Origin: an uncultured delta proteobacterium
GTDB taxonomy: Bacteria > Desulfobacterota > Binatia > JACPRU01
Reading direction: 5' to 3'
Assembly (NCBI GenBank): GCA_963745025.1
Contig: CAVUWD010000013.1
Coordinates: 192,001 to 256,000 of the forward strand
DNA length: 64,000 bases
Notes under the pieces: model-generated
The model's input: only the letters and a program-made list of their open reading frames with translations
What the model was told of the DNA's origin: nothing
The model's database searches: none
Translations under genes and position numbers: made by a program
Shown here: positions 1 to 64,000 of the stretch, piece after piece
How the letters are laid out: the number at the start of each line of letters is the position of its first letter
Position numbering within the stretch: position 1 is the first letter of the stretch

Positions 1-669
1 GTCGCGCAGCAGCCGCGGCAGGCCGGTGGTCGGGTCGTTGCCGATGCTGAACGTGATCACGTCCACGCGACAGATCTGCGCGCTGGCGGGATGCGCCTTC
101 TGAATGCCCTGCGCACCGGCGGCGGTACCCGTGTCGACACCGATCGATGTGCTGTTGACGCTCGTGACGAACGCGAACTCGGTCTCGCCGACACGGATGA
201 GACCTTTGTCGCTGGTGTCGAGGAGATCTGTGAGGTTTGTGTTGGGGTCCCTAGGAGTGACCGAAACGCTCGTGACGCCGATGGCGGCCGGGCAGCCAGG
301 CATACCAACACAATCGGACAGTTCCGCCACCGGCTCTTGAAAGCACGCGGCGACCGAGAGCGAATCGGGATTCGACCCGCTTCCCTGGGTGACAAGAGGA
401 TTGCTCGTGAAGTTCGCCACCGACGTGATCCACGACGATGGGTTGCTCCCCCCCGGTGCCGCATACCGAGCGTTGCGTAGCGTGTCGCCGATCATGGCCG
501 ATGCGAGGCGCAGGTTCTCTTCCAACGTCACGCTCTGGTCTTGCTGCGTGTTCGTGCGGCTCTGCACCAGATACAACCGGACGGCCCCGGCCATCATCGT
601 GGCGACCATGATCATGCTGACCAGCAGCTCGATCAGCGTGAAGCCGCAGCTCTCGTCAGCTCGTGACAT
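1..669 (-). CDS. PilW-like minor type IV pilin (runs off the window end)
   Basis: Read manually: MSRADESCG|FTLIELLVSMIMVA, a class III signal peptide followed by the 'EENLRLASAMI' helix. Third gene of a fimT-pilV-pilW-type array. Confidence 0.8.
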   Translation of the reverse strand, partial: MSRADESCGFTLIELLVSMIMVATMMAGAVRLYLVQSRTNTQQDQSVTLEENLRLASAMIGDTLRNARYAAPGGSNPSSWITSVANFTSNPLVTQGSGSNPDSLSVAACFQEPVAELSDCVGMPGCPAAIGVTSVSVTPRDPNTNLTDLLDTSDKGLIRVGETEFAFVTSVNSTSIGVDTGTAAGAQGIQKAHPASAQICRVDVITFSIGNDPTTGLPRLLRD

Positions 670-1018
670 AGGTCGTGAGCTGAACCGCTTCCGGCTGGGG
701 CTCCCGCCAAGTGACGCGCACGGTCACCTGCGTCGTCCCGGGAACGGGACCGGCGGCCACGGTCCAGGTTCGCGTGTACACTGCGTTGTCGAGCGTGACC
801 GTGTCGTTGCCGTTGGTCGGAGCCGTTGGCGAGCTACGGAACGCCTCGATCCGACTCTGCGCGACGCTGGTCGCGGCAGTCATTTCTTTTGCGATGCGAT
901 TGGCGCGGACGTTGAGGAGCAGCATGGAGGTGAGCGCTGCTGCCATGGCGCCGAAGACGAGAAGGGCGACCAGCACCTCGGGGAAAGTAAAGCCCTCGCA
1001 CGAGGCGGGGCGTCTCAC
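656..1018 (-). CDS. PilV-like minor type IV pilin
   Basis: EG|FTFPEVLVALLVFG prepilin motif; GTG start overlaps the upstream stop (GTGA). Confidence 0.8.
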   Translation of the reverse strand: MRRPASCEGFTFPEVLVALLVFGAMAAALTSMLLLNVRANRIAKEMTAATSVAQSRIEAFRSSPTAPTNGNDTVTLDNAVYTRTWTVAAGPVPGTTQVTVRVTWREPQPEAVQLTTYVTS

Positions 1019-1482
1019 TGGATTCGAACCCTCCCCGCCGGCGAAACGGCCACTCCAGCGGTGTCGCCAGCGGAGTTCGTAATCGTCACCGTCGCCGTGG
1101 TCGAAGCGGTGCCTGTCGAGGTGAACGTCAGCGCGTTCGGTGCGGAGATCGTCACGCCCTGGCTGGCGACATCGAGAGGCTTGCTGACCGTCGCCCCGGT
1201 CGGCCCAATGGAATAGCTCGCGCCGCCGCCGTCGACCGTGAACGTGTAGGGGCGGTTCTCCGTCACCGCTGCCATGCGTACGGACTGGAGCTCCGAGTAG
1301 ACCTGCCGAGCGGCGGAGCGCACTCCGTAAATTCGTGTTACGCTGGCGATGTTCGGGCTCGCCGCGGCCAGAAGGATCCCGACGATGCCTATCGTCACCA
1401 GCAGGCGTATGAGGGTGAAGCCGTCTCCGTTGCGCAAAAGGCCGACACCTGGGCGCGAAGTCTGACAGCATGCCGATTTCAT
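1015..1482 (-). CDS. FimT/GspH-like minor pilin
   Basis: DG|FTLIRLLVTIGIVGIL, 'RMAAVTENR' and C-terminal 'VSPAGRVR'. GAGGT RBS before the ATG at 1482. Confidence 0.85.
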   Translation of the reverse strand: MKSACCQTSRPGVGLLRNGDGFTLIRLLVTIGIVGILLAAASPNIASVTRIYGVRSAARQVYSELQSVRMAAVTENRPYTFTVDGGGASYSIGPTGATVSKPLDVASQGVTISAPNALTFTSTGTASTTATVTITNSAGDTAGVAVSPAGRVRIQ

Positions 1483-1505
1483 CTTTTGAACCTCACTAGA
1501 GGTAC

Positions 1506-1520
1506 GCATCCTGCGTGCCA
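1506..1520 (-). promoter_or_regulatory. sigma54 -24/-12 promoter of the pilin operon
   Basis: TGGCACGCAGGATGC (GG-N10-GC) 24 nt upstream of the ATG. The AT-rich tract upstream has an IHF-like ATTCAGATAGTTA. Confidence 0.7.
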
Positions 1521-1820
1521 GATGCACTCTTCAACGAAAATACAATGAATTCAGATAGTTAACTGTTTACGCACTCTCGATATGCGCCCTCGAGTAACGA
1601 AAACGAACAAAAGGACGCGGAATAGACCGTTCACCACGGCGATGCCCATCACGATTCACCGCCAATCATAATCTTAGGCGTTCAATTGAGGTGAACGATT
1701 CGTTCGCTCCGGCGCGCAACCACGAACGAAATGTTGGCTGATACCTAGAAACTGCGCGTTGTCGGCCCGCTGACGAAGGTGCCATCCCCGGCAGGGGAAC
1801 CGATCCCCGCGCTCAAATTC

Positions 1821-2391
1821 CTAGGACAGCGACACGCTCTTCAGAATCATCGGACCCGTCGGTGCCGTCACGCCGTCTGCAGGTTCGAGGGTGACGGCAA
1901 AGACGGACGCACCGCGACCTTCCGGCGGAACTTCCTCGCTCCACCGGCCACGGCCGGTCACGTCGGGCTCGAAGACGAGTCCCGGCAGCGGCGTTTCCGC
2001 CGGCGATGAACCAGAGCTGGTAGCCCTTGCCCTCCGGCGCCGGCGGCACGTCGTAAGCAAAGAGCAGCGCGCGCCCGGTGCGGCGATCGTAGGCGATCTT
2101 CAGTCGCGCTTTCGACGCTTGTTCCGTGCCCGCCAGCAGGATCGTCGCGGTGTCGGGTGATGCGAGGAATCTCGCTACCTCGCGTTCCGCCGCGAGCTGG
2201 GTCTCCATGGCCCGAACCCGCGCTGCGAGGCCCAACGCATACATCGTCAGCGCGATGACGGCGGCCGCGGCGGCGAGCCCGCAGACGGCGCCGACGGTCC
2301 TCGAGAGCGTACCCGACGTCTTGCCCTGCGTTGGACTCGAAGTCGCACTCTCCAGAATGCGCGCCTTCTGCTGTTCGGCCGAGGAGCTCAA
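1821..2391 (-). CDS. RskA-like anti-sigma factor (frameshift near 1995)
   Basis: TM segment, then 'GYQLWFI' in one frame and 'FAVTLEPADG..PTGPMIL' in the next. Confidence 0.7.
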
Positions 2392-2499
2392 CGGGCGCGC
2401 CTTACACTAGGCTTCACTTTGGGGTCAACGAAGATCGCAGCGCGAAGATCGCAACCGGAAACCCACGAATCCGCCCGCCACGCGCCGACGTAGCGTTCG

Positions 2500-2690
2500 C
2501 GCCCAGGCGCCGCGACCGTTGTTGCCGCGCACGGCGGACGACCGGCGCGATCGTCTGGAGTGCCGCGATCACGTGCGGAGCACCGCACGTCGCCGGCGTG
2601 CAAGATCCGCTCGACGCCGCGTAGCGCCTCGAGCGCTTCTGGGCGAACGAGTCCGTGCGTGTCGGAGACGAGGCCGAGAGAACGGGGCAT
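2500..2690 (-). pseudogene. YfcE-like metallophosphoesterase, truncated and frameshifted
   Basis: 'GLVSDTHG' and 'ILHAGDV' motifs; similarity is lost after about 60 codons. Confidence 0.6.
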
Positions 2691-2813
2691 GAACGCCGCA
2701 CGCGAAGCGATCGAGGAAGGCTCGGGGCGAGACGATCCGCACGTCAGTCTTTTTCGAACTCGCTGCGAGAGTCGTGACCGCTCACGGTTGGCGCGACTCT
2801 CGCGACCCGAGGT

Positions 2814-3944
2814 TCAACAGCCGATCGCCTCCATGACGAGATCGTGAATCACCGGCCGAAAGTCCTTGATCTTGTCGTTGTTCCGACTCGGGTGCACCCG
2901 ATTCGACAGCAAGACCACGTGCACGGCCTTGTCGAGATCGAGCCACACCGACGTCCCGGTGAATCCGAGGTGACCGATCGTGTTCTTGGAAAACCGAGTG
3001 CCGGCGGCGGAGCCGGTCGGCGAGGGCGTGTCCCAGCCGAGCGTACGAGGCGATTGCGCAACCGTCTTGTCGCGTGTGAACGCCTCACGCACGATCGCTT
3101 CGGGAAGGAACGAGTTCCTGCCGAAGTAGGCATCGCGGAGGCTCGAGAGCAGCAGGTTGACGTCCGCAGCCGACGAGAACAGGCCCGAATGACCGGCGAC
3201 CCCGCCCATGGCGTAGGCGTTGTCGTCGTGGACCTCGCCGCAGAGAATCTTCTTTCGCCATTCGCATCGCTCCGTCGGCGCGATCATTTCGGTCACGGGT
3301 ACGAGTCGACGAGTGCGAACGAGTGATAGGTCGATGAACGACGTCGAGCGCAAGCCGAGCGGCTTGAACATCCGATCCTGGCAGAAGCGGTCGAGGTTGA
3401 GTCCCGAGATCTCTTCGATCGCTTCGCCGAGAAGCATGAACCCGAGGTCGCTGTAGACCATGCTCAGCCCTGGACCGCCGTCGGGCTTCTCGCGGTGGAT
3501 CATCTCGAAAACGTGCTGCTTCGCGCCCTGGCTGCAGAGAAAGTTCACGCGGCCGCCGCGCTCGACCTTGATGAGCTCCTTGTAGTACGGACGCCAGCCC
3601 GGCAAGCCCGAGCAGTGCGCGAGCAGGTGACGGAATGTGACGTGCGTTTTTCCGTGCACGCCGAAGTTGTGGAAGAGGCGCGTCACGCGATCGTCGATGC
3701 GCAGCTTCCGCTCCCGCACCAGATGGAGGAACGCGGTCGCCGTCGCCAGGGGCTTGGTGAGGGAGGAGAGGTCGAAGATCGTGTCTTCGGAGACCGGGGT
3801 GACCTCGGGCTCGAGGCTCCGATGTCCGAACGCTCGGTGGTAGACGACCTGCCCTTCCTTGTTGACGAGCAGCACCGCTCCCGGAAAGATGCGGGTCGCG
3901 ACGGCATCGTCCATCGCCTTTTCGACGTGAGTGAAGCCGGTCAT
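2814..3944 (-). CDS. serine hydrolase, beta-lactamase/AmpC-like family
   Basis: SLTK (SxxK), YSD and GHLGFTGT motifs; 'GEVHDDNA...GHSGLFS'. Confidence 0.9.
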   Translation of the reverse strand: MTGFTHVEKAMDDAVATRIFPGAVLLVNKEGQVVYHRAFGHRSLEPEVTPVSEDTIFDLSSLTKPLATATAFLHLVRERKLRIDDRVTRLFHNFGVHGKTHVTFRHLLAHCSGLPGWRPYYKELIKVERGGRVNFLCSQGAKQHVFEMIHREKPDGGPGLSMVYSDLGFMLLGEAIEEISGLNLDRFCQDRMFKPLGLRSTSFIDLSLVRTRRLVPVTEMIAPTERCEWRKKILCGEVHDDNAYAMGGVAGHSGLFSSAADVNLLLSSLRDAYFGRNSFLPEAIVREAFTRDKTVAQSPRTLGWDTPSPTGSAAGTRFSKNTIGHLGFTGTSVWLDLDKAVHVVLLSNRVHPSRNNDKIKDFRPVIHDLVMEAIGC

Positions 3945-4042
3945 CGGGCGGAGTTTACGACAGAGCAAACGGTATGGCTATGCAGTGTTCGTCCGAGTGG
4001 GCCATTTCGGCCACCATCTGCTCAGATCGCCGAAATGACCCG

Positions 4043-5002
4043 CTACCCGGATGATCTGCGACCACTCGAAACGCCGGACTCGAGGATCTCGAGCGTTCGC
4101 CGGCCAGTGTCCAGGCGAGCGCGTACGCCGAGCGGAACGGTGCGCTTGCCGCGGCCGTGGCCGCTCGGCAGACCGAACGCGACGGGTATGCCGAGGTCGG
4201 CGGTTCGCTCGCGCAGCACGCCGAGCAGCTCGCGCCGCGTGCCGCAGTTCGACATCTCGCCGAAGACGATGCCGCGTGCCTTGGCGAGCTGGCCCGTCTG
4301 TCGGAGCTGGGTCAGCATGCGGTCGAGCGAATAGGGCTCTTCGTTCACGTCCTCGAGAAACACGATGCGGTTCGACAGGTCGACCGCGTACGGTGTGCCG
4401 AGCAACGAGACGAGGATCGAAAGGCAGCCGCCGAAGATCTTGCCTTCGACCACACCACGACGAAGCGTCACGCCGAGGCGAATGGGTGGCGGGCGCTCGC
4501 CGCGCAGCGCACCGAGCAGCGAGACACGGTCGACGGCGGCGAGTCTCGGAAAGTCCGTAGCAACCATCGGCCCGTGAAACGTCACCCAGCCGAGCTTGCC
4601 GGTCGCGAACGTGAGCAGCGACGTTGCATCGCTGTAGCCGACCAGTATCTTCGGCCCGCTCTCGGCGAGATCGCGGCCGACGAGCGGCAGCAGACGTGCC
4701 GCACCAAATCCTCCGCGCGTGAGAAAGATCGCCCGGACCGATCGGTCGCCGAGCGCCTGACGCAGCGCGGCCGCGCGGCGATCGTCCGTGCCGGCGAAGT
4801 GGCCGTTGCGGGCAAAGGCCTGCGGAAGCACCCGCACGTGGAAGCCGAGCCGTTCGAGGTTTCGCGCCCCGCGAAGGATGCGCGCTCGTTTGGCGGCGGA
4901 AGCGGGGGCGATCACGGCGATCGTGTCGCCGGGCGCGAGAGCGGGGGGGCGGCGGGGCGGACGGCGCCAGTCGGGAAGAGGGCCGCTTCTGCTCCGCCTC
5001 AC
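4043..5002 (-). CDS. ldcA: LD-carboxypeptidase (peptidase S66)
   Basis: 'RGGFGA', 'GYSDAT', 'HGPM', 'LEDVNE', 'GHG'. GTG start overlaps the aroF stop. Confidence 0.9.
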
Positions 5003-6018
5003 AGCGTTCGACCCGCGGCCTCGGCGAACTTCTTGAGCCCCTGCATCAAGCTCTCGAAGCGGGCAGGCTTGAGGGATTGACCGCCGTCCGAGAGCGCATG
5101 CGCGGGATCGGGATGGACCTCGATCATCAGCCCGTCGGCGCCCGCCGCGATGCCGGCGTAGGCCATCGGCGTCACGTATTGCCAGTAGCCCGTGCCGTGG
5201 CTCGGATCGACGATCACCGGCAAGTGCGTCCATTCCTTGAGGACCGGAATCGCGTTCAGGTCGAGCGTGTTCCGCGTCGCCGTCTCGAACGTGCGGATCC
5301 CCCGCTCGCAGAGGATCACCCGCGGATTCCCTTCGGAGAGGATGTACTCGGCCGCCATCAGAAACTCCTGGAGCGTCGTCATCATGCCGCGCTTCAAGAG
5401 CACGGGCTTGCGGAGCTTGCCGAGCCTGCGCAGGAGCGCGAAGTTCTGGACGTTCCGCGCGCCCACCTGAAGGATGTCCGCATGCTCGGCCACGAGCTCG
5501 GCGTCGTGGGGGTCCAACACCTCCGTGACGACCGGCAAGCCGGTTTCCGCGCGCGCCTTTGCGAGGAGCTTCAGACCATCCACCTCCATGCCCTGGAAGC
5601 TGTAGGGTGAGGTGCGCGGCTTGTATGCGCCTCCTCGGAGAATGTTCGCCCCGGCCGCTTTGACCGCTCGTGCCGACTGCATGATCTGCGACTCGCTCTC
5701 GACCGAGCAAGGCCCGGCCATGACCGCGAGGCGCGTGTCACCCACGCAGACGCCGAGCCCGACGTCGATCACCGAGTTTTCCTTGCGTACTTCGCGGCTC
5801 GCGAGTTTGAAAGGCTTGAGGATCGGAACACAGGCCTCCACTCCCGGCATCGACTCGAGCGCGGTGAGGCGCGCCTTGCCCCGCTCGTCCCCGATGCAGC
5901 CGATGATCGTTCGCTCGACGCCGTGAATCGGGTGCGATCGGTAGCCGAGGCGCTCGATCTCGGCGATCACGCCGTCGATCGCAGCGTTTGTCGCTCCCGC
6001 GTGCATTACGACGATCAT
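4999..6018 (-). CDS. aroF: DAHP synthase, class I-beta
   Basis: 'AGPCSVES', '[15 protein letters not shown]', 'LCERGIRTF', 'DPSH'. Confidence 0.95.
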
Positions 6019-6084
6019 TCGTCCGAAGTAACGGCCGCTCCGGAAGATTGTCAAGCGACGCCTGCCGGGATATCTAGGACGATT

Positions 6085-6360
6085 GTGACTCCGAGCGACA
6101 AGAACCTGCATCGCGCCGCGGGACGGGTGACCAAGGCGTTCGTGGACGGGAAGATCGTGGCGGCGAAGGCACCGTCGGCCGAGATCGAGAAGCGCATCTT
6201 CGAGGCGCTGCGGGCGAATTTCCAGGAGGAAGCAGCGATTCAGCGCGAGGCCGAGCGCATTCTCGAGGAGAACAAGCACCAGACCACCGGCATGGACCAA
6301 CGCACGCTTCTCGTGAAAATCAAGGAGAAGCTCGCGCGCGAGCGCGGCTTCGTCCTGTGA
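6085..6360 (+). CDS. DUF507-like protein
   Basis: C-terminus '[14 protein letters not shown]'; tandem with a second small helical protein. Confidence 0.7.
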
Positions 6361-6372
6361 CCGGTCGCTTCG

Positions 6373-6636
6373 ATGGCGCGGCTTTCCGACGATCGCATCT
6401 CCCATCTCGCGCGCAAGGTGGTCGAGGCGGCGCGCACGAGCGGCGAGATCAAAGACGAACGCCGGGCGCTCACCCTAGCGAAGCAGGCACTGGCGGAATG
6501 CTTCCAGCTCGAGGACCGACTTGACGGGGTGGTGCGGTCAAGGATACCTCATAGAGTCTACCCCGGGACGGCGGAATGGGAAATCCTCTACCGCCGCTAC
6601 ATGGACGAGGAGATAAGGAAGGTTCAGGGAAACTAG
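6373..6636 (+). CDS. DUF507-like protein
   Basis: '[13 protein letters not shown]...[17 protein letters not shown]'. Confidence 0.75.
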
Positions 6637-6673
6637 CCGCCGCTGCAAAACCTCGTTAGTTCACCACCCGCCG

Positions 6674-6701
6674 TTGACAAGCCCATATCGATGATTAGTT
6701 T
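6674..6701 (+). promoter_or_regulatory. putative sigma70 promoter of groESL
   Basis: TTGACA-16 bp-TAGTTT upstream of groES. Confidence 0.4.
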
Positions 6702-6775
6702 TCGTCCGCTGTTTTCCAAACAGCGTCAAGTCGATCGAGAGAAACTGCCAGAGAGCGAAAGGGGAGGTCGTTGTC

Positions 6776-7066
6776 ATGAAGATCAGGCCGCTGGGTGACC
6801 GAGTGCTGATCAAGCGCGTCGCCGAAGAAGAGAAGACCAAGGGAGGGATCATCATCCCCGATACCGCCAAGGAGAAGCCCCAAGAGGGCAAGGTGATCGC
6901 GGTCGGGAAGGGCAAAACGAACGAGGACGGGAAAGTAACGCCGCTAGACGTCAAGGCGGGCGATCGCATCCTGTTCGGCAAGTACTCTGGCACCGAGATC
7001 AAGCTGATCGGTGAAGAGCATCTCATTCTGCGCGAGGAAGACATCCTCGGCATCATCGAAGGATAA
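6776..7066 (+). CDS. groES: co-chaperonin GroES
   Basis: '[10 protein letters not shown]...[18 protein letters not shown]'. Confidence 0.99.
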
Positions 7067-7125
7067 GACCTCGCCCACACGCGGCCCAACGGGCCGGGTG
7101 CAGAGGCGGATTCGACAAGCTCTAA

Positions 7126-8784
<1,659 letters not shown>

Positions 8785-8809
8785 GCAGCTCGCGCCCAAG
8801 ACCATCGTT

Positions 8810-8850
8810 CGAAGAGCCCTCTTCTACCGGGGAGAGGGCTCTTCGTTTTT
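8810..8850 (+). terminator. intrinsic terminator after groEL
   Basis: CGAAGAGCCCTCT...AGAGGGCTCTTCG hairpin followed by a T-tract. Confidence 0.85.
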
Positions 8851-8884
8851 CGGCCGCCTTGGGATAAAGTCGCCCGCTTATCCG

Positions 8885-10215
8885 ATGCTGGAATCCCTGA
8901 GCGACAAGTTCGAGGCCATCTTCAAGAAGCTTCGCGGCGAGGCGAGGGTCCGCGAGCGCACACATCGAGGAGACGCTGCGCGAAGTGCGGCTCGCGCTCC
9001 TCGAGGCCGACGTCAACCTCCAGGTCGTCAAGCAGTTCACGGAGGCGATCCGCCGCCAGGCGCTCGGCCAAGAAGTCCTCCAGTCGCTCACACCGGCCCA
9101 GCAGATCATCAAGATCGTTCACCAGGAGCTGGTGACGCTGATGGGGGAGGCGGGGCGCGGCCTCGACCTTTCCGCCGCTCCGCCGGTGCCAGTCATGCTC
9201 GTCGGCCTGCAGGGCTCGGGAAAGACCACCACGGTCGGCAAGCTCGCCCGTTACCTGAAGCTCGAAAAAAACCGTAATCCCTACCTCGTGCCCGCCGACG
9301 TGCAGAGGCCGGCGGCGATCGAGCAGCTTCGGCTGCTCGGAGAGCAGGTGGGCTGCGCGGTGCACCCGTCGACGAGCGATCAAAATCCGGTTGCGATCTG
9401 CCGCGCCGCGCTGACGGCGGCGAAGAATCAGGGATATGACGTCTGCCTCTTCGACACCGCGGGACGGCTCCACATCGACGAGGAGCTGATGCAGGAGCTC
9501 GCCGACATCCGCACTGCGGTGTCGCCGCACGAGATCGTGCTCGTGGCCGACGCGATGACGGGTCAGGACGCGGTCAACGTCGCGCAGTGGCTTCCACGAG
9601 CGCCTGGGTTTGACCGGCGTGATTCTCTCCAAGATGGAGGGCGACGCCCGCGGCGGCGCCGCGCTCTCCATCCGCGCGATATCGGGGGCGCCGATCGTGT
9701 TTCTCGGCGTGGGCGAGAAGCTCGATGCCCTCGAGCCGTTCTATCCCGACCGCCTCGCGTCACGCATTCTCGGCATGGGCGACGTGCTGTCGCTCATCGA
9801 GCGCGCCGAGCGTGCCTTCGATCAGAAGGAGGCGGAGAAGCTCGAACGGAAGCTTCGCCGCGCCGAGTTCTCGCTCGAGGACTTCCGCGACCAGCTACGG
9901 GCGATGAAGAAGATGGGCTCGGTCGGAGATCTCCTCGGCATGATCCCCGGCCTCGGCAAGATGGCCCGTGCGGTGGATGCCGGCAAGGCAGAAAGGGATC
10001 TTGCGCGCGTCGAGGCGATCATCAACTCCATGACTCGACAGGAGCAGCAGAATCCGAACATCCTGAATGCGGGCCGGCGCCGGCGCATCGCCCTCGGCAG
10101 CGGCACCTCCGTCGCCGACATCAACCGCTTCTTGAAGCAATACGCGCAAATGAAGAAGATGATGAAGAAGTTCACCAGCGGCGGTCGTGGGCTCGGGATC
10201 GGCCTGCCGATCTGA
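8885..10215 (+). CDS. ffh: signal recognition particle protein Ffh (frameshifts near 8950 and 9590, probably sequencing errors)
   Basis: 'GLQGSGKTTT', 'DTAGRL', 'DAMTGQDA', 'RILGMGD' and the M domain, spread across three frames. Confidence 0.95.
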
Positions 10216-10245
10216 GCCGCGAGCCGTCAGGAGGAGCGAAGAGAA

Positions 10246-10518
10246 ATGCCTGTTACGATTCGACTGTCCCGGCACGGGGCGAAGAAGCACCCATTTTACC
10301 GGATCGTGGTCGCCGACTCGCGCTTCCCGCGTGACGGCCGTTACGTCGAGCAGCTCGGTACCTACGATCCCGCCCCCAACCCTGCTCGCGTGACGGTCAA
10401 GCGCGAGAAGCTCGAGGGTTGGCTCGCGCGTGGCGCAAAGCCGACCGACACGGTGGCGCACGTGCTCAAGCGCGCTGGCTTTCCCGCGCGTGCTCCGGCT
10501 GCGCCCAAGGCGGCCTGA
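10246..10518 (+). CDS. rpsP: 30S ribosomal protein S16
   Basis: 'IRLSRHGAKKHPFYRIVVADSR'. Confidence 0.99.
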   Translation: MPVTIRLSRHGAKKHPFYRIVVADSRFPRDGRYVEQLGTYDPAPNPARVTVKREKLEGWLARGAKPTDTVAHVLKRAGFPARAPAAPKAA

Positions 10519-10530
10519 GCTCCGGCTTCC

Positions 10531-10782
10531 GTGGTGAAGGAACTCGTCGAATACGTGGCGCGGTTCCTGGTTCGGAATCCCGAGGCGGTCAGCGTGACCG
10601 AAACGCTGCGCGACGGAGTGCCGACGCTCGAGCTGCGCGTCGCGGATGAGGATCTCGGCAGGGTGATCGGCAAGGAGGGGCGCACGGCGAAAGCGCTGCG
10701 CGCGATCCTCAACGTCGCGGCCGCGAGAAAGAACCAGCGCGTCATTCTCGACATCGTCGAGAGGGATCGACCGAAGGCTTGA
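10531..10782 (+). CDS. khpA: KH-domain RNA-binding protein
   Basis: 'DLGRVIGKEGRTAKALR'; located between rpsP and rimM. Confidence 0.9.
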   Translation: MVKELVEYVARFLVRNPEAVSVTETLRDGVPTLELRVADEDLGRVIGKEGRTAKALRAILNVAAARKNQRVILDIVERDRPKA

Positions 10783-11412
10783 TTGGAGCCTCGGACCGTC
10801 GGGGCTCTTGGAGTCGCTAGTCGGAACGAGGAAGTCGTGAGACCCGCGCCATCCGCCTCGGCAAGCAAGCCGCCGCCGGCGGGAGTCGTTCCCGGCCCTG
10901 ATGGCGAGCGGCTCGTCGTCATTGGCGAGCTCGTCGGCGCGCACGGGGTGCGTGGCGAGGCGCGCCTGAGGCCGTTCAATCCGGATTCGTCCGTGTTGGC
11001 CGGCGTCTCCGAGGTCTTCCTTCTCGGCAGCGAACCGGCGACACGCCGGTTGCGGCTCGAGCATGCTCGCCCGCACGGTGGCGTCTGGTTGGTGAGCCTG
11101 GAGAACCTGACGACTCCGGAAGCGGTGCGCTCGTTGCAAGGGCGCCGGGTGGCGGTTCGTGAGCAGGAGCTTCCTGTCTTGGAGGCCGGGCAGTTCTACT
11201 GCTACCAGCTCATCGGCCTCGAAGTCTTGGATGATTCGGGCCGCTTACTCGGCAGAGTCTCGGAAGTTCTCTCGACGAGCGGCAACGACGTCCTGGTCGT
11301 CCGGGGGAGTGGGAAGGAGCGGCTCATCCCGATGATCGACCGGACGGTCCGCGAGATCGCTCTCGACGTTGGGCGCATCGTCGTTCACCCCATCGAGGGG
11401 TTGCTCGACTGA
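10783..11412 (+). CDS. rimM: 16S rRNA processing protein RimM (start uncertain)
   Basis: 'GAHGVRGE', 'FYCYQLIGL', 'GNDVLVV', 'LIPM'. Confidence 0.95.
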   Translation: MEPRTVGALGVASRNEEVVRPAPSASASKPPPAGVVPGPDGERLVVIGELVGAHGVRGEARLRPFNPDSSVLAGVSEVFLLGSEPATRRLRLEHARPHGGVWLVSLENLTTPEAVRSLQGRRVAVREQELPVLEAGQFYCYQLIGLEVLDDSGRLLGRVSEVLSTSGNDVLVVRGSGKERLIPMIDRTVREIALDVGRIVVHPIEGLLD

Positions 11413-11424
11413 CCCCGGTCGCTG

Positions 11425-12156
11425 ATGCGCTTTCAAATCCTCACGTTGTTTCCCGATTTCTTTCCCTCGCCGCTGGCGGCGAGCTTGATCGGCAAAGCGA
11501 TCCGCCGTGGACTCATCGAAGTCGAAGTTCTCGACATCCGCGATTTCGCTATTGGTGCGCATCGCGTCGCGGATGATGCTCCCTACGGCGGCGGACAAGG
11601 AATGGTGATGAAGGTCGAGCCTGTGGTGGCGGCGATCGAGGCGGCGGCTCGAAGCGCTTCCTCCGCCCGCCGGCTGCTGCTCTCTCCGCGCGGGCGACCC
11701 CTGACCCAGCCGCTCGCCGCGGAACTCGCCCGCGAAGCGGCGGTCCTGCTTCTCTGCGGCCACTACGAGGGCCTCGACGAGCGCGTGCGGCAGTTCGTCG
11801 ACGACGAGCTGTCGATTGGCGATTACGTGCTCGCCGGCGGCGAGGCCGCCGCGCTGGTCGTGATCGATGCGGTCGCGAGGCTCGTGCCCGGGTTCGTCGG
11901 CAACGCGGGATCGCTCGCCGAGGAGTCGTTCGACGACGGGCTTCTCGAGTACCCGCAGTACACGCGCCCGGAGGTCTTCCGGACGATCGCCGTGCCGCCC
12001 GTTCTCCTCTCCGGGAATCATGCGGCAATCGCCCGTTGGCGGAGGAAGGAGCGGCTGCGCCTGACCCGCAGGCGACGACCTGATCTGCTCGTGCACGCCG
12101 ATCTCGGCGAGGAAGACCGCAAGCTCCTTCGCGAGATCGAGGAAGAAGAGAAGTGA
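11425..12156 (+). CDS. trmD: tRNA m1G37 methyltransferase
   Basis: 'DDAPYGGG', 'CGHYEGLDER', 'SIGDYVLAGGE', 'YPQYTRP'. Confidence 0.98.
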   Translation: MRFQILTLFPDFFPSPLAASLIGKAIRRGLIEVEVLDIRDFAIGAHRVADDAPYGGGQGMVMKVEPVVAAIEAAARSASSARRLLLSPRGRPLTQPLAAELAREAAVLLLCGHYEGLDERVRQFVDDELSIGDYVLAGGEAAALVVIDAVARLVPGFVGNAGSLAEESFDDGLLEYPQYTRPEVFRTIAVPPVLLSGNHAAIARWRRKERLRLTRRRRPDLLVHADLGEEDRKLLREIEEEEK

Positions 12157-12719
12157 CGTCGGCACCGCTCTACGTGGTGCTGCTTCACCATCCGGTCTAC
12201 GACAAGCACGGCGACGTCGTGGCCACCGCCGTCACCAACATGGACGTCCACGACCTCGCGCGGATCGGCAAGACCTACGGGGTGAGCGGCGTGTACATCG
12301 CCACGCCGGTGCGAGCGCTACGCCTGCTCGCGGAAAAGATCCTCGAGCACTGGCGGAGCGGTTTCGGCGCCGAGTACAACGAGACCCGGCGCGAGGCGCT
12401 CGCTCTGGTGCACACCGTGGTCGATCTCGATGCGGCGATTCTCGAGGTCGAGCGCAGCGCGGGTGATCGGCCCGTGCTGGTCGCGACCAGTGCCAGGGAT
12501 GCCGACGAACGGATCTCCTTCGCCGATCTTCGTTCGCGTCTGGCGACGAGCGGAGCGCCGCATCTGCTGATTCTCGGGACCGGCTGGGGACTGACGAAGG
12601 AGATTCTCGAGCGTGCCGACCTGATCCTCGAGCCGATCCATGGGGTAGCCGGCTACAACCACTTGCCGGTCCGAGCCGCCGCGGCGATCATGCTCGATCG
12701 GCTGCTCGGCTCGGCCTGA
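12153..12719 (+). CDS. SPOUT RNA methyltransferase (DUF2168-like)
   Basis: 'LHHPV..K.G', 'TNMDVHDLAR', 'GTGWGL', 'YNHLPVR'. Confidence 0.9.
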   Translation: MTSAPLYVVLLHHPVYDKHGDVVATAVTNMDVHDLARIGKTYGVSGVYIATPVRALRLLAEKILEHWRSGFGAEYNETRREALALVHTVVDLDAAILEVERSAGDRPVLVATSARDADERISFADLRSRLATSGAPHLLILGTGWGLTKEILERADLILEPIHGVAGYNHLPVRAAAAIMLDRLLGSA

Positions 12720-12797
12720 TCCCTTTCCTTCATGGGGATTCTTCGCTACGATCGATGGGTTGCGAAGTTCCACCCGAGGGACGGAGAAGGCATGGCC

Positions 12798-13142
12798 ATG
12801 GCAAATCTCATCGACAAGATCGAAGCCGAGCAGCTCAAGGCCAAGGTGCCTGATCTCAAGGCCGGGGATACGGTGCGAGTCCACGTGAAGGTCGTCGAGG
12901 GTGAGAAAGAGCGAATCCAGGTGTTCGAGGGGATGGTGATTCGGCGCACTCGCGGATCGAACCGCGCGACGTTCACCGTCCGCAAGGTGTCCTACGGGGT
13001 CGGCGTCGAGCGTACGTTTCCGCTGCACTCGCCTCGCCTCGACAAGATCGAGGTGATGTCACACGGTCTGGTACGACGCGCCCGGCTCTATTACCTTCGC
13101 GAGCTTTCGGGGAAAGCGGCGCGCGTCGAAGAGGCTCCGTAG
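12798..13142 (+). CDS. rplS: 50S ribosomal protein L19
   Basis: '[21 protein letters not shown]', '[10 protein letters not shown]'. Confidence 0.99.
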
Positions 13143-13146
13143 CCGG

Positions 13147-13639
13147 CTAACGCTTCGCGGCCCCGATTCCCGTTTGCACGGGCTCGTCCGCGAACCAGGC
13201 CTCCGGGCCCACGGCGCTCTCGCCCTCGAGCACGCCACCTTCACGGACGACGAGTAGCCGCGCCGTCACTCTGCCGACGAACCTCCCCCTCTCGCAAATT
13301 TCGACCTTGCGCGTCTCCGTGATCTCGCCCCGGACGACGCCCTCGATGCGCAACTCGTCGGCCTTCACGCAGCCTTCGACGATGGCGGTCGCGCCGATGA
13401 TGAGCAGCTCGGTGCAACGGAGCTCACCCTTGAGCTTGCCTTCGATCCGAGTCGGGGTGTTGAACGAGAGCTTGCCGTTGATGATCGCGTCGGCGCCGAT
13501 CGACGTGCGCACCTCGGTCTCACGGAGGAATTGCGGAGGCGGCGCCGGCGGCGCCATCGGCTGCGGTAGGCGCTGCTGGCGGCGGTGGCTGAAGACTCGC
13601 GAGCGGGTTCTCGGGGGATCGCTTTTGGAAAAACGCCAT
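13147..13639 (-). CDS. bactofilin (one frameshift in the N-terminal Pro-rich part)
   Basis: Beta-helix repeats 'IGADAIINGKL...RIEGKLKGE'. GGAGGAG RBS plus ATG at 13639 is out of frame with the 13147-13557 ORF. Confidence 0.85.
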
Positions 13640-13657
13640 GAGAAGCTCCTCCCAATC

Positions 13658-14652
13658 CTACGATGCTTCCGGGTCCGGTGGGAAGACGTGGCATGCGACG
13701 GCGTGGCCGCGCCTCCCGGTCACGAGCTCCGGCTCTTCCTTACGGCACACGTCTTGTGCGTGCGGGCAGCGTGGATGGAACGCGCAGCCGGCGGGTGGCG
13801 TGATCGGGCTCGGCACGTCACCCGCGAGCGGAATCCGCTGTCGTTTCCCTCGGGGGGTCGGCATCGGCACCGCCGAGAGCAGCGCCCGGGTGTAGGGATG
13901 TCGCGGTGAGGCGTAGATCTCTTCGCTCGGCGCCAGCTCGACGACCTTGCCGAGATACATGATGGCGACGCGGTGACTGATGTGCTCGACCACGCGAAGA
14001 TCGTGGGCGATGAACAAATAGGCGAGATCCAGCTGCTGCTGCAAATCCTGTAGCAGGTTCACGATCTGCGCTTGAATCGACACGTCGAGGGCCGAGACCG
14101 GCTCGTCGGCCACGATGAAGCGGGGCTCGACCGCGAGCGCGCGGGCAATCCCGATCCGCTGCCGTTGCCCGCCGCTGAATTCGTGCGGGTAGCGCTCGTA
14201 GGCGTCTTCGTGGAGCCCGACCTTGGAGAGGAGCTCGACGACGCGGCGACGTCGCTCCGGCCCGCGGGCGAGACCGTGGATCGCCAAGCCCTCGCCGACG
14301 ATCGCGCCCACGCGCATGCGTGGGTTCAGCGACGAATACGGATCCTGGAAGATGATCTGCATGAAACGGCGCTTGCGGCGCATCTCGGCGGCGGAGAGCG
14401 AGGCGAGATCGGTCCCCTCGAAGCGGACCGTCCCGGCCGTCGGCTCGATCAAGCGCAGGATGCACCGACCGAGCGTGGATTTGCCGCAGCCCGACTCGCC
14501 GACCACTCCGAGCGTTTCGCCGCGGCGGACATCGAGGTCCACGCCGCGAACCGCGTGCACGAATTCCTTGGCGGCGAAGAGACCGCCTCCGACCGCATAG
14601 TTCTTGACGAGACCGCGCACCTCGAGGAGCGGCGCTCCGTTCGTGGCGTGGC

Positions 14653-14656
<4 letters not shown>
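13658..14656 (-). CDS. oligopeptide ABC transporter ATPase (OppF/DppF)
   Basis: [25 protein letters not shown]; C-terminal Cys cluster. Confidence 0.95.
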
Positions 14657-15660
<1,004 letters not shown>

Positions 15661-15694
15661 CACGTGCGTAGGTACACTTCCCGTCGCGCCCGGA

Positions 15695-15822
15695 CAAGGA
15701 GGGTAACGGGGACGTTCTTAACCTTCGTAACCTTCATCGCGTTCCTCGCCCTAGGAAATCCTCGAAGCAGAGAGGCGCGATGAAGGTTACGAAGGTTAAG
15801 AACGTCCCCGTTACCCTCCTTG
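15695..15822. repeat. perfect 47-bp inverted repeat with 34-nt spacer (REPIN/MITE-like)
   Basis: 15695-15741 CAAGGAGGGTAACGGGGACGTTCTTAACCTTCGTAACCTTCATCGCG is the exact reverse complement of 15776-15822. Confidence 0.95.
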
Positions 15823-15855
15823 CCCCGCGAGGGACGACCCGGCATTAGACCGGGG

Positions 15856-17643
15856 GTGTCTCGGCGGCTTGTGCGCTTGTTGGCGACCCTGGTGGGGCTC
15901 TGCCTGCTGATCGAGTGCTCCAATCGCGAACCGTCCGCCCCGCCCGCCGAGGAGCCCGAATCGACCCGCGAAGGCGCGGGACCGCCGGTGCGCGGCGACT
16001 GGCTGGTGCAGTGGATGCTCGCCGATCCCCAGAGCTTGAATCCGCTCACGTCGACCGACGCGGCCTCCGCCGAGCTCCAGGGCTGGGTCCTTTCGTCGCT
16101 CACCACGCTAGACCCCCAAACCTTGGAGCAGCGGCCCGTGATCGCGACCGAGCTGCCGCAGGTTGCCCCGGATCATTTGACGTACACGTTTCACATCCGC
16201 AACGACGCGACGTTTTCCGACGGCAAGCCGTTGACCGCCGCAGACGTCCTCTTCTCGATCAAGGCGATCAAGGACCCCGAAGTGAACGCGCCGTCGCTGC
16301 GCAACTACTATTTGTCCGTGGCCGATGCGCGGGCGGTCGACGATTCGACGGTCGAATTTCGCTGCTCGGAGCCGTATTTTCGCAACGACGTCATCCTCGG
16401 CGGAATCTCGATTCTCGCCAGGCACTTCTACGACCCACACGGCGAGCTGGACGGCGTCTCCGTCGCCGACTTGAACCGCTGGGATACGCTCGCGCCCGAC
16501 AAGAAGCAGCGAGCGCTGCGCTTCGCGCAATCGTTCAACCGCGACTTCCATCGCAAGATCCTCGGTTCGGGGGCGTATGATCTGGCCGACCCCGACCGCG
16601 ACCTGATCACCGGCGAGCGCATCGTTCTCCGTCATCGCAACGACTTCTGGGCGCCAGGAGACGTCATGCGTGGCGACGGCTACGTCGACCGACTGCTGTT
16701 CCGGGTCATCAACAACCCGGATGCAGCGCTCATCGCGCTCAAAGCCGGGACGCTCGACATCATGGGACTACTGCCGCTGCAGCACTTGAAGCAAACCGAC
16801 ACTCCGGGTTTCCGCAAGCGCTTCGCCAAGCAAATCGCGTTCACGCCTTCGTACACGTACGTTGGCTGGAATGAGCTACGGCCGATGTTCCGCGAGACGG
16901 CCGTGCGCCAGGCGCTGTCGCGCCTGGTCGACCGTGACCGCATCATCTCCAAGGTGCTCTTCGGTTACGGGGAGAAGATCGACTCGCCCGTCTATCGATT
17001 CAGCCCCGAATACGACGCCGACTTGAAGAGCTATACGTTCGATCCCGAGCGGGCGAAAAAACAGCTCGACGACGCAGGATGGACGGACCATGACGGTGAC
17101 GGAATTCGCGACAAGGTCGTCGATGGCGTGCGCACGCCGCTTGGCTTCGAGATCATCTCGAACTCCGGAAACACCACGCGCAAGAACATCGGCTTGATCG
17201 TCATCGACGAGATGCGTCGCGCCGGAATCGATGCGACGTTTCGCGAAGTGGACTGGTCGATCATGCTCGAGAAGGTGGAGAAATTCGACTACGACGCGGT
17301 GATCCTCGGCTGGCAATTCTCGCCCGCCGACCCCGATCTGTATCAGGTCTGGCATTCGAGCCAGGCGGTGCCCGGCGGTGGAAACATGGTCGCCTTCAAG
17401 AATGCCGCGGCCGACGAGATCTTGGTGGACTATCGGCGCGAGTTCGACAAGGACAAGCGCATCGCGCTCTATCGCCGCCTTCAAGAGATCATCCTCGAGG
17501 AGGCTCCCTACACGTTTCTCTACATGCCGAAGTCGATCACCGCCTTCGATCGGCGGTTTCGCGATACGAAGTGGTATCCCACCGGCGGTCCTCGCTTGAG
17601 CGAGTGGTGGGTGCCGCGTGTCGCTCAGAAGTACGGGATGTAA
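15856..17643 (+). CDS. peptide ABC transporter substrate-binding protein, family 5 (start uncertain)
   Basis: 'ADPQSLNP', 'FSDGKPLTAADVLFS', 'VRQALS..VDR'; N-terminal signal with Cys. Confidence 0.93.
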   Translation: MSRRLVRLLATLVGLCLLIECSNREPSAPPAEEPESTREGAGPPVRGDWLVQWMLADPQSLNPLTSTDAASAELQGWVLSSLTTLDPQTLEQRPVIATELPQVAPDHLTYTFHIRNDATFSDGKPLTAADVLFSIKAIKDPEVNAPSLRNYYLSVADARAVDDSTVEFRCSEPYFRNDVILGGISILARHFYDPHGELDGVSVADLNRWDTLAPDKKQRALRFAQSFNRDFHRKILGSGAYDLADPDRDLITGERIVLRHRNDFWAPGDVMRGDGYVDRLLFRVINNPDAALIALKAGTLDIMGLLPLQHLKQTDTPGFRKRFAKQIAFTPSYTYVGWNELRPMFRETAVRQALSRLVDRDRIISKVLFGYGEKIDSPVYRFSPEYDADLKSYTFDPERAKKQLDDAGWTDHDGDGIRDKVVDGVRTPLGFEIISNSGNTTRKNIGLIVIDEMRRAGIDATFREVDWSIMLEKVEKFDYDAVILGWQFSPADPDLYQVWHSSQAVPGGGNMVAFKNAAADEILVDYRREFDKDKRIALYRRLQEIILEEAPYTFLYMPKSITAFDRRFRDTKWYPTGGPRLSEWWVPRVAQKYGM

Positions 17644-17649
17644 CTCACG

Positions 17650-18678
17650 ATGCTGCGCTACGCGCTGCGGCGAGTGCTGTTGATGATCCCGACGTTCGTC
17701 GGGATCACCTTCATTGCCTTTTTGATTATGCACCTCGCACCCGGTGATCCGGTCGAGCTCTATTTCCACGGGGGCCTCGCGGCGGGAATCCAGGGGGCGA
17801 GCACGGAGCGCTTGGCCGACATCCAGAAAGCCAAGGAGGCCGAGCGCCGCCGCCTCGGTCTCGATCGGCCGCTGCCCGTGCAGTACGCGGTCTGGTTCGA
17901 GCGGCTGGTGACGCTGGATCTCGGCGAGAGCTTCAAGGACAACCGCCCCGTCTGGGACAAGATCCGCGAGCGGCTGCCGGTGACGATCACGCTCAATCTG
18001 GTCTCGATCTTCCTCACGTACCTGATCGCCATCCCGCTCGGCATCTATTCCTCGGTGCGCGCCGGATCGTGGCTGGACTCGCTGTCGACGACCTCGGTCT
18101 TCATGCTCTACTCGCTGCCGTCGTTCTGGGTGGGGACGTTGATCCTCATCTACTTCTGCGGCGGCGACTATTTTCTGTGGTTCCCGCCGGCCGGCCTTCA
18201 TTCGCTCGACTACGATCCTTCCTGGCCGCTGTTGCGGCAGCTGCGCGACTACTCGTGGCACATCGCCATGCCGGTCGTGTGCGAGACCTACGCGGCGTTC
18301 GCGGCGCTCTCGCGTTACATGCGGAGCTCGATGCTCGAGAACGCGCTGCAAGACTACGTGCGCACCGCGCGCGCCAAAGGTCTCCCCGAGCGCGTGGTGA
18401 TTCTCAAGCACATTCTGCGCAACTCGTTGATCCCGATGGTGACCATGCTGGCCGATCTGTTGCCGTCACTCATCGGCGGATCGGTGATCATCGAGACGAT
18501 CTTCTCGATTCCCGGCATCGGCCAGCTCGGCTATCAGGCGGTGCTGGCGCGCGACTACCCGGTGGTGCTCGGCCTCTTCGCGATCAGCTCGGCGCTCACG
18601 CTGGTCGGCATCCTGCTCGCCGATCTGCTGCTCGCGGTCGTCGATCCGCGCATCAGCTTTGGAAGGGCGGAGCAATGA
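17650..18678 (+). CDS. peptide ABC permease (OppB)
   Basis: 'DYVRTARAKGL', 'ETIFSIPGIG', 'RDYPVV'. Confidence 0.95.
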   Translation: MLRYALRRVLLMIPTFVGITFIAFLIMHLAPGDPVELYFHGGLAAGIQGASTERLADIQKAKEAERRRLGLDRPLPVQYAVWFERLVTLDLGESFKDNRPVWDKIRERLPVTITLNLVSIFLTYLIAIPLGIYSSVRAGSWLDSLSTTSVFMLYSLPSFWVGTLILIYFCGGDYFLWFPPAGLHSLDYDPSWPLLRQLRDYSWHIAMPVVCETYAAFAALSRYMRSSMLENALQDYVRTARAKGLPERVVILKHILRNSLIPMVTMLADLLPSLIGGSVIIETIFSIPGIGQLGYQAVLARDYPVVLGLFAISSALTLVGILLADLLLAVVDPRISFGRAEQ

Positions 18679-19688
18679 GCAACGAGCGGTCGCAGAGCTA
18701 CCGCGCGCTCGTCTGGCGGCAGTTCCGCAAGAACCGCCGCGCCGTGGCGAGCCTCTACGGCATCTTCGCGCTGCTCGGCGTTGCGCTCTTTGCCGACCTC
18801 ATCGCCAACGACATGCCGTACTACGTCGTGATGAACGGCCGCACGTACTTCCCGATCGCGATCGACTACGGCGCGCGCCTCGGCCTCGTCTCGTGGCCCG
18901 GGGCGCTTCGCGGGGTGGACTTCAAGAAGCTCCCGAACGAAGGGGCGCTGTTTCCGCCGATTCCGTACTTGCCCCGGCGCGCGGATCTGTCGGAGGAATC
19001 GTTCTCACCGCCGACGGCCCGACATTGGCTCGGCACCGATCAGCTCGGCCGCGACGTGGCGAGCGGCATGGTCCACGGCGCTCGCATCTCGCTGACGATC
19101 GGCATCGTCGTGGCGGGCATCCAGCTCACGGTTGGGATCCTCCTCGGCGGACTCGCCGGGTACTACGGCGGCTGGGTCGACCTGGCGCTCTCGCGCGTCT
19201 TCGAGCTCATGCTGGCGATCCCGACTTTCTTCCTGATCCTCACGGTCGCGGCGGTGCTGCCGCCATCGATCTACAACGTGATGGCGATCCTCGGGCTCAC
19301 TGGCTGGATCGGCGTCGCGCGGTTCGTGCGGAGCGAGTTCTTCAAGCTGCGCGGCCTCGATTTCGTCACCGCGGCGCGCGGGCTCGGCGTGTCGAACTCG
19401 GCCGTGATGTTCCGCCACATCCTGCCGAACGCGCTGGCGCCGGTGCTCGTCTCCGCGTCGTTCAGCGTGGCTTCCGCGATCCTTGCCGAGTCGGCGCTGT
19501 CGTTTCTAGGCATCGGCGTTCCCGCCGACCTCGTCACCTGGGGATCGATCCTCGCCGTGTCGGAGCAGAACACGTTTGCGTGGTGGCTGGCAGTGTTTCC
19601 CGGATTCGCGATCTTCGCGACCGTGACGGCCTACAATCTGTTCGGCGACGGCCTGCGCGACGCGCTGGATCCGCGGCTGAAGGTCTGA
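18675..19688 (+). CDS. peptide ABC permease (OppC)
   Basis: 'HWLGTDQLGRD', 'RHILPN', 'GDGLRDALDP'. Confidence 0.95.
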   Translation: MSNERSQSYRALVWRQFRKNRRAVASLYGIFALLGVALFADLIANDMPYYVVMNGRTYFPIAIDYGARLGLVSWPGALRGVDFKKLPNEGALFPPIPYLPRRADLSEESFSPPTARHWLGTDQLGRDVASGMVHGARISLTIGIVVAGIQLTVGILLGGLAGYYGGWVDLALSRVFELMLAIPTFFLILTVAAVLPPSIYNVMAILGLTGWIGVARFVRSEFFKLRGLDFVTAARGLGVSNSAVMFRHILPNALAPVLVSASFSVASAILAESALSFLGIGVPADLVTWGSILAVSEQNTFAWWLAVFPGFAIFATVTAYNLFGDGLRDALDPRLKV

Positions 19689-19692
19689 GAGA

Positions 19693-19767
19693 CGGCTACC
19701 GGCTACACGGCTACCGACTACCGCAAGCGACCTCGCGAATTCTGCCGGTAGCCGGAAGTCGGTAGCC
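19693..19767. repeat. heptamer CGGCTAC tandem repeats with inverted copies
   Basis: Four CG(G/A)CTAC units, a spacer, then GGTAGCC/GGAAGTC/GGTAGCC, between convergent genes. Confidence 0.75.
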
Positions 19768-19772
19768 TCTTT

Positions 19773-20603
19773 TCAGCCCGGAGGCTCGCCCGCGATCTCG
19801 TCGAGGTCCACGATCTTGGAGCCGGGCGGCGGGGCGAACGAAAAAAGCTCGGGTGGAAAGTGGCCGTTCAGCGAGATCTCCGAATAACGTAGGTCGATCT
19901 TCGCCGACTGCTCGGGCACCTCGAAGCGCACTTCCCTCGGAATCGCCACACCCGAGACGGTCGTGTAGCTCGCATAGGTCGCCCTGTAGAGCACGTTCCC
20001 TTGCCGATCGGACTCTTCGGCTCGCACCGGGAAGAGCGTGTCCGGGTCGAACCAGACCGTCTGCGATCCGCCCTCGGCGACCGTCGCGGTCACGCGCCAA
20101 AGCCCCTGCGGCGGCTCGAAGGCGATCGACGGATGCCCGAGTCGCTGCCGCCCGGGCGGGAGGCCGATCAGCAGGTCGGCGACGTCGCGAAGAGCGAGCT
20201 CGAGGCGCGTGAAGCGCGCGAGATTGTCCTTGGTCGCCCTGCCCCGGTAGTACGTTCGCTCACCCCGGTGATACGCGGACAAGCGTTCGCCATCCGAAGC
20301 GATCTGCAGGGCGACGCCGAAGGCCGACATCATCTCGATGCGCAAGCGATCCGGCCGCTCGACGGCGACGATTTCCTTCACCGCGAGCTTGTCCTTGGGG
20401 CCAACGTAATGCATGTCGGCGAGAGCGCGAAACGAGTGGAGCGAGGCGGAGCGGTCGTCGACCGTGCCGAGAAGACCCTCCGCGGAGACCGCGGAGGGCG
20501 GCGCCGCGCGGGGTGGTGTTGGCCGCGCCCGCAGCGCCGTGCAGCCGGCGAGCAGCGCGACGACAGCAAGCGGCAGCAGCGGTCGAGCGTGAGCTCGGCT
20601 CAC
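19773..20603 (-). CDS. LolB/DUF4292-like lipoprotein
   Basis: Lipobox LAGC; 'PDRLRIE...FG'; downstream of a TPR gene. Confidence 0.75.
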   Translation of the reverse strand: MSRAHARPLLPLAVVALLAGCTALRARPTPPRAAPPSAVSAEGLLGTVDDRSASLHSFRALADMHYVGPKDKLAVKEIVAVERPDRLRIEMMSAFGVALQIASDGERLSAYHRGERTYYRGRATKDNLARFTRLELALRDVADLLIGLPPGRQRLGHPSIAFEPPQGLWRVTATVAEGGSQTVWFDPDTLFPVRAEESDRQGNVLYRATYASYTTVSGVAIPREVRFEVPEQSAKIDLRYSEISLNGHFPPELFSFAPPPGSKIVDLDEIAGEPPG

Positions 20604-22357
20604 GCGCCGGTCAGATACTGCTCGACCACGCTGATCTTCCGCTTCAGCCGCTCCATCTGGTCGGCGTCCTTGGAGCGGGCGAGCGCATCACGGTAGATGC
20701 GCAGGGCGTCCGCCCGTCGTCCGAGCTTCCGGTATGCGTCCGCCAGGTGCTCCGTCACGGTCGGGTCCTCGCCGGCGAGCTCGATCGCGTGCTCGAGCTG
20801 CTCGACCGCCTTCTTGAAGTCGCCGCGCTGGTAGTAGACCCACGCGAGGCTATCGAGATAGAAGCCGTCGTTCGGCTCGAGGGCGATCGCCTGACGGATC
20901 AATTTCTCCGCCTTGTCGAGATCCACGCCGATCTCCGCCCATGTATAGCCGAGGTAATTCAACGCCGCGGCGTTCTTGGGATTCAGCTCGATCGCCTTCT
21001 CCATCGCGCCGATGGCTTCTTCCTTTTGCTTGCTCTCGTCGTAGACCGCGCCGAGCGTAAACCAGAGCTTGTCGTTGTTCGGCTCGAGCTCCACGGTCCG
21101 TTTGAGCACGGCGATGGCCGAGTCGTTGTCCTTCTTCTCGCGGTAAAGCGAAGCGAGGAATCCAAGCAGATCGACCGAATCCTTCTTGATCTCGAGAGCG
21201 CGCTTGATCTCGACGATTGCCTCGTCGGTCTTCTCGTCCCGCTGCTTCACATAGGCCGAGTGGATCCGAGAATCGACGTAGTAATCCGAGGTCGCCGGGA
21301 TCTGATCGAACTCGCCGGCGGCCTTCTGGTACTCCTTGTTTTCCGCATAGACTGCGCCGAGATAGTACCGCACGCGGTCGTTCTGGGGCTCGGCCGCGAG
21401 CACGAGGTTCAGCTCGGTCGCCGCTTTGTCGTAATCGCCCTTCTCGAAGTAGATGAGCCCGATCTTGACGCGCGCCTCTTGCGGATCGTTCTCGATCTTC
21501 TCGAGTTCGCGGAACTGCTCGAGCGCGTTGTCGAGCTTCTTCGCGCCGACGTAGAGGCCGGCGAGACGCTTGCGCGCGACGGTGCTCCGCGGGTTCATGG
21601 CGAGCACCTTCTGATAGATCTCGACCGCCTTGTCGGTTCGCTTCTGCATCTCGTAGACAAGCGCGAGGTCGAGCAGCACGAGCTCCGACTGCGGATTGAG
21701 TTGCAGCGCCTGCTGGTAGAACGCCTCGGCTGCGTCGAAGCGCTGCGCGGCGGCGTTCACGCGACCGAGGTAGTAGTAGCCGAGGATCGAGTTCGGGTTC
21801 AGCGCGATCAGCTTCTGAAGCGTCTCGACCGCCTGCTCGGACTTCCCCTGCTTTCCGTAGAGCGCACCGAGGTAGAGGTAGGCCTCCTGGTTCTCGGGGT
21901 CGAACTCGAGCACCTTCTCGTACGCCGCGATCGAGCCGGCCTCGTCTCCGGTGGACGAGAGCAGGCCGGCGAAGAGCAATCGGGCGTCGGTGTTCTTGGG
22001 ATCTTGTTCGACGACCTTGCGGCATTGCTCGAGCGCCTTGTCGAGCATGCCCTTGCGCACGTAGAGCGTCGCCAGGCGCAAGCGCAGCATCGGCGTTTCG
22101 GGATCTTCCTGGACCGCCGCCTCGTATTCCCCAAGCGCGGCGTCGTAGTCGTTCTGGTTGAGCGCGATCTGGCCCTTGAGGAAATGGCCGAGCGCGCGAT
22201 CGTCGGACGTGAGCGCCGTCGGCTGCGCGGTGAGCGCGGCTGTCGCGGGTGACCAACCCTGCAACGCGGGTTGCGGCGTGCCCGCTCGCGGCTGGAGCGC
22301 GCAGGAGGCGAGGATCAAGAATGGGAGCAGAGACCAGATGCGGATGCGATCGTGCAT
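20600..22357 (-). CDS. TPR-repeat lipoprotein
   Basis: LASC lipobox, many TPRs, 'ALNYLGY', 'LDSLAWVYY', 'EHLAD'. Confidence 0.93.
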   Translation of the reverse strand: MHDRIRIWSLLPFLILASCALQPRAGTPQPALQGWSPATAALTAQPTALTSDDRALGHFLKGQIALNQNDYDAALGEYEAAVQEDPETPMLRLRLATLYVRKGMLDKALEQCRKVVEQDPKNTDARLLFAGLLSSTGDEAGSIAAYEKVLEFDPENQEAYLYLGALYGKQGKSEQAVETLQKLIALNPNSILGYYYLGRVNAAAQRFDAAEAFYQQALQLNPQSELVLLDLALVYEMQKRTDKAVEIYQKVLAMNPRSTVARKRLAGLYVGAKKLDNALEQFRELEKIENDPQEARVKIGLIYFEKGDYDKAATELNLVLAAEPQNDRVRYYLGAVYAENKEYQKAAGEFDQIPATSDYYVDSRIHSAYVKQRDEKTDEAIVEIKRALEIKKDSVDLLGFLASLYREKKDNDSAIAVLKRTVELEPNNDKLWFTLGAVYDESKQKEEAIGAMEKAIELNPKNAAALNYLGYTWAEIGVDLDKAEKLIRQAIALEPNDGFYLDSLAWVYYQRGDFKKAVEQLEHAIELAGEDPTVTEHLADAYRKLGRRADALRIYRDALARSKDADQMERLKRKISVVEQYLTGA

Positions 22358-22379
22358 GGATTGGGCGGCGAAGGGCGAT

Positions 22380-22826
22380 TCAGGTCGCGAACCGCTCGCG
22401 CGCGGGGGGTGGCCCCCCTTGCTGAGGGCCGATCCAGATCTCTCCACCGCGGTAGTGCTCCTTCTTCCAGATCGGCACGATTTCCTTGAGGCGATCGATC
22501 GCGAAGCGACACGCGGCGAACGCGGCGTCACGGTGGGCCGCGGACACCGCAATCGCGACGCTCGTTTCGCCAATCTCGACGACGCCTACACGGTGGACGA
22601 TGGCGACTGCCTTGGCGGAGAATCGCTCGATCGCCTGGTCGCCGATCCGCCGCATCTCGCGAAGCGCCATCTCCGGATACGCTTCGTACTCGAGACGGAT
22701 CACTTGCCGCCCGGCATTGTGATCGCGCGTGGTGCCGAGAAAGGTCGCGATCGCGCCCGCGTCCGGTCTGCCGACGGCGACGATCAAGCGGGAGAGCTCG
22801 ATCGGATGTTCGACGACTTCAAACAT
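22380..22826 (-). CDS. moaE: molybdopterin synthase large subunit
   Basis: 'GAIATFLGTTR', 'LEYEAYPEMA', 'SAAHR', 'PIWKKE'. Confidence 0.97.
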   Translation of the reverse strand: MFEVVEHPIELSRLIVAVGRPDAGAIATFLGTTRDHNAGRQVIRLEYEAYPEMALREMRRIGDQAIERFSAKAVAIVHRVGVVEIGETSVAIAVSAAHRDAAFAACRFAIDRLKEIVPIWKKEHYRGGEIWIGPQQGGPPPARERFAT

Positions 22827-23082
22827 GGCATCGCGGGCACCCGCCGCTCACCGGGGGAATGAACGCAATCTCGTCATTATCTTGGAGGGTCCTTTTGCTG
22901 TCAACGTACTCCTGGTTGACGGCGAAGGCGACGGCGCCGCGAAACTCCGCCAGCCGGGGGCGTTCGCGGCGGAGATCGTCCCAGAGCGCGCCGACGGTGG
23001 TCGGCCGAGCAAGCTCGCGGGTGAGCTCCGAGGCTCCCGCGCGCTCGCGCAACGCCGCAAAGAAGCGAAGCCGAACCCGCAC
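22819..23082 (-). CDS. moaD: molybdopterin synthase sulfur carrier (GG not terminal)
   Basis: 'FFAALRE', 'AVNQEY', 'IPPVSGG' followed by CPRCHV. Confidence 0.92.
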   Translation of the reverse strand: MRVRLRFFAALRERAGASELTRELARPTTVGALWDDLRRERPRLAEFRGAVAFAVNQEYVDSKRTLQDNDEIAFIPPVSGGCPRCHV

Positions 23083-23084
23083 GG

Positions 23085-23588
23085 CTATCCCTCAAGCAGA
23101 CCGAGCGCGTGGCCGAGCTCGGGAAGCGCGAGCTTCTGCATGGCGAGCTCGACGGCAGCGGTCGAGCCCGGCATCGAGAACAGGATCTTGCCCGCGACGA
23201 TTCCCGCGGTGGCCCGCGACAGCATCGCCGCCGCGCCGATCTCCGCGTAGCTGAGCATGCGGAAGAGCTCGCCGAAGCCCTCGATCTCCTTCTCGAACAG
23301 CTCGCGCACGGCTTCGAAGGTCGTGTCGCGCGGCGCGATCCCAGTGCCGCCGGAAAGAAAGATCGCCTGGATGCTGGAGTCGGCGAAGAGGGGCTGCAGC
23401 GCGTCGCGGATTCGCAAGGGATCGTCAGGAACGATCGTGTAGGCGAGAACCTGGTGGCCGGCGCCGGCGAGCAGCTCCTTGAGTCGCGCTCCGCTCTTAT
23501 CGTCCGCCTCCGTGCGGGTGTCGCTGATCGTCAAGACCGCGCACCTCGCGCGCTGCTTACCTTTGCGGTGATGCTCCCCAACGCTCAT
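23085..23588 (-). CDS. moaB: MoaB/MogA family protein
   Basis: 'LTISD', 'D.SG', 'GGTGIAPRDTT', 'LSRATAG', 'PGS'. Confidence 0.93.
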   Translation of the reverse strand: MSVGEHHRKGKQRARCAVLTISDTRTEADDKSGARLKELLAGAGHQVLAYTIVPDDPLRIRDALQPLFADSSIQAIFLSGGTGIAPRDTTFEAVRELFEKEIEGFGELFRMLSYAEIGAAAMLSRATAGIVAGKILFSMPGSTAAVELAMQKLALPELGHALGLLEG

Positions 23589-23647
23589 CGGAGAAATCGT
23601 ATCAGCCAAGCCGCGCCGCGCAAGCCGATTCGCGAGGCTCGCGGCAG

Positions 23648-23835
23648 GATCGCTGCGAATTCCGAGAAGCGCTGGAGTTTCCGGTCGGGACGTACTTGGC
23701 CCGACCGGAAACTCCAGCCACCGCGCGGAGCGCGGAAAACAATAACCCACGGAAGTGGTCTATCGCCTTCCGCGCTTGCGCGCGGTTGCGGTCGGTTTGC
23801 ATCGACCCGAGTACGGCTCGATGCAAACCGACCGC
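23648..23835. repeat. three-hairpin intergenic repeat, copy A
   Basis: 19-bp stem 23671-23718 (loop ACGTACTTGG), central hairpin with CAATAAC..GGTCTAT, 18-bp stem 23788-23835 (loop CCCGAGTACGGC). Homologous to copies at 47.7 and 51.4 kb. Confidence 0.9.
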
Positions 23836-23895
23836 GCACTGCGGATTGCCGAGCGTGCTAATGAAACTGAAGGCCTTCCGGACCAGGTCGCCTCG

Positions 23896-25661
23896 CTACC
23901 GTCCGGCCGTCACTCTCCGCGCCAGCGCTTCGTGCTCCTCGCGGATGGCCCGCGGAAGATGATCGCCGAATTTCTCGAAGTACTCACGCTGGCCGTGCAC
24001 GGCTTCGATCCAGTCGGCGCGATCGACCCGCAGAACCTCGCGCATCGCGTCGCCCGAGAGGTCGAGGCCCTCGCTATCGATGGCCTTCTGCGTTGGAACG
24101 TAGCCGATCGGGGTTTCCTCCCCCGATCCGCCTCCCCGGCAGCGGTCGAGCACCCACTCGAGGACGCGCAGGTTCTCGCCGAAGCCCGGCCAGAGAAACT
24201 TGCCGTTTTCCCCCGTGCGGAACCAGTTCACACGGAAGATCTTGGGCGGGTTCGACGTGCGGCGACCCATGTCGAGCCAGTGCGCCCAGTAGTCGGCCAT
24301 GTTGTAGCCGCAGAACGGGACCATCGCCATGGGATCTCGTCGCAGGACACCGACCTTGCCGACTGCCGCCGCGGTCGTCTCCGACGCGAGGGTTGCGCCG
24401 AGGAAGGTGCCGTGCTGCCAGTCGAACGACTGGTATACCAGTGGCACGACGCGCTGCCGCCGCGCACCGAATAGAATGGCGCTGATCGGTACGCCCTTCG
24501 GATTTTCCCACTCCGGCGAGATCACGGGACACTGCGAGGCCGGCGCCGTGAACCGGCTGTTCGGGTGCGCTGCAACCTGCCCGCCGGAAGCGTGCCAGGG
24601 CTTCCCTTGCCAATCCAGCATGCCGTCGCCGGGCGGATCGTCGTGACCCTCCCACCACACCGTGCCGTCGGGCTTGAGGGCGACGTTGGTAAAGATCGCA
24701 TTGTGGTTGATCGTCGCCATCGCGTTGCGGTTGGTCTTCGTTCCGGTGCCCGGCGCCACGCCGAAAAATCCAGCCTCGGGATTCACCGCCCACAGCCGCC
24801 CGTCGTCGCCGATGCGGAGCCAAGCGATGTCGTCGCCGACGGTCCACACCTTCCACCCTCTGGCCGCCAATGGAGCGGGCGGCACCAGCATCGCCAGGTT
24901 GGTCTTGCCGCATGCGGAAGGAAACGCCGCCGTGACGTAGTGGATGTCGCCGTCGGGTGTCTGGACCCCGAGGATCAGCATGTGCTCCGCCATCCACCCT
25001 TCCTTCCAGCCGAGGTAGGAGGCGATGCGCAGCGCGAGGCACTTCTTGCCGAGGAGAGCGTTGCCGCCGTAGCCGGAGCCGATCGACCAGATTTCGTTGT
25101 CTTGCGGGAAAGTGCAGGATGTAGCGGCGATCCGGGGACAGATCCCCGAGCGAGTGCAGGCAGCGGGTGAAGTCGGACCCGGTGCCGAGCTCGCGCCAGC
25201 GCGATCGTCCCCATGCGGGTCATGATCCGCATGTTGAGCACCACGTAGATGCTGTCCGTGATCTCGACCCCCACCTTGGCGAAGGGCGAGCCGGCCGGTC
25301 CCATGAGGAACGGGACGACGTACATCGTCCGCCCACGCATCGAGCCCTCGAACAGCTTCCCGACCTTGTCGCGCGCCTCGCCGGGATCCATCCAGTTGTT
25401 GGTGGGACCCGACTCGTCCTTCGTCGGCGTACAGATGAAGGTGAGATGCTCGGTGCGCGCCACGTCCGACGGATGGCTACGGTGCAGATAGCAACCGGGA
25501 AGCTTTTGCGGGTTCAACCGAATCAGCTCTCCCCGCCGGACCGCCTCTTGCGTGAGGCGTTCCTTTTCCGCCTCCGAGCCGTCGCACCACACCACGGCAT
25601 CGGGCTTGGTTCTCGCTGCGATCTCGGTGACCCACCTCTCGACAGCTGCGTTCTCGCTCAT
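23896..25661 (-). CDS. pckG: GTP-dependent PEP carboxykinase (frameshifts near 25000-25200)
   Basis: 'DVART', '[13 protein letters not shown]', 'VGDDIAW', 'HPNSRF', 'VNWFR'. Confidence 0.95.
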
Positions 25662-25781
25662 GGGTTGGGAGTCTAGCGCAAATGGCAGAGGGTGTTGAAG
25701 ATGGCGTGTGCTCGTGGGAGTGGACCCGCTCCCGCGCCTGTTTCGCTCGGTTCGAGCATTCGATATGCTGTTTGTTTACCC

Positions 25782-27116
25782 ATGGGCCGGCGCGTCTACC
25801 TCGAAACCTACGGCTGCCAGATGAATCTGGCGGACAGCGAGATCGTGCTCGGCCATCTCGGCCGTCATGGCTTCGTCGAGGCGGGCTCGGAGCTGGAGGC
25901 GGACATCATTCTGCTGAACACGTGCGCGATCCGCGAGCACGCCGAGGAGCGCGTCGTCGGGCGGCTCACCCAGCTCCTGCCGCTGAAGCTTCGCGATCCG
26001 CGCGTGAAAATGGGCGTCCTCGGCTGCATGGCCCAGCATCACCGCGCGCACCTGCTCGACCGTCTGCCGTTTCTCGATTTCGTGCTCGGCCCGGACGAAT
26101 ACCGGCGGCTGCCGGCGATTCTCGAGCGGCAAGGCTTCGACGATCCGACGATCGAGGTTCGGCTCGGCCGCGAGGAGACCTATGCGGACGTGGCGCCGGC
26201 GCGTCGCGACGGCGTGCGCGCGTGGGTGAGCGTCATGCGCGGCTGCGACAAGTTCTGCAGCTTCTGCATCGTCCCCTACGTCCGCGGACGGGAGCGGAGC
26301 CTGCCGCTACCGCTGCTTCTCGGGCAGGTGAGCGAAGCCGCGCGCGCGGGCTTTCGCGAGGTCGTATTCCTCGGCCAGACCGTCAACGCGTACCGCGACG
26401 GCGATCTCGATTTTGCCGACCTGCTACGCGCCGCGGCGCGCGTGGCGGGCATCCTACGGGTCCGCTTCACCTCGCCACACCCGAGCGGCATGACCGAACG
26501 AATCCTCGAGGTCATCGCCAGCGAAGAGACGATCTGCCCGCAGGTTCACCTGCCGCTGCAATCGGCGTCCAATCGCGTGCTCGAGCGCATGGAGCGTGGC
26601 TACACGATCGAGCAGTACGACCGTTTGCTCGAGCGACTGCGCCGCGCCAGGCCGGGAATCGAGTTCTCGACCGACATCATCGTCGGCTTTCCAGGCGAGA
26701 CCGAGCACGACTTCCAAACGACCGTGGATTACCTGCACCACGCGGGCTACGACCACGCATTCTCGTTCGCGTATTCGCCGCGGGAGGGAACCCGCGCGGC
26801 GCGCTGGCCGGAGACCGTCGATCGCGAGGAGAAGCGCCGGCGGCTGCAAGCCGTCATCGAGCTTCAGGAACGGATCTCCCTGGAGCGGAGCCGCGCCTGG
26901 TGCGGGCGAGCGGTCGAGGTGCTGGTGGAGGGACCTGCCAAGCGAGGGCAGGGTTGGCTCTCCGGAAAGAGTGCGCAATTCAAGACGACGGTCTTTCCAT
27001 CGACTCGACATGCCCCGGGCGACCTGGTCTCGGTCGGGGTGCGTGACGCGACCGCCCACACGCTCATCGGAGAGGTCGCAGACGGCCCGCGTCTGGAGCC
27101 TTCCGCGAATGCGTAG
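25782..27116 (+). CDS. miaB: tRNA methylthiotransferase MiaB
   Basis: 'TYGCQMN', 'NTCAIRE', CDKFCSFC radical SAM motif, TRAM domain. Confidence 0.96.
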   Translation: MGRRVYLETYGCQMNLADSEIVLGHLGRHGFVEAGSELEADIILLNTCAIREHAEERVVGRLTQLLPLKLRDPRVKMGVLGCMAQHHRAHLLDRLPFLDFVLGPDEYRRLPAILERQGFDDPTIEVRLGREETYADVAPARRDGVRAWVSVMRGCDKFCSFCIVPYVRGRERSLPLPLLLGQVSEAARAGFREVVFLGQTVNAYRDGDLDFADLLRAAARVAGILRVRFTSPHPSGMTERILEVIASEETICPQVHLPLQSASNRVLERMERGYTIEQYDRLLERLRRARPGIEFSTDIIVGFPGETEHDFQTTVDYLHHAGYDHAFSFAYSPREGTRAARWPETVDREEKRRRLQAVIELQERISLERSRAWCGRAVEVLVEGPAKRGQGWLSGKSAQFKTTVFPSTRHAPGDLVSVGVRDATAHTLIGEVADGPRLEPSANA

Positions 27117-27774
27117 CCTCGCGAAGCGCTCCATGTCGGCGATTGCCGCTTCGCTGGCGCTTGTGGCAGCCAGTTCCTGTGCGGCCGTTCCTTCGGTCGG
27201 AGGGAAGCCGCCTTTGTTTTCCGGTAGCGGCAACGTGCAGAGGATCGACTTCGAGGACGGCGCCCTGCACGAGCCGCCCGAAGGCTTCGAGACGCGCCTC
27301 GGACGCTGGTCGGTCGCCGACTCGCCGACCGCGGCCTCGGGCACGCAAGTCCTGGTGCGCGGCGGCGACGGCGCCGCGGTGCTGGTCCTGAAGGATGCGG
27401 CGGGCGTGGCCGCCGCCGCTGGCGAGGTGGCGGTACGCGTGTTCCTGGGCACCTCGGGAGCGGGCATCTGGTGTGATGCCGATCAGGGAAACGGGGGATA
27501 CCTGTTGAAGCTCGAGCCCGACGCGCACCGGATTGCGCTGTACCGCAAGTCGGGCGACTCGATGACGGCGGTCGATCAGGCTACGGTATCCGCGCAAAAA
27601 GGCGAGTGGACCCGGCTCGGCATCCTCTGCGAGAACGATCGCGTGATCGGCTATCTCGACGGAACGCCGGCGGTGATGAATCGTGGGCCGATGTCGGCGT
27701 TCGATCTTGCGCTCTACGCCGATCCCGGCGTGACGGTTCAGTTCGACGATTTCAAGTACTGGGCGGCCCGCTAG
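27109..27774 (+). CDS. putative lipoprotein with beta-sandwich (ConA-like) domain
   Basis: ASSC lipobox; 'IDFED' at the start and 'LYAD...VQFDDF' at the end. Confidence 0.65.
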   Translation: MRSLAKRSMSAIAASLALVAASSCAAVPSVGGKPPLFSGSGNVQRIDFEDGALHEPPEGFETRLGRWSVADSPTAASGTQVLVRGGDGAAVLVLKDAAGVAAAAGEVAVRVFLGTSGAGIWCDADQGNGGYLLKLEPDAHRIALYRKSGDSMTAVDQATVSAQKGEWTRLGILCENDRVIGYLDGTPAVMNRGPMSAFDLALYADPGVTVQFDDFKYWAAR

Positions 27775-27787
27775 CGGGTCGGTCGTA

Positions 27788-28249
27788 TCACCCGGCGACG
27801 ATCTCGACGGCGGCGAAGTCGCGCCGCTCGGGATCCCAGGCGACGGCGAGATGGTCGCGGACGCCACCGTCGACGACGGAGACGACGAGGTAGAAAGTCC
27901 CCGGGTAGGCGGGCTCGTCCCATGCCATGGCGCGTGCCTTGTCCTCGGCGGAGAAGTACGCGTCGTGATCGGGATGAGAATGGTAGAGGACGCGGAGCGG
28001 GCGGTTCCGCTCCTCGGTCTCGCGAAGCACGGAGTAGAGCTCCTTCGGATCCATGAAATAGGCGGTGCGAGCATCGCGCGGATGCTTGCTGGGATCCTCG
28101 GAGTGCAGGCGGTCCTGGATGTTGGTGATCCGCCGCACGATCTCACGCCTATCCTCGGCGAGCACTGCTCCGCAGCATTCGTTCGGATAGGACTCCGCAG
28201 CGTGGCGGTCGATGTCCTCGAGCGTCGACTGGCGAAGGCGAAGCACCAC
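27788..28249 (-). CDS. JAMM/Mov34 (JAB) metalloprotease
   Basis: 'YPNECCG', 'YHSHPDHDAYFSAED' (E...HxH-x7-S-x2-D). Confidence 0.92.
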   Translation of the reverse strand: MVLRLRQSTLEDIDRHAAESYPNECCGAVLAEDRREIVRRITNIQDRLHSEDPSKHPRDARTAYFMDPKELYSVLRETEERNRPLRVLYHSHPDHDAYFSAEDKARAMAWDEPAYPGTFYLVVSVVDGGVRDHLAVAWDPERRDFAAVEIVAG

Positions 28250-28620
28250 GCTCGGCTCTGTAGCGAACTTCGATCGCTGCAGGAAGCGAGCAGAGCAGAT
28301 CCTTCCTGGTGCCTCAGTCTTGGCTACGAAGCTCCGGTGGAGGGATAGCGGTGGATGTTCCCGTCGATCCGGGAAGGATCCGCTCCGCTTGCCACGCGAG
28401 ACGGAAGCGGCACGCGCTTCGGGCCTGCTCGCCAGCATGGAAGAGGCGGCGCGGTGGGCTCGCGCCTGGCGCAGGCCGCGTCACGAGCGCCAGGTGTACC
28501 ACGCTGCCGTCTCTTGGGGCATGAAAGGCTTCGAGAACGAAGCTCGTGGCGGACAAGCCAGGCGCGCGCTCGCCGCGTTCAGGTCACGGAGGAAATTTCG
28601 GATCGAGACTGAGTTCTGCT

Positions 28621-30090
28621 TCACTCGTGCAGGATCTCGTCTTTGGCGTTCCACCATCCGCCGCCGAGCGCCACGAAGAGAGCCACGCTATCCTGCAAAA
28701 CGTGGGCCCGTCCCCCAATGCTCGCGATCATCGCCTGATTCTGTTGGACGTCGCTGATCAAGACCTCGAGATAGTTGGCCACCCCTGATTGATAGTTCAC
28801 CGAGGTCAGCCGCAGCGCTTCATGCGCTGTCGCTTCTTGCCGCGCCTGCGCTTCGACCTGCTGTGCGTCGTGCTCCAACGCGCGGAGCAAGTCGGCGACT
28901 TGGGCGAGGCCGGTAAGGACCGTCTGGCGATACGTGGCGAACGACTGCTCGTAGCTGTCGATCGCGGAGCGGCGCTTGAACCAGAGAGCGCCGCCGTGGA
29001 ACAGCGGCGCGGCGAGCTGCGCACCGTAGAGCCAGATCGCGTTCGGCCCGGCAAAGAGCGGCGACGGGGATGTGTTGCTCCAGCCGTAGGTGCCCGTCAA
29101 CGTGAGGTGGGGGTAGAGTGCTGCCGTGGCGACGCCGATCTGGGCGCTTGCCTGGTGCAGCTGCGCCTCGGCTGCGAGGATGTCGGGGCGTTGCTGTACG
29201 AGCTCGGATGGCAGGGCCACCGGCACCTCGCGCGGCAGCTCGAGCGCGGTCAGCGTGACGGGAGGAGAGGCCCACGTGGCCGGCTCTTCCCCGAGCAGCG
29301 TCGCCAGCAGGTGCCGGGTCTCGGCGAGCTTCTGCTCGAGCGGCGGCAGTTGTGCCTCGGTGGCGGCGAGCTGCGTCTCGAGGACGAGCATGCTCGAGTA
29401 GGGGATCGTCCCGGCATCGGCCTGCGTCTGGAGGATATGGACTTGATCCCGCTCCGTGGCGATGAGCCTTTGCGTCGCATCGATCTGTGCCGCATAGGCG
29501 GCCTCGGCGATCGTCGCGTTCACGACGTTTCCGATCAGCGTGAGGTATGCCGCCGCGGTCTCGTACCTCTGAAAGTCGACCTGAGCGCCCTCGCTCTCTA
29601 CGGTCCGCCGCTCTTCGCCGAACACGTCGAGCGCATAGTCGACGGTCGCGGTCACCGTGTAGAGATCGAACGTTTGCCTCGGCACGGCGATCCCGGTGAA
29701 GGGATGCTGCCGCGACGCGGACGAGCCTGCGTCGATCTGCGGCAGGAACACCCCGTAGCCTGCGCTCAAGTCGTCCTTGCTCCGCCGTAGGCTTGCCCGC
29801 GCCGCCTGAAGGGTCGGATTCGCTGCAAGGGCTCGCTCGATCCGAGCCTGCAGCTCGGGGGAGTGAAAGAGTTGATACCAATCGGTCGGCACGACGGCTC
29901 CGGGTGCAAACCGTTGGCTGCGGCCATCGGCGAGGACGGTCTCCGGCGGAAGACCGCTCGGCGTGTATTGGGTCGTAGCCGGGGGCTTCGGCGATACGAA
30001 ATCCGGTCCCACGGCGCACCCGAATGCGAAAACGAGCGCCGCCGCCGCAAGGGCGGAGCGAAGCCTCCCGAGGTCATCGCGCGCGCACAT
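28621..30090 (-). CDS. NodT/TolC-family outer membrane efflux lipoprotein
   Basis: 'GCAVGPDF', 'LPSELVQQRPDI', 'ALGGGW'. Confidence 0.95.
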   Translation of the reverse strand: MCARDDLGRLRSALAAAALVFAFGCAVGPDFVSPKPPATTQYTPSGLPPETVLADGRSQRFAPGAVVPTDWYQLFHSPELQARIERALAANPTLQAARASLRRSKDDLSAGYGVFLPQIDAGSSASRQHPFTGIAVPRQTFDLYTVTATVDYALDVFGEERRTVESEGAQVDFQRYETAAAYLTLIGNVVNATIAEAAYAAQIDATQRLIATERDQVHILQTQADAGTIPYSSMLVLETQLAATEAQLPPLEQKLAETRHLLATLLGEEPATWASPPVTLTALELPREVPVALPSELVQQRPDILAAEAQLHQASAQIGVATAALYPHLTLTGTYGWSNTSPSPLFAGPNAIWLYGAQLAAPLFHGGALWFKRRSAIDSYEQSFATYRQTVLTGLAQVADLLRALEHDAQQVEAQARQEATAHEALRLTSVNYQSGVANYLEVLISDVQQNQAMIASIGGRAHVLQDSVALFVALGGGWWNAKDEILHE

Positions 30091-31045
30091 ATACGTCTAC
30101 CAGCTGGCCCGGATAAAGCTCGATCTCTGTGCTTCGCTTGAAGCGAAAGACGACCGGCAGCACGCGGAGATCCACCCTCTCGGTCCGCGCGTTCGACAGC
30201 TCGATCTTGGGGGAGACGTAGGGCTGCACGCGCACGAACTCGAGGGGAATTCGCGCGTCGGTGCCACGCACGTACATCGTCGCCTCGAGGCGGTCCAATT
30301 TGCCGAGCTTGGCTATCAGGATCTCGTCGATGAAGGCGCGGACGGCCAGCGTGCTCTCCTGACGGCCCATCACCGCGATCGGCGTCGCGCTCCGCGTGTA
30401 CGTGTCGAGCGTTCCTTGCGGCGAGACGTAGCTGCCGACCGCGACGCTGAGCGACAGGACCGTCCCGTCGATCGGCGCGCGGATCGTATACTTGGCGAGC
30501 AGAGCTTCGGCCGTCGCGCCCGCCCTCGCCTGCGCCGCGCGCTGGCGCTCGGCGACCCCGAGGTTCGCCTGGGCGACCCGCACGGCATTGGCCGCGTCGT
30601 CGAAAACGGCCTTGCTCACCGAGCGCGGATCCGCCTCGAAGGAGCGCTGCTGTTTGGCGAGCTGATCGCTCGCGGTCTTGAGAGTTGCGCGGGCGGCGAC
30701 CACTTGAGCCTCGGCGACCTCGACCTGAGCCTCCTGCTGCGCGACCGTGGCCCGCTGGACGGAGTCTTCGATGTGTAGGAGCGGCGTCCCGCGGCTCACT
30801 TTCCGTCCCTCTTGGACGGAGACCTCGGTGACGGTGCCGGCCACTTCGGGAAAAACGTTGACGTTGGCGCCGCTCGCTTGCTCGCTCTCGATGATGCCGT
30901 TGGCGTACACCCCGTGCTCGTACGGGTTCGAGGCAGGATTGAAGACCGGCGGATTCACCTTGGCATGAACGGCGAAGAATGCGGCGCCGCCGACGGCGGC
31001 GAAGACACCGAGGATCGACAGCAGGAAGAGGAACCGCGTCCGCAT
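30074..31045 (-). CDS. periplasmic adaptor (HlyD/DevB-like)
   Basis: Lipoyl-like halves and coiled coil; 'IRAPIDGTVL', 'ERVDLRVL'. Confidence 0.9.
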   Translation of the reverse strand: MRTRFLFLLSILGVFAAVGGAAFFAVHAKVNPPVFNPASNPYEHGVYANGIIESEQASGANVNVFPEVAGTVTEVSVQEGRKVSRGTPLLHIEDSVQRATVAQQEAQVEVAEAQVVAARATLKTASDQLAKQQRSFEADPRSVSKAVFDDAANAVRVAQANLGVAERQRAAQARAGATAEALLAKYTIRAPIDGTVLSLSVAVGSYVSPQGTLDTYTRSATPIAVMGRQESTLAVRAFIDEILIAKLGKLDRLEATMYVRGTDARIPLEFVRVQPYVSPKIELSNARTERVDLRVLPVVFRFKRSTEIELYPGQLVDVYVRAR

Positions 31046-31046
31046 T

Positions 31047-31739
31047 TCAGGCCGCTTCGGCCGTACCCGTGATGCGGCCGTCCTCCATCGTGATCGTGCG
31101 GTCGGCGAACTCGGCGATCCGGCTGTCGTGCGTGACGATCACGATCGCCCGCGCGTCGGTCAGCACGTGCCTGCGAACGAACTCGACGATCTTCCGTCCC
31201 GTCTCGCCGTCGAGCGACGCGGTCGGCTCGTCGAGGATCATGATGTCGGGCTCGCTGACGATTGCGCGCGCGATTGCCACGCGCTGTTGCTCGCCACCGG
31301 AGAGCTTGATCGGCGGCAGCTCGGCCCGGTCCTTGAGCCCCACGATCTCGAGGTAACGGAGTGCCGCGGCGATCGAGTCGGCCCACGGCCGGCGCTTGAG
31401 GATCAGCGGCAGGGCGACGTTTTCGGCGGTCGTGAGGCGCGGGAAGAGGTGGTAGTCTTGAAACACGAACCCGACGGTGTTCAGGCGGAACTCCGCGAGC
31501 GAGTCGTTGCTCAGTCGCCAGATGTCCTGGCCCATGACGGTGACGCTTCCTTCGTTCGGCCGCAGGATTCCCGAGAGGATGCTCAGGAGCGTGGTCTTCC
31601 CGCTGCCCGACGGCCCGACGACGTAGAGCATCTCTCCGAAATACGCATCGAGATCCACGGAGCGTACCGCCACGGTCTTCGTGGCTCCCTCCCCGAACCA
31701 CTTGACGAGCGCGCGTGCTTGGATCGCCGGTGTCTTCAT
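31047..31739 (-). CDS. ABC ATP-binding protein (LolD/DevA-like)
   Basis: GPSGSGKT, LSGGEQQR, DEPTASLD. Confidence 0.95.
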   Translation of the reverse strand: MKTPAIQARALVKWFGEGATKTVAVRSVDLDAYFGEMLYVVGPSGSGKTTLLSILSGILRPNEGSVTVMGQDIWRLSNDSLAEFRLNTVGFVFQDYHLFPRLTTAENVALPLILKRRPWADSIAAALRYLEIVGLKDRAELPPIKLSGGEQQRVAIARAIVSEPDIMILDEPTASLDGETGRKIVEFVRRHVLTDARAIVIVTHDSRIAEFADRTITMEDGRITGTAEAA

Positions 31740-31742
31740 CCT

Positions 31743-32879
31743 CTAGCCTCGGAAAATGTCGAACGGTTCGACACGGATCACCTTGCGCACGCCGACGTAG
31801 CCGGAGACCCCCGCGATCACGACGACCATCAGAAGCGCAATCGACAGGTTCCAGTACGAGACGATCGCCGCGTAAGCGGGAAGCCGGAGCTTGGCGAGCG
31901 CGATCACGAGCGTGCAGAGGCCCACGCCGAGGCCGTAACCGGTCAGGCTCGTGAGCGACGCCTGAAAGAGGATGACGTAGACGAGCTCGCGCGACTTCGC
32001 TCCGATCGCCTTGAGGGCGCCGAAACGCTCGAGGTTCTCGAGGATGAACGTGTAGAACGTCTGGCCCGAGATCGACAGGCCGACCACGAAGCTGATGACC
32101 GTCATGATGAGGAGGTTGGTGCCGAGACCCGTCTGGTAGATGTAAAAGGACTTCGTCTGGCTCACGAACCCGTCGGCGGTGAGCGCGCGGTACCCGAGGT
32201 GCTGCACCGCGGCGATGATGTCGGGGACGGCGTCGGCGCTCTGCGGCTGCACGAGGACGTAGGAAAGCGTGTAGCGAGCGGTCGGGATGTCCTCGATTGC
32301 GCGCCGGTAGGTCGTGTAGAGCGTGGGGATGCCGAAGAGGCCGCTGATCGGCACCCTGGCGATGCCGACGACGACGCCGCGGTGATCGTTGATCTCGAAG
32401 GTCGTACCGATGGTCGGGTTGTTCAGCTTGGGAAACTCCGAATCTCGTACCACGACGAAGGCGTCATCGGCGTAGAGGTCCTCTATCCGCCCGGCGATCA
32501 GCTCCGGTCGCCCGAAGAGGCTCGCGTCGTCGAGCCCGATCACGGCGACGGATTGAAACGTGCCGTCAGTGAGCTTCACGAGCGCACCGCCCGAATAGAG
32601 CGGCACGGCATACTTCACGCCCCTCAGGCTGCGCACGGCATCGAGGACGTAATCGGGCATCGGGATGCTGTTGGCGACGGTGTTGACGGCGGGATCCATG
32701 ACCCAAACCGCCGCGCCCGTGTTGATCACGGTGGCCGAGGCGCGCTGCATGATCCCGATGAACATCGAGGTCACGAGCAGCATGAGGAAGACAGAGAACG
32801 TCAACCCGACGATGAGGGCCGTGAACTTGGGGCGATCATTGACGAGTAACTTGAGGGCGAGTGTGAGGATGCCGCGCAC
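31743..32879 (-). CDS. ABC permease (FtsX/MacB/DevC-like)
   Basis: 'FGALKAIGA'; TM1 + periplasmic domain + 3 TMs. Confidence 0.92.
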   Translation of the reverse strand: MRGILTLALKLLVNDRPKFTALIVGLTFSVFLMLLVTSMFIGIMQRASATVINTGAAVWVMDPAVNTVANSIPMPDYVLDAVRSLRGVKYAVPLYSGGALVKLTDGTFQSVAVIGLDDASLFGRPELIAGRIEDLYADDAFVVVRDSEFPKLNNPTIGTTFEINDHRGVVVGIARVPISGLFGIPTLYTTYRRAIEDIPTARYTLSYVLVQPQSADAVPDIIAAVQHLGYRALTADGFVSQTKSFYIYQTGLGTNLLIMTVISFVVGLSISGQTFYTFILENLERFGALKAIGAKSRELVYVILFQASLTSLTGYGLGVGLCTLVIALAKLRLPAYAAIVSYWNLSIALLMVVVIAGVSGYVGVRKVIRVEPFDIFRG

Positions 32880-32910
32880 GAGGATCAGACCATCTCTGGG
32901 TTCTTGCAGT

Positions 32911-33013
32911 GCAAGGCTCGAACCAGTGGGACCTTACCTGTCTCGACGGTCCCGCTGGCTCTCGCTTTGTCAGGCACGGTAATTTCCGCCGATAGCATTC
33001 TCATAATTGGAGA
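32911..33013 (-). promoter_or_regulatory. sigma54 promoter plus tandem enhancer-like sites (exporter operon)
   Basis: TGGTTCGAGCCTTGC at 32911-32925 (-); sites TTGTCAGGCACGGTAA (32967) and TTCTCATAATTGGAGA (32998), 31 bp apart. Confidence 0.65.
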
Positions 33014-33049
33014 CGCGCGGAATGCGCTCGCCAGCCTAGCGCATCCGCC

Positions 33050-33955
33050 CTAGGTCCCGGGAGCGAGCGGGGGAAGCGAGCGCAAGTATAATAGAATGGC
33101 CTTTACGTCGTCGGTCGTGAGAGTCGATTCGAGGTGCGGCATGTCCGGCCGCATCTCCCGCCACATGTGCCAGATTTTTTCGCGCAGATCGTTCTCGCCG
33201 GTATTTCGGAAATATGCCGAGTCGAACGCGAGCCGCTTCACATGGCGATGATTGTCTCTCTGCGAAACACCGTGGGGACCGTGACAAGAGACACAGTAAC
33301 GATAGTACAGCTCGTAGCCGGGGGAGAAGAGACGAATGAAGTGGGTGACCTCGTCGGATTCCGAGTCGGTGACGGCAGGAAACTGAGCGGGCATCCCCGG
33401 CCGACCGTGCCGAACCAGCACCCGAAGCTCGTGGTCGCTAAAGGCGGACTGGAAGTTCGGGTCCGAGAGGTCGCGCGAGCTCGGCCGCCCCGCGCTTTCG
33501 ACGTGTCCGTACCGGCCGTGACAACCGCTGCAGCGCCCGAGGTAGATCCTCCGCCCAGCATCGGCGAGCTCCCAGCGAATGGAGGGAAGGCGGCGCAGAA
33601 ACTGTTCGAGAGCCTCGGTCTCGGCGCTTCGGTCTGGCTTTGGCGCCGGGACCCTGAGCTTCGGGCGATCTTCGCGGATGCTTCCTGCTAGCTCGTCGTC
33701 CGAATGCGTCGCGATCAAATCCGTACGGCGGAGATCGGTGGGGGGCGGATTGAAGATGGCACCGTCAGGTCCATCACCAGTTCCCTCGTCTCCGTGGCAT
33801 CGCGCGCAGCTCAAGAGGTAGAGGAGCTTTCCGTGCTCGAGTCCTCCGCGAGGCGGCGAACCGGCTAGAGACGATGCCGCCGAGAGCAGTGGTAGAGCGA
33901 GTGCGAAGATCATCCAGCGTCTTGCTGCCGGTTCGGCTTCGTGGCGAACACGCAT
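33050..33955 (-). CDS. tri-haem cytochrome c, paralog 1 (start 33955 or 33913)
   Basis: Signal peptide; CARCH, CSGCH, CVSCH. Confidence 0.9.
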   Translation of the reverse strand: MRVRHEAEPAARRWMIFALALPLLSAASSLAGSPPRGGLEHGKLLYLLSCARCHGDEGTGDGPDGAIFNPPPTDLRRTDLIATHSDDELAGSIREDRPKLRVPAPKPDRSAETEALEQFLRRLPSIRWELADAGRRIYLGRCSGCHGRYGHVESAGRPSSRDLSDPNFQSAFSDHELRVLVRHGRPGMPAQFPAVTDSESDEVTHFIRLFSPGYELYYRYCVSCHGPHGVSQRDNHRHVKRLAFDSAYFRNTGENDLREKIWHMWREMRPDMPHLESTLTTDDVKAILLYLRSLPPLAPGT

Positions 33956-34082
33956 CGTCGAGCTCGACCTTCGAGAAGGGGCGGGTGCTTCAGGGCGAAC
34001 CGATGCGCTGCGGCTTCGTGCCCGAAGGCCCCGCGACGCGCTCATCGGCGCCTCGTTGCCCTCGCGGCGAGGCGACCGGAGT

Positions 34083-34919
34083 TCACTCCTCCTCGGGGAT
34101 CGGCCCTTCGGCGGGCGTCTCGGGCGCCTCGCCCTCGTCCTCGGGAACCACCGGCCGCTCGGCGCCGAGCGGCGTCATGCCGCGCCCCGCGGGAATGCGC
34201 TCCTCGGTGTTCTGATCCTCTTCCGGCGTGCGCTCGCTCTCGTCCGGGAACTCGCGGTCGACGCCCGCGATGCGGAGCCGGTCGATCAGATCGAGTCCCA
34301 TCCCGTCTGCGATGATCTGGCGGAGCACCTGCCGTTGCGGCTCTCCGGGGATGGCTCCCGAGAGCCGCACCACGCCGCCGTGACAGCGGATGCCGATCTT
34401 CAGGAGATCGGCGTCGCCGTGGGCGTGGATCCGCTCGCGCACGGCCTCGGCGAGCTCCGTATCGTCGAGCTCGCGGTACTCCTGCGGCACCGCGCGGTGT
34501 GCACCCGGTTCGAAGGGGCGTGGCGGCGCTCCGCGAGCGCGCTCGCGCTCCCCAGCGCAGTCGACGCACCAGCGCGTCTGCGGGATTGCCTCGAGGCGCG
34601 CGCCGCCGATCAACGCGCCGCAACCCTCGCAGATTCCGTAGCGTCCCGAGGGGATCTTCACCAGCGCGCGGTGAATCTCCTCTAGCTCGTGGCGGTCGCG
34701 CTCGCGGACGCAGTCCAAGAGTCGATCCATCATCTCCTGCTGGCCGCCCGCTTCGACCTCGGGCTCGCGGTTCTCCTCGATCGCTCGCAAGTTTTCCTCG
34801 ACGCCGTCGACTTCGTCGAAGAGCGCGCGCTGCCGGGCCAGAAGGGCGCGCCTCAGGGCGTCGACGGTCTTCTTGTTCAGCGCCATTTTCGCACTTCGGC
34901 TCATTCGAACCTCCTTCAT
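34083..34919 (-). CDS. DksA/TraR zinc-finger protein fused to a BON-like domain and acidic tail
   Basis: 'YGICEGCG..I...RLEAIP...CVDC', then 'DDTELAEAVRE...GVVRLSG'. Confidence 0.85.
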   Translation of the reverse strand: MKEVRMSRSAKMALNKKTVDALRRALLARQRALFDEVDGVEENLRAIEENREPEVEAGGQQEMMDRLLDCVRERDRHELEEIHRALVKIPSGRYGICEGCGALIGGARLEAIPQTRWCVDCAGERERARGAPPRPFEPGAHRAVPQEYRELDDTELAEAVRERIHAHGDADLLKIGIRCHGGVVRLSGAIPGEPQRQVLRQIIADGMGLDLIDRLRIAGVDREFPDESERTPEEDQNTEERIPAGRGMTPLGAERPVVPEDEGEAPETPAEGPIPEEE

Positions 34920-34938
34920 CGGACGGCGACTCGGCGCG

Positions 34939-35697
34939 CTAGGAGACCGCGCCGCCGGGCTTCGCGCCCGCGCGGGTCGGCGGTCCGAGCGCCGCCTCGC
35001 TCAGGAGTCGACAAACGTCGTCGTCCGAGACCTGTGTGAAATCTTCGTAGAACGCGCCGACCGCCCAGAAGAGCGTCGGCGTCAAGAGGACGATCAGCTC
35101 ATCTACCATCGGGCGGAGCCGCTCGACGGTGTCTGGAGGCGCGACGGGAACGGCGAGCACGATGCGGCCGACCCCCTGCTGGCGGAGCGCCTGGATCGCC
35201 GCGACGACCGTCGAGCCTGTGGCGATGCCGTCGTCGACCAGGATCACGGTGATGTGCGGCCCCAGCTGGAGCGGCGCGCCGCCGCGGAAGAGCTTCTGGC
35301 GCCGAGCGATCTCCTCACGTTGCCGCTTCGTGGCGCGGGAGATGAATGTCTTCGATGCGCCCGTCGTCTCGACCCCTTCGGCGTTCAGGTACGGCTCGCC
35401 GCCTTCGGCCACGGCGCCGATTGCGAACTCGGGATTCTCCGGAGCGCCGAGCTTGCGGGAGATGATGACGTCGAGTGGAAGCTCGAGGCCACGCGCAATC
35501 TCGGCCGCGGGCGGCACTCCACCGCGCGGCAGCCCGAGGACGACCGCGTTCTCCCTGCGGCGGTAACCAGCGAGCCGCGAGGCAAGCAGCCGGCCGGCCT
35601 CCAGCCGATCGCGGAAGCGACTGCGGCGGAGCACACGGCCTTCATCGAGATCTCCGCTCCGCGCAGGAGCGCTCGTGACGGGGTCCAACGAAGACAT
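34939..35697 (-). CDS. phosphoribosyltransferase (Rv0571c/Rv2030c-like; start uncertain)
   Basis: 'FRDRLEAGRLLA', 'GLPRGGVP', 'RKLGAP.NPEFAIGA', 'VDDGIATG', 'AVGAFYEDF'. Confidence 0.92.
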   Translation of the reverse strand: MSSLDPVTSAPARSGDLDEGRVLRRSRFRDRLEAGRLLASRLAGYRRRENAVVLGLPRGGVPPAAEIARGLELPLDVIISRKLGAPENPEFAIGAVAEGGEPYLNAEGVETTGASKTFISRATKRQREEIARRQKLFRGGAPLQLGPHITVILVDDGIATGSTVVAAIQALRQQGVGRIVLAVPVAPPDTVERLRPMVDELIVLLTPTLFWAVGAFYEDFTQVSDDDVCRLLSEAALGPPTRAGAKPGGAVS

Positions 35698-35723
35698 ACG
35701 AGCACCGCGCCTGTCCATGGCCT

Positions 35724-35855
35724 TTATCTCTTCGCTTCGATCGCGACCCTCTTCGATGCCGTCTTCTTTGGTGCCGGCATCGTGATCTCGAAGACGCCCT
35801 TGTCGAAGCTCGCGGGGGGCCATGAACACGGAGCCCTCTTCCTCAGACGTGCCAT
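35724..35855 (-). pseudogene. 43-aa ORF carrying only an Hsp20 C-terminus
   Basis: Read manually: MARLRKRAPCSWPPASFDKGVFEITMPAPKKTASKRVAIEAKR, matching alpha-crystallin 'A.F..GV.EI..P' and the V-x-I tail. Confidence 0.6.
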
Positions 35856-35869
35856 GGTCGTTGTTTCTT

Positions 35870-36035
35870 GCAAGTCGGGGACCAGACGGAGACACCGTCA
35901 AATCGGGACGACCTTCCCAGAACTGATAACTAACCTCGGCTGGAATCGCGGAACTGAGAATTCGGTCGTAGTCGCCGATCCCCGAGGGGCCGTGGTCCTC
36001 GGCAGGCGTCTCGTTCGAGGTGGCACGATTGTTGG
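35870..36035. promoter_or_regulatory. divergent sigma54 promoters sharing an enhancer-like pair
   Basis: TGGTCCCCGACTTGC at 35870-35884 (-); sites TTCCCAGAACTGATAA (35914) and ATCGCGGAACTGAGAA (35945); TGGCACGATTGTTGG at 36021-36035 (+, GG at -12). Confidence 0.65.
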
Positions 36036-36072
36036 TTCAATTGAGGGGGGCTGATCGACCCTCGAGGTATTC

Positions 36073-36498
36073 GTGACCACGAAACGCTGGGAGCACTTCC
36101 CTCACGGGGCCGACGTCGGCGTGCGCGGAATCGGCGCCTCGATCGAGGAGGCCTTCGAGGCGGCTGCCGAAGCGCTGATCGCTGTCGTCGTCGACCCCGG
36201 CAACGTCGCTCCGCTCGAGCGCGTCACCATCCGCTGCGAGGCGCCGGACGACGCGCTTCTCCTCGTCGATTGGCTGAACGCGCTCGTTTACGAGATGGCA
36301 ACGCGCCGGATGCTCTTCTCCCGCTTCGACGTGCGCATCGGGGACGGGAAACGCCTCGAAGCGAGCGCCTGGGGCGAGACGCTCGATCCCTCGCGGCACG
36401 AGACCGGCGTCGAGGTGAAGGGCGCGACGTACACGAGCCTTCGGGTCGAGCAGCAGCCCGACGGCACATGGCTCGCCCAGTGCATCGTCGACGTCTGA
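36073..36498 (+). CDS. archease
   Basis: '[10 protein letters not shown]', 'DWLN.L', 'EVKGATY', C-terminal 'DV'. Confidence 0.96.
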
Positions 36499-36509
36499 CT
36501 AGGACGAAA

Positions 36510-37940
36510 ATGGATCTCGGGACTCTGGAGCAGGTTTCGAATTTCGAGTGGCGAATCCCGGCGACGGGCGCGATGCGCGTTCCGGGCGTCCTCTACGCGA
36601 GCGAGGCTCTCGTTCGCGACATGGACGAGAAGGTCCGGGAGCAGGTCACGAACGTTGCAACGCTTCCCGGGATCGTCCGCGCCTCGTATGCGATGCCCGA
36701 TGCGCATTGGGGCTACGGTTTCCCGATCGGGGGCGTGGCCGCCTTCGATCCCGACGCGGGAGGCGTGATCTCGGCGGGCGGCGTCGGCTTCGACATCTCC
36801 TGCGGCGTGCGGCTGCTTCTCACCGGCCTTTCCGCCGCCGGCCTCGAGACCGTGAAGGAGCCGCTGGCGGAAGCGCTCTTCCAGGCCGTTCCGGCCGGAG
36901 TCGGCAGCCGAGGCGAGCTGCATCTCGACCGGGGCGAGATGAACGCGATGCTCCGCGGCGGCGCGCGATGGGCCGTGGAGCGCGGCTACGGCGAGCCCGC
37001 GGATCTCGAACGGATCGAGGAGCGCGGGACGATGGCGGGTGCCGAGCCGGACGAGGTCTCGGAGCACGCGAAGCAGCGCCAGCAGGACGAGGTCGGCACA
37101 CTCGGGTCCGGCAATCACTACCTGGAAGTGCAGCGAGTTGCGCGAATCTTCGACGCTCCGACCGCAGCGCGCTTCGGTCTCGCCGAGGGAGACGCGGTCG
37201 TCAGCATCCACTGCGGCTCGCGCGGCCTCGGCCATCAGATCGGCACGGAGTTCCTGAAGGAGATGGTGATCACCGCGTCGGAGCGCCGGATCGTGCTTCC
37301 CGATCGAGAGCTCGCCTGCGCGCCCATCCGCTCTTCGACCGGTGCACGCTATCTTGGCGCGATGCGCGCGGCCATCAACTGCGCGCTCGCAAATCGCCAG
37401 GTGATCACCCACCTCGTCCGCGGCGCCTTCGCCGAAGTCTTACCCGAGGCGCGGCTGCGGCTGCTCTACGACGTGTCGCACAACACCTGCAAGGTCGAGG
37501 AGCATCGCCTCGAAGGCCGCACGGTCACGCTCTACGTCCATCGCAAGGGCGCGACACGCGCCTTCGGCCCCGGGCACCCCGATCTTCCGGAGGCGCTGCG
37601 TGACGTCGGGCAGCCTGTCCTGATCGGCGGCACGATGGGAACGGCGTCGTACGTGCTGGTCGGCACGGCGCGATCGATGGAGCGCGCCTTCGGATCGGCC
37701 TGTCACGGCGCGGGGCGGGCCATGAGCCGCCACGCCGCGCTCCGTCACTGGAGAGGCCGCGCGCTGGTCCACGAGCTCGCGCAGCGCGGGATACTCATTC
37801 TCAGCCGCTCGATGCGCGGCGTGGCCGAGGAGGCGCCCGGCGCCTACAAGGACGTGGCCGCGGTCGTCGACGCCGCGGAGGTCTCCGGCCTCGCCCGCAC
37901 GGTGGCGCGGCTCGAGCCGATCCTCTGCGTCAAGGGGTGA
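36510..37940 (+). CDS. rtcB: RNA ligase RtcB
   Basis: 'MPDAHWGYGFPIGGV', 'GFDISCG', 'GSGNHY', 'HCGSRG', 'HRKGAT', 'HGAGR', 'EEAPGAYKDV', terminal KG. Confidence 0.98.
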   Translation: MDLGTLEQVSNFEWRIPATGAMRVPGVLYASEALVRDMDEKVREQVTNVATLPGIVRASYAMPDAHWGYGFPIGGVAAFDPDAGGVISAGGVGFDISCGVRLLLTGLSAAGLETVKEPLAEALFQAVPAGVGSRGELHLDRGEMNAMLRGGARWAVERGYGEPADLERIEERGTMAGAEPDEVSEHAKQRQQDEVGTLGSGNHYLEVQRVARIFDAPTAARFGLAEGDAVVSIHCGSRGLGHQIGTEFLKEMVITASERRIVLPDRELACAPIRSSTGARYLGAMRAAINCALANRQVITHLVRGAFAEVLPEARLRLLYDVSHNTCKVEEHRLEGRTVTLYVHRKGATRAFGPGHPDLPEALRDVGQPVLIGGTMGTASYVLVGTARSMERAFGSACHGAGRAMSRHAALRHWRGRALVHELAQRGILILSRSMRGVAEEAPGAYKDVAAVVDAAEVSGLARTVARLEPILCVKG

Positions 37941-37960
37941 TGCATTTGTTCGCGGGGAAG

Positions 37961-38374
37961 CTAGGTCTTATCGTCGGGCACCGATTTGTCGGAACCCGTG
38001 ACCTTGCCGGGAGCTTCCAAGAATGCCTTGAGAATGTCGGTCGTGGTGATGATGCCGACGAGCTTCCCGTCTTCCACGACCGGCAGGCTATCGAGCTTAC
38101 AATCGAGCATTTGCCGCGCGGCCGCTTCCAGTGGAATGGCGGGTGTGACGGTGAGTGGATTCTCGGTCATCGCCGCCGTCACCCGCGTGTCTCGGAGGTG
38201 ACCGGAATGCGCTCCGAGATCGCGATCGGTGATGATGCCGACCAGCCGATCGCCCTCGACGACGGGGAGGCGTCGAAAGCCGCCCGCATTCATCTTCTCC
38301 TGTGCGTCGATGAGGGTGTCGCGCGAAGTGATCGTGACCGGCCTTCGAGTCATATAGCTCATCACTAGCAGCAT
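37961..38374 (-). CDS. stand-alone CBS-pair protein
   Basis: Two CBS motifs, 'RRLPVV...LVGIITDRD' and 'SLPVV...LVGIITTTD'. Confidence 0.93.
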   Translation of the reverse strand: MLLVMSYMTRRPVTITSRDTLIDAQEKMNAGGFRRLPVVEGDRLVGIITDRDLGAHSGHLRDTRVTAAMTENPLTVTPAIPLEAAARQMLDCKLDSLPVVEDGKLVGIITTTDILKAFLEAPGKVTGSDKSVPDDKT

Positions 38375-38402
38375 GGTCTTTCCTCGCTGATTGCCATGAT
38401 AA

Positions 38403-38466
38403 GCGAACTGCGTGCCAGGCGAAACATTCGTTGAGAAATCGCTGCTCGTCCTCTCAGATACGGGAA
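38403..38466 (-). promoter_or_regulatory. sigma54 promoter plus enhancer-like site (CBS gene)
   Basis: TGGCACGCAGTTCGC at 38403-38417 (-); CTCTCAGATACGGGAA at 38451. Confidence 0.65.
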
Positions 38467-38498
38467 AATCTGCAGTGGCTTCTTTAGGAGCGCTAGAG

Positions 38499-41223
38499 TC
38501 AACCAGCGGCGCGCTTTAGGCGGACCGCGGTGGCCTTGTACTGTGGGCACTTCGAGCGCGGATCGTGATGCGGACCGACGACGCGATTGGCGTGAGTCTC
38601 GGGATAGTGGAAGGAGAGGAATACGGTGCCGACGTTGACGCGCGGACGACAGCCGCGCAGGCACGCGCGTGCGGCCCCAGCGGCTCTCGACCTCGACGGC
38701 GTCGCCGTCGGCGATCGCCACGCGCGCGGCGTCTTCGGGGTGCGATCTGAGCTCGTCGACCGGCGCGAGCGTGCGGCTCGGGGTGCGGCGGGTCATGGTG
38801 CCGACGTTGTAGTGCTGGAGGACGCGGCCGGTGATCAGCAGCTAGGGATAGCCGGCGACGTCGTGCTCCGGGCTGGCGCGATAGTCGACGGCAGTCAGTC
38901 GTCCGCGGCCGCGCAGGAACTCCGTCGCGTGAACGCGTCGCTGTCCCCGGGTGATCGGGGCTAGGACACGGCCACTGTAGGCCATCTCCGCCGAGCCGGT
39001 CGTAGCGCACGCCGCCGAAGAGCGCGGGCGCAACGCGGCGCGATCTCGTCCATGACGTCGCCGGGTTGGCGTAGGACCAAGGCGCAGCCGAGCGCGTGCG
39101 CCACGTCGCGAATGATCTGCCAGTCCGGCTGCGCTTCTCCCGGGGGTACGACCGCCGGCCGCACGTGCTGGATGCGGCGCTCGGCGTTGGTGAAGGTGCC
39201 CTCCTGCTCGAGAACGCCCGCGGCGGGGAGCACCAGATGCGCGCGCTCGGCGGTCGGGTCAGGAAGAGCTCCTGGACCACGAGAAGATCGAGCGCGTCGA
39301 GGGCTTCGAGAACGCGGGTCTCGTCGGGGTCGCTCTGCGCGACGTCTTCGCCCTGGATCCACAGCGCGCGCAGTTCGCCGTGCTCGCGCGGCGTCGAGCA
39401 TCTCCGGAATCGTCAGCCCGGGCTCGAGCGGCGGAGCGCTGGCCCCAGAGCTCGCGGAAGCGGCGCGCGCACGGCCGGATCGTCGAGCGGCTGATAGCCG
39501 GTCAGCTGGGTCGGGCATGCCGCCCATGTCGGCGTTGCCCTGCACGTTGTTCTGGCCGCGCAGCGGCAGCATGCCGGCGCCCGGGCGCCCGATGCTGCCG
39601 GTGAGCAGCGCCAGGTTTGCGAGCGCCATCACCGACGCCGTGCCCTGCGTGAGCTCCGAGAGGCCGAGGCCGTGCACGAAGAGGATAGGCCCGGCGCGGC
39701 CGATCGCTTCGCGCGGCTCGCCGAATGTCGCGAGCTCGCGACCTCCGTGATCGCGCGCCGCCTCCGCGAGCGTGACCGACGCGAGAAACGCAGCGAGCTC
39801 TTCGAGACCCGCTCGCCGCGTGCGCGAGGTAGTCGCGATCGACGAGCCCCTCGTCGAGCAGGATCTTCGCGATGCGCGTTGAAGAGCGCGACGTTCGTGC
39901 CCGGGCGGAGCGCGAGATGGAGCGTCGGCGAGCGCCGCGAGCTCGATGCGCCGCGGATCGATCACGACGAGCGCGGCGCCGCGCGAGCACCGCCTGCTTG
40001 ATGCGCGCGCCGACCACCGGGTGCGCCTCGGTCGGGTTGGCGCCAGCGACCACGATCAGGCGCGCGCGCTCGATGTCGACGTAGGACGCCGTGGCGGCGC
40101 CGGTGCCGGTCACGAGCTGCAGCGCGGCCGCCGTCGACGAGTGGCAGACGCGCGCGCAGCAGTCGACGTTGTTGGTGCCGAGCGCGGCTGCGGAAGAGCT
40201 TCTGCAGCAGGTAGGCCGCCTCGTTGGTCGAGCGCGACGAGGTCAGCGCGCCGAGCGCGTTCGGGCCGTGCGCGTCGCGGATCTCGCGAGCCGGCGTGCG
40301 GCGCACGCGATCGCCTCGTCCCAGCCGACCGGCGCGGAGCGTTCCCCCGTCGCGCAGCAGCGGCGTCGTCAGCCGTTCGGGCGAGCTCTGCCAGCGCGTG
40401 CGCGTAGCGGCCCTTCGCGCACAGGTGGCCGCGGTTCACCGCCGCCTCGGCACGCCGCGGATCCGCAGCACCCTGCGCGTGCGCCCGTTTCGATCTCGAC
40501 CCGGCAGCCGACGCCGCAGTAGCCGCAGACGGACTCGGTGACCGCGATCGACGGAGTCGATGCGTCCGCAGCCGCCGGGCGTGCGACCTCGCTCCCGGTC
40601 TCGATCGAGGATCGCTCCGGTCGGGCAGAGGTCCACGCAGGCGCCGCACGCCGTGCAGGCGCTCTGCGCGAAGCGCTCGCCTGGACCGAAGACCAGGTCG
40701 GGCTTCGCCGCCGCGGCCGGCGATCGCGTAGACGAACTGGCCCTGGATCTCCTCGCAGACGTGCAGGCAGCGCCGGCACGTGATGCAGCGCGTCGGGATC
40801 GAAGCGGAGGTAGGGATGGCTTCGATCGATCGCGGTCTCACGCGCGTGGTAGCCGAACGGCGATCGGCCTGCGTCGAACTGCCGGAGCAGCCGCTCGAAC
40901 TTGCTTCCTCGCTCGCTCGGCACGAAACGTCCTTCGCGATGCTCACTCGCCACCAGGCCGAGAATCTCGCGGCGAAGCCGACCGAGGCGCGGGCTCTCCG
41001 TCCGCACCGACATCCCCGCGCCAAGCGGCGAATGGCAGGCCGCGTGGGGCCGATCATCCCCGTCGATCTCGACGAGACAGATCCGGCAGTTCCCCTCCGG
41101 CGCGAGGCCTGGGTGGTAGCAGAGCGTCGGAACGTCGATACCGTGCCGCCGTGCCGCCTCGAGAATCGTGTCGCCGTCGCGGACTTCGACGGTCGTGCCG
41201 TCGATGATCGCAGTACGCCTCAT
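38499..41223 (-). CDS. formate dehydrogenase alpha subunit (FdsA/FdhF-like); many frameshifts
   Basis: N-terminal 2Fe-2S 'VPTLC...GNCRICLV', 'CGYCGVGC', 'NNVDCCARVCH', 'PLRGQNNVQG', 'GTFTNAERR', spread over many frames. Confidence 0.88.
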
Positions 41224-42868
41224 GCCGTTTCGTCCGAGGGCTCGCTGAAGATCGCTTCTCCGAAGTGCTCGATCAGCTCGCGAATGGGCCCCGGCAGGAG
41301 CTGCCCGAATGCGCACAAGCTGCCGTCGTGCATCACATCGCAGAGACGGAGAAGCAGCTCTCGTGCATCGGCGCGGTGGAGGTTTTTCGCGAGATCCGCG
41401 GCACGGCGCGAGCCGATCCCACAGGGCACGCATTTGCCGCAGGATTCGTCGCGCATGAAGGCGAGCCAATGGCGAAGGAGCGCCGCGAAGTCGGTGTCGT
41501 GCGGGACGGCGACGATGCCGCCATGACCGAGCTGGATGCCCCGCTGCGCCATCGCCGCGTAACAGACCGGCACGTTCCACGCCGGCGGAAGTAACACGCT
41601 TCCCATCGGGCCGCCGAGCAGCACGGCGGCCAGCGGCTTCCCGTCGCGCCCCCCGCCGCCGGCTTCTTCGATGACCACGCGGAGCGGCGTGCCGAACTCC
41701 ACCTCGACGATCCCGGGGCGCTCGAAGCCCGGTTCAAGCACAGCGCCTTCGTGCCCGAGGACTCTGCCGTGCCGAGCGCGCGCGAATGCCTCGGCCCCGC
41801 GGAGCATGATCCACGGCACGTTGACGAGCGTCTCCACGTTGTCGATCACGGTCGGCTTGCCATGGAGCCCCGCGACTGCCGGGTACGGCGGGCGCAGGCG
41901 GACCTCGCCGCGACGCCCTTCGATCGCGTTCAGCATCGCCGTCTCCTCGCCGCATACGTAGCTGCCCATGCCGGGGAAGACCGTTACGTCGAAGGCGAAG
42001 TCGCTGCCGAGAGCTCGCTCGCCGAGAATGCCCGGCGCGCCGTGCGTCGCGAACCGCGCGTCTCGACTCTTTCTTGAGCGCGCGGATATTCGGAGCGGAT
42101 GAACACGATGCCTCGCTTCGCGCCGACCGCGTAGGCGCAGATCGCGAGGCCTTCGAGCACCGCGTGTGGATCCTCCTCCATGAGCGCGCGATCGATGAAC
42201 GACCCTGGATCGCCCTCGTCTCCGTTGGCGATCACGAAGCGCATGTCGGTCTCCGTCGAGGCGCACACGCGCCACTTCGTCCCAGTCGGGTAGGCCGCGC
42301 CCCCTCGGCCGCGCTCCCCGGAACGCTCCATGGCCTCGAGGATCTCCGAAGGCCCACGGCGAAGCGCGGCGGCGAGCCCCTCGTAGACTCCAGCGGCGCG
42401 CGCCCGCTCGAGCGTGGAGTGGTCGCCACGGGAGATTCGCGCGGTGACGATCGGCTCACTGACGAGACTGCGGATGTTCGGCACCGCGGATGCCGAGGCC
42501 GTGGCGGCGAACAGCGACTCGGCCGTTTCGACGTCACAATCGGCAACCACGGTGCCGTTCGGCCGGAGCACGGCCGGCGAACGGTCGCAGTAACCCACGC
42601 AGTACACGCCCTCGCAGGGTCCTTTCGCCGAGAGGCGTCGGTAGATCTCGTCGGCGCCGGATAGAGCGCACGAGGTGCCGCGGCAGACCCGCGGCCCGTC
42701 CGGACGCGAATGGAGATCGGCGTAGTAGGAGACCGTGCCGCGGACCTCCGCCGCCGGGAGGCCGAGCTCGAGAGCGAGCCGCCGCGCAGCGCCCGCGTCG
42801 AGCGGGCCTTCGCGGCGAACGCGGTCACGAAGCGTGAGGAGCGGAAAGTCGGGTCGGTCGTGCTTCAT
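41220..42868 (-). CDS. NuoE/NuoF-like (FdsG-FdsB) fused NAD(H)-binding subunit (frameshift near 42060)
   Basis: 'VCRGTSC', 'YCVGYC', 'RGRGGAAYPTG.KW', 'NGDEGDPG', 'YVCGEETA', 'ESCGKCVPC', 'LCAFG'. Confidence 0.9.
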
Positions 42869-42913
42869 CGCGGGGGATCTCACCTCGTCGCAGTCTATCG
42901 AGCAGCTGCCAAA

Positions 42914-42928
42914 GCATGAGTCGTGCCG
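42914..42928 (-). promoter_or_regulatory. sigma54 promoter of the fdh operon
   Basis: CGGCACGACTCATGC, 46 nt upstream of the ATG. Confidence 0.6.
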
Positions 42929-43009
42929 GAGGCGCTTGCCAAGCGATATGCGTAGCGAACTCTTGACGTAGAGGGTAAACCGAAAGCGCCACCGGCGACA
43001 GCCACGGCC

Positions 43010-44773
43010 ATGAAGAACCCACAGGTCGCGCAAATCTTTCGGGAGATCTCGGCGTTGCTCGACATGGAGGGCGTGCCGTTCAAGCCGCGCGCCTACGAGA
43101 AGGCCGCGGCGTCGATTGCGGCGCTCGAAGATCCCATCGAGGAGATCTTCGCGCGCGGAGGCGTCAAGGCGCTCGAAACGATTCCCGGCATCGGCAAGTC
43201 GTTCGCCGCCAAGATCGCGGAGTTTCTCACCAGCGGAAAAGTCGCGGACCACGAGAAGCTCCGCGCCGCGACGCCGGTCGATCTCGATCGCCTGCTCGGA
43301 ATCGAGGGCCTCGGCCCGAAGGGGATCAAATCGCTCTACGAGCATATCGGAGTCCGCACGCTCGCCGATCTCGAAGCGGCCGCGCGCGCCGGCAAGATCC
43401 GGCACGTTCCGGGGTTCGGTGAAAAGAGCGAGCAGAAGATCCTTCAGGGGATTGGCTTCCTGCAGGCCCGCGCCGGGCGGCTGCCGATCGGTGCAGTGCT
43501 GCCGCTCGCGCGCGAGATCGAAGCGCGCCTCGGCGAGATCCGCGGGGTCAAGCAGGTGGCGATCGCCGGCAGCATCCGCCGGCGAAAGGAAACGATCGGC
43601 GACATGGACTTCCTGGTCGTCGCGTCGGATCCGGCGCTCGTCATGGAGCGCTTCGCGACCATGCCCGAAGTCGCCGTCGTCCACGCGCGGGGCTCGACCA
43701 AGGGGTCGGTGCGATTGTCGATCGGCATGGATGCGGACTTGCGGCTGGTTCCCGCAGGGAGCTTCGGAGCCGCGCTGCAGTACTTCACGGGCAGCAAGGA
43801 TCACAGCGTGGCCTGCCGCAAGATCGCCATCGAGAAGGGCTTGAAGCTGAACGAGTACGGAGTCTTTCGCGGGTCGCGATCGATCGCCGGGCGCAGCGAA
43901 GAAGAGGTCTACGCGGCGCTCGGCCTGCCGTGGATCGCGCCCGAGCTGCGCGAGGACCGAGGAGAGATCGCTGCGGCGCTCGCCGGCAAGCTCCCGCACC
44001 TGCTCGACTACGGAAGCCTGCGCGGCGATCTGCAGACGCAAACCAGCTGGACCGACGGTGCCGACTCGATCGAGGCGATGGCCCGGGCCGCGAAGCAGCT
44101 CGGCCTCGAGTACATCGCGATCACCGACCATACGCAAAGCTTGGCGATGACGCGCGGCTCGGACGAGAAAAAGCTGCGCCGCCAAATGGCCGACATCGAC
44201 GCGATCAACGGCAAGTTGCGGGGCATTCGGATCTTGAAGGGAGCCGAAGTCAACATCCAGCGCGACGGGACGCTCGACATCGACGACGCGACGCTCGCGG
44301 TGCTCGATGTCGTCGGTGTCGCGGTTCACTCCCACTTCCATCTCCCTCGCAAGGAGATGACCGCGCGAATTTGCCGCGCCATGCGGAATCCCCACGCCGA
44401 CATCCTCTTTCACCCAACCGGGCGGGTGCTCGGCAGGCGCGAGCCCTACGAGGTCGATTTCGAAGAGATCGTCCGGGTGGCGCTCGAGACCGGGACCGCC
44501 TTGGAGATCGACGCCTTCCCCGATCGGCTGGACCTGAACGACGACCATGCCCGGCGCGCGGTGGAGGCCGGGGTGAAGCTCACCATCGATTCCGATGCCC
44601 ACTCGGCGGCGCATTTTCCTTTCCTCGACTATGGTATCGCGGTCGCGCGGCGTGGATGGGTCGAGGCGAAGAACGTGCTCAACACTCAGCCCGTGGAGCG
44701 GCTGCTGGCCTCGCTGAAGGGCGGTCCGGGCCCGGGCCGAAAGGGTAGCGGCAGGCGCCATTCTCAACGGTAG
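43010..44773 (+). CDS. polX: DNA polymerase X with PHP domain
   Basis: HhH 'IPGIGK', 'AGSIRR.KETIGDMD', 'YFTGSKDH', PHP 'ITDH', 'HPTGR', 'DSDAH'. Confidence 0.96.
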   Translation: MKNPQVAQIFREISALLDMEGVPFKPRAYEKAAASIAALEDPIEEIFARGGVKALETIPGIGKSFAAKIAEFLTSGKVADHEKLRAATPVDLDRLLGIEGLGPKGIKSLYEHIGVRTLADLEAAARAGKIRHVPGFGEKSEQKILQGIGFLQARAGRLPIGAVLPLAREIEARLGEIRGVKQVAIAGSIRRRKETIGDMDFLVVASDPALVMERFATMPEVAVVHARGSTKGSVRLSIGMDADLRLVPAGSFGAALQYFTGSKDHSVACRKIAIEKGLKLNEYGVFRGSRSIAGRSEEEVYAALGLPWIAPELREDRGEIAAALAGKLPHLLDYGSLRGDLQTQTSWTDGADSIEAMARAAKQLGLEYIAITDHTQSLAMTRGSDEKKLRRQMADIDAINGKLRGIRILKGAEVNIQRDGTLDIDDATLAVLDVVGVAVHSHFHLPRKEMTARICRAMRNPHADILFHPTGRVLGRREPYEVDFEEIVRVALETGTALEIDAFPDRLDLNDDHARRAVEAGVKLTIDSDAHSAAHFPFLDYGIAVARRGWVEAKNVLNTQPVERLLASLKGGPGPGRKGSGRRHSQR

Positions 44774-44851
44774 GAACGAGGGCGAGACGGTTTCTCAGCG
44801 CTTGGAAGGATCGGCGGGTCCCCGGCTTCGCGAGCCGGGCACGGTCCATGC
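44761..44851 (+). promoter_or_regulatory. enhancer-like pair plus sigma54 promoter (BON-MFS-cytochrome operon)
   Basis: TTCTCAACGGTAGGAA (44761), TTCTCAGCGCTTGGAA (44792), GGGCACGGTCCATGC at 44837-44851. Confidence 0.72.
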
Positions 44852-44864
44852 TTTTCGACGGTAC

Positions 44865-45536
44865 ATGATGCGAAAGACGGATGACCAAATTCGCAAGGAA
44901 GTGCTCGACGAGCTCGAGTGGGACAGCCGGCTCGCCTCGTCCGAGATCGGCGCCCACGTGAGAGACGGCGTGGTGACGCTGATCGGGACGACCGGGAGCT
45001 ATGCCGCAAAGCTCGCGGCCGAGGAGGGCGCGCACCGCATCCCCGGTGTGCTCGACGTGGCGAACGACATCCAGGTGAGGACCGTGGGCAAGGCCGCGCG
45101 CAGCGACAGCGAGCTCGCCCAGGCCGTGCGGCGAACGCTCGAGTGGGATGCGCTCGTCGACGACGAGAGCATCCATTCGACCGTGTCGGACGGCTGGGTG
45201 ACTCTCAGCGGCACGGTCGATCGGCTGCGTGAGCGCGAAGATGCGGAACGCGCGGTGCGACATCTCACCGGTGTCCGCGGCGTCACCAACGCGATCGAGG
45301 TCCTCGGCCCGCCGCCGAACGCGGAGAAGCTCCGCGAAAAGCTTCTCGGTGCTCTCGAACGGCGCGCGCGCCGCGAAGCGCGACACATTCGCGTGCAGGT
45401 GGAGGAGCATTCGGTGACGCTGTCCGGTAAGGTCGACTCCTGGCTCGAGAAGCGCGCCGTGCTCGGCATCGTGTCTCACACGCCCGGCGTCCGGCGAGTC
45501 AACGACGCTCTCGAAGTCGATCCGTACCACTCCTAG
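44865..45536 (+). CDS. triple BON-domain protein
   Basis: Three repeats of 'D..I...V...L.WD...G.VTL.G.V...GV..V.N'. Confidence 0.92.
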   Translation: MMRKTDDQIRKEVLDELEWDSRLASSEIGAHVRDGVVTLIGTTGSYAAKLAAEEGAHRIPGVLDVANDIQVRTVGKAARSDSELAQAVRRTLEWDALVDDESIHSTVSDGWVTLSGTVDRLREREDAERAVRHLTGVRGVTNAIEVLGPPPNAEKLREKLLGALERRARREARHIRVQVEEHSVTLSGKVDSWLEKRAVLGIVSHTPGVRRVNDALEVDPYHS

Positions 45537-45544
45537 AGCCAAGG

Positions 45545-46828
45545 GTGCGCGTCGCTTCCGAAACGCCCGCCTCGATTGCGCTCGGCATCCGCGCGAACCT
45601 CGCACAGTTCGTACTGCTCGTCGTCGTCAATGCCTTCGTCGGCGCGATGGTGGGGATGGAGCGCAGCATCCTGCCGGCGATCGCCGAGCAGGACTTCCAT
45701 CTCGCGGCACGGACCGCGATCCTCTCCTTCATCGTCGTTTTCGGGGTCACCAAGGCGCTGACGAACTATCTCGCCGGCCGGCTGTCGGACGTGTACGGTC
45801 GAAAGGCGATCCTCGTCGGCGGCTGGCTGGTCGCGGGCCCGGTGCCGTTTCTGCTCATGTGGGCGCCCTCCTGGAGGTGGGTGCTGATTGCCAACGGGCT
45901 GCTCGGAGTCAGTCAGGGGCTCACGTGGTCCACCACGGTGATCATGAAGATCGATCTCGCCGGGCCGAAAAGCCGCGGGCTCGCGATGGGGCTGAACGAG
46001 TTTGCCGGCTACCTCGCCGTCGCTGCGTCCGCTCTCGCGACGGGCTACATCGCCTCCCGCTTCGGCCTGCGGCCAGAGCCCTTCTATCTGGGGATCGGCT
46101 TCGTCGCCGGCGGTCTCGTGCTCTCTGCGGCCTTTGTTCGCGAGACCCACCACCACGTTTGCCACGAGGCGAAGCTCGACGGTGGGCTCCTTCCGGAAGA
46201 GATTCCGTCACCCCGCGCGGTATTCGCGCGCACCTCGCTCGGCGACCGCGACCTCTCGGCAGTGAGCCAAGCGGGGCTGGTCAACAACCTGAACGACGGG
46301 ATGGCCTGGGGGCTGTTCCCCCTGTTCTTCGCCGCCTCGGGCATGACTCTCGCCGAGATCGGCTGGCTCGCCGCCATCTATCCCGGGGTGTGGGGCATCG
46401 GGCAGCTCTGCACCGGCGTGTTGTCCGACCGCGTCGGCCGCAAATCGCTCATCGTCGGCGGCATGTGGGCACAGGCGCTCGGAATCGTCGTGACGGTGCT
46501 CTCGAAGACGTTTCTCGGCTTTGCCACGGGCGGTCTGTTCCTCGGCGTCGGTACCGCCATGGTGTACCCGACCTTGCTCGCCGCGATCGGTGACGTGGCG
46601 CACCCGACGTGGCGCGCCTCGGCCGTCGGGGTCTACCGCCTCTGGCGCGATCTCGGATACGCAGTGGGCGCCCTCCTCGCCGGCGTCGTGGCCGACGCGC
46701 TCGGGGTTGCCACGGCGATCTGGACGATTGCGCTGCTGACGTTCGGGTCGGGCCTTGTCGTTGCCTTCCGCATGAGCGAGACATTGGCGAGGGCGAGGAC
46801 TGCTGCCGCCCAGGGACGGACGGCTTGA
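45545..46828 (+). CDS. MFS transporter
   Basis: About 12 TM segments; 'GRLSDVYGRK' and 'LSDRVGRK' motif A. Confidence 0.93.
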   Translation: MRVASETPASIALGIRANLAQFVLLVVVNAFVGAMVGMERSILPAIAEQDFHLAARTAILSFIVVFGVTKALTNYLAGRLSDVYGRKAILVGGWLVAGPVPFLLMWAPSWRWVLIANGLLGVSQGLTWSTTVIMKIDLAGPKSRGLAMGLNEFAGYLAVAASALATGYIASRFGLRPEPFYLGIGFVAGGLVLSAAFVRETHHHVCHEAKLDGGLLPEEIPSPRAVFARTSLGDRDLSAVSQAGLVNNLNDGMAWGLFPLFFAASGMTLAEIGWLAAIYPGVWGIGQLCTGVLSDRVGRKSLIVGGMWAQALGIVVTVLSKTFLGFATGGLFLGVGTAMVYPTLLAAIGDVAHPTWRASAVGVYRLWRDLGYAVGALLAGVVADALGVATAIWTIALLTFGSGLVVAFRMSETLARARTAAAQGRTA

Positions 46829-47709
46829 TGCGCTGGGTGCTTCTGTCGCTCTTGCTTGCGGGTGTGGCGTCCGCGGCAGGGCCGGTCGATAAATCCGAGA
46901 TCGAGCGTGGGCGTAAGCTGTACGTCCTCGACTGTGCTCGCTGCCACGGCAACGGCGCCACCGGCGATGGTCCAGACGGACGCGCGCTCGAAGCCCGTCC
47001 CGCGGACCTCCGCCGCGGTGACGTCCTCGGCACGCACACCGACGAGCAGCTCATCACCCGCATTCGCGAGGGTCAGCCGAGACTCCGGCTCGTGTTGCCG
47101 ATGCCGCGCCGATCGAGCGAGACCGAAGCGATCGAGGAATTCCTGCGCAGTATCCCGTCCGTTCGCTGGCCGCTCGCAGATACCGGTCGCGCGCTCTATC
47201 TCAGTCGCTGCGACGACTGTCACGGACGCTACGGACACGGCGACGGCGCGGCGCTGGATCGATCGCGTCGCGCTCCGCGCGACCTTTCGGATCCGAGCTT
47301 CCAGCATCAGGTGACGGATCGAGAACTCGCTCTGTTGGTTCGCCATGCGAAGCCGGGAATGCCCAAGCTTCACCCTCCACCGAGTGAAGCGGAGGCACCT
47401 CCGCTCGTGAGCTTCGTCCGGCTTCTCTCTCCGGGCTACGAACTCTATTACCGCTACTGTGTCACCTGCCACGGTCCTCACGGAAGAAGCGGCGAGACCA
47501 AAGCCGGTGGGCGGCCGCGCTTCGTCTTCGACGAGCGCTACTTCCGCAGCCTCTACGCCGAGGATCTTCGCGAGCGGATCTGGCACATGCTACGCGGCGT
47601 GAAGCCCGAGATGCCGCACTTGGAGGCCGCGCTCACCATCGGCGAAGTCAAGGCGATCCTCGCCTACCTGCGATCGCTTCCCAAGCTTCCGACAGGGGCG
47701 CCGGGCTAG
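46828..47709 (+). CDS. tri-haem cytochrome c, paralog 2
   Basis: Signal peptide MRWVLLSLLLAG; CARCH, CDDCH, CVTCH. Confidence 0.9.
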   Translation: MRWVLLSLLLAGVASAAGPVDKSEIERGRKLYVLDCARCHGNGATGDGPDGRALEARPADLRRGDVLGTHTDEQLITRIREGQPRLRLVLPMPRRSSETEAIEEFLRSIPSVRWPLADTGRALYLSRCDDCHGRYGHGDGAALDRSRRAPRDLSDPSFQHQVTDRELALLVRHAKPGMPKLHPPPSEAEAPPLVSFVRLLSPGYELYYRYCVTCHGPHGRSGETKAGGRPRFVFDERYFRSLYAEDLRERIWHMLRGVKPEMPHLEAALTIGEVKAILAYLRSLPKLPTGAPG

Positions 47710-47744
47710 GGGTCTATCACCCTACGTTCGCAGAAGAGAACAGC

Positions 47745-47963
47745 GCGGTCGGTTGTGATCGGCCCGTACTCGGGTCGATCACAACCGACCGCAACGGCGC
47801 GAAGCGCCGAAGACAATAACCCGCGAGGTGGGCTATTGCCTCCGCGCTTGCGCAACGGCGCGAAGCGCCGAAGGCAATAACCCGCGAGGTGGGCTATTCG
47901 CGCTTGCGCGCGGTGGCTTGATCTTCCGGTCGACCCGAGTACGGGCCGACCGGAAGATCAAGC
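47745..47963. repeat. three-hairpin intergenic repeat, copy B (central module duplicated)
   Basis: Stems 47745-47792 (loop GTACTC) and 47916-47963 (loop GAGTAC); central unit repeated at 47790 and 47851 (61-bp period). Confidence 0.9.
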
Positions 47964-48037
47964 GCTTGACGGATTTCCGAAGTTCTTGGCGAAGACTTAG
48001 GCCTTGCGTAAGGCGTTTTGGACGGACTCCATCAACC

Positions 48038-49036
48038 TCACGCCCCTTGAGCGAGCTGTGCGAGCTGTCCCAGGCTCGTGCGCTCGCCAATCACCACCAG
48101 GTAGTCGCCCTCGCTGACCGGGGTCGAACCGTCGGGCGTGATGCGCGTCGGCTCCCCGTTCCGCTTGAGCGCGACGATGCGTAGGCGCGGACTCTGCTGC
48201 TCGAGCGCGCCTATCGTGCGCCCGACCATCGCGCATGCCGCGGCTACGCGGATTTCCTCGAGCGCGACGTCCTCCTCGCCGCGCCCGAGCGTCGAGATCT
48301 CGAGGAAGTCGACGACCGCGGGGCGAAGGATCGAGGCCGCGATCCGCGCCCCGCCGCTCTGGTAGGCGGAGATCACTTGAGTGGCTCCGGCGAGCCGCAG
48401 CCGGCGCGCGCCGGCTTCCGATTCCGCGCGCGAGTGGATGCGGATGCGGGAATTCCGCTCACGAGCGGAGAGCGTGATGAACACGTTGTCGGAGTCGGAC
48501 GGCGTGGCCACGACGATCGCGCGTGCTCGGTCCACGCCTGCGTGATCGAGCGTCTCGTCCAACAGCGCCGAGCCGATCAAGTAGGGAACGCCGAGCGAGG
48601 CGAGATCGTCCTTCTTGGCCGAATCGGTATCGATGATGACGAGGGGCGAACGACTGCGCAGCAGCTCCTCGACGACGGCCCGACCGAAACGGCCGAAGCC
48701 GCAAACGATCACGTGGTTTTCGAGCCTGGCGATCTCGCGTTCCATCACGTTCCTCCCGAAGACTTCGCGCAGTTCGCCCTCGATGACCAACTTGGCGAAC
48801 TGAGAGAGCAGATACAGGGCGGCCCCCACCCCGGTCATGATGAGGAAGACGGTGAAGAGCTTGCCCCCGGCGGTCACCGGGACCACGTCTCCGTATCCCA
48901 CCGTAGAGATCGTGACCATGGTGAGATAAAAGGCATTCACCACGGTCAGGCGCTCGAGCACCATGTAGCCGACCGTTCCGAGCACGATCAGCGCAAGGAG
49001 CGCCGCCAGCGGCGTCAGGAAGCGCCAGCGCAACAT
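48038..49036 (-). CDS. potassium channel with RCK (TrkA-N/C) domains
   Basis: TVGYGD selectivity filter; 'CGFGRFG'. Confidence 0.95.
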   Translation of the reverse strand: MLRWRFLTPLAALLALIVLGTVGYMVLERLTVVNAFYLTMVTISTVGYGDVVPVTAGGKLFTVFLIMTGVGAALYLLSQFAKLVIEGELREVFGRNVMEREIARLENHVIVCGFGRFGRAVVEELLRSRSPLVIIDTDSAKKDDLASLGVPYLIGSALLDETLDHAGVDRARAIVVATPSDSDNVFITLSARERNSRIRIHSRAESEAGARRLRLAGATQVISAYQSGGARIAASILRPAVVDFLEISTLGRGEEDVALEEIRVAAACAMVGRTIGALEQQSPRLRIVALKRNGEPTRITPDGSTPVSEGDYLVVIGERTSLGQLAQLAQGA

Positions 49037-49130
49037 GGTCGATCCTCGAGGTGCGGTGCCCCACGGGACGGGGCCAGATTCTCGGAAACGAGGACGATTC
49101 CGCCGTTCTTCTCCCACGGATGAGAAGATA

Positions 49131-49643
49131 TCACTCTTTTGTGGCGATGAGGGCGGCCATCATGCGGTTCTGTTCGCTGCTGGAGCGGGCACGCACCATC
49201 TCGAGAAGCGCCTCGTGATGCCGACCGATTTCGGCGCGGCGGGTTTCGGCGATGTCGGGGAAGCGAGCGATCGGTGAGCTTTGCAGCAGGGTCGTGTAGA
49301 TGATGTCCAACTCGCTGCTTTCCAAGGCAAGAGCGATTGCGAAGGCATCGTCCGGGGTTTCCGCGACCGTCGCCCGGGTTCGTAGCTCGCGGGCGAGCCG
49401 CTCGAGCTCACCGATCGTCTTGCCAAAATCCGCCAAGATCGGCTGTTCGGTGACCGGTCCCTGCTCGAGAAGTTGGCGCCAGGTGCCGAGCTTCTTGCCG
49501 TGCTTTCGCTCGTCCGCGGCCATGTTCGACCAAAACTGGTGAAGCACTGCGTCATCGGTGAACCGCGCGGCCAGAGTGTCGTAAATCTCGGCCGCGGCTT
49601 GTTCGATGCCTGCTGCCCTCCGCAGCAGCCGAACTGCCTCCAT
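49131..49643 (-). CDS. ferritin-like/rubrerythrin-like protein 1 (start uncertain)
   Basis: 'IEQAAAEIY', 'FW..MA.DERKH', 'ALESSE', 'E..RHH'. Confidence 0.7.
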   Translation of the reverse strand: MEAVRLLRRAAGIEQAAAEIYDTLAARFTDDAVLHQFWSNMAADERKHGKKLGTWRQLLEQGPVTEQPILADFGKTIGELERLARELRTRATVAETPDDAFAIALALESSELDIIYTTLLQSSPIARFPDIAETRRAEIGRHHEALLEMVRARSSSEQNRMMAALIATKE

Positions 49644-49670
49644 GTGGGCAGGCATTCCAAGATCCATGCC

Positions 49671-49685
49671 GGGCACGAGGGTTGC
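49671..49685 (+). promoter_or_regulatory. sigma54 promoter (acyltransferase)
   Basis: GGGCACGAGGGTTGC (GG-N10-GC). Confidence 0.55.
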
Positions 49686-49698
49686 TTGCTTCGAGCTC

Positions 49699-50571
49699 GT
49701 GAGTCCGAAGGCCGACGGTCAGCACAAGGCGGAAAACTCGTGGTCGACCCAAGCGACGATTCGCTTCGGTGACCTGCTGCGCCTCTATCACCGGCACCAG
49801 GTGCTGGGAATCGCCAATCTTCGCAGGGCGCTCGACGCCGACCGTCCCGTGCTTCTGATCGGCAATCACAGCATGGACGTTGCCGATCCCTTCATGCTCC
49901 GCGCGGCGATCTACCGTGAAACCGGGAGGCTCGTGCAGTTCATCGGCCACGAACTCTTGTTATTCCGCCTGCCCGGCATTCGCTCATTCGCAGCCGAGGC
50001 GGGCGTGATCCCGAGCCAGCATCTCGAGCTCGCGCTGCGTGTGCTCCGCGAGGATGGGATGCTGATGCTCTACCCGGGGGCGGGCTCGGAGGCGGCGTTG
50101 CGGTCGCGCCGGCGAGAGCCCTACCGGCTCAAATGGTACGAGCGGCTCGGCTTCGTCGAGCTCGCGCTTCGCAGCCAGGCGACGCTTCTCTTCGTCGCCG
50201 CGGTCGGTGTCGACGAAATGTTCTACCAGACGGACATGCGTGTTCCGTCCCGGCTTTTCGCGCTCGTCGACGGCACCTACCTCGAATCGTACCGCGGCTT
50301 GCGCCTCGAGGTGGGCAGCGCAGGTCTTCACCTGATACCGGGCATCTTCCCGTGGCCCGTGAAGGTCACGCACGAAATTTCAAGACCCCTGCGCCTCGAT
50401 CGGTCGATCGATGTGACCGACCGCGCTGCGCTCGAGAAGGGGCAGATCCGCATCTGGGCGAAGTGCCAGAAGCTCCTCGATCAGGCAGTCGCGGTGCGCG
50501 ATCGTCGATCGGACTGGCTCGACGCGGCACTGCGCCGCGGGGTGCGGGCGCTTCAGGCGATCGGACTCTGA
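49699..50571 (+). CDS. PlsC/DGAT-like acyltransferase (start uncertain)
   Basis: 'GNHSMDVAD', 'LYPG.G.EA', 'GFVELA'. Confidence 0.8.
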   Translation: MSPKADGQHKAENSWSTQATIRFGDLLRLYHRHQVLGIANLRRALDADRPVLLIGNHSMDVADPFMLRAAIYRETGRLVQFIGHELLLFRLPGIRSFAAEAGVIPSQHLELALRVLREDGMLMLYPGAGSEAALRSRRREPYRLKWYERLGFVELALRSQATLLFVAAVGVDEMFYQTDMRVPSRLFALVDGTYLESYRGLRLEVGSAGLHLIPGIFPWPVKVTHEISRPLRLDRSIDVTDRAALEKGQIRIWAKCQKLLDQAVAVRDRRSDWLDAALRRGVRALQAIGL

Positions 50572-50582
50572 ATGCACACCAA

Positions 50583-50597
50583 CGGCACGAACCTTGG
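50583..50597 (+). promoter_or_regulatory. sigma54-like promoter (Hsp20 remnant-CBS)
   Basis: CGGCACGAACCTTGG (GG at -12). Confidence 0.45.
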
Positions 50598-50638
50598 ACG
50601 GTCGTGGCCAGGACTTTGAAGCGAAAGTAGACACAATC

Positions 50639-50827
50639 ATGTCACTGATACGCTGGGATCCGTTTCGAGCGATTCGTCATCGAGCCGAATCCTTCGACGA
50701 ATTCTTTCGCCGCTTCGAACCTGCGTTGGCCCGCGGCGAGCCCAATGGCGAGTCGATGGAGCGCGCTACCGAGGTCGCCGGATCGGAGAACCAGGTGACC
50801 GTGAAGATGACCATTCCCGTCAGCTGA
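50639..50827 (+). pseudogene. Hsp20 N-terminal remnant
   Basis: 'MSLIRWDPFR...FDEFF...VTVKMTIP', then a stop. Confidence 0.7.
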
Positions 50828-50832
50828 GTGCC

Positions 50833-51264
50833 ATGACCAAGAAGCGTCCGCGCAAACCGATTCTCGTTCGGGACTGTATGAGCCGCCCTGCGATGACGTT
50901 GCGTGCCGACAGGAACGTGCTGGTGGCCAAGGAGATCATGGATTGGGGAAACGTCCGCCACGTTCCTGTCGTCGATCAAACCGGGGCCGTCGTCGGGCTC
51001 GTCAGCCAGCGGGACGTGCTTCACGCTTCGCTGTCCTCGGTGGAGGCGATTCCGGATGCCGCGCGGAACCTCAGTCTTTGTACGATCGAGGTACGCAAGG
51101 TCATGCGTTCGCCGGTGCGCACGATCGCGCCGGATGCGCCGGTTCAAGAAGCGGCCCGCATCATGCGTCGCCAGAAGGTCGGCTGCCTGCCGGTCGTAGA
51201 CCAGGGAAAGCTCGTCGGCATCGTCTCCGAGCACGACCTCCTCCGTCTGGTCGAGGAGCTCTGA
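50833..51264 (+). CDS. stand-alone CBS-pair protein
   Basis: 'VRDCMS', 'VRHVPVVD..VGLVSQRD', 'GCLPVV..LVGIVSEHD'. Confidence 0.93.
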   Translation: MTKKRPRKPILVRDCMSRPAMTLRADRNVLVAKEIMDWGNVRHVPVVDQTGAVVGLVSQRDVLHASLSSVEAIPDAARNLSLCTIEVRKVMRSPVRTIAPDAPVQEAARIMRRQKVGCLPVVDQGKLVGIVSEHDLLRLVEEL

Positions 51265-51408
51265 GCTACTAGTTCCGAGAATCGTCGCGCCACGCAAAGA
51301 ATTTTGGGGAACCTGTGACAAATTTCGGCACTTGGGTTGCGGGCGTCAGCCCGCGCTAAGGGGTAACGCCTTCCGTTGCCGTACGAGGGCTGCGGTATGC
51401 TGGAGAAC

Positions 51409-51599
51409 GCGGCTGGTTTGTGGTCGGATCCGTACTCGGGTCGACCGCAAATCAGCCGCCACCGCGCGAAAGCGCGGAACGCAATAACACTCGAGGCTGG
51501 TCTATTGCTTTCCGCGCGCCGCGCGGTGGCTGGAGTTTCCGGCCGGGACGAGTACATCCCAACCGGAGACTCCAGCGCTTCTCGGAATTCGCAGCGATC
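51409..51599. repeat. three-hairpin intergenic repeat, copy C
   Basis: Stems 51409-51459 (GTACTC) and 51529-51576 (GAGTAC); tail 51577-51599 is the exact reverse complement of 23648-23670. Confidence 0.9.
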
Positions 51600-51635
51600 G
51601 TGCAGAGACTTGGATACCTCTGAACGCTCGCGCCG

Positions 51636-53633
51636 TTACGCCCGCTCTGCCGTGAGAGCCCGGTAGATTTCCGGGAGGCGGAGCGGAAGCTCGGCGACGG
51701 CGGCGACGACGGCATAGCCGTGCGGCCCGAACATGTGCGGCAGATACGCGGATCCTTCACGGTCGACCGTCAAGCAAAACACGCTGAGGCCTTGCAGGCG
51801 CGCTTCGGCGACGGCTTGCCGAGTGTCTTCGATGCCGTAGCGTCCCTCGTACTCGTCCTCGTCGTTCGGCTTGCCGTCGGAGAGCAGGAAGAGCAGACGC
51901 ACACGGCTGCGCTGCCGCGCGAGGAGCCCGGTGAGGTGGCGGATCGGTGCCCCGAGGCGGGTGTACGCGGAGCCGGAAAGACCGCCGATTCGCGCTCGCG
52001 CCGCGTCGCCGTAGCGCTCCTCGAGCGCCTTGGCACGCTCCACCCGGACGTCGCGCGCCCCGCGTCCCGAGAATGCGTAGATACCGTAGCGGTCGCCGAG
52101 CGACTCGAGGGCCTCGCAGAAAACTAGCGTCGCCTGCTTCTCCACCTCGAGCACGGTTCGGCCGCCGCTCACCCACGAGTCCGTCGAGCCGCTCGCATCG
52201 ACGAGGAAGGCGACCGTCACGTCGCGCCGTAGCGGATGCTCGGCGAGGTAGAGGCGTTCGCTCGGCGTCCGGCTCGCCGAGCGGTCCGCGAAGTCTTCGA
52301 CGAACGCGTCGAGATCGATCTCGTCTCCGTCGCGCTCGCGCGGCCGCCGCTCGCGCCGCGGCCGCAACCTCTCGAAACGTCGCCGCAACCCTGCCAGCAG
52401 CGGGCGATGCTCCTCGAGCACACGCAGGCTCCACGATAGCTCGCCCGGAGCTGCGGCGACCTCACGAACGGCACAGTAGGCTCGCCGATAGCGATCCGTT
52501 CGGTAGTCCCATTCAGGGTAGCGAAGGCCAAGCGCGTCGGAAGGCGCGGCGTTTGTCGGTTCGGTCGTGCTCCGCGCCCGCTCGCTCTCGGATTCGAGCG
52601 CCTCGTGGACCCGAGCGGAGGAGCGTATGCGAGGGAGCCGCCCGAGCCGCTCGAGCTCCTCGGCGAGCGCCTCGAGGTCGATGTCCTCGTCGCGGTCCTC
52701 GGGCCTACGGAGGCCCGCCGGATCCTGGATCGACTGTGGCGGATCGCCGAACGGAACGAAGAAAGGCCCCGACCGGGAATTCTGTTCCTCCTCGTCGACC
52801 TCGCGTGCCTCGAGCCGGCGACCGAGACGCCGCGAGCGGAGGGGGCGAGTGCGCGGCGCCGTCGGCGGTGACGGGTCTCGCCTCCGTTCGCCTGCGGAGA
52901 CGAGGTCGGGCCGCGGAGATCCCCAATGCGGAACCGGCGCCATGCCTCGATAGGGCCCGGCAAAGCGTGGCTCGCGTGTCAGCCGGGTCGCCCATTCGGC
53001 CGCCTGGGGCGCCTCGCGCTCGATGCGGGCGGCGCCCGCGAGAAAGTCGCGGACGATCTCTTCGACGGCGCGCTCGGCAGCGGAGAGCGAATCGAGAGGT
53101 GGCCGGCGCTCGAGCGCCATTCGTCGGGCGGCGCCGACCTGGGGCTCGAGGCCGGGGAGCTCGACGGTGAGCCAGGCATCGATGCGCGCACCGTCCGCCG
53201 CCCAGAAAAGATCACGCGCCGGCGCCGGCGCCGGACAGACCTCGATGGAGCCGCCGGCGAGCCGTGCGCCGAGCGACAGGGCGATGAGACGGAAGAGCCC
53301 GCGATCCTCCGCCTCGGTTCCGAAGATCTCGAGCCATCGTGGCAGGAAGATCTGCGTGCCATCGGTGAAGCCGGTCGGCTCGGGCGTGATCTCCCATGGC
53401 GCGGGAGTGCCGAGCCGGCGGGCCAGCCAGCCCGCGCGCGGCGGGGGATCGCTCGGCACCAGCGGCCACTGACCTCCGAAGCACGCCCTCAGCAGGAAGC
53501 CCAGCCGACGCTCGAGCTCTTCGAGCGTGGCTCCGCGCGCCCGCGCGGGTGCCTGATGCCGCCGCCACAGGGATCGCGCGGCTTCGGTTGCGCGCTCGGC
53601 CGCGTCGAGGAGAACGTCTTCGGCCTCGGGCAT
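51636..53633 (-). CDS. norD: NorD (vWA domain)
   Basis: 'YPEWDYR', MIDAS 'DASGST', 'YTRLG..IRH', 'SDGKPND..YEG.YG.EDTR'. Confidence 0.93.
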   Translation of the reverse strand: MPEAEDVLLDAAERATEAARSLWRRHQAPARARGATLEELERRLGFLLRACFGGQWPLVPSDPPPRAGWLARRLGTPAPWEITPEPTGFTDGTQIFLPRWLEIFGTEAEDRGLFRLIALSLGARLAGGSIEVCPAPAPARDLFWAADGARIDAWLTVELPGLEPQVGAARRMALERRPPLDSLSAAERAVEEIVRDFLAGAARIEREAPQAAEWATRLTREPRFAGPYRGMAPVPHWGSPRPDLVSAGERRRDPSPPTAPRTRPLRSRRLGRRLEAREVDEEEQNSRSGPFFVPFGDPPQSIQDPAGLRRPEDRDEDIDLEALAEELERLGRLPRIRSSARVHEALESESERARSTTEPTNAAPSDALGLRYPEWDYRTDRYRRAYCAVREVAAAPGELSWSLRVLEEHRPLLAGLRRRFERLRPRRERRPRERDGDEIDLDAFVEDFADRSASRTPSERLYLAEHPLRRDVTVAFLVDASGSTDSWVSGGRTVLEVEKQATLVFCEALESLGDRYGIYAFSGRGARDVRVERAKALEERYGDAARARIGGLSGSAYTRLGAPIRHLTGLLARQRSRVRLLFLLSDGKPNDEDEYEGRYGIEDTRQAVAEARLQGLSVFCLTVDREGSAYLPHMFGPHGYAVVAAVAELPLRLPEIYRALTAERA

Positions 53634-53659
53634 CGCTAGTGTCCCGTCCTCTCGGCCCC

Positions 53660-54502
53660 TCAGGCAAGGACGGCCGCGATCACTTCCGAAACCGCCGCGA
53701 GTAGATCCGGATCATCGGAGAGCGGTCCGGCGATGGCCACCTCGCATGCGCGGCGCGGCTCGACACCGCCGGCGATCAGGCAGGCGGCGTGGACGAGCAG
53801 TCGCGTGCTCGCGACCTCGACGAGCCCGCGGTCGCGCAGTCGCCGCACGCGCTCGGCGAGCTTGACCAGGCCCGCTGCGATCGGCCTCTCCACGCCCGCC
53901 TCACGACCTACGATCTCGATCTCGTCGTCGGGCTTGGGAAAGTCGAAGTCGATGGTGACGAAGCGCTGGCGAGTGGAAGGCTTCAGGTCCTTCATCACGT
54001 TTTGATAGCCGGGATTGTACGACACCACGAGCTGGAAGTCGGGATCCGCTGCGACGAGCTCTCCCGCCTTCTCGACGGGAAGCACGCGCCGGTCGTCGGT
54101 GAGCGGATGGATGACGACGACCGTGTCCTGGCGCGCCTCGACGATCTCGTCGAGATAGCAGATCGCGCCGCTCCGCGCGGCGAGCGTCAGCGGGCCGTCC
54201 TGCCACACGGTCTCGCCTCCGTGCACGAGAAAGCGACCCGTGAGATCGTTGGCGGAAAGGTCGTCGTGGCAGGCGACCGTGACGAGCGGGCGACCGAGAC
54301 GCCACGCCATGTGGCGAACGAAGCGGGTCTTGCCGCAGCCAGTCGGCCCCTTGAGCATGATCGGCAAGCGCCGGAGGTGCGCGGCGACGAAGACCTCGAT
54401 CTCGTCGCCTCGCGGCCGGTAGTAGGGCTCCTCCGAGGGGCGTTCGAGCGCCCGCTCGCGCTCCGGGCTCGAAAGCTCGTGAATCGGCCGCCGTGCGTTC
54501 AC
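53660..54502 (-). CDS. norQ: NorQ/CbbQ AAA+ ATPase
   Basis: '[12 protein letters not shown]', 'CHDDL', 'YLDEIVEAR', 'SYNPGYQ', 'LKPSTRQRF'. Confidence 0.96.
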
Positions 54503-55839
54503 GCTTTCGCTTTGGCAGGGGCCCTCGGAGGTCCCGCGGCGGCGAAGTCCCAGATGAAGGCGACCAGGCCGAGCGAGAACACGACCGAGGTTGCTAGCCA
54601 CATCAGGTAATGGACTTGGATCTTCTGCTGGGTCTCGAGGTAGCCGAAGCCCATGATGCGCTCGAGGTAGGTTTGCGCGAGGCCCGCCGCCGCCAGAGCC
54701 ATCGTCATTCCGAGCATGCCACCGACCATCAACCAGAAGGCGGCGATCCCGAGCTTGGTCTGCCGCTCCTCGGCCGGCGTGCCGGTCAGCTCTGGAAGCG
54801 CATAGGTGATCATGCCGAGCGTGATCATCGCGTAGGCGCCGAAGAACGCCATGTGGCCGTGCATGGTGGTGATGTGGGTGCCATGTGTCCAGCGGTTCAC
54901 CTGCGGCCAGGTGTGCGCGAGTCCGAGGATACCGGCGCCGAGCGTCGAGAAGATCGCCGAGCCGATCGTCCAGTGAAGCGCCAGTGTGTTGGGGTGTCCA
55001 AGACCCGAGCGCCGCAGAATGCTGTAGGCGTAAGCCGCCATCGCCAGGAAGGCGAGCGGCTCGAGCGCCGAGAATACGCCGCCGATCCACAACCAGTACG
55101 GCGGTACGCCAATCCAATAGTAATGGTGGCCCGTTCCCAGAACGCCGGAGAGAAATGTCAAGCCGACGATCACGTAGAGCCACTTCTCCATGACTTCCCG
55201 GTCCGCTCCGGAGAGGCGGATCAGCAAGAAGGCGAGCATGCCTCCGAGCACGAGCTCCCACACGCCCTCCACCCAGAGATGCACCACCCACCAGCGATAG
55301 AAGCGATCGAGCGTGTAGTTGTCGAAATTGATCAGCGCGGGAACGAAGAGAAGCGCGGTCGCCGCGAGCCCACCGACGAGGATCCCTTCGGTCGTCGTGA
55401 AGCGTCGGGCGCTGCGGATCGTCATCACCAGATTGACCAGGAACATGGCCATGACGACGACGACGCCGAGCTTCAGCACGAAGGGCATCTCGAGCAGCTT
55501 CCGCCCCTCGGTCACGCCGAAGAGATAGCGGTCGACGGTGATCACGCCGATCGCCAGCCAGAGACCCAGCTGAAGATAAGCGAGACGCGTGCTCCAGATC
55601 TCCGTGCGCGACTCCTCCGGAACGATGAAGTACGCGGCGCCCATGAAGCCCGTGATCGTCCAGACGAGCAGCAGGTTCGTATGGATCTCCTTCGAGGTGG
55701 CGAAGTTGAGCGCGTCGATCAACGGGTCCGGGCCGAGGTACTTGGCGAGGCTGAGAAACCCGAACACGACCTGCAGCCCGAAGAGCAATATGGCGGAGAA
55801 AAAGTAGGCGTAGGCGATGCGCTGAGATTCGTAGGTCAT
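54499..55839 (-). CDS. norB: cytochrome c-dependent nitric oxide reductase catalytic subunit
   Basis: 'HTN', '[11 protein letters not shown]', 'GTGHHYYW', 'HGHMAFFG'; 446 aa (cNOR size). Confidence 0.96.
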
Positions 55840-55859
55840 GGGAAGGGTGGCTCCTTGGG

Positions 55860-56669
55860 TTACTGCAGGGTCTTCAAGTAGGCGACCAGGTCCTTCACCT
55901 GCTCGGGCTTCAACACCTTTTCGTAAGTGTCCGGCATGAGCGAGGTCCCCGCGGGGGTTCTATATTTGTCACCGGGAACGATGAACGCGCTCGGCTTGAG
56001 GATCGACTCCTCGAGATAGTCCGCGCCAATCTTCGCCGAGCCCTTGTACTGCGGGTCATGAATGCGCTCGTCGGCGTGCTTGCCGATCGCGGCGAGCGAT
56101 GGACCGACCAACACCACGCCCGGCTCCGTCGCGTGACAGGTCAGGCAGATCCCTGCGCCGTTGAAGAGCGCCTTGCCACGGCTCGATGGCTCGTCCGAGG
56201 TGGCAACCCCGGCCACACCGGGAAGCCCGCGACTCGACACACCCGAGACGAGGATCGGCCGCGGCGGCCAGCCATTGGTGTCGATGTGTCCGACCCAGTC
56301 GAGAAACGCGACCACGGCCGCGATCTCGTCTGGGGAGAGACCGAGTGTGGGCATTAGGCGCCCGTCGCGAGCCTCGGAATAAAACTTCGACGGGTCGGCG
56401 AGGAACTGGGTCAGATAGGCAGGCCCGCGTTGCGAGACGATCTGCGTCAGGTCGGGCGCATAGTAAGCCCCTTCCCCGAGAAGCGTGTGGCAGTTCTCGC
56501 AGTTGTACTTCCCCCATACGTGCTTGCCGTGCCGCACCGTTTCGGTGAGGCCCTCCTCGTGGGTGCGCGCGGCGATCGTGGTGTGCGTGTGGATCGTCAG
56601 CAGGATGAACAGCGTGACGAAGAAGAACGTGCCGGCGAAGAAGAAGCCACGCGTGGTGGACTTGGTCAT
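55860..56669 (-). CDS. norC: NorC with an additional C-terminal cytochrome c domain (di-haem)
   Basis: N-terminal TM; '[18 protein letters not shown]...MP', second 'CLTCH...GPSL...SLMP'. Confidence 0.92.
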
Positions 56670-56890
56670 CTCAGGTCCTCTTCGCGACTCGCCTGGCGCG
56701 GATTCCGCGCGGCGCGCAGCGTATTGTAGGCCGCCGCGAAGAAGGCACCGACACCCGCGGCGGTCGCCCCGCCGACCGCGACATCGGCGGCGACAGGCGC
56801 TCCGTAACGGCCGAGGAGCGGTGCCGCCAAGACGAGACCAGCGGCGACGAGCACGAGGCTAACGATCGCCAACTCGAGACGATCCCTCAT
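56666..56890 (-). CDS. small two-TM membrane protein
   Basis: Two hydrophobic helices; stop overlaps the norC start (ATGA). Confidence 0.6.
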   Translation of the reverse strand: MRDRLELAIVSLVLVAAGLVLAAPLLGRYGAPVAADVAVGGATAAGVGAFFAAAYNTLRAARNPRQASREEDLR

Positions 56891-56894
56891 GACC

Positions 56895-57032
56895 CTACAC
56901 TCCGATGCGCGTGATGTTGTTGAGCCCGATCCCGACGGCGTAGAGCATTGCCGCGACGATCAGAGCGATGACTACGCCGCTCAACGACCAGACGAAGACG
57001 TTGCCATCTGCCGACGAAGGAGTCGTTTGCAT
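56895..57032 (-). CDS. 45-aa single-TM protein, not in the ORF track
   Basis: Read manually: MQTTPSSADGNVFVWSLSGVVIALIVAAMLYAVGIGLNNITRIGV; stop lies 4 nt before the next ATG. Confidence 0.6.
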   Translation of the reverse strand: MQTTPSSADGNVFVWSLSGVVIALIVAAMLYAVGIGLNNITRIGV

Positions 57033-57064
57033 GCCTCGGCTGTTACGGCAATTTTCCGTGGTGA

Positions 57065-57178
57065 GCAAGCGGCGGAACCAGCGAGGGCGCTTCCGATGGT
57101 CAAATGAAACTCCATCCCACGTAGTGGTCGCTTCTCGCTTTCAGGAAGCGTCCGAGCGTGCCTTCGCAAAAACGGGAA
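57065..57178 (-). promoter_or_regulatory. nor operon control region: sigma54-like motif plus enhancer-like pair
   Basis: TGGTTCCGCCGCTTGC (GG-N11-GC, one base too long); TTCTCGCTTTCAGGAA (57132) and TTCGCAAAAACGGGAA (57163), 31 bp apart. Confidence 0.6.
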
Positions 57179-57199
57179 TTCGTCGGTGCTCGACCGATC

Positions 57200-57474
57200 T
57201 AGCCGGGAAGCGCGTTTCGACGATCGTTCCGGTGTTGCCGCCCGGCACTCGTGTCACCACGGCGAGGCATCACGTGCAGCACGTGGCGACCGAATACGGA
57301 GTCGTCGACCTCTCGTTGCTCGCCGACACGGAGCGTCCCGCGGCGCTCATCGCGCTTGCGCATCCGGACTTTCGGGACGAGCTGAGAAGGGCGATCGCCG
57401 AGCGGCCTTCCGCGAGTCGAGGCCGTCCCCTTCCGGCAGTGGCATCATGGCCCTACCGAAGATTTCCCAGGTAG
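57200..57474 (+). pseudogene. C-terminal remnant of an acetyl-CoA hydrolase/transferase
   Basis: 'STIVP.L..G..VTT.R..V..V.TEYGVVDL......ER..ALI.LAHPDFR.EL'; no N-terminal domain. Confidence 0.75.
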
Positions 57475-58341
57475 CGCAGGCAGAGAGCGAAGGTAGACGA
57501 GAATCGCCTTGACCTCGGCAGCGCTCAGGGTTTCCTGGAAGTGCGTCATCGACGCGGTCTTGTCCTCGAGCATGTGCCAAATCCCTTGGCGGACCTCGTC
57601 GGAAGAGTGCGTGCTGAAGAAGCGCTCGTCGAAGGCAAAATGCGGCGCGGGCCGAGTCAGGAGCGCGCCGGTGGCGCCTTCGCCGTGGAGGCCATGGCAA
57701 GATGAGCAGAAGCGGTCGTAGAGCTCGTAGCCGGGTGAGAGGAGACGAATGAAGCGTGCGAGATCTGCGGCTTCTCGCTCGGTCACGCGCGGCACGAGCG
57801 CCGGCATGCTGCGCCGGCCGTGTCGGGCCAGGCCGCGTAGCTCGCGGTCGCTGACCCCGGCCTGAAATGCCGGAGCGGAGAGATCGAGCGGCCGGTGCTC
57901 CACGCCCGGAGGGAGCTGCGCTTGGGGGTGACCGTAGCGATCATGGCAAGGAGTGCAGCGCTCGTAATAGATCTGCTCGCCAGCATCGACCCATCGCCAC
58001 GATACCGAGGGCAGGTCGTGTAGAAACTGATAAAGGGCTTCCGTATCCGCCGCCTGCCGCGCGATCGATTCGGGGCGGAATTGGAGCTCCATCTTCTTTC
58101 CTGCCTGGATCCTCTCGATTAGCTTCTCGTCGGAGTAGGAGCTCAAGACGTCGTCGCGCCGAAGATCGGCGGGGCGGTTGCGCAGATAGGTGGCATCCGG
58201 ACCGTCACCGATCGCGGTCGGGCCGTGGCAATGGGAGCAATGGGCCATGTAGAGCGCCCGTCCCTTGTCGATGGCGGCTACGCGGGGAATCGGCGAGCCG
58301 AGATCGAAGAGCAGGAAGAGCACTACCGGGACAAGTGTCAT
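57445..58341 (-). CDS. tri-haem cytochrome c, paralog 3
   Basis: Signal peptide; CSHCH, CTPCH, CSSCH. Confidence 0.9.
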   Translation of the reverse strand: MTLVPVVLFLLFDLGSPIPRVAAIDKGRALYMAHCSHCHGPTAIGDGPDATYLRNRPADLRRDDVLSSYSDEKLIERIQAGKKMELQFRPESIARQAADTEALYQFLHDLPSVSWRWVDAGEQIYYERCTPCHDRYGHPQAQLPPGVEHRPLDLSAPAFQAGVSDRELRGLARHGRRSMPALVPRVTEREAADLARFIRLLSPGYELYDRFCSSCHGLHGEGATGALLTRPAPHFAFDERFFSTHSSDEVRQGIWHMLEDKTASMTHFQETLSAAEVKAILVYLRSLPALPGKSSVGP

Positions 58342-58389
58342 CGCGCTACCGCAGGCTTGCCGCGCTCAGTTTCATGCTTCGAAGGGTTA

Positions 58390-58546
58390 GCAAGTAACCT
58401 GCCACGACATCGGAGCCGAATTGCGTCACCTCGGTCGATCGAGTCTCGTAGCGCCGGGAAGCCTTCACCCGGCGTTTCTCATTTCTTGGACGAAGCGACG
58501 CCGTATCCTTAACTGGAGGATGAGCATAGGATGGTACGAATCCTGC
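58390..58546. promoter_or_regulatory. symmetric divergent sigma54 promoters around one enhancer-like pair
   Basis: TGGCAGGTTACTTGC at 58390-58404 (-); CTCGTAGCGCCGGGAA (58445); TTCTCATTTCTTGGAC (58476); TGGTACGAATCCTGC at 58532-58546 (+). Confidence 0.72.
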
Positions 58547-58559
58547 TGACTTCGGACAA

Positions 58560-58781
58560 GTGGAAAACGTAACGGAGCTGCTGCCTTTCGTACTTTCGGT
58601 TATGGCGATCGCAGGCATCGTGTTCCTCGCCACGATCACGATCTCGGCGGCGTGGGTGTATCGATCCTTGCGCGGCATTCACCGAGCCGAATGGCCATTG
58701 ACGGGCAAGCTCGCGGCGATCGAGCTCGACGCGGTTCGGCGGCTGCATTCTTTGGCATCCAGCACCGTCGCGTCTCATTAA
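58560..58781 (+). CDS. small single-TM hypothetical protein
   Basis: Hydrophobic N-terminal half; directly downstream of a sigma54 motif. Confidence 0.45.
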   Translation: MENVTELLPFVLSVMAIAGIVFLATITISAAWVYRSLRGIHRAEWPLTGKLAAIELDAVRRLHSLASSTVASH

Positions 58782-58804
58782 CGACAGATTTTCTGGAGGG
58801 CTCC

Positions 58805-60021
58805 ATGGACTTCAGCATTCCCGACGAGATCCGCGAGCTTTGCGACGGCATCCAACGCTTCATGGACGAGCACGTCTATCCGCTCGAGCGCTCCGAGCGA
58901 TGGCGCATGGAAGCTGGGCGGCCCGGCGTATCCGCCGCGATGAAGGCGGTGCAGGAACGGGCGAAAGCCCTCGGGTATTGGGCGTTCCACCTGCCGGCCG
59001 AGGCCGGAGGCGCAGGCATCCCGTTCATGCATTACGTCTACGTCAACGAGATCCTCGGCAGGAGCCCGTTCGGGCCGGCTTGCGTGGGCTCCCAGGCGCC
59101 GGACTCGGGGAACGCGGAGATTCTCTGGCGCTTCGGCACGCCGGAGCAGAAGGAAGCGCTGGCTCGAGCCGCTGGTCGCGGGCGATATCCGCAGCTGCTT
59201 CTCGATGACGGAGCCGGAGGTCGCGGGCTCCGATCCGCGCTGGCTCCGCACCACCGCGGTTCGCGACGGCGATCACTACGTCGTCAACGGTCACAAGTGG
59301 TTCTCGAGCGGTGCGCACGGCGCGGCGTTCGCGATCGTCATGGCGCAAGACAATCCCGCAGCATCCCGACCCGCATCGTCGCTTCAGCCAGATCATCGTG
59401 CCGACCGACACGCCGGGCTTCACGATCGAGCGCGGGCATCCCGGTGATGGGCGACGACGACAACCATCACGCCGAGATTCGCTACGAGGACTGCCGCGTG
59501 CCCGGTCACCAATCGTCTCGGCGAGGAGGGATCGGGGTTCGCGATCGCGCAGGAGCGCCTCGGCCCCGGGCGGATCCATCACTGCATGCGCTGGCTCGGC
59601 GTGGCCGAGCGCGCCTTCGAGCTGATGTGTCGCTACGCCACCGAGCGCGAGGTGTTCGGCTCGGCGCTCGCGCGCAAGGCGAACATCCAGGACTGGATCG
59701 CCGAGGCGCGCGCGGACATCCATGCCGCGCGGCTGATGACGCTCCACGCGGCCTGGAAGATCGACACCGCAGGGCAGCGAGGCCGCGCGCGAGGAGATCT
59801 CGCTCATCAAGTTCTTCGGCGCGCAGCGTGCTGCACGAGCGTGGTCGACAAGGCGATCCAGGTGCACGGCGCCGCCGGCGCCACCGAGGATCATGCCGCT
59901 GTCGATGTTCTATCGCCAGGCTCGTCTCGCGCGCATCTACGACGGCCCAGACGAGGTCCACAAGATGGTCGTGGCGCGGCGGATCCTCGCGCCATACGAG
60001 TCGTCGCGCCGCATCACCTAG
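58805..60021 (+). CDS. acyl-CoA dehydrogenase (multiple frameshifts)
   Basis: '[11 protein letters not shown]', '[10 protein letters not shown]', 'NGHKWF', '[12 protein letters not shown]', 'QVHG', '[10 protein letters not shown]'. Confidence 0.9.
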
Positions 60022-60074
60022 GTGTCTTTGCCGCTACCGTTGGGGAGAAGGCGCCGACTGGCCGGGTGAGGGGG

Positions 60075-60740
60075 CTACCTTCTCAACGGTCGGGCGCGTC
60101 CACTTCCGCGATTCTTCGTCGCCGGCCGCGAGATCTCGCTCGCCTTCGACTCCGTGGTCGTTTTCGGCGGCGCGCGGCGCTCGCCCCAAAGGCGCTTCGA
60201 GATGCCCCGCAGCGCAGCGCCGATGCTCGCCGGCGGTGCCGCTTCGCGGCTGCGTCGATGGGCTTCCACACGTCGCCGCAATCCTTGGTCGGTCGCGCGA
60301 CGCTCGATCATCGCGAGCAGCAGCTCGACGTGCTCTTCGATGCTGCAATGCTCGTCGGTGCTGGCGCCTGCGGATTCGACGCCGCTGATGCGCAAGAGCT
60401 CGGCGTAAACGCGATCGAGCTCCAGCTCCTCGAGCTCCAGCGCAGTCTTCAAAGCGTCGTCGACGTTCGTCGGCGCGGGCCACGAAGTCAGCGCACGCAC
60501 GAAGCCGCGAATCGAGGCGAGGCTCGTGGCGTCGATCGCCTCGAGCCGTTCGGGCTTCTCGATCGCGAGCGCCGCGGCCGCCGAGAGCAACGAGGCGTGC
60601 TGTCGCTCCGCAGACGCCATCTCGGTCCAGAAGGATGCGAGGTCTCGATCGGCGTGCCAACGAGCCGCGAAACCTTGGTAGAGCTCGCCGATATGGCTCT
60701 CCAGCTCCGCGCACTCGCGAAGTAGATCCGCCAGCTGCAC
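60075..60740 (-). CDS. ferritin-like/rubrerythrin-like protein 2
   Basis: 'LE..IGELY', 'FW.EMA.AERQH', 'ALELEELELD', 'EEH'; paralog of the 49131 gene. Confidence 0.72.
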   Translation of the reverse strand: MQLADLLRECAELESHIGELYQGFAARWHADRDLASFWTEMASAERQHASLLSAAAALAIEKPERLEAIDATSLASIRGFVRALTSWPAPTNVDDALKTALELEELELDRVYAELLRISGVESAGASTDEHCSIEEHVELLLAMIERRATDQGLRRRVEAHRRSREAAPPASIGAALRGISKRLWGERRAPPKTTTESKASEISRPATKNRGSGRARPLRR

Positions 60741-60758
60741 GTCACGCCTCGCTTCGCC

Positions 60759-61220
60759 TCACGAACGAGCTTCCGGAACGGTCGTCAGCACTGGACAGGT
60801 GGAGCTCCGAACCACCTTTTCGGCTACGCTACCGAGCGCCACGCGCCAAACACCCTTTCTCCCGTGCGTCGCCATCACCACCAAGTCGATTCCCAGCTCC
60901 TTCTCCGCGCGAAGGATCTCGGCGATAGGATCGCCGACTCGCGTCATCGTCGAATAGGGGACTTCGCCGTCGAGAGCTTCGAGCGCCGTCGCCTCGAGCT
61001 TGCGCCTCGCCTCGGCCTCCACCCACGCTTCCGCCCCGGCGGCCTGCTCGACCGCGCAGTAATGCTGCTCCGAGAACGCAGCCTCGCGCAGCGGGATGAC
61101 GTGTAGAAGAACGAGCTTGGCGTGGTCGTGGATCGCCAGGCCCTTCGCGAGTTGAAGCGCGGCGAGCGACCCGTCGTCGAACTCGAATGGGACGAGAATC
61201 GACTGAAATGGATGGGTCAT
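60759..61220 (-). CDS. universal stress protein
   Basis: 'ILVPFEF', 'DLVVMATHGR.G....LGSVAEKVVR...CPVL'. Confidence 0.95.
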   Translation of the reverse strand: MTHPFQSILVPFEFDDGSLAALQLAKGLAIHDHAKLVLLHVIPLREAAFSEQHYCAVEQAAGAEAWVEAEARRKLEATALEALDGEVPYSTMTRVGDPIAEILRAEKELGIDLVVMATHGRKGVWRVALGSVAEKVVRSSTCPVLTTVPEARS

Positions 61221-61255
61221 TGGCGTTACTCCGTATCGAAAGGCATCGAAGCGAA

Positions 61256-62092
61256 TCAGTGATAGAGGAATAGGGGAATGGGACTGTCACGGAGCACGGT
61301 CTTCGTTACCGACCCGAGCAGGAACTCCTTCAGCACGGGTTGCCCGTAGGCGCCCATCACCATGAGCTCTGCGCCGAGCTCTCGTGCCCAGTGGAGGAGC
61401 ATCTCCGCGGTCGATTCGACCGGCGCCTCGTCGACGTGCATCTCGGTCTTGACCTCATGGGCGACCAGAAAGTCGAGCGCCCTTTGGGCCGAACGCCGCG
61501 CCTCCATCTTACTCGCGCCGATTGCGACGATGTGGGCCGATTGCGATCTCTGGAGGCCGAGGCCGTGGAAGAGCTGGAGCGCCCGCGACGCCTGGAGGCT
61601 TCCGTCATAGGCGATCACCGTGGCGCTGCCCGCGATCAGCTTGCGCGGCACGGTGACCACGGGCCGCGGGGCGCTTCTCAATACCCGCTCGAGAGTCTCG
61701 CAGGGACGCCGCCGCGTCTCGAAATGAAAGTACGTCTGCTGGCCGAGCAGGATCACGTCGTGCGATTGCGCCTCGAGGTTGATCTGCTCGTGAGGCAAAC
61801 CGACGTCTTCGAGCGCGCGCCAGGCGACGCCGCTTTCGCGACAGCGATCGCCGAAATGCTCCAGGAATTCTTCGACCCGACGCCTCGCATCGGCTAGCAA
61901 GGTCTCGTCGCGGTGGTGCTTGAAGGCCGCTCCGCCGATCGGCGCCGGCGCGCTCTTGACGATCGTCGGCTCGTCGACGATCCCGAGTCCGACGAGCTCC
62001 GCCCCGAAATGGCGCGCCCAGCCGATGCCCAGATCGACCGCGCTCACGCTGAACTCCGATCCATCCAAACCGACGAGGATCTTGCGGATCAC
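61256..62092 (-). CDS. tandem-domain universal stress protein
   Basis: 'ILVGLDGS', 'IAYDGS', 'MGAYG.....LLGSVT'. Confidence 0.93.
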   Translation of the reverse strand: MIRKILVGLDGSEFSVSAVDLGIGWARHFGAELVGLGIVDEPTIVKSAPAPIGGAAFKHHRDETLLADARRRVEEFLEHFGDRCRESGVAWRALEDVGLPHEQINLEAQSHDVILLGQQTYFHFETRRRPCETLERVLRSAPRPVVTVPRKLIAGSATVIAYDGSLQASRALQLFHGLGLQRSQSAHIVAIGASKMEARRSAQRALDFLVAHEVKTEMHVDEAPVESTAEMLLHWARELGAELMVMGAYGQPVLKEFLLGSVTKTVLRDSPIPLFLYH

Positions 62093-62239
62093 TTGGGTGC
62101 CCCTCGTCTTGGCGATGCTGCGAGAGAGGGCGTCGCCCTCGCCGTGGCGAAGCCACCGATCGAGACCCAAAAGGCGCCGAAGAGCATCAGCGTCACCACG
62201 AATGTCAGCGGGAGTGCGGACGTCAGGGGTCGATCCTCC

Positions 62240-62518
62240 TCAATGCTCGTAGCCCGTGTGCGGGCATCCAGCTTCGGCAGCGGCGTCGAGCACGCGGTGG
62301 CCTCGAGCAATCAGCGCTGCCACAAGACCCTCGAGGCTGGGCGTGCGGACGCGCAGTCGGTACGCTCCGTTCTGCATGGGATCCTTTGCTGGCGCGGTCG
62401 CCACGAGGTCGCCTCCCTCGTCGCGGATGATCGTCGAGACTTCCGATAGCGATAGTCGCCCGCGCGATGGTCGGACGACGATCGTCTCGACGGTGCCGAT
62501 CGCGTCTGCGACGATCAT
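62240..62518 (-). CDS. small ACT-like domain protein
   Basis: 'GRLSLSEVSTII...GG.L...LRV.......AL...G.RV' resembles the ACT domain of AcuB-type proteins; GAGGAG RBS. Confidence 0.5.
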   Translation of the reverse strand: MIVADAIGTVETIVVRPSRGRLSLSEVSTIIRDEGGDLVATAPAKDPMQNGAYRLRVRTPSLEGLVAALIARGHRVLDAAAEAGCPHTGYEH

Positions 62519-62531
62519 CCGATTCTCCTCT

Positions 62532-62870
62532 TCACACGACCGCGTCCTCTGCGGCGGCGAGCACGAACTCGAAAGCCGCCGTCGCCTGAGCGAGCTTCTG
62601 CACCGCGAGTGACGCAAACTCCGTACCGAGGTCGATGGCTTTGTTGGGATTGTAGCGTTCGAGCGCCGCACGGTAGGCGTTCTCGAGCTCGACGCGACTC
62701 GCGCCCGGTCTTACGCCGAGCAGCGCGAAAGCATGCGCTAGCGCAGAGAGCGGCCCGAGCCCGAGACGGTCGAGTTGCTGCGCAGCGGACAACTCATTCG
62801 GGGTGATCCTGCCATCGGCGGCCGTCATCGCGACCGCGAGCCGGACGATCATTCTTCGCGGGTCTCCCAC
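62532..62870 (-). CDS. miniature TerB/J-domain (DjlA-like) protein
   Basis: 'AADGRITPNE' plus 'LLGV..GAS..E...AYR....YNPNK'. Confidence 0.6.
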   Translation of the reverse strand: MGDPRRMIVRLAVAMTAADGRITPNELSAAQQLDRLGLGPLSALAHAFALLGVRPGASRVELENAYRAALERYNPNKAIDLGTEFASLAVQKLAQATAAFEFVLAAAEDAVV

Positions 62871-62883
62871 GCCGCTTCGTGAA

Positions 62884-62985
62884 GCGAGCGGCGTGCCACG
62901 CGATTTCCGGAGTTTTTCTATGGTTTTGCCAGAACTCTTCTCATTCCTGGCAAATCTCGCGATGCGATTCTCTCGGACTTCGGAA
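62884..62985 (-). promoter_or_regulatory. sigma54 promoter plus enhancer-like pair
   Basis: TGGCACGCCGCTCGC at 62884-62898 (-); TTCTCATTCCTGGCAA (62938) and CTCTCGGACTTCGGAA (62970), 32 bp apart. Confidence 0.7.
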
Positions 62986-63021
62986 TTGGCGAGGAGAGGG
63001 GCGGCGCCGGCGCTCCGAGCG

Positions 63022-63510
63022 TCAAGCGATGCGTCGCGCGCGCCGGCGCGTCCGTTTTTGCGTACGAACGCTCGTGGCCGGCAGCGTCAACACCGGGCAG
63101 CGCGCGCCGCGCAGGACGCGCTCCGCCACGCTTCCGAGAAAAAGGTGGGATAGCCCGCTGCGCCCATGCGTCGCCATCATGATCAAATCGGCGCCAAGCC
63201 GCACCGCGGTGTCGACGATGGCCGCCGCAGCCGTGCCGTTGACGAGGACGCTCCGGCAGCGAATGCGGCGCCTCTTTCTGAGGCGCTCGAGCCGAAGCGC
63301 CAAACCCTGCCGAGCACCGCGCTGCAGTTCTTCCATGACGTTGGCGACCGCCGAAGCGCCGAACAGGTCGCCCGCCAACACGACGGGCTCGACCGCGTGG
63401 AGCAGCACGACCTCCGACCCGAGGGTACGAGCCAACTCGACCGCCTGCTCCGCGCAGCCGTCGGAGATTTCGGAGAAGTCCGTGGGCACAAGAATCCGTC
63501 GAATCTTCAT
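63022..63510 (-). CDS. universal stress protein
   Basis: 'ILVPTDFS', 'MATHGRSGL....GSVAERV'. Confidence 0.95.
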
Positions 63511-63543
63511 GCCAATCTCCTGCGAGGGGGGGCTCGATGGCTC

Positions 63544-63993
63544 CTATCGGCTCGCACCAGCACGCACCGTGAGCACGGGACAACCCGCGCTCCGTACCAC
63601 ACGCTCGGCGACGCTGCCGAGCAAGAGCCGCCCGACGCCGTGGCGGCCTTCGGTCGCCATCACGATCAGATCGGCGGAGCTTCGCTTGGCGAGATCGACG
63701 ATGGCGCTCCACGCCGCTCCGATTTTGAGCTCAGTGCGGCAGTGGACCCGTCGCCGACGGAGGTCGGCGGCCAGCTGGGCGAGGCGGCGCTGGGCGGCAC
63801 GCTCCTGCTCCTCGCGAAACCTGTCGAGGTCGACCGCGGAGCCGATCATCGGTGCGTACGTCACGGCTTCGACGACGTGGACGATTTCGAGACGGGCCTT
63901 CAACATGCGGGCTAGATCCACCGCGTAACGCAGGGCCGCGAGCGACGGCTCGGAGAAGTCTACCGGGACTAGAATGCATTTGATCTTCGGCAA
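63544..63993 (-). CDS. universal stress protein (true start may lie beyond the window)
   Basis: 'ILVPVDFS', 'MATEGR.G....[15 protein letters not shown]'. Confidence 0.93.
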   Translation of the reverse strand: MPKIKCILVPVDFSEPSLAALRYAVDLARMLKARLEIVHVVEAVTYAPMIGSAVDLDRFREEQERAAQRRLAQLAADLRRRRVHCRTELKIGAAWSAIVDLAKRSSADLIVMATEGRHGVGRLLLGSVAERVVRSAGCPVLTVRAGASR

Positions 63994-64000
63994 GGCTTTC

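Follow-up and report, generated by a model that had tools for sequence, protein, structure and literature searches.

In an uncultured soil- and sediment-dwelling delta proteobacterium of the class Binatia, one sigma-54 activator, acting through 16-bp boxes in pairs, appears to switch on dozens of genes for stress, dormancy, and respiration at low oxygen. We analyzed a 64,000-nt stretch of its DNA, here called the window (assembly GCA_963745025.1, contig CAVUWD010000013.1, abbreviated C13, positions 192,001-256,000), together with the rest of the genome and its relatives. Palindromic boxes with the consensus TTCYCR-N4-YGRGAA occur as paired dyads with centers 31-32 bp apart, corresponding to three helical turns. 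On sequence evidence, we consider it fairly likely, taking the whole explanation jointly, that these paired dyads serve one NtrC-family response regulator, most likely that encoded at C13:259589-261022, as upstream activator sequences, and that the regulon constitutes a low-oxygen or energy-stress persistence program.

Predicted promoters and operators in the window

An earlier note on this DNA had listed twelve -24/-12 elements and fifteen boxes, and all are present: 12/12 elements by inspection and scoring of the sequence, and 15/15 boxes by pattern matching, sequence and position weight matrix (PWM) scoring. For minus-strand promoters, the coordinates of that note mark the low end of each element. 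The GG-N10-GC form is found in 9 of the 12 elements, those at 36021 and 50583 do carry GG in place of GC at -12, and the reported N11 variant at 57065(-) corresponds to an element at 57080-57064 on the minus strand with a spacer 1 bp too long. The exact sequence TGGCAC-N5-TTGC has 0 matches in the window. With ≤3 mismatches, TTCTCANNNNTGGGAA matches the window 44 times, compared with 25.6 ± 5.0 in shuffled sequence (0/100 shuffles reach 44). RNA-library contigs matching the window were short pieces of relatives, unsuited to locating transcription starts.

Operator O1 (32967..33013; boxes 32967-32982, weak with a PWM score of 8.8, and 32998-33013, 13.8; 31 bp apart) lies beside the predicted sigma-54 promoter TGGTTCGAGCCTTGCA (32910..32925, minus; score 18.5), downstream of which are MacB/FtsX permease, ABC ATPase, HlyD, and OEP efflux genes (28621-32879, minus). 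O2 (35914..35960; boxes 35914-35929, 18.9, and 35945-35960, 13.2; 31 bp apart) is common to two divergent predicted promoters. One, TGGTCCCCGACTTGCA (35869..35884, minus; score 17.5; box center 38.5 bp off), precedes phosphoribosyltransferase, DksA/TraR zinc-finger protein, and cytochrome c genes (33050-35901, minus), and the other, TGGCACGATTGTTGGT (36021..36036, plus; TTGG at -12; box center 69.5 bp off), precedes archease (36073-36498) and RtcB (to 37940). The single box CTCTCAGATACGGGAA (38451..38466; PWM score 16.8), with only a half-site-like TTCTTT 30 bp further on, has its center 42.5 bp from predicted promoter TGGCACGCAGTTCGCT (38402..38417, minus; score 21) of a CBS-pair protein gene (37961-38374, minus). 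O5 (44761..44807; boxes 44761-44776, 17.2, and 44792-44807, 16.4; 31 bp apart) overlaps the 3' end of the PolX gene at a box-center distance of 38.5 bp from predicted promoter GGGCACGGTCCATGCT (44837..44852, plus; score 20.5), which is followed by BON (to 45536), MFS (45545-46828), and cytochrome c (46609-47709) genes.

Further along, O9 (57132..57178; boxes 57132-57147, 16.5, and 57163-57178, 17.5; 31 bp apart) has its box center 60.5 bp from the predicted nor operon promoter TGGTTC-CGCCGC-TTGCT (57064..57080, minus), downstream of which are small ORFs, NorC (55860-56669), NorB (54499-55839), and NorQ and NorD (51636-53633). O10 (58445..58491; boxes 58445-58460, the other weak box at 7.9, and 58476-58491, 14.2; 31 bp apart) is flanked symmetrically by two divergent predicted promoters, each 49.5 bp from a box center: TGGCAGGTTACTTGCT (58389..58404, minus; score 21.5), ahead of a di-heme cytochrome c gene (57445-58341, minus), and TGGTACGAATCCTGCT (58532..58547, plus; score 19.5), followed by a small ORF and an acyl-CoA-dehydrogenase-like gene (58560-60722, in an uncertain frame). 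O11 (62938..62985; boxes 62938-62953, 15.8, and 62970-62985, 11.5; 32 bp apart) lies with its box center 48.5 bp from predicted promoter TGGCACGCCGCTCGCT (62883..62898, minus; score 21), which precedes a 112-aa ORF, tandem Usp (61256-62170) and Usp (60759-61220) genes, and a 221-aa ORF (60075-60740).

Three of the listed promoters, at 42914, 49671, and 50583, lack an operator in the surrounding 160 bp. The first, predicted promoter CGGCACGACTCATGCT (42913..42928, minus; score 20.5), precedes NuoE/NuoF-like and molybdopterin oxidoreductase genes (38500-42830, minus), with their domains distributed among several frames. The second, predicted promoter GGGCACGAGGGTTGCT (49671..49686, plus; score 21.5), precedes an acyltransferase gene (to 50571), and the third, candidate promoter CGGCACGAACCTTGGA (50583..50598, plus; score 18.5; TTGG at -12), a 62-aa ORF and a CBS protein gene (50833-51264). 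The operator nearest to GGGCACGAGGGTTGCT is O6, 553 bp upstream (49079..49126; boxes 49079-49094, 13.3, and 49111-49126, 13.8; 32 bp apart), which sits between a conserved 181-aa ORF (49134-49676, minus) and a TrkA-type K+ channel gene (48038-49117, minus), inside an operon, and has no promoter in canonical position.

Pairing, phasing, and conservation of the boxes

The pair spacing noted in the window is enriched genome-wide. In a histogram built from the consensus only (≤3 mismatches), 31-bp spacing accounts for 20 pairs and 32-bp spacing for 11, compared with about 2 pairs (mostly 1-6) at each remaining distance between 16 and 120 bp. Most of the 31 pairs (25) come from DNA outside the window. 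The paired pattern, again from the consensus only, has 27 matches in the source genome versus 0 for a reversed control. Pairs are intergenic in 30/39 cases, and only 1 lies deep inside an ORF, as judged by a crude GC3 gene caller that places about 73% of the genome in called ORFs.

The genome has one sigma-54 gene and 137 sigma-54 sites scoring ≥20.5, 6 of which fall in the 32-kb island where about 0.8 would be expected. With a PWM trained on the pairs, which underlies the operator list as well as the coupling and phasing analyses, the suggested co-occurrence of boxes and sigma-54 promoters is borne out: an outward-facing site (≥19.5, 15-150 bp away) accompanies 19/36 distinct operators, with about 0.5 expected, and flanking sites are enriched about 37-fold. 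The remaining 17/36 have no site ≥19.5 within 150 bp, some having -12 TTGG variants. Distances from the box center to the -24 GG cluster at 28.5, 37.5-42.5, 47.5-49.5, 59.5-62.5, 69.5-74.5, and 82.5-87.5 bp, and the helical phasing proposed earlier is reflected in Rayleigh p values of about 8e-4 for a 10.5-bp period and 5e-5 for 11 bp (n = 26 distances, including 2 redundant ones).

The regulon is not island-specific; the roughly 36 operators genome-wide are concentrated in the window's island and in another such cluster on contig C10. By Pfam content, the putative targets include stress functions (universal stress proteins, CBS proteins, BON proteins, the chaperones Hsp20 and Cpn60, and a ribosome hibernation factor), RNA repair (archease/RtcB and RtcA), respiration (cNOR, NosZ, cytochromes, and a heme-copper oxidase), HypA/HypB, and a K+ channel; the CBS-bEBP operon of the regulator itself is also among them.

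Conservation of the boxes extends to orthologous promoters and to the class as a whole. Among 121 genomes, the paired pattern has 346 matches versus 7 for the reversed control, and 73/121 genomes contain at least one. Upstream of nor, relatives G001 and G006 retain the boxes together with the -24/-12 element while the intervening sequence has diverged; the promoter spacer is canonical in these orthologues (TGGTCCGCCGCTTGCT and TGGTCCGTCGCTTGCT) and 1 bp longer in the source genome. BON orthologues have boxes ahead of a sigma-54 promoter at 5/5 loci in 2 families. The O6 pair is kept in G001 and G006, where the 49671 promoter and the O6 boxes are both retained, at 553 and 594 bp, and the orthologous O11 pair in G001 is almost identical.

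A candidate activator and competing explanations

The prediction of one NtrC-type bacterial enhancer-binding protein (bEBP) encoded outside the window and acting through tandem palindromes three turns apart finds support in the sequence. In the flanking DNA, 3.6 kb past the window end, there is a REC-AAA+-HTH_8 gene with its own operator. Its 478-aa product (C13:259589-261022; C13:260015 bEBP) contains REC, Sigma54_activat, AAA_lid_14, and HTH_8 domains, with the GSFTGA motif, Walker B, and receiver Asp context present. The genome has 23 bEBP AAA+ matches above the curated cut-off, plus weaker ones, and among the 23 only this gene has an operator within 1 kb; for the others, the nearest is 2 kb away and weak, and the rest are ≥11 kb away. 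The pair lies 16-61 bp upstream of the ATG, inside an operon and with no canonical downstream promoter, and has 30-bp spacing and TTCTTG half-sites. For this pair and for O6, a role as a distant enhancer or as a repressor site is conceivable. Relatives G001, G006, and G002 retain a pair immediately upstream of the orthologue, and 10/30 orthologue loci have one within 1.5 kb. Genomes with an orthologue (≥60% identity) have two or more operators in 45/64 cases versus 9/57 without (Fisher p 2e-9, phylogeny ignored). Together, these data suggest that the REC-AAA+-HTH_8 protein is probably the activator of the paired boxes.

We infer activation rather than repression. One regulator dimer would occupy each dyad, both on the same face of the DNA, and phosphorylation of the receiver would permit assembly of an AAA+ oligomer. 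This oligomer would touch sigma-54 RNA polymerase, closed at a -24/-12 promoter with its GG about 28-87 bp away from the center of the proximal box, in steps of one helical turn, and ATP hydrolysis would then open the promoter.

An unlikely alternative, though one to be taken seriously, is that the boxes are sigma-54 enhancers for a different one of the genome's approximately 23 bEBPs, the C13:260015 regulator being merely a regulon target. The atypical spacing and half-sites of the pair before its gene would fit this explanation. Any regulon gene would co-occur with the operator likewise, and the co-occurrence seen is imperfect: 11 of the 64 genomes with an orthologue have no paired-pattern match. 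Among the 9 genomes with at least two matches but no clear orthologue, G021 and G107 carry 47-50% homologues. Against a different bEBP stand the distance of the other bEBP genes from any operator, the position of C13:260015 orthologues in many relatives among CBS, Usp, cytochrome c, and K+ channel genes and operators, and the putative autoregulation of the CBS-first operon, which parallels NmpR as described in PMC11841059.

It is improbable that the boxes bind a non-bEBP, such as a repressor or a sigma-70-type stress activator, with the nearby -24/-12 elements incidental or a second layer of control. Two operators directly precede the start codons of the K+ channel and bEBP genes with no fitting sigma-54 promoter, a position that suits a repressor or roadblock, and nearly half of the operators lack a strong sigma-54 site. 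The enrichment, outward orientation, and helical phasing of the flanking sites argue against this, as do the symmetric divergent promoters about the 58445/58476 operator and the tandem dyads three turns apart, given in PMC11841059 as the usual NtrC-family layout. Finally, we regard it as highly improbable that the pattern lacks any regulatory role and is a chance or compositional artifact or a dispersed repeat. Single boxes are degenerate (TTCYCANNNNTGRGAA has 3015 sites genome-wide at ≤3 mismatches), and one weak pair is duplicated exactly on two contigs (C13:78067 and C15:98278). However, the artifact explanation is contradicted by the reversed-pattern and other controls, namely the sharp spacing peak, the intergenic placement of pairs, and the conservation in orthologous operators of the half-sites alone, with spacers and flanks differing.

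Probable ancestral input and relation to NmpR

Our preferred candidate, the C13:260015 regulator, has orthologues whose gene neighborhoods point to a signal. In other Binatia, a Protoglobin-HisKA-HATPase_c kinase is encoded beside or near the orthologue at 13/29 relatives' loci, and immediately upstream there is a CBS gene at 7 loci or a Usp gene at 5. Because this neighbor is a heme-containing histidine kinase, the ancestral input was probably O2 or another heme ligand. No protoglobin domain, and hence no such kinase, was found in the source genome (92.65% complete), and the only protoglobin of G001 is a globin-STAS protein rather than a kinase. If a globin kinase that signals straight to the regulator behaved like the Anaeromyxobacter kinase described in PMC11841059, switch-on might occur in oxic rather than hypoxic conditions.

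The operator sequence was not found in the literature searched. By analogy, the closest known system is NmpRSTU of Myxococcus. According to PMC11841059, the protoglobin kinase NmpU acts upstream of NmpR, an NtrC-like regulator. NmpR recognizes two dyads spaced 14-15 bp apart that precede the sigma-54 promoters of CBS, Usp, cbb3 oxidase, and hemN genes, and hypoxia induces mxan_4236. The NmpRSTU operator given there differs from the TTCYCR-N4-YGRGAA pairs of Binatia. The paired boxes can be read as a newly found representative of an established kind of genetic switch.

Paired boxes and their promoters

The genome studied (G000) is assembled to 5.65 Mb in 20 contigs with 66% GC, at 92.65% completeness and 7.6% contamination; the window corresponds to C13:192001-256000. 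The earlier note had described 15 copies of a degenerate 16-bp palindrome, most of them in pairs, within an island at ~32–63 kb of the window; all 15 boxes are present, those at 32967 and 58445 being weak. With the original pattern and up to three mismatches, the window contains 44 matches, compared with 25.6 ± 5.0 in shuffled DNA. For the genome scan, we generalized the box to TTCYCANNNNTGRGAA, which yielded 3015 sites at ≤3 mismatches. The proposed 31–32 bp pair spacing is enriched genome-wide, with 20 pairs at 31 bp and 11 at 32 bp against mostly 1–6 pairs at every other distance between neighboring sites from 16 to 120 bp. Most of these 31 pairs (25) are found elsewhere in the genome than in the window, so the peak does more than repeat the sites from which the pattern was drawn. 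A symmetrized count matrix of 61 sites reads TTCYCR-N4-YGRGAA, and we refer to two such boxes 31–32 bp apart as an operator. With this matrix, 25 pairs score >16 at 31 bp and 19 at 32 bp versus ~5 at other spacings, a count that is not independent because the matrix was trained on the pairs. An independent test comes from an IUPAC pattern for the whole pair, which at ≤3 mismatches matches 27 places in the genome, whereas the reversed pattern matches none.

The paired boxes fall mostly outside coding DNA. A crude GC3 gene caller, which assigns ~73% of the genome to ORFs, leaves 30 of the 39 high-scoring pairs intergenic. Of the nine "genic" pairs, seven lie no more than 212 nt from an ORF start that is over-extended or 5 nt from the end of an ORF, and only one pair, among the remaining two, is deep inside an ORF. 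We rejected an origin of the boxes in a repeat or mobile element because conservation is limited to the half-sites. We consider it nearly certain that the cis-regulatory observation is real and robust. One weak pair with 30-bp spacing occurs in identical form on two contigs (C13:78067-78112 and C15:98278-98323), which may reflect a duplicated segment or redundancy arising from the 7.6% contamination. The window also holds a 16-mer, TTCTTAACCTTCGTAA, at 15715 (+) and again at 15787 (−), forming an inverted repeat with a 72-bp offset (15715–15802) between the divergent genes 14653–15663 (−) and 15820–17643 (+); this intergenic repeat has no relation to the paired boxes.

Each of the 12 −24/−12 elements read from the sequence at the outset was found in its place: nine are GG-N10-GC, two carry TTGG at −12, and one, ahead of the nor genes, has a spacer 1 bp too long. 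As the exact consensus TGGCAC-N5-TTGC has no match in the window, we instead scored sites with a weighted consensus, an ad hoc score rather than a trained matrix. At ≥20.5, this score returns 137 sites genome-wide, six of them in the 32-kb island (0.57% of the genome) where ~0.8 would be expected. Sigma-54 itself (RpoN) is represented by a single Sigma54_DBD match in the genome (E 1.6e-61, C6:408760-409236), within a 527-aa frame. The nor promoter spacer is canonical in two related genomes, G001 and G006 (TGGTCCGCCGCTTGCT and TGGTCCGTCGCTTGCT), so the one extra A in G000 is a lesion specific to its lineage or else an indel of the assembly. At five loci (C6:212565, C10:222858, C10:236865, and C16:66210, and position 36021 of the window), TTGG or TTGT replaces TTGC at −12, in phase downstream of operators, which suggests a promoter variant tolerated in this lineage. 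Promoters 42914 and 50583 have no operator near them. For promoter 49671, the closest operator lies 553 bp upstream, beyond a conserved gene on the opposite strand that encodes 181 aa, and this arrangement is kept in G001 and G006. The 181-aa ORF (49134–49676, −) has no Pfam match, shares 79% identity with its counterpart in G001 and 62% with that in G006, and always sits between a sigma-54 promoter and the operator of a K+ channel gene.

Operators and promoters are strongly coupled. The 39 pairs, less three redundant entries, amount to 36 distinct operators, of which 19 have an outward sigma-54 site scoring ≥19.5 at 15–150 bp from the proximal box, when the genome-wide density of such sites (592) would predict ~0.5. 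Distances from the center of the proximal box to the −24 GG cluster at 28.5, 37.5–42.5, 47.5–49.5, 59.5–62.5, 69.5–74.5, and 82.5–87.5 bp, with one at 117.5 bp. A Rayleigh test on these distances (n = 26, two redundant entries included) gives p ~8e-4 for a 10.5-bp period and 5e-5 for 11 bp, and is not significant for an 8-bp period. The clusters and the test together extend to the whole genome what had been noted in the island, namely that box-to-promoter offsets advance in steps of about one helical turn. Several operators are common to two divergent promoters; at 58445/58476, each promoter is 49.5 bp away. No strong canonical promoter accompanies the other 17 of the 36 operators, several of these having TTGG −12 variants at in-phase distances. 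Two operators, those of the K+ channel gene (49079/49111) and of a gene for a sigma-54 activator (a bEBP, described below), stand directly ahead of start codons, from where they might work as enhancers at a distance, or else as sites for a repressor or roadblock. The set is very probably an NtrC-type enhancer regulon.

Conservation, candidate activator, and candidate sensor

To the pair pattern, G001 (same genus) has 27 matches, G006 13, G007 7, and G018, from another family, 8, with no match to the reversed control in any of the four. Across 121 genomes sampled from the class, we counted 346 matches versus seven for the control, and 73 of the 121 have at least one; the unpublished genome G086, included in the sample, adds one match, on which none of our conclusions depends. 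Some lineages have shifted boxes, such as the AT-richer TTCGCA...TGAGAA form in G021. In a very small sample of five genomes from other lineages, the pattern is at background level, with one match versus one for the control (match/control: Corallococcus 1/0, Acidoferrales 0/1, Tectomicrobia 0/0, Nitrospira 0/0, and a "delta proteobacterium" MAG 0/0). The boxes are also conserved in orthologous promoters: G001 has a near-identical counterpart of the 62938 pair, G007 of the 44761 box, and both G001 and G006 of the 49079 pair. At the nor promoter, G001 and G006 keep the boxes and the −24/−12 element while the intervening sequence has diverged. In a positional scan of BON orthologues, boxes precede a sigma-54 promoter at five of five loci from two families, at a longer distance in G001. 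Because the matrix, trained on GC-rich sites, finds many spurious pairs in AT-rich genomes (80 homologue loci), only two Binatia loci were used from that comparison.

The earlier note had placed the activator outside the window and proposed a search for an NtrC-family regulator with the same boxes; such a gene lies 3.6 kb past the window end. It encodes a 478-aa protein (C13:259589-261022, minus strand, on the contig that contains the window) with Response_reg, Sigma54_activat, AAA_lid_14, and HTH_8 domains (E-values 1.2e-29, 1.6e-71, and 2.5e-9 for the first, second, and fourth), a GSFTGA motif at residue 244, a Walker B motif IFLDE, and the receiver Asp context. Its closest named homologues, in two "Candidatus Binatia" MAGs, share 68–69% identity, and all others ≤49%, from which we infer that G000 is a member of the class Binatia. 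The surroundings are rich in the same elements. At 64.05–64.17 kb in window-equivalent coordinates, a divergent operator with two sigma-54 promoters separates Usp and CBS genes, and another operator and promoter precede a small ORF followed by COX2 and COX1. The bEBP operon itself runs from a sigma-54 promoter through a CBS gene and a box pair with 30-bp spacing, 16–61 bp upstream of the ATG, to the bEBP gene.

The genome encodes 23 bEBP AAA+ domains above the curated cut-off, plus weaker matches. Of the 23, this alone has an operator within 1 kb; another bEBP gene has a weak pair at 2 kb, and for the rest the distance is ≥11 kb. The pair directly upstream is kept at the orthologue in G001, G006, and G002, and a pair lies within 1.5 kb at 10 of 30 orthologue loci, a density ~12 times that of the genome as a whole. 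Clear orthologues (≥60% identity) occur in 64 of the 121 genomes of the class. At least two operators are found in 45 of these 64 versus nine of the 57 without an orthologue, in a test that ignores phylogeny and that any regulon member would pass equally. We consider the adjacent bEBP likely to be the activator.

Neighborhoods of the orthologue offer a view of the input. A Protoglobin-HisKA-HATPase_c kinase is encoded beside or near it in 13 of 29 relatives' loci; in 12 loci, the gene directly upstream encodes a CBS (seven) or a Usp (five) protein, and cytochrome c and TrkA K+ channel genes are frequent neighbors. At one of the 13, G007:C161:23035-27414, the protoglobin histidine kinase and the bEBP orthologue share one open frame of 892–894 aa, possibly a sensor-kinase-activator fusion or else a missing stop. 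A search of G000 (92.65% complete) with a relative's kinase and with PF11563 found no protoglobin domain, and the only protoglobin match in its congener G001 is a globin-STAS protein. In a second island on contig C10, G000 encodes a REC-PAS-HisKA-HATPase_c-REC kinase (C10:174114-176099) and a GAF-PAS kinase, both of which we treat simply as candidate sensors. The chances that the physiological signal is oxygen or a heme ligand seem to us evenly balanced.

Gene content of the predicted regulon

Pfam annotation of the 111 ORFs at 27–64 kb gives the content of the island. Between 33 and 64 kb are genes for five Usp proteins, two CBS-pair proteins, and one BON protein; for RNA repair (archease and RtcB); and for respiration, namely a cNOR cluster (NorC, NorB, NorQ, and NorD) and four c-type cytochromes. 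The same interval encodes a TrkA-type K+ channel, a DksA/TraR zinc-finger protein, a phosphoribosyltransferase, PolX, an efflux pump, and a NuoEF/molybdopterin oxidoreductase cluster with its domains scattered across several frames.

Several frames in the island are irregular. In the NuoE/NuoF-like and formate-dehydrogenase-like molybdopterin oxidoreductase cluster (38500–42830, −), Pfam domains are distributed over at least four overlapping frames, Complex1_51K being divided between ORFs 41987–44767 and 41223–42275; these are either pseudogenes or assembly indels. An acyl-CoA-dehydrogenase-like gene is likewise split over two frames (58652–60388 and 59586–60722), and within it, at 58800–59600, many 1-bp insertions and deletions appear relative to contigs of relatives from RNA libraries. 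The 1-bp differences together with the split frame suggest assembly indel errors, which would also bear on the 1-bp longer nor promoter spacer. The RNA-library search of the window drew on five runs with word shares of 0.05–0.09, and contigs from four were compared; these contigs, 61–544 bp long and mostly 90–99% alike, come from relatives and cover parts of nor, cytochrome, acyl-CoA dehydrogenase, and Usp genes. As assembled contigs are blind to transcript starts, strand, and level, we conclude nothing from them on expression. Abutting the nor operator, ORF 56968–57471 (+) retains only a C-terminal acetyl-CoA hydrolase/transferase domain (profile positions 85–153 of 154) and looks like a gene remnant of a rearrangement.

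A second operator hot spot, at C10:136000-240000, has more than 10 operators. It encodes six Usp proteins, five CBS proteins, and a BON protein, together with chaperones (three Hsp20 and two Cpn60), RtcA, a LonB-like protease, and a hibernation factor in which S30AE is fused to a cold-shock domain. Also encoded there are two glycogen phosphorylases, PFK, malic enzyme, PRPP synthetase, CFA synthase, adenosine kinase, c-type cytochromes, and two PAS/GAF histidine kinases. Scattered operators precede genes for HypA/HypB, a PilB-like ATPase with a receiver domain, a PfkB kinase, and more Usp and BON proteins. At C16:433006-433085, three boxes in an array with 32-bp spacing stand ahead of a strong sigma-54 promoter, TGGCACGGTGTTTGCC, which is followed by genes for a cytochrome c and a NosZ-like nitrous oxide reductase. 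Judged by its annotated genes, the putative regulon reads as a program for low-oxygen or energy-limited persistence.

The analysis thus yields an operator (TTCYCR-N4-YGRGAA twice, 31–32 bp apart), a candidate regulator, its candidate heme-based sensor in relatives, and a regulon of ~36 operators, all of them testable. The regulon predicts survival under oxygen or energy limitation, with responses that would include the cNOR and NosZ steps of denitrification, bearing on N2O turnover, as well as ribosome hibernation, chaperones, and RNA repair.

Relation to known systems

Binatia are widespread in soils and sediments and, to our knowledge, form a class known only from metagenomes, without a cultured member, so that nothing is known of their gene regulation. 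Taking all lines together, we advance a tentative reading, somewhat short of an even chance as a whole. Binatia would run a DosR-like dormancy or anoxia program, comprising stress proteins, chaperones, ribosome hibernation, RNA repair, denitrification, and alternative oxidases, through a single sigma-54 enhancer protein driven by a heme kinase. The operator would be specific to the class, and the enhancers, unusually close and strictly phased, would often serve two divergent promoters and, in at least two conserved cases, be located within operons, some 500 bp away from a promoter that they may serve. The lineage of G000 would have lost the globin kinase and connected the regulon to a different sensor. 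If this reading is true, it would describe a convergent, sigma-54-based solution to hypoxic persistence and supply a ready-made regulon map for an uncultured group.

The proposed mechanism is that of textbook NtrC-type activation, so the advance is one of scope and of a new operator rather than of principle: the system is of a known kind, and what is new is the operator, in an uncultured class. NtrC at glnAp2, like the regulators of related NtrC-family enhancers, has a REC-AAA+-Fis-type HTH architecture and binds tandem palindromes on one DNA face upstream of GG-N10-GC; it oligomerizes on the enhancer, with face-of-helix dependence when the enhancer is close. Here we find the same domain set, tandem palindromes, and promoter layout, but a different half-site and a predicted role other than nitrogen control. 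Compared with NtrC, the enhancers are also unusually close and strictly phased, the proximal box center being 28–87 bp from the −24 GG, and one operator often serves two divergent promoters.

DosR/DevR of Mycobacterium tuberculosis governs a hypoxia/NO persistence program with heme-based kinase input. Its regulon includes many Usp proteins, a CBS protein, the alpha-crystallin Hsp20, a ribosome hibernation factor, a sugar or phosphofructokinase, and a phosphoribosyltransferase, and DosR itself is a NarL/LuxR-type regulator that acts at a 20-bp box on sigma-70-type promoters. The likeness is one of gene content and function, not of family. The USP link of the DosR dormancy regulon is cited in PMC11841059. 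Unlike DosR, the candidate activator here is of NtrC type with an AAA+ domain, and the promoters are of sigma-54 type. NorR, for nor genes, and RtcR, for rtcBA, are dedicated sigma-54 activators of Proteobacteria, and the likeness to them is that nor genes and rtcB stand on sigma-54 promoters there too. Here, nor and rtcB are unlikely to be under dedicated control by NorR or RtcR, since their promoters bear the paired boxes found at the Usp, CBS, and BON genes and in the rest of the regulon, which places them in a single predicted global regulon.

Literature searches on Binatia or Binatota with sigma-54 or stress, and on globin-coupled kinases with sigma54, did not turn up this operator or regulon, and the main text of a Desulfovibrio sigma-54 regulome paper has no mention of Usp or CBS and no similar motif. 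A computational survey notes Usp and CBS genes linked to sigma-54 in Planctomycetia (PMC12316311). By its layout and logic, the closest described system is NmpRSTU of Myxococcus xanthus, in which the protoglobin kinase NmpU acts through the hybrid kinase NmpS on the NtrC-like NmpR (McAllister et al. 2025, PMC11841059). The relay comprises the hybrid REC-HisKA-CA kinase NmpS and the double-receiver protein NmpT, and NmpR sites consist of two GCGCA-N5-TGCGC dyads (15 bp), 14–15 bp apart, upstream of sigma-54 promoters. The seven bound promoters described there include the one ahead of an operon that begins with a CBS gene and contains nmpR, as well as those of a Usp gene, a cbb3 oxidase cluster, and hemN-hemerythrin; hypoxia induces mxan_4236 (PMC11841059).

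The two systems share an NtrC-like regulator, sigma-54 promoters, two dyads about three helical turns apart, and, as judged from relatives in which the kinase is encoded near the orthologous regulator, a putative protoglobin (heme) kinase input. They also share a regulon with CBS, Usp, terminal oxidase, and the system's own genes, and a regulator operon that starts with a CBS gene and has its own sites, the order CBS-bEBP recurring here in seven relatives' loci. NmpRSTU is reportedly also the subject of Bretl et al. 2018 (PMC6211767).

The two systems also differ. The operator is TTCYCR-N4-YGRGAA here and GCGCA-N5-TGCGC for NmpR, and a scan of G000 with the NmpR consensus (≤2 mismatches) gave no 29–30 bp peak (20 and 25 pairs versus ~20 elsewhere). 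Myxococcota homologues of the candidate bEBP share 41–43% identity, like any paralogue; the best Corallococcus match has 41%, in a locus with GGDEF, REC-HK, and bEBP genes and no protoglobin within 10 kb. An NmpU-type protoglobin kinase was not found in G000, unlike in NmpRSTU, and in relatives the globin kinase adjoins the regulator without an intervening NmpS/NmpT relay. The regulon is also several times larger, at ~36 operators versus seven bound NmpR promoters, and takes in denitrification, chaperones, ribosome hibernation, and RNA repair. The recently described NmpR paradigm, in which a globin kinase feeds a sigma-54 activator of genes for CBS and Usp proteins and oxidases, would be extended by the system described here to a second lineage, with another operator and a much larger regulon.
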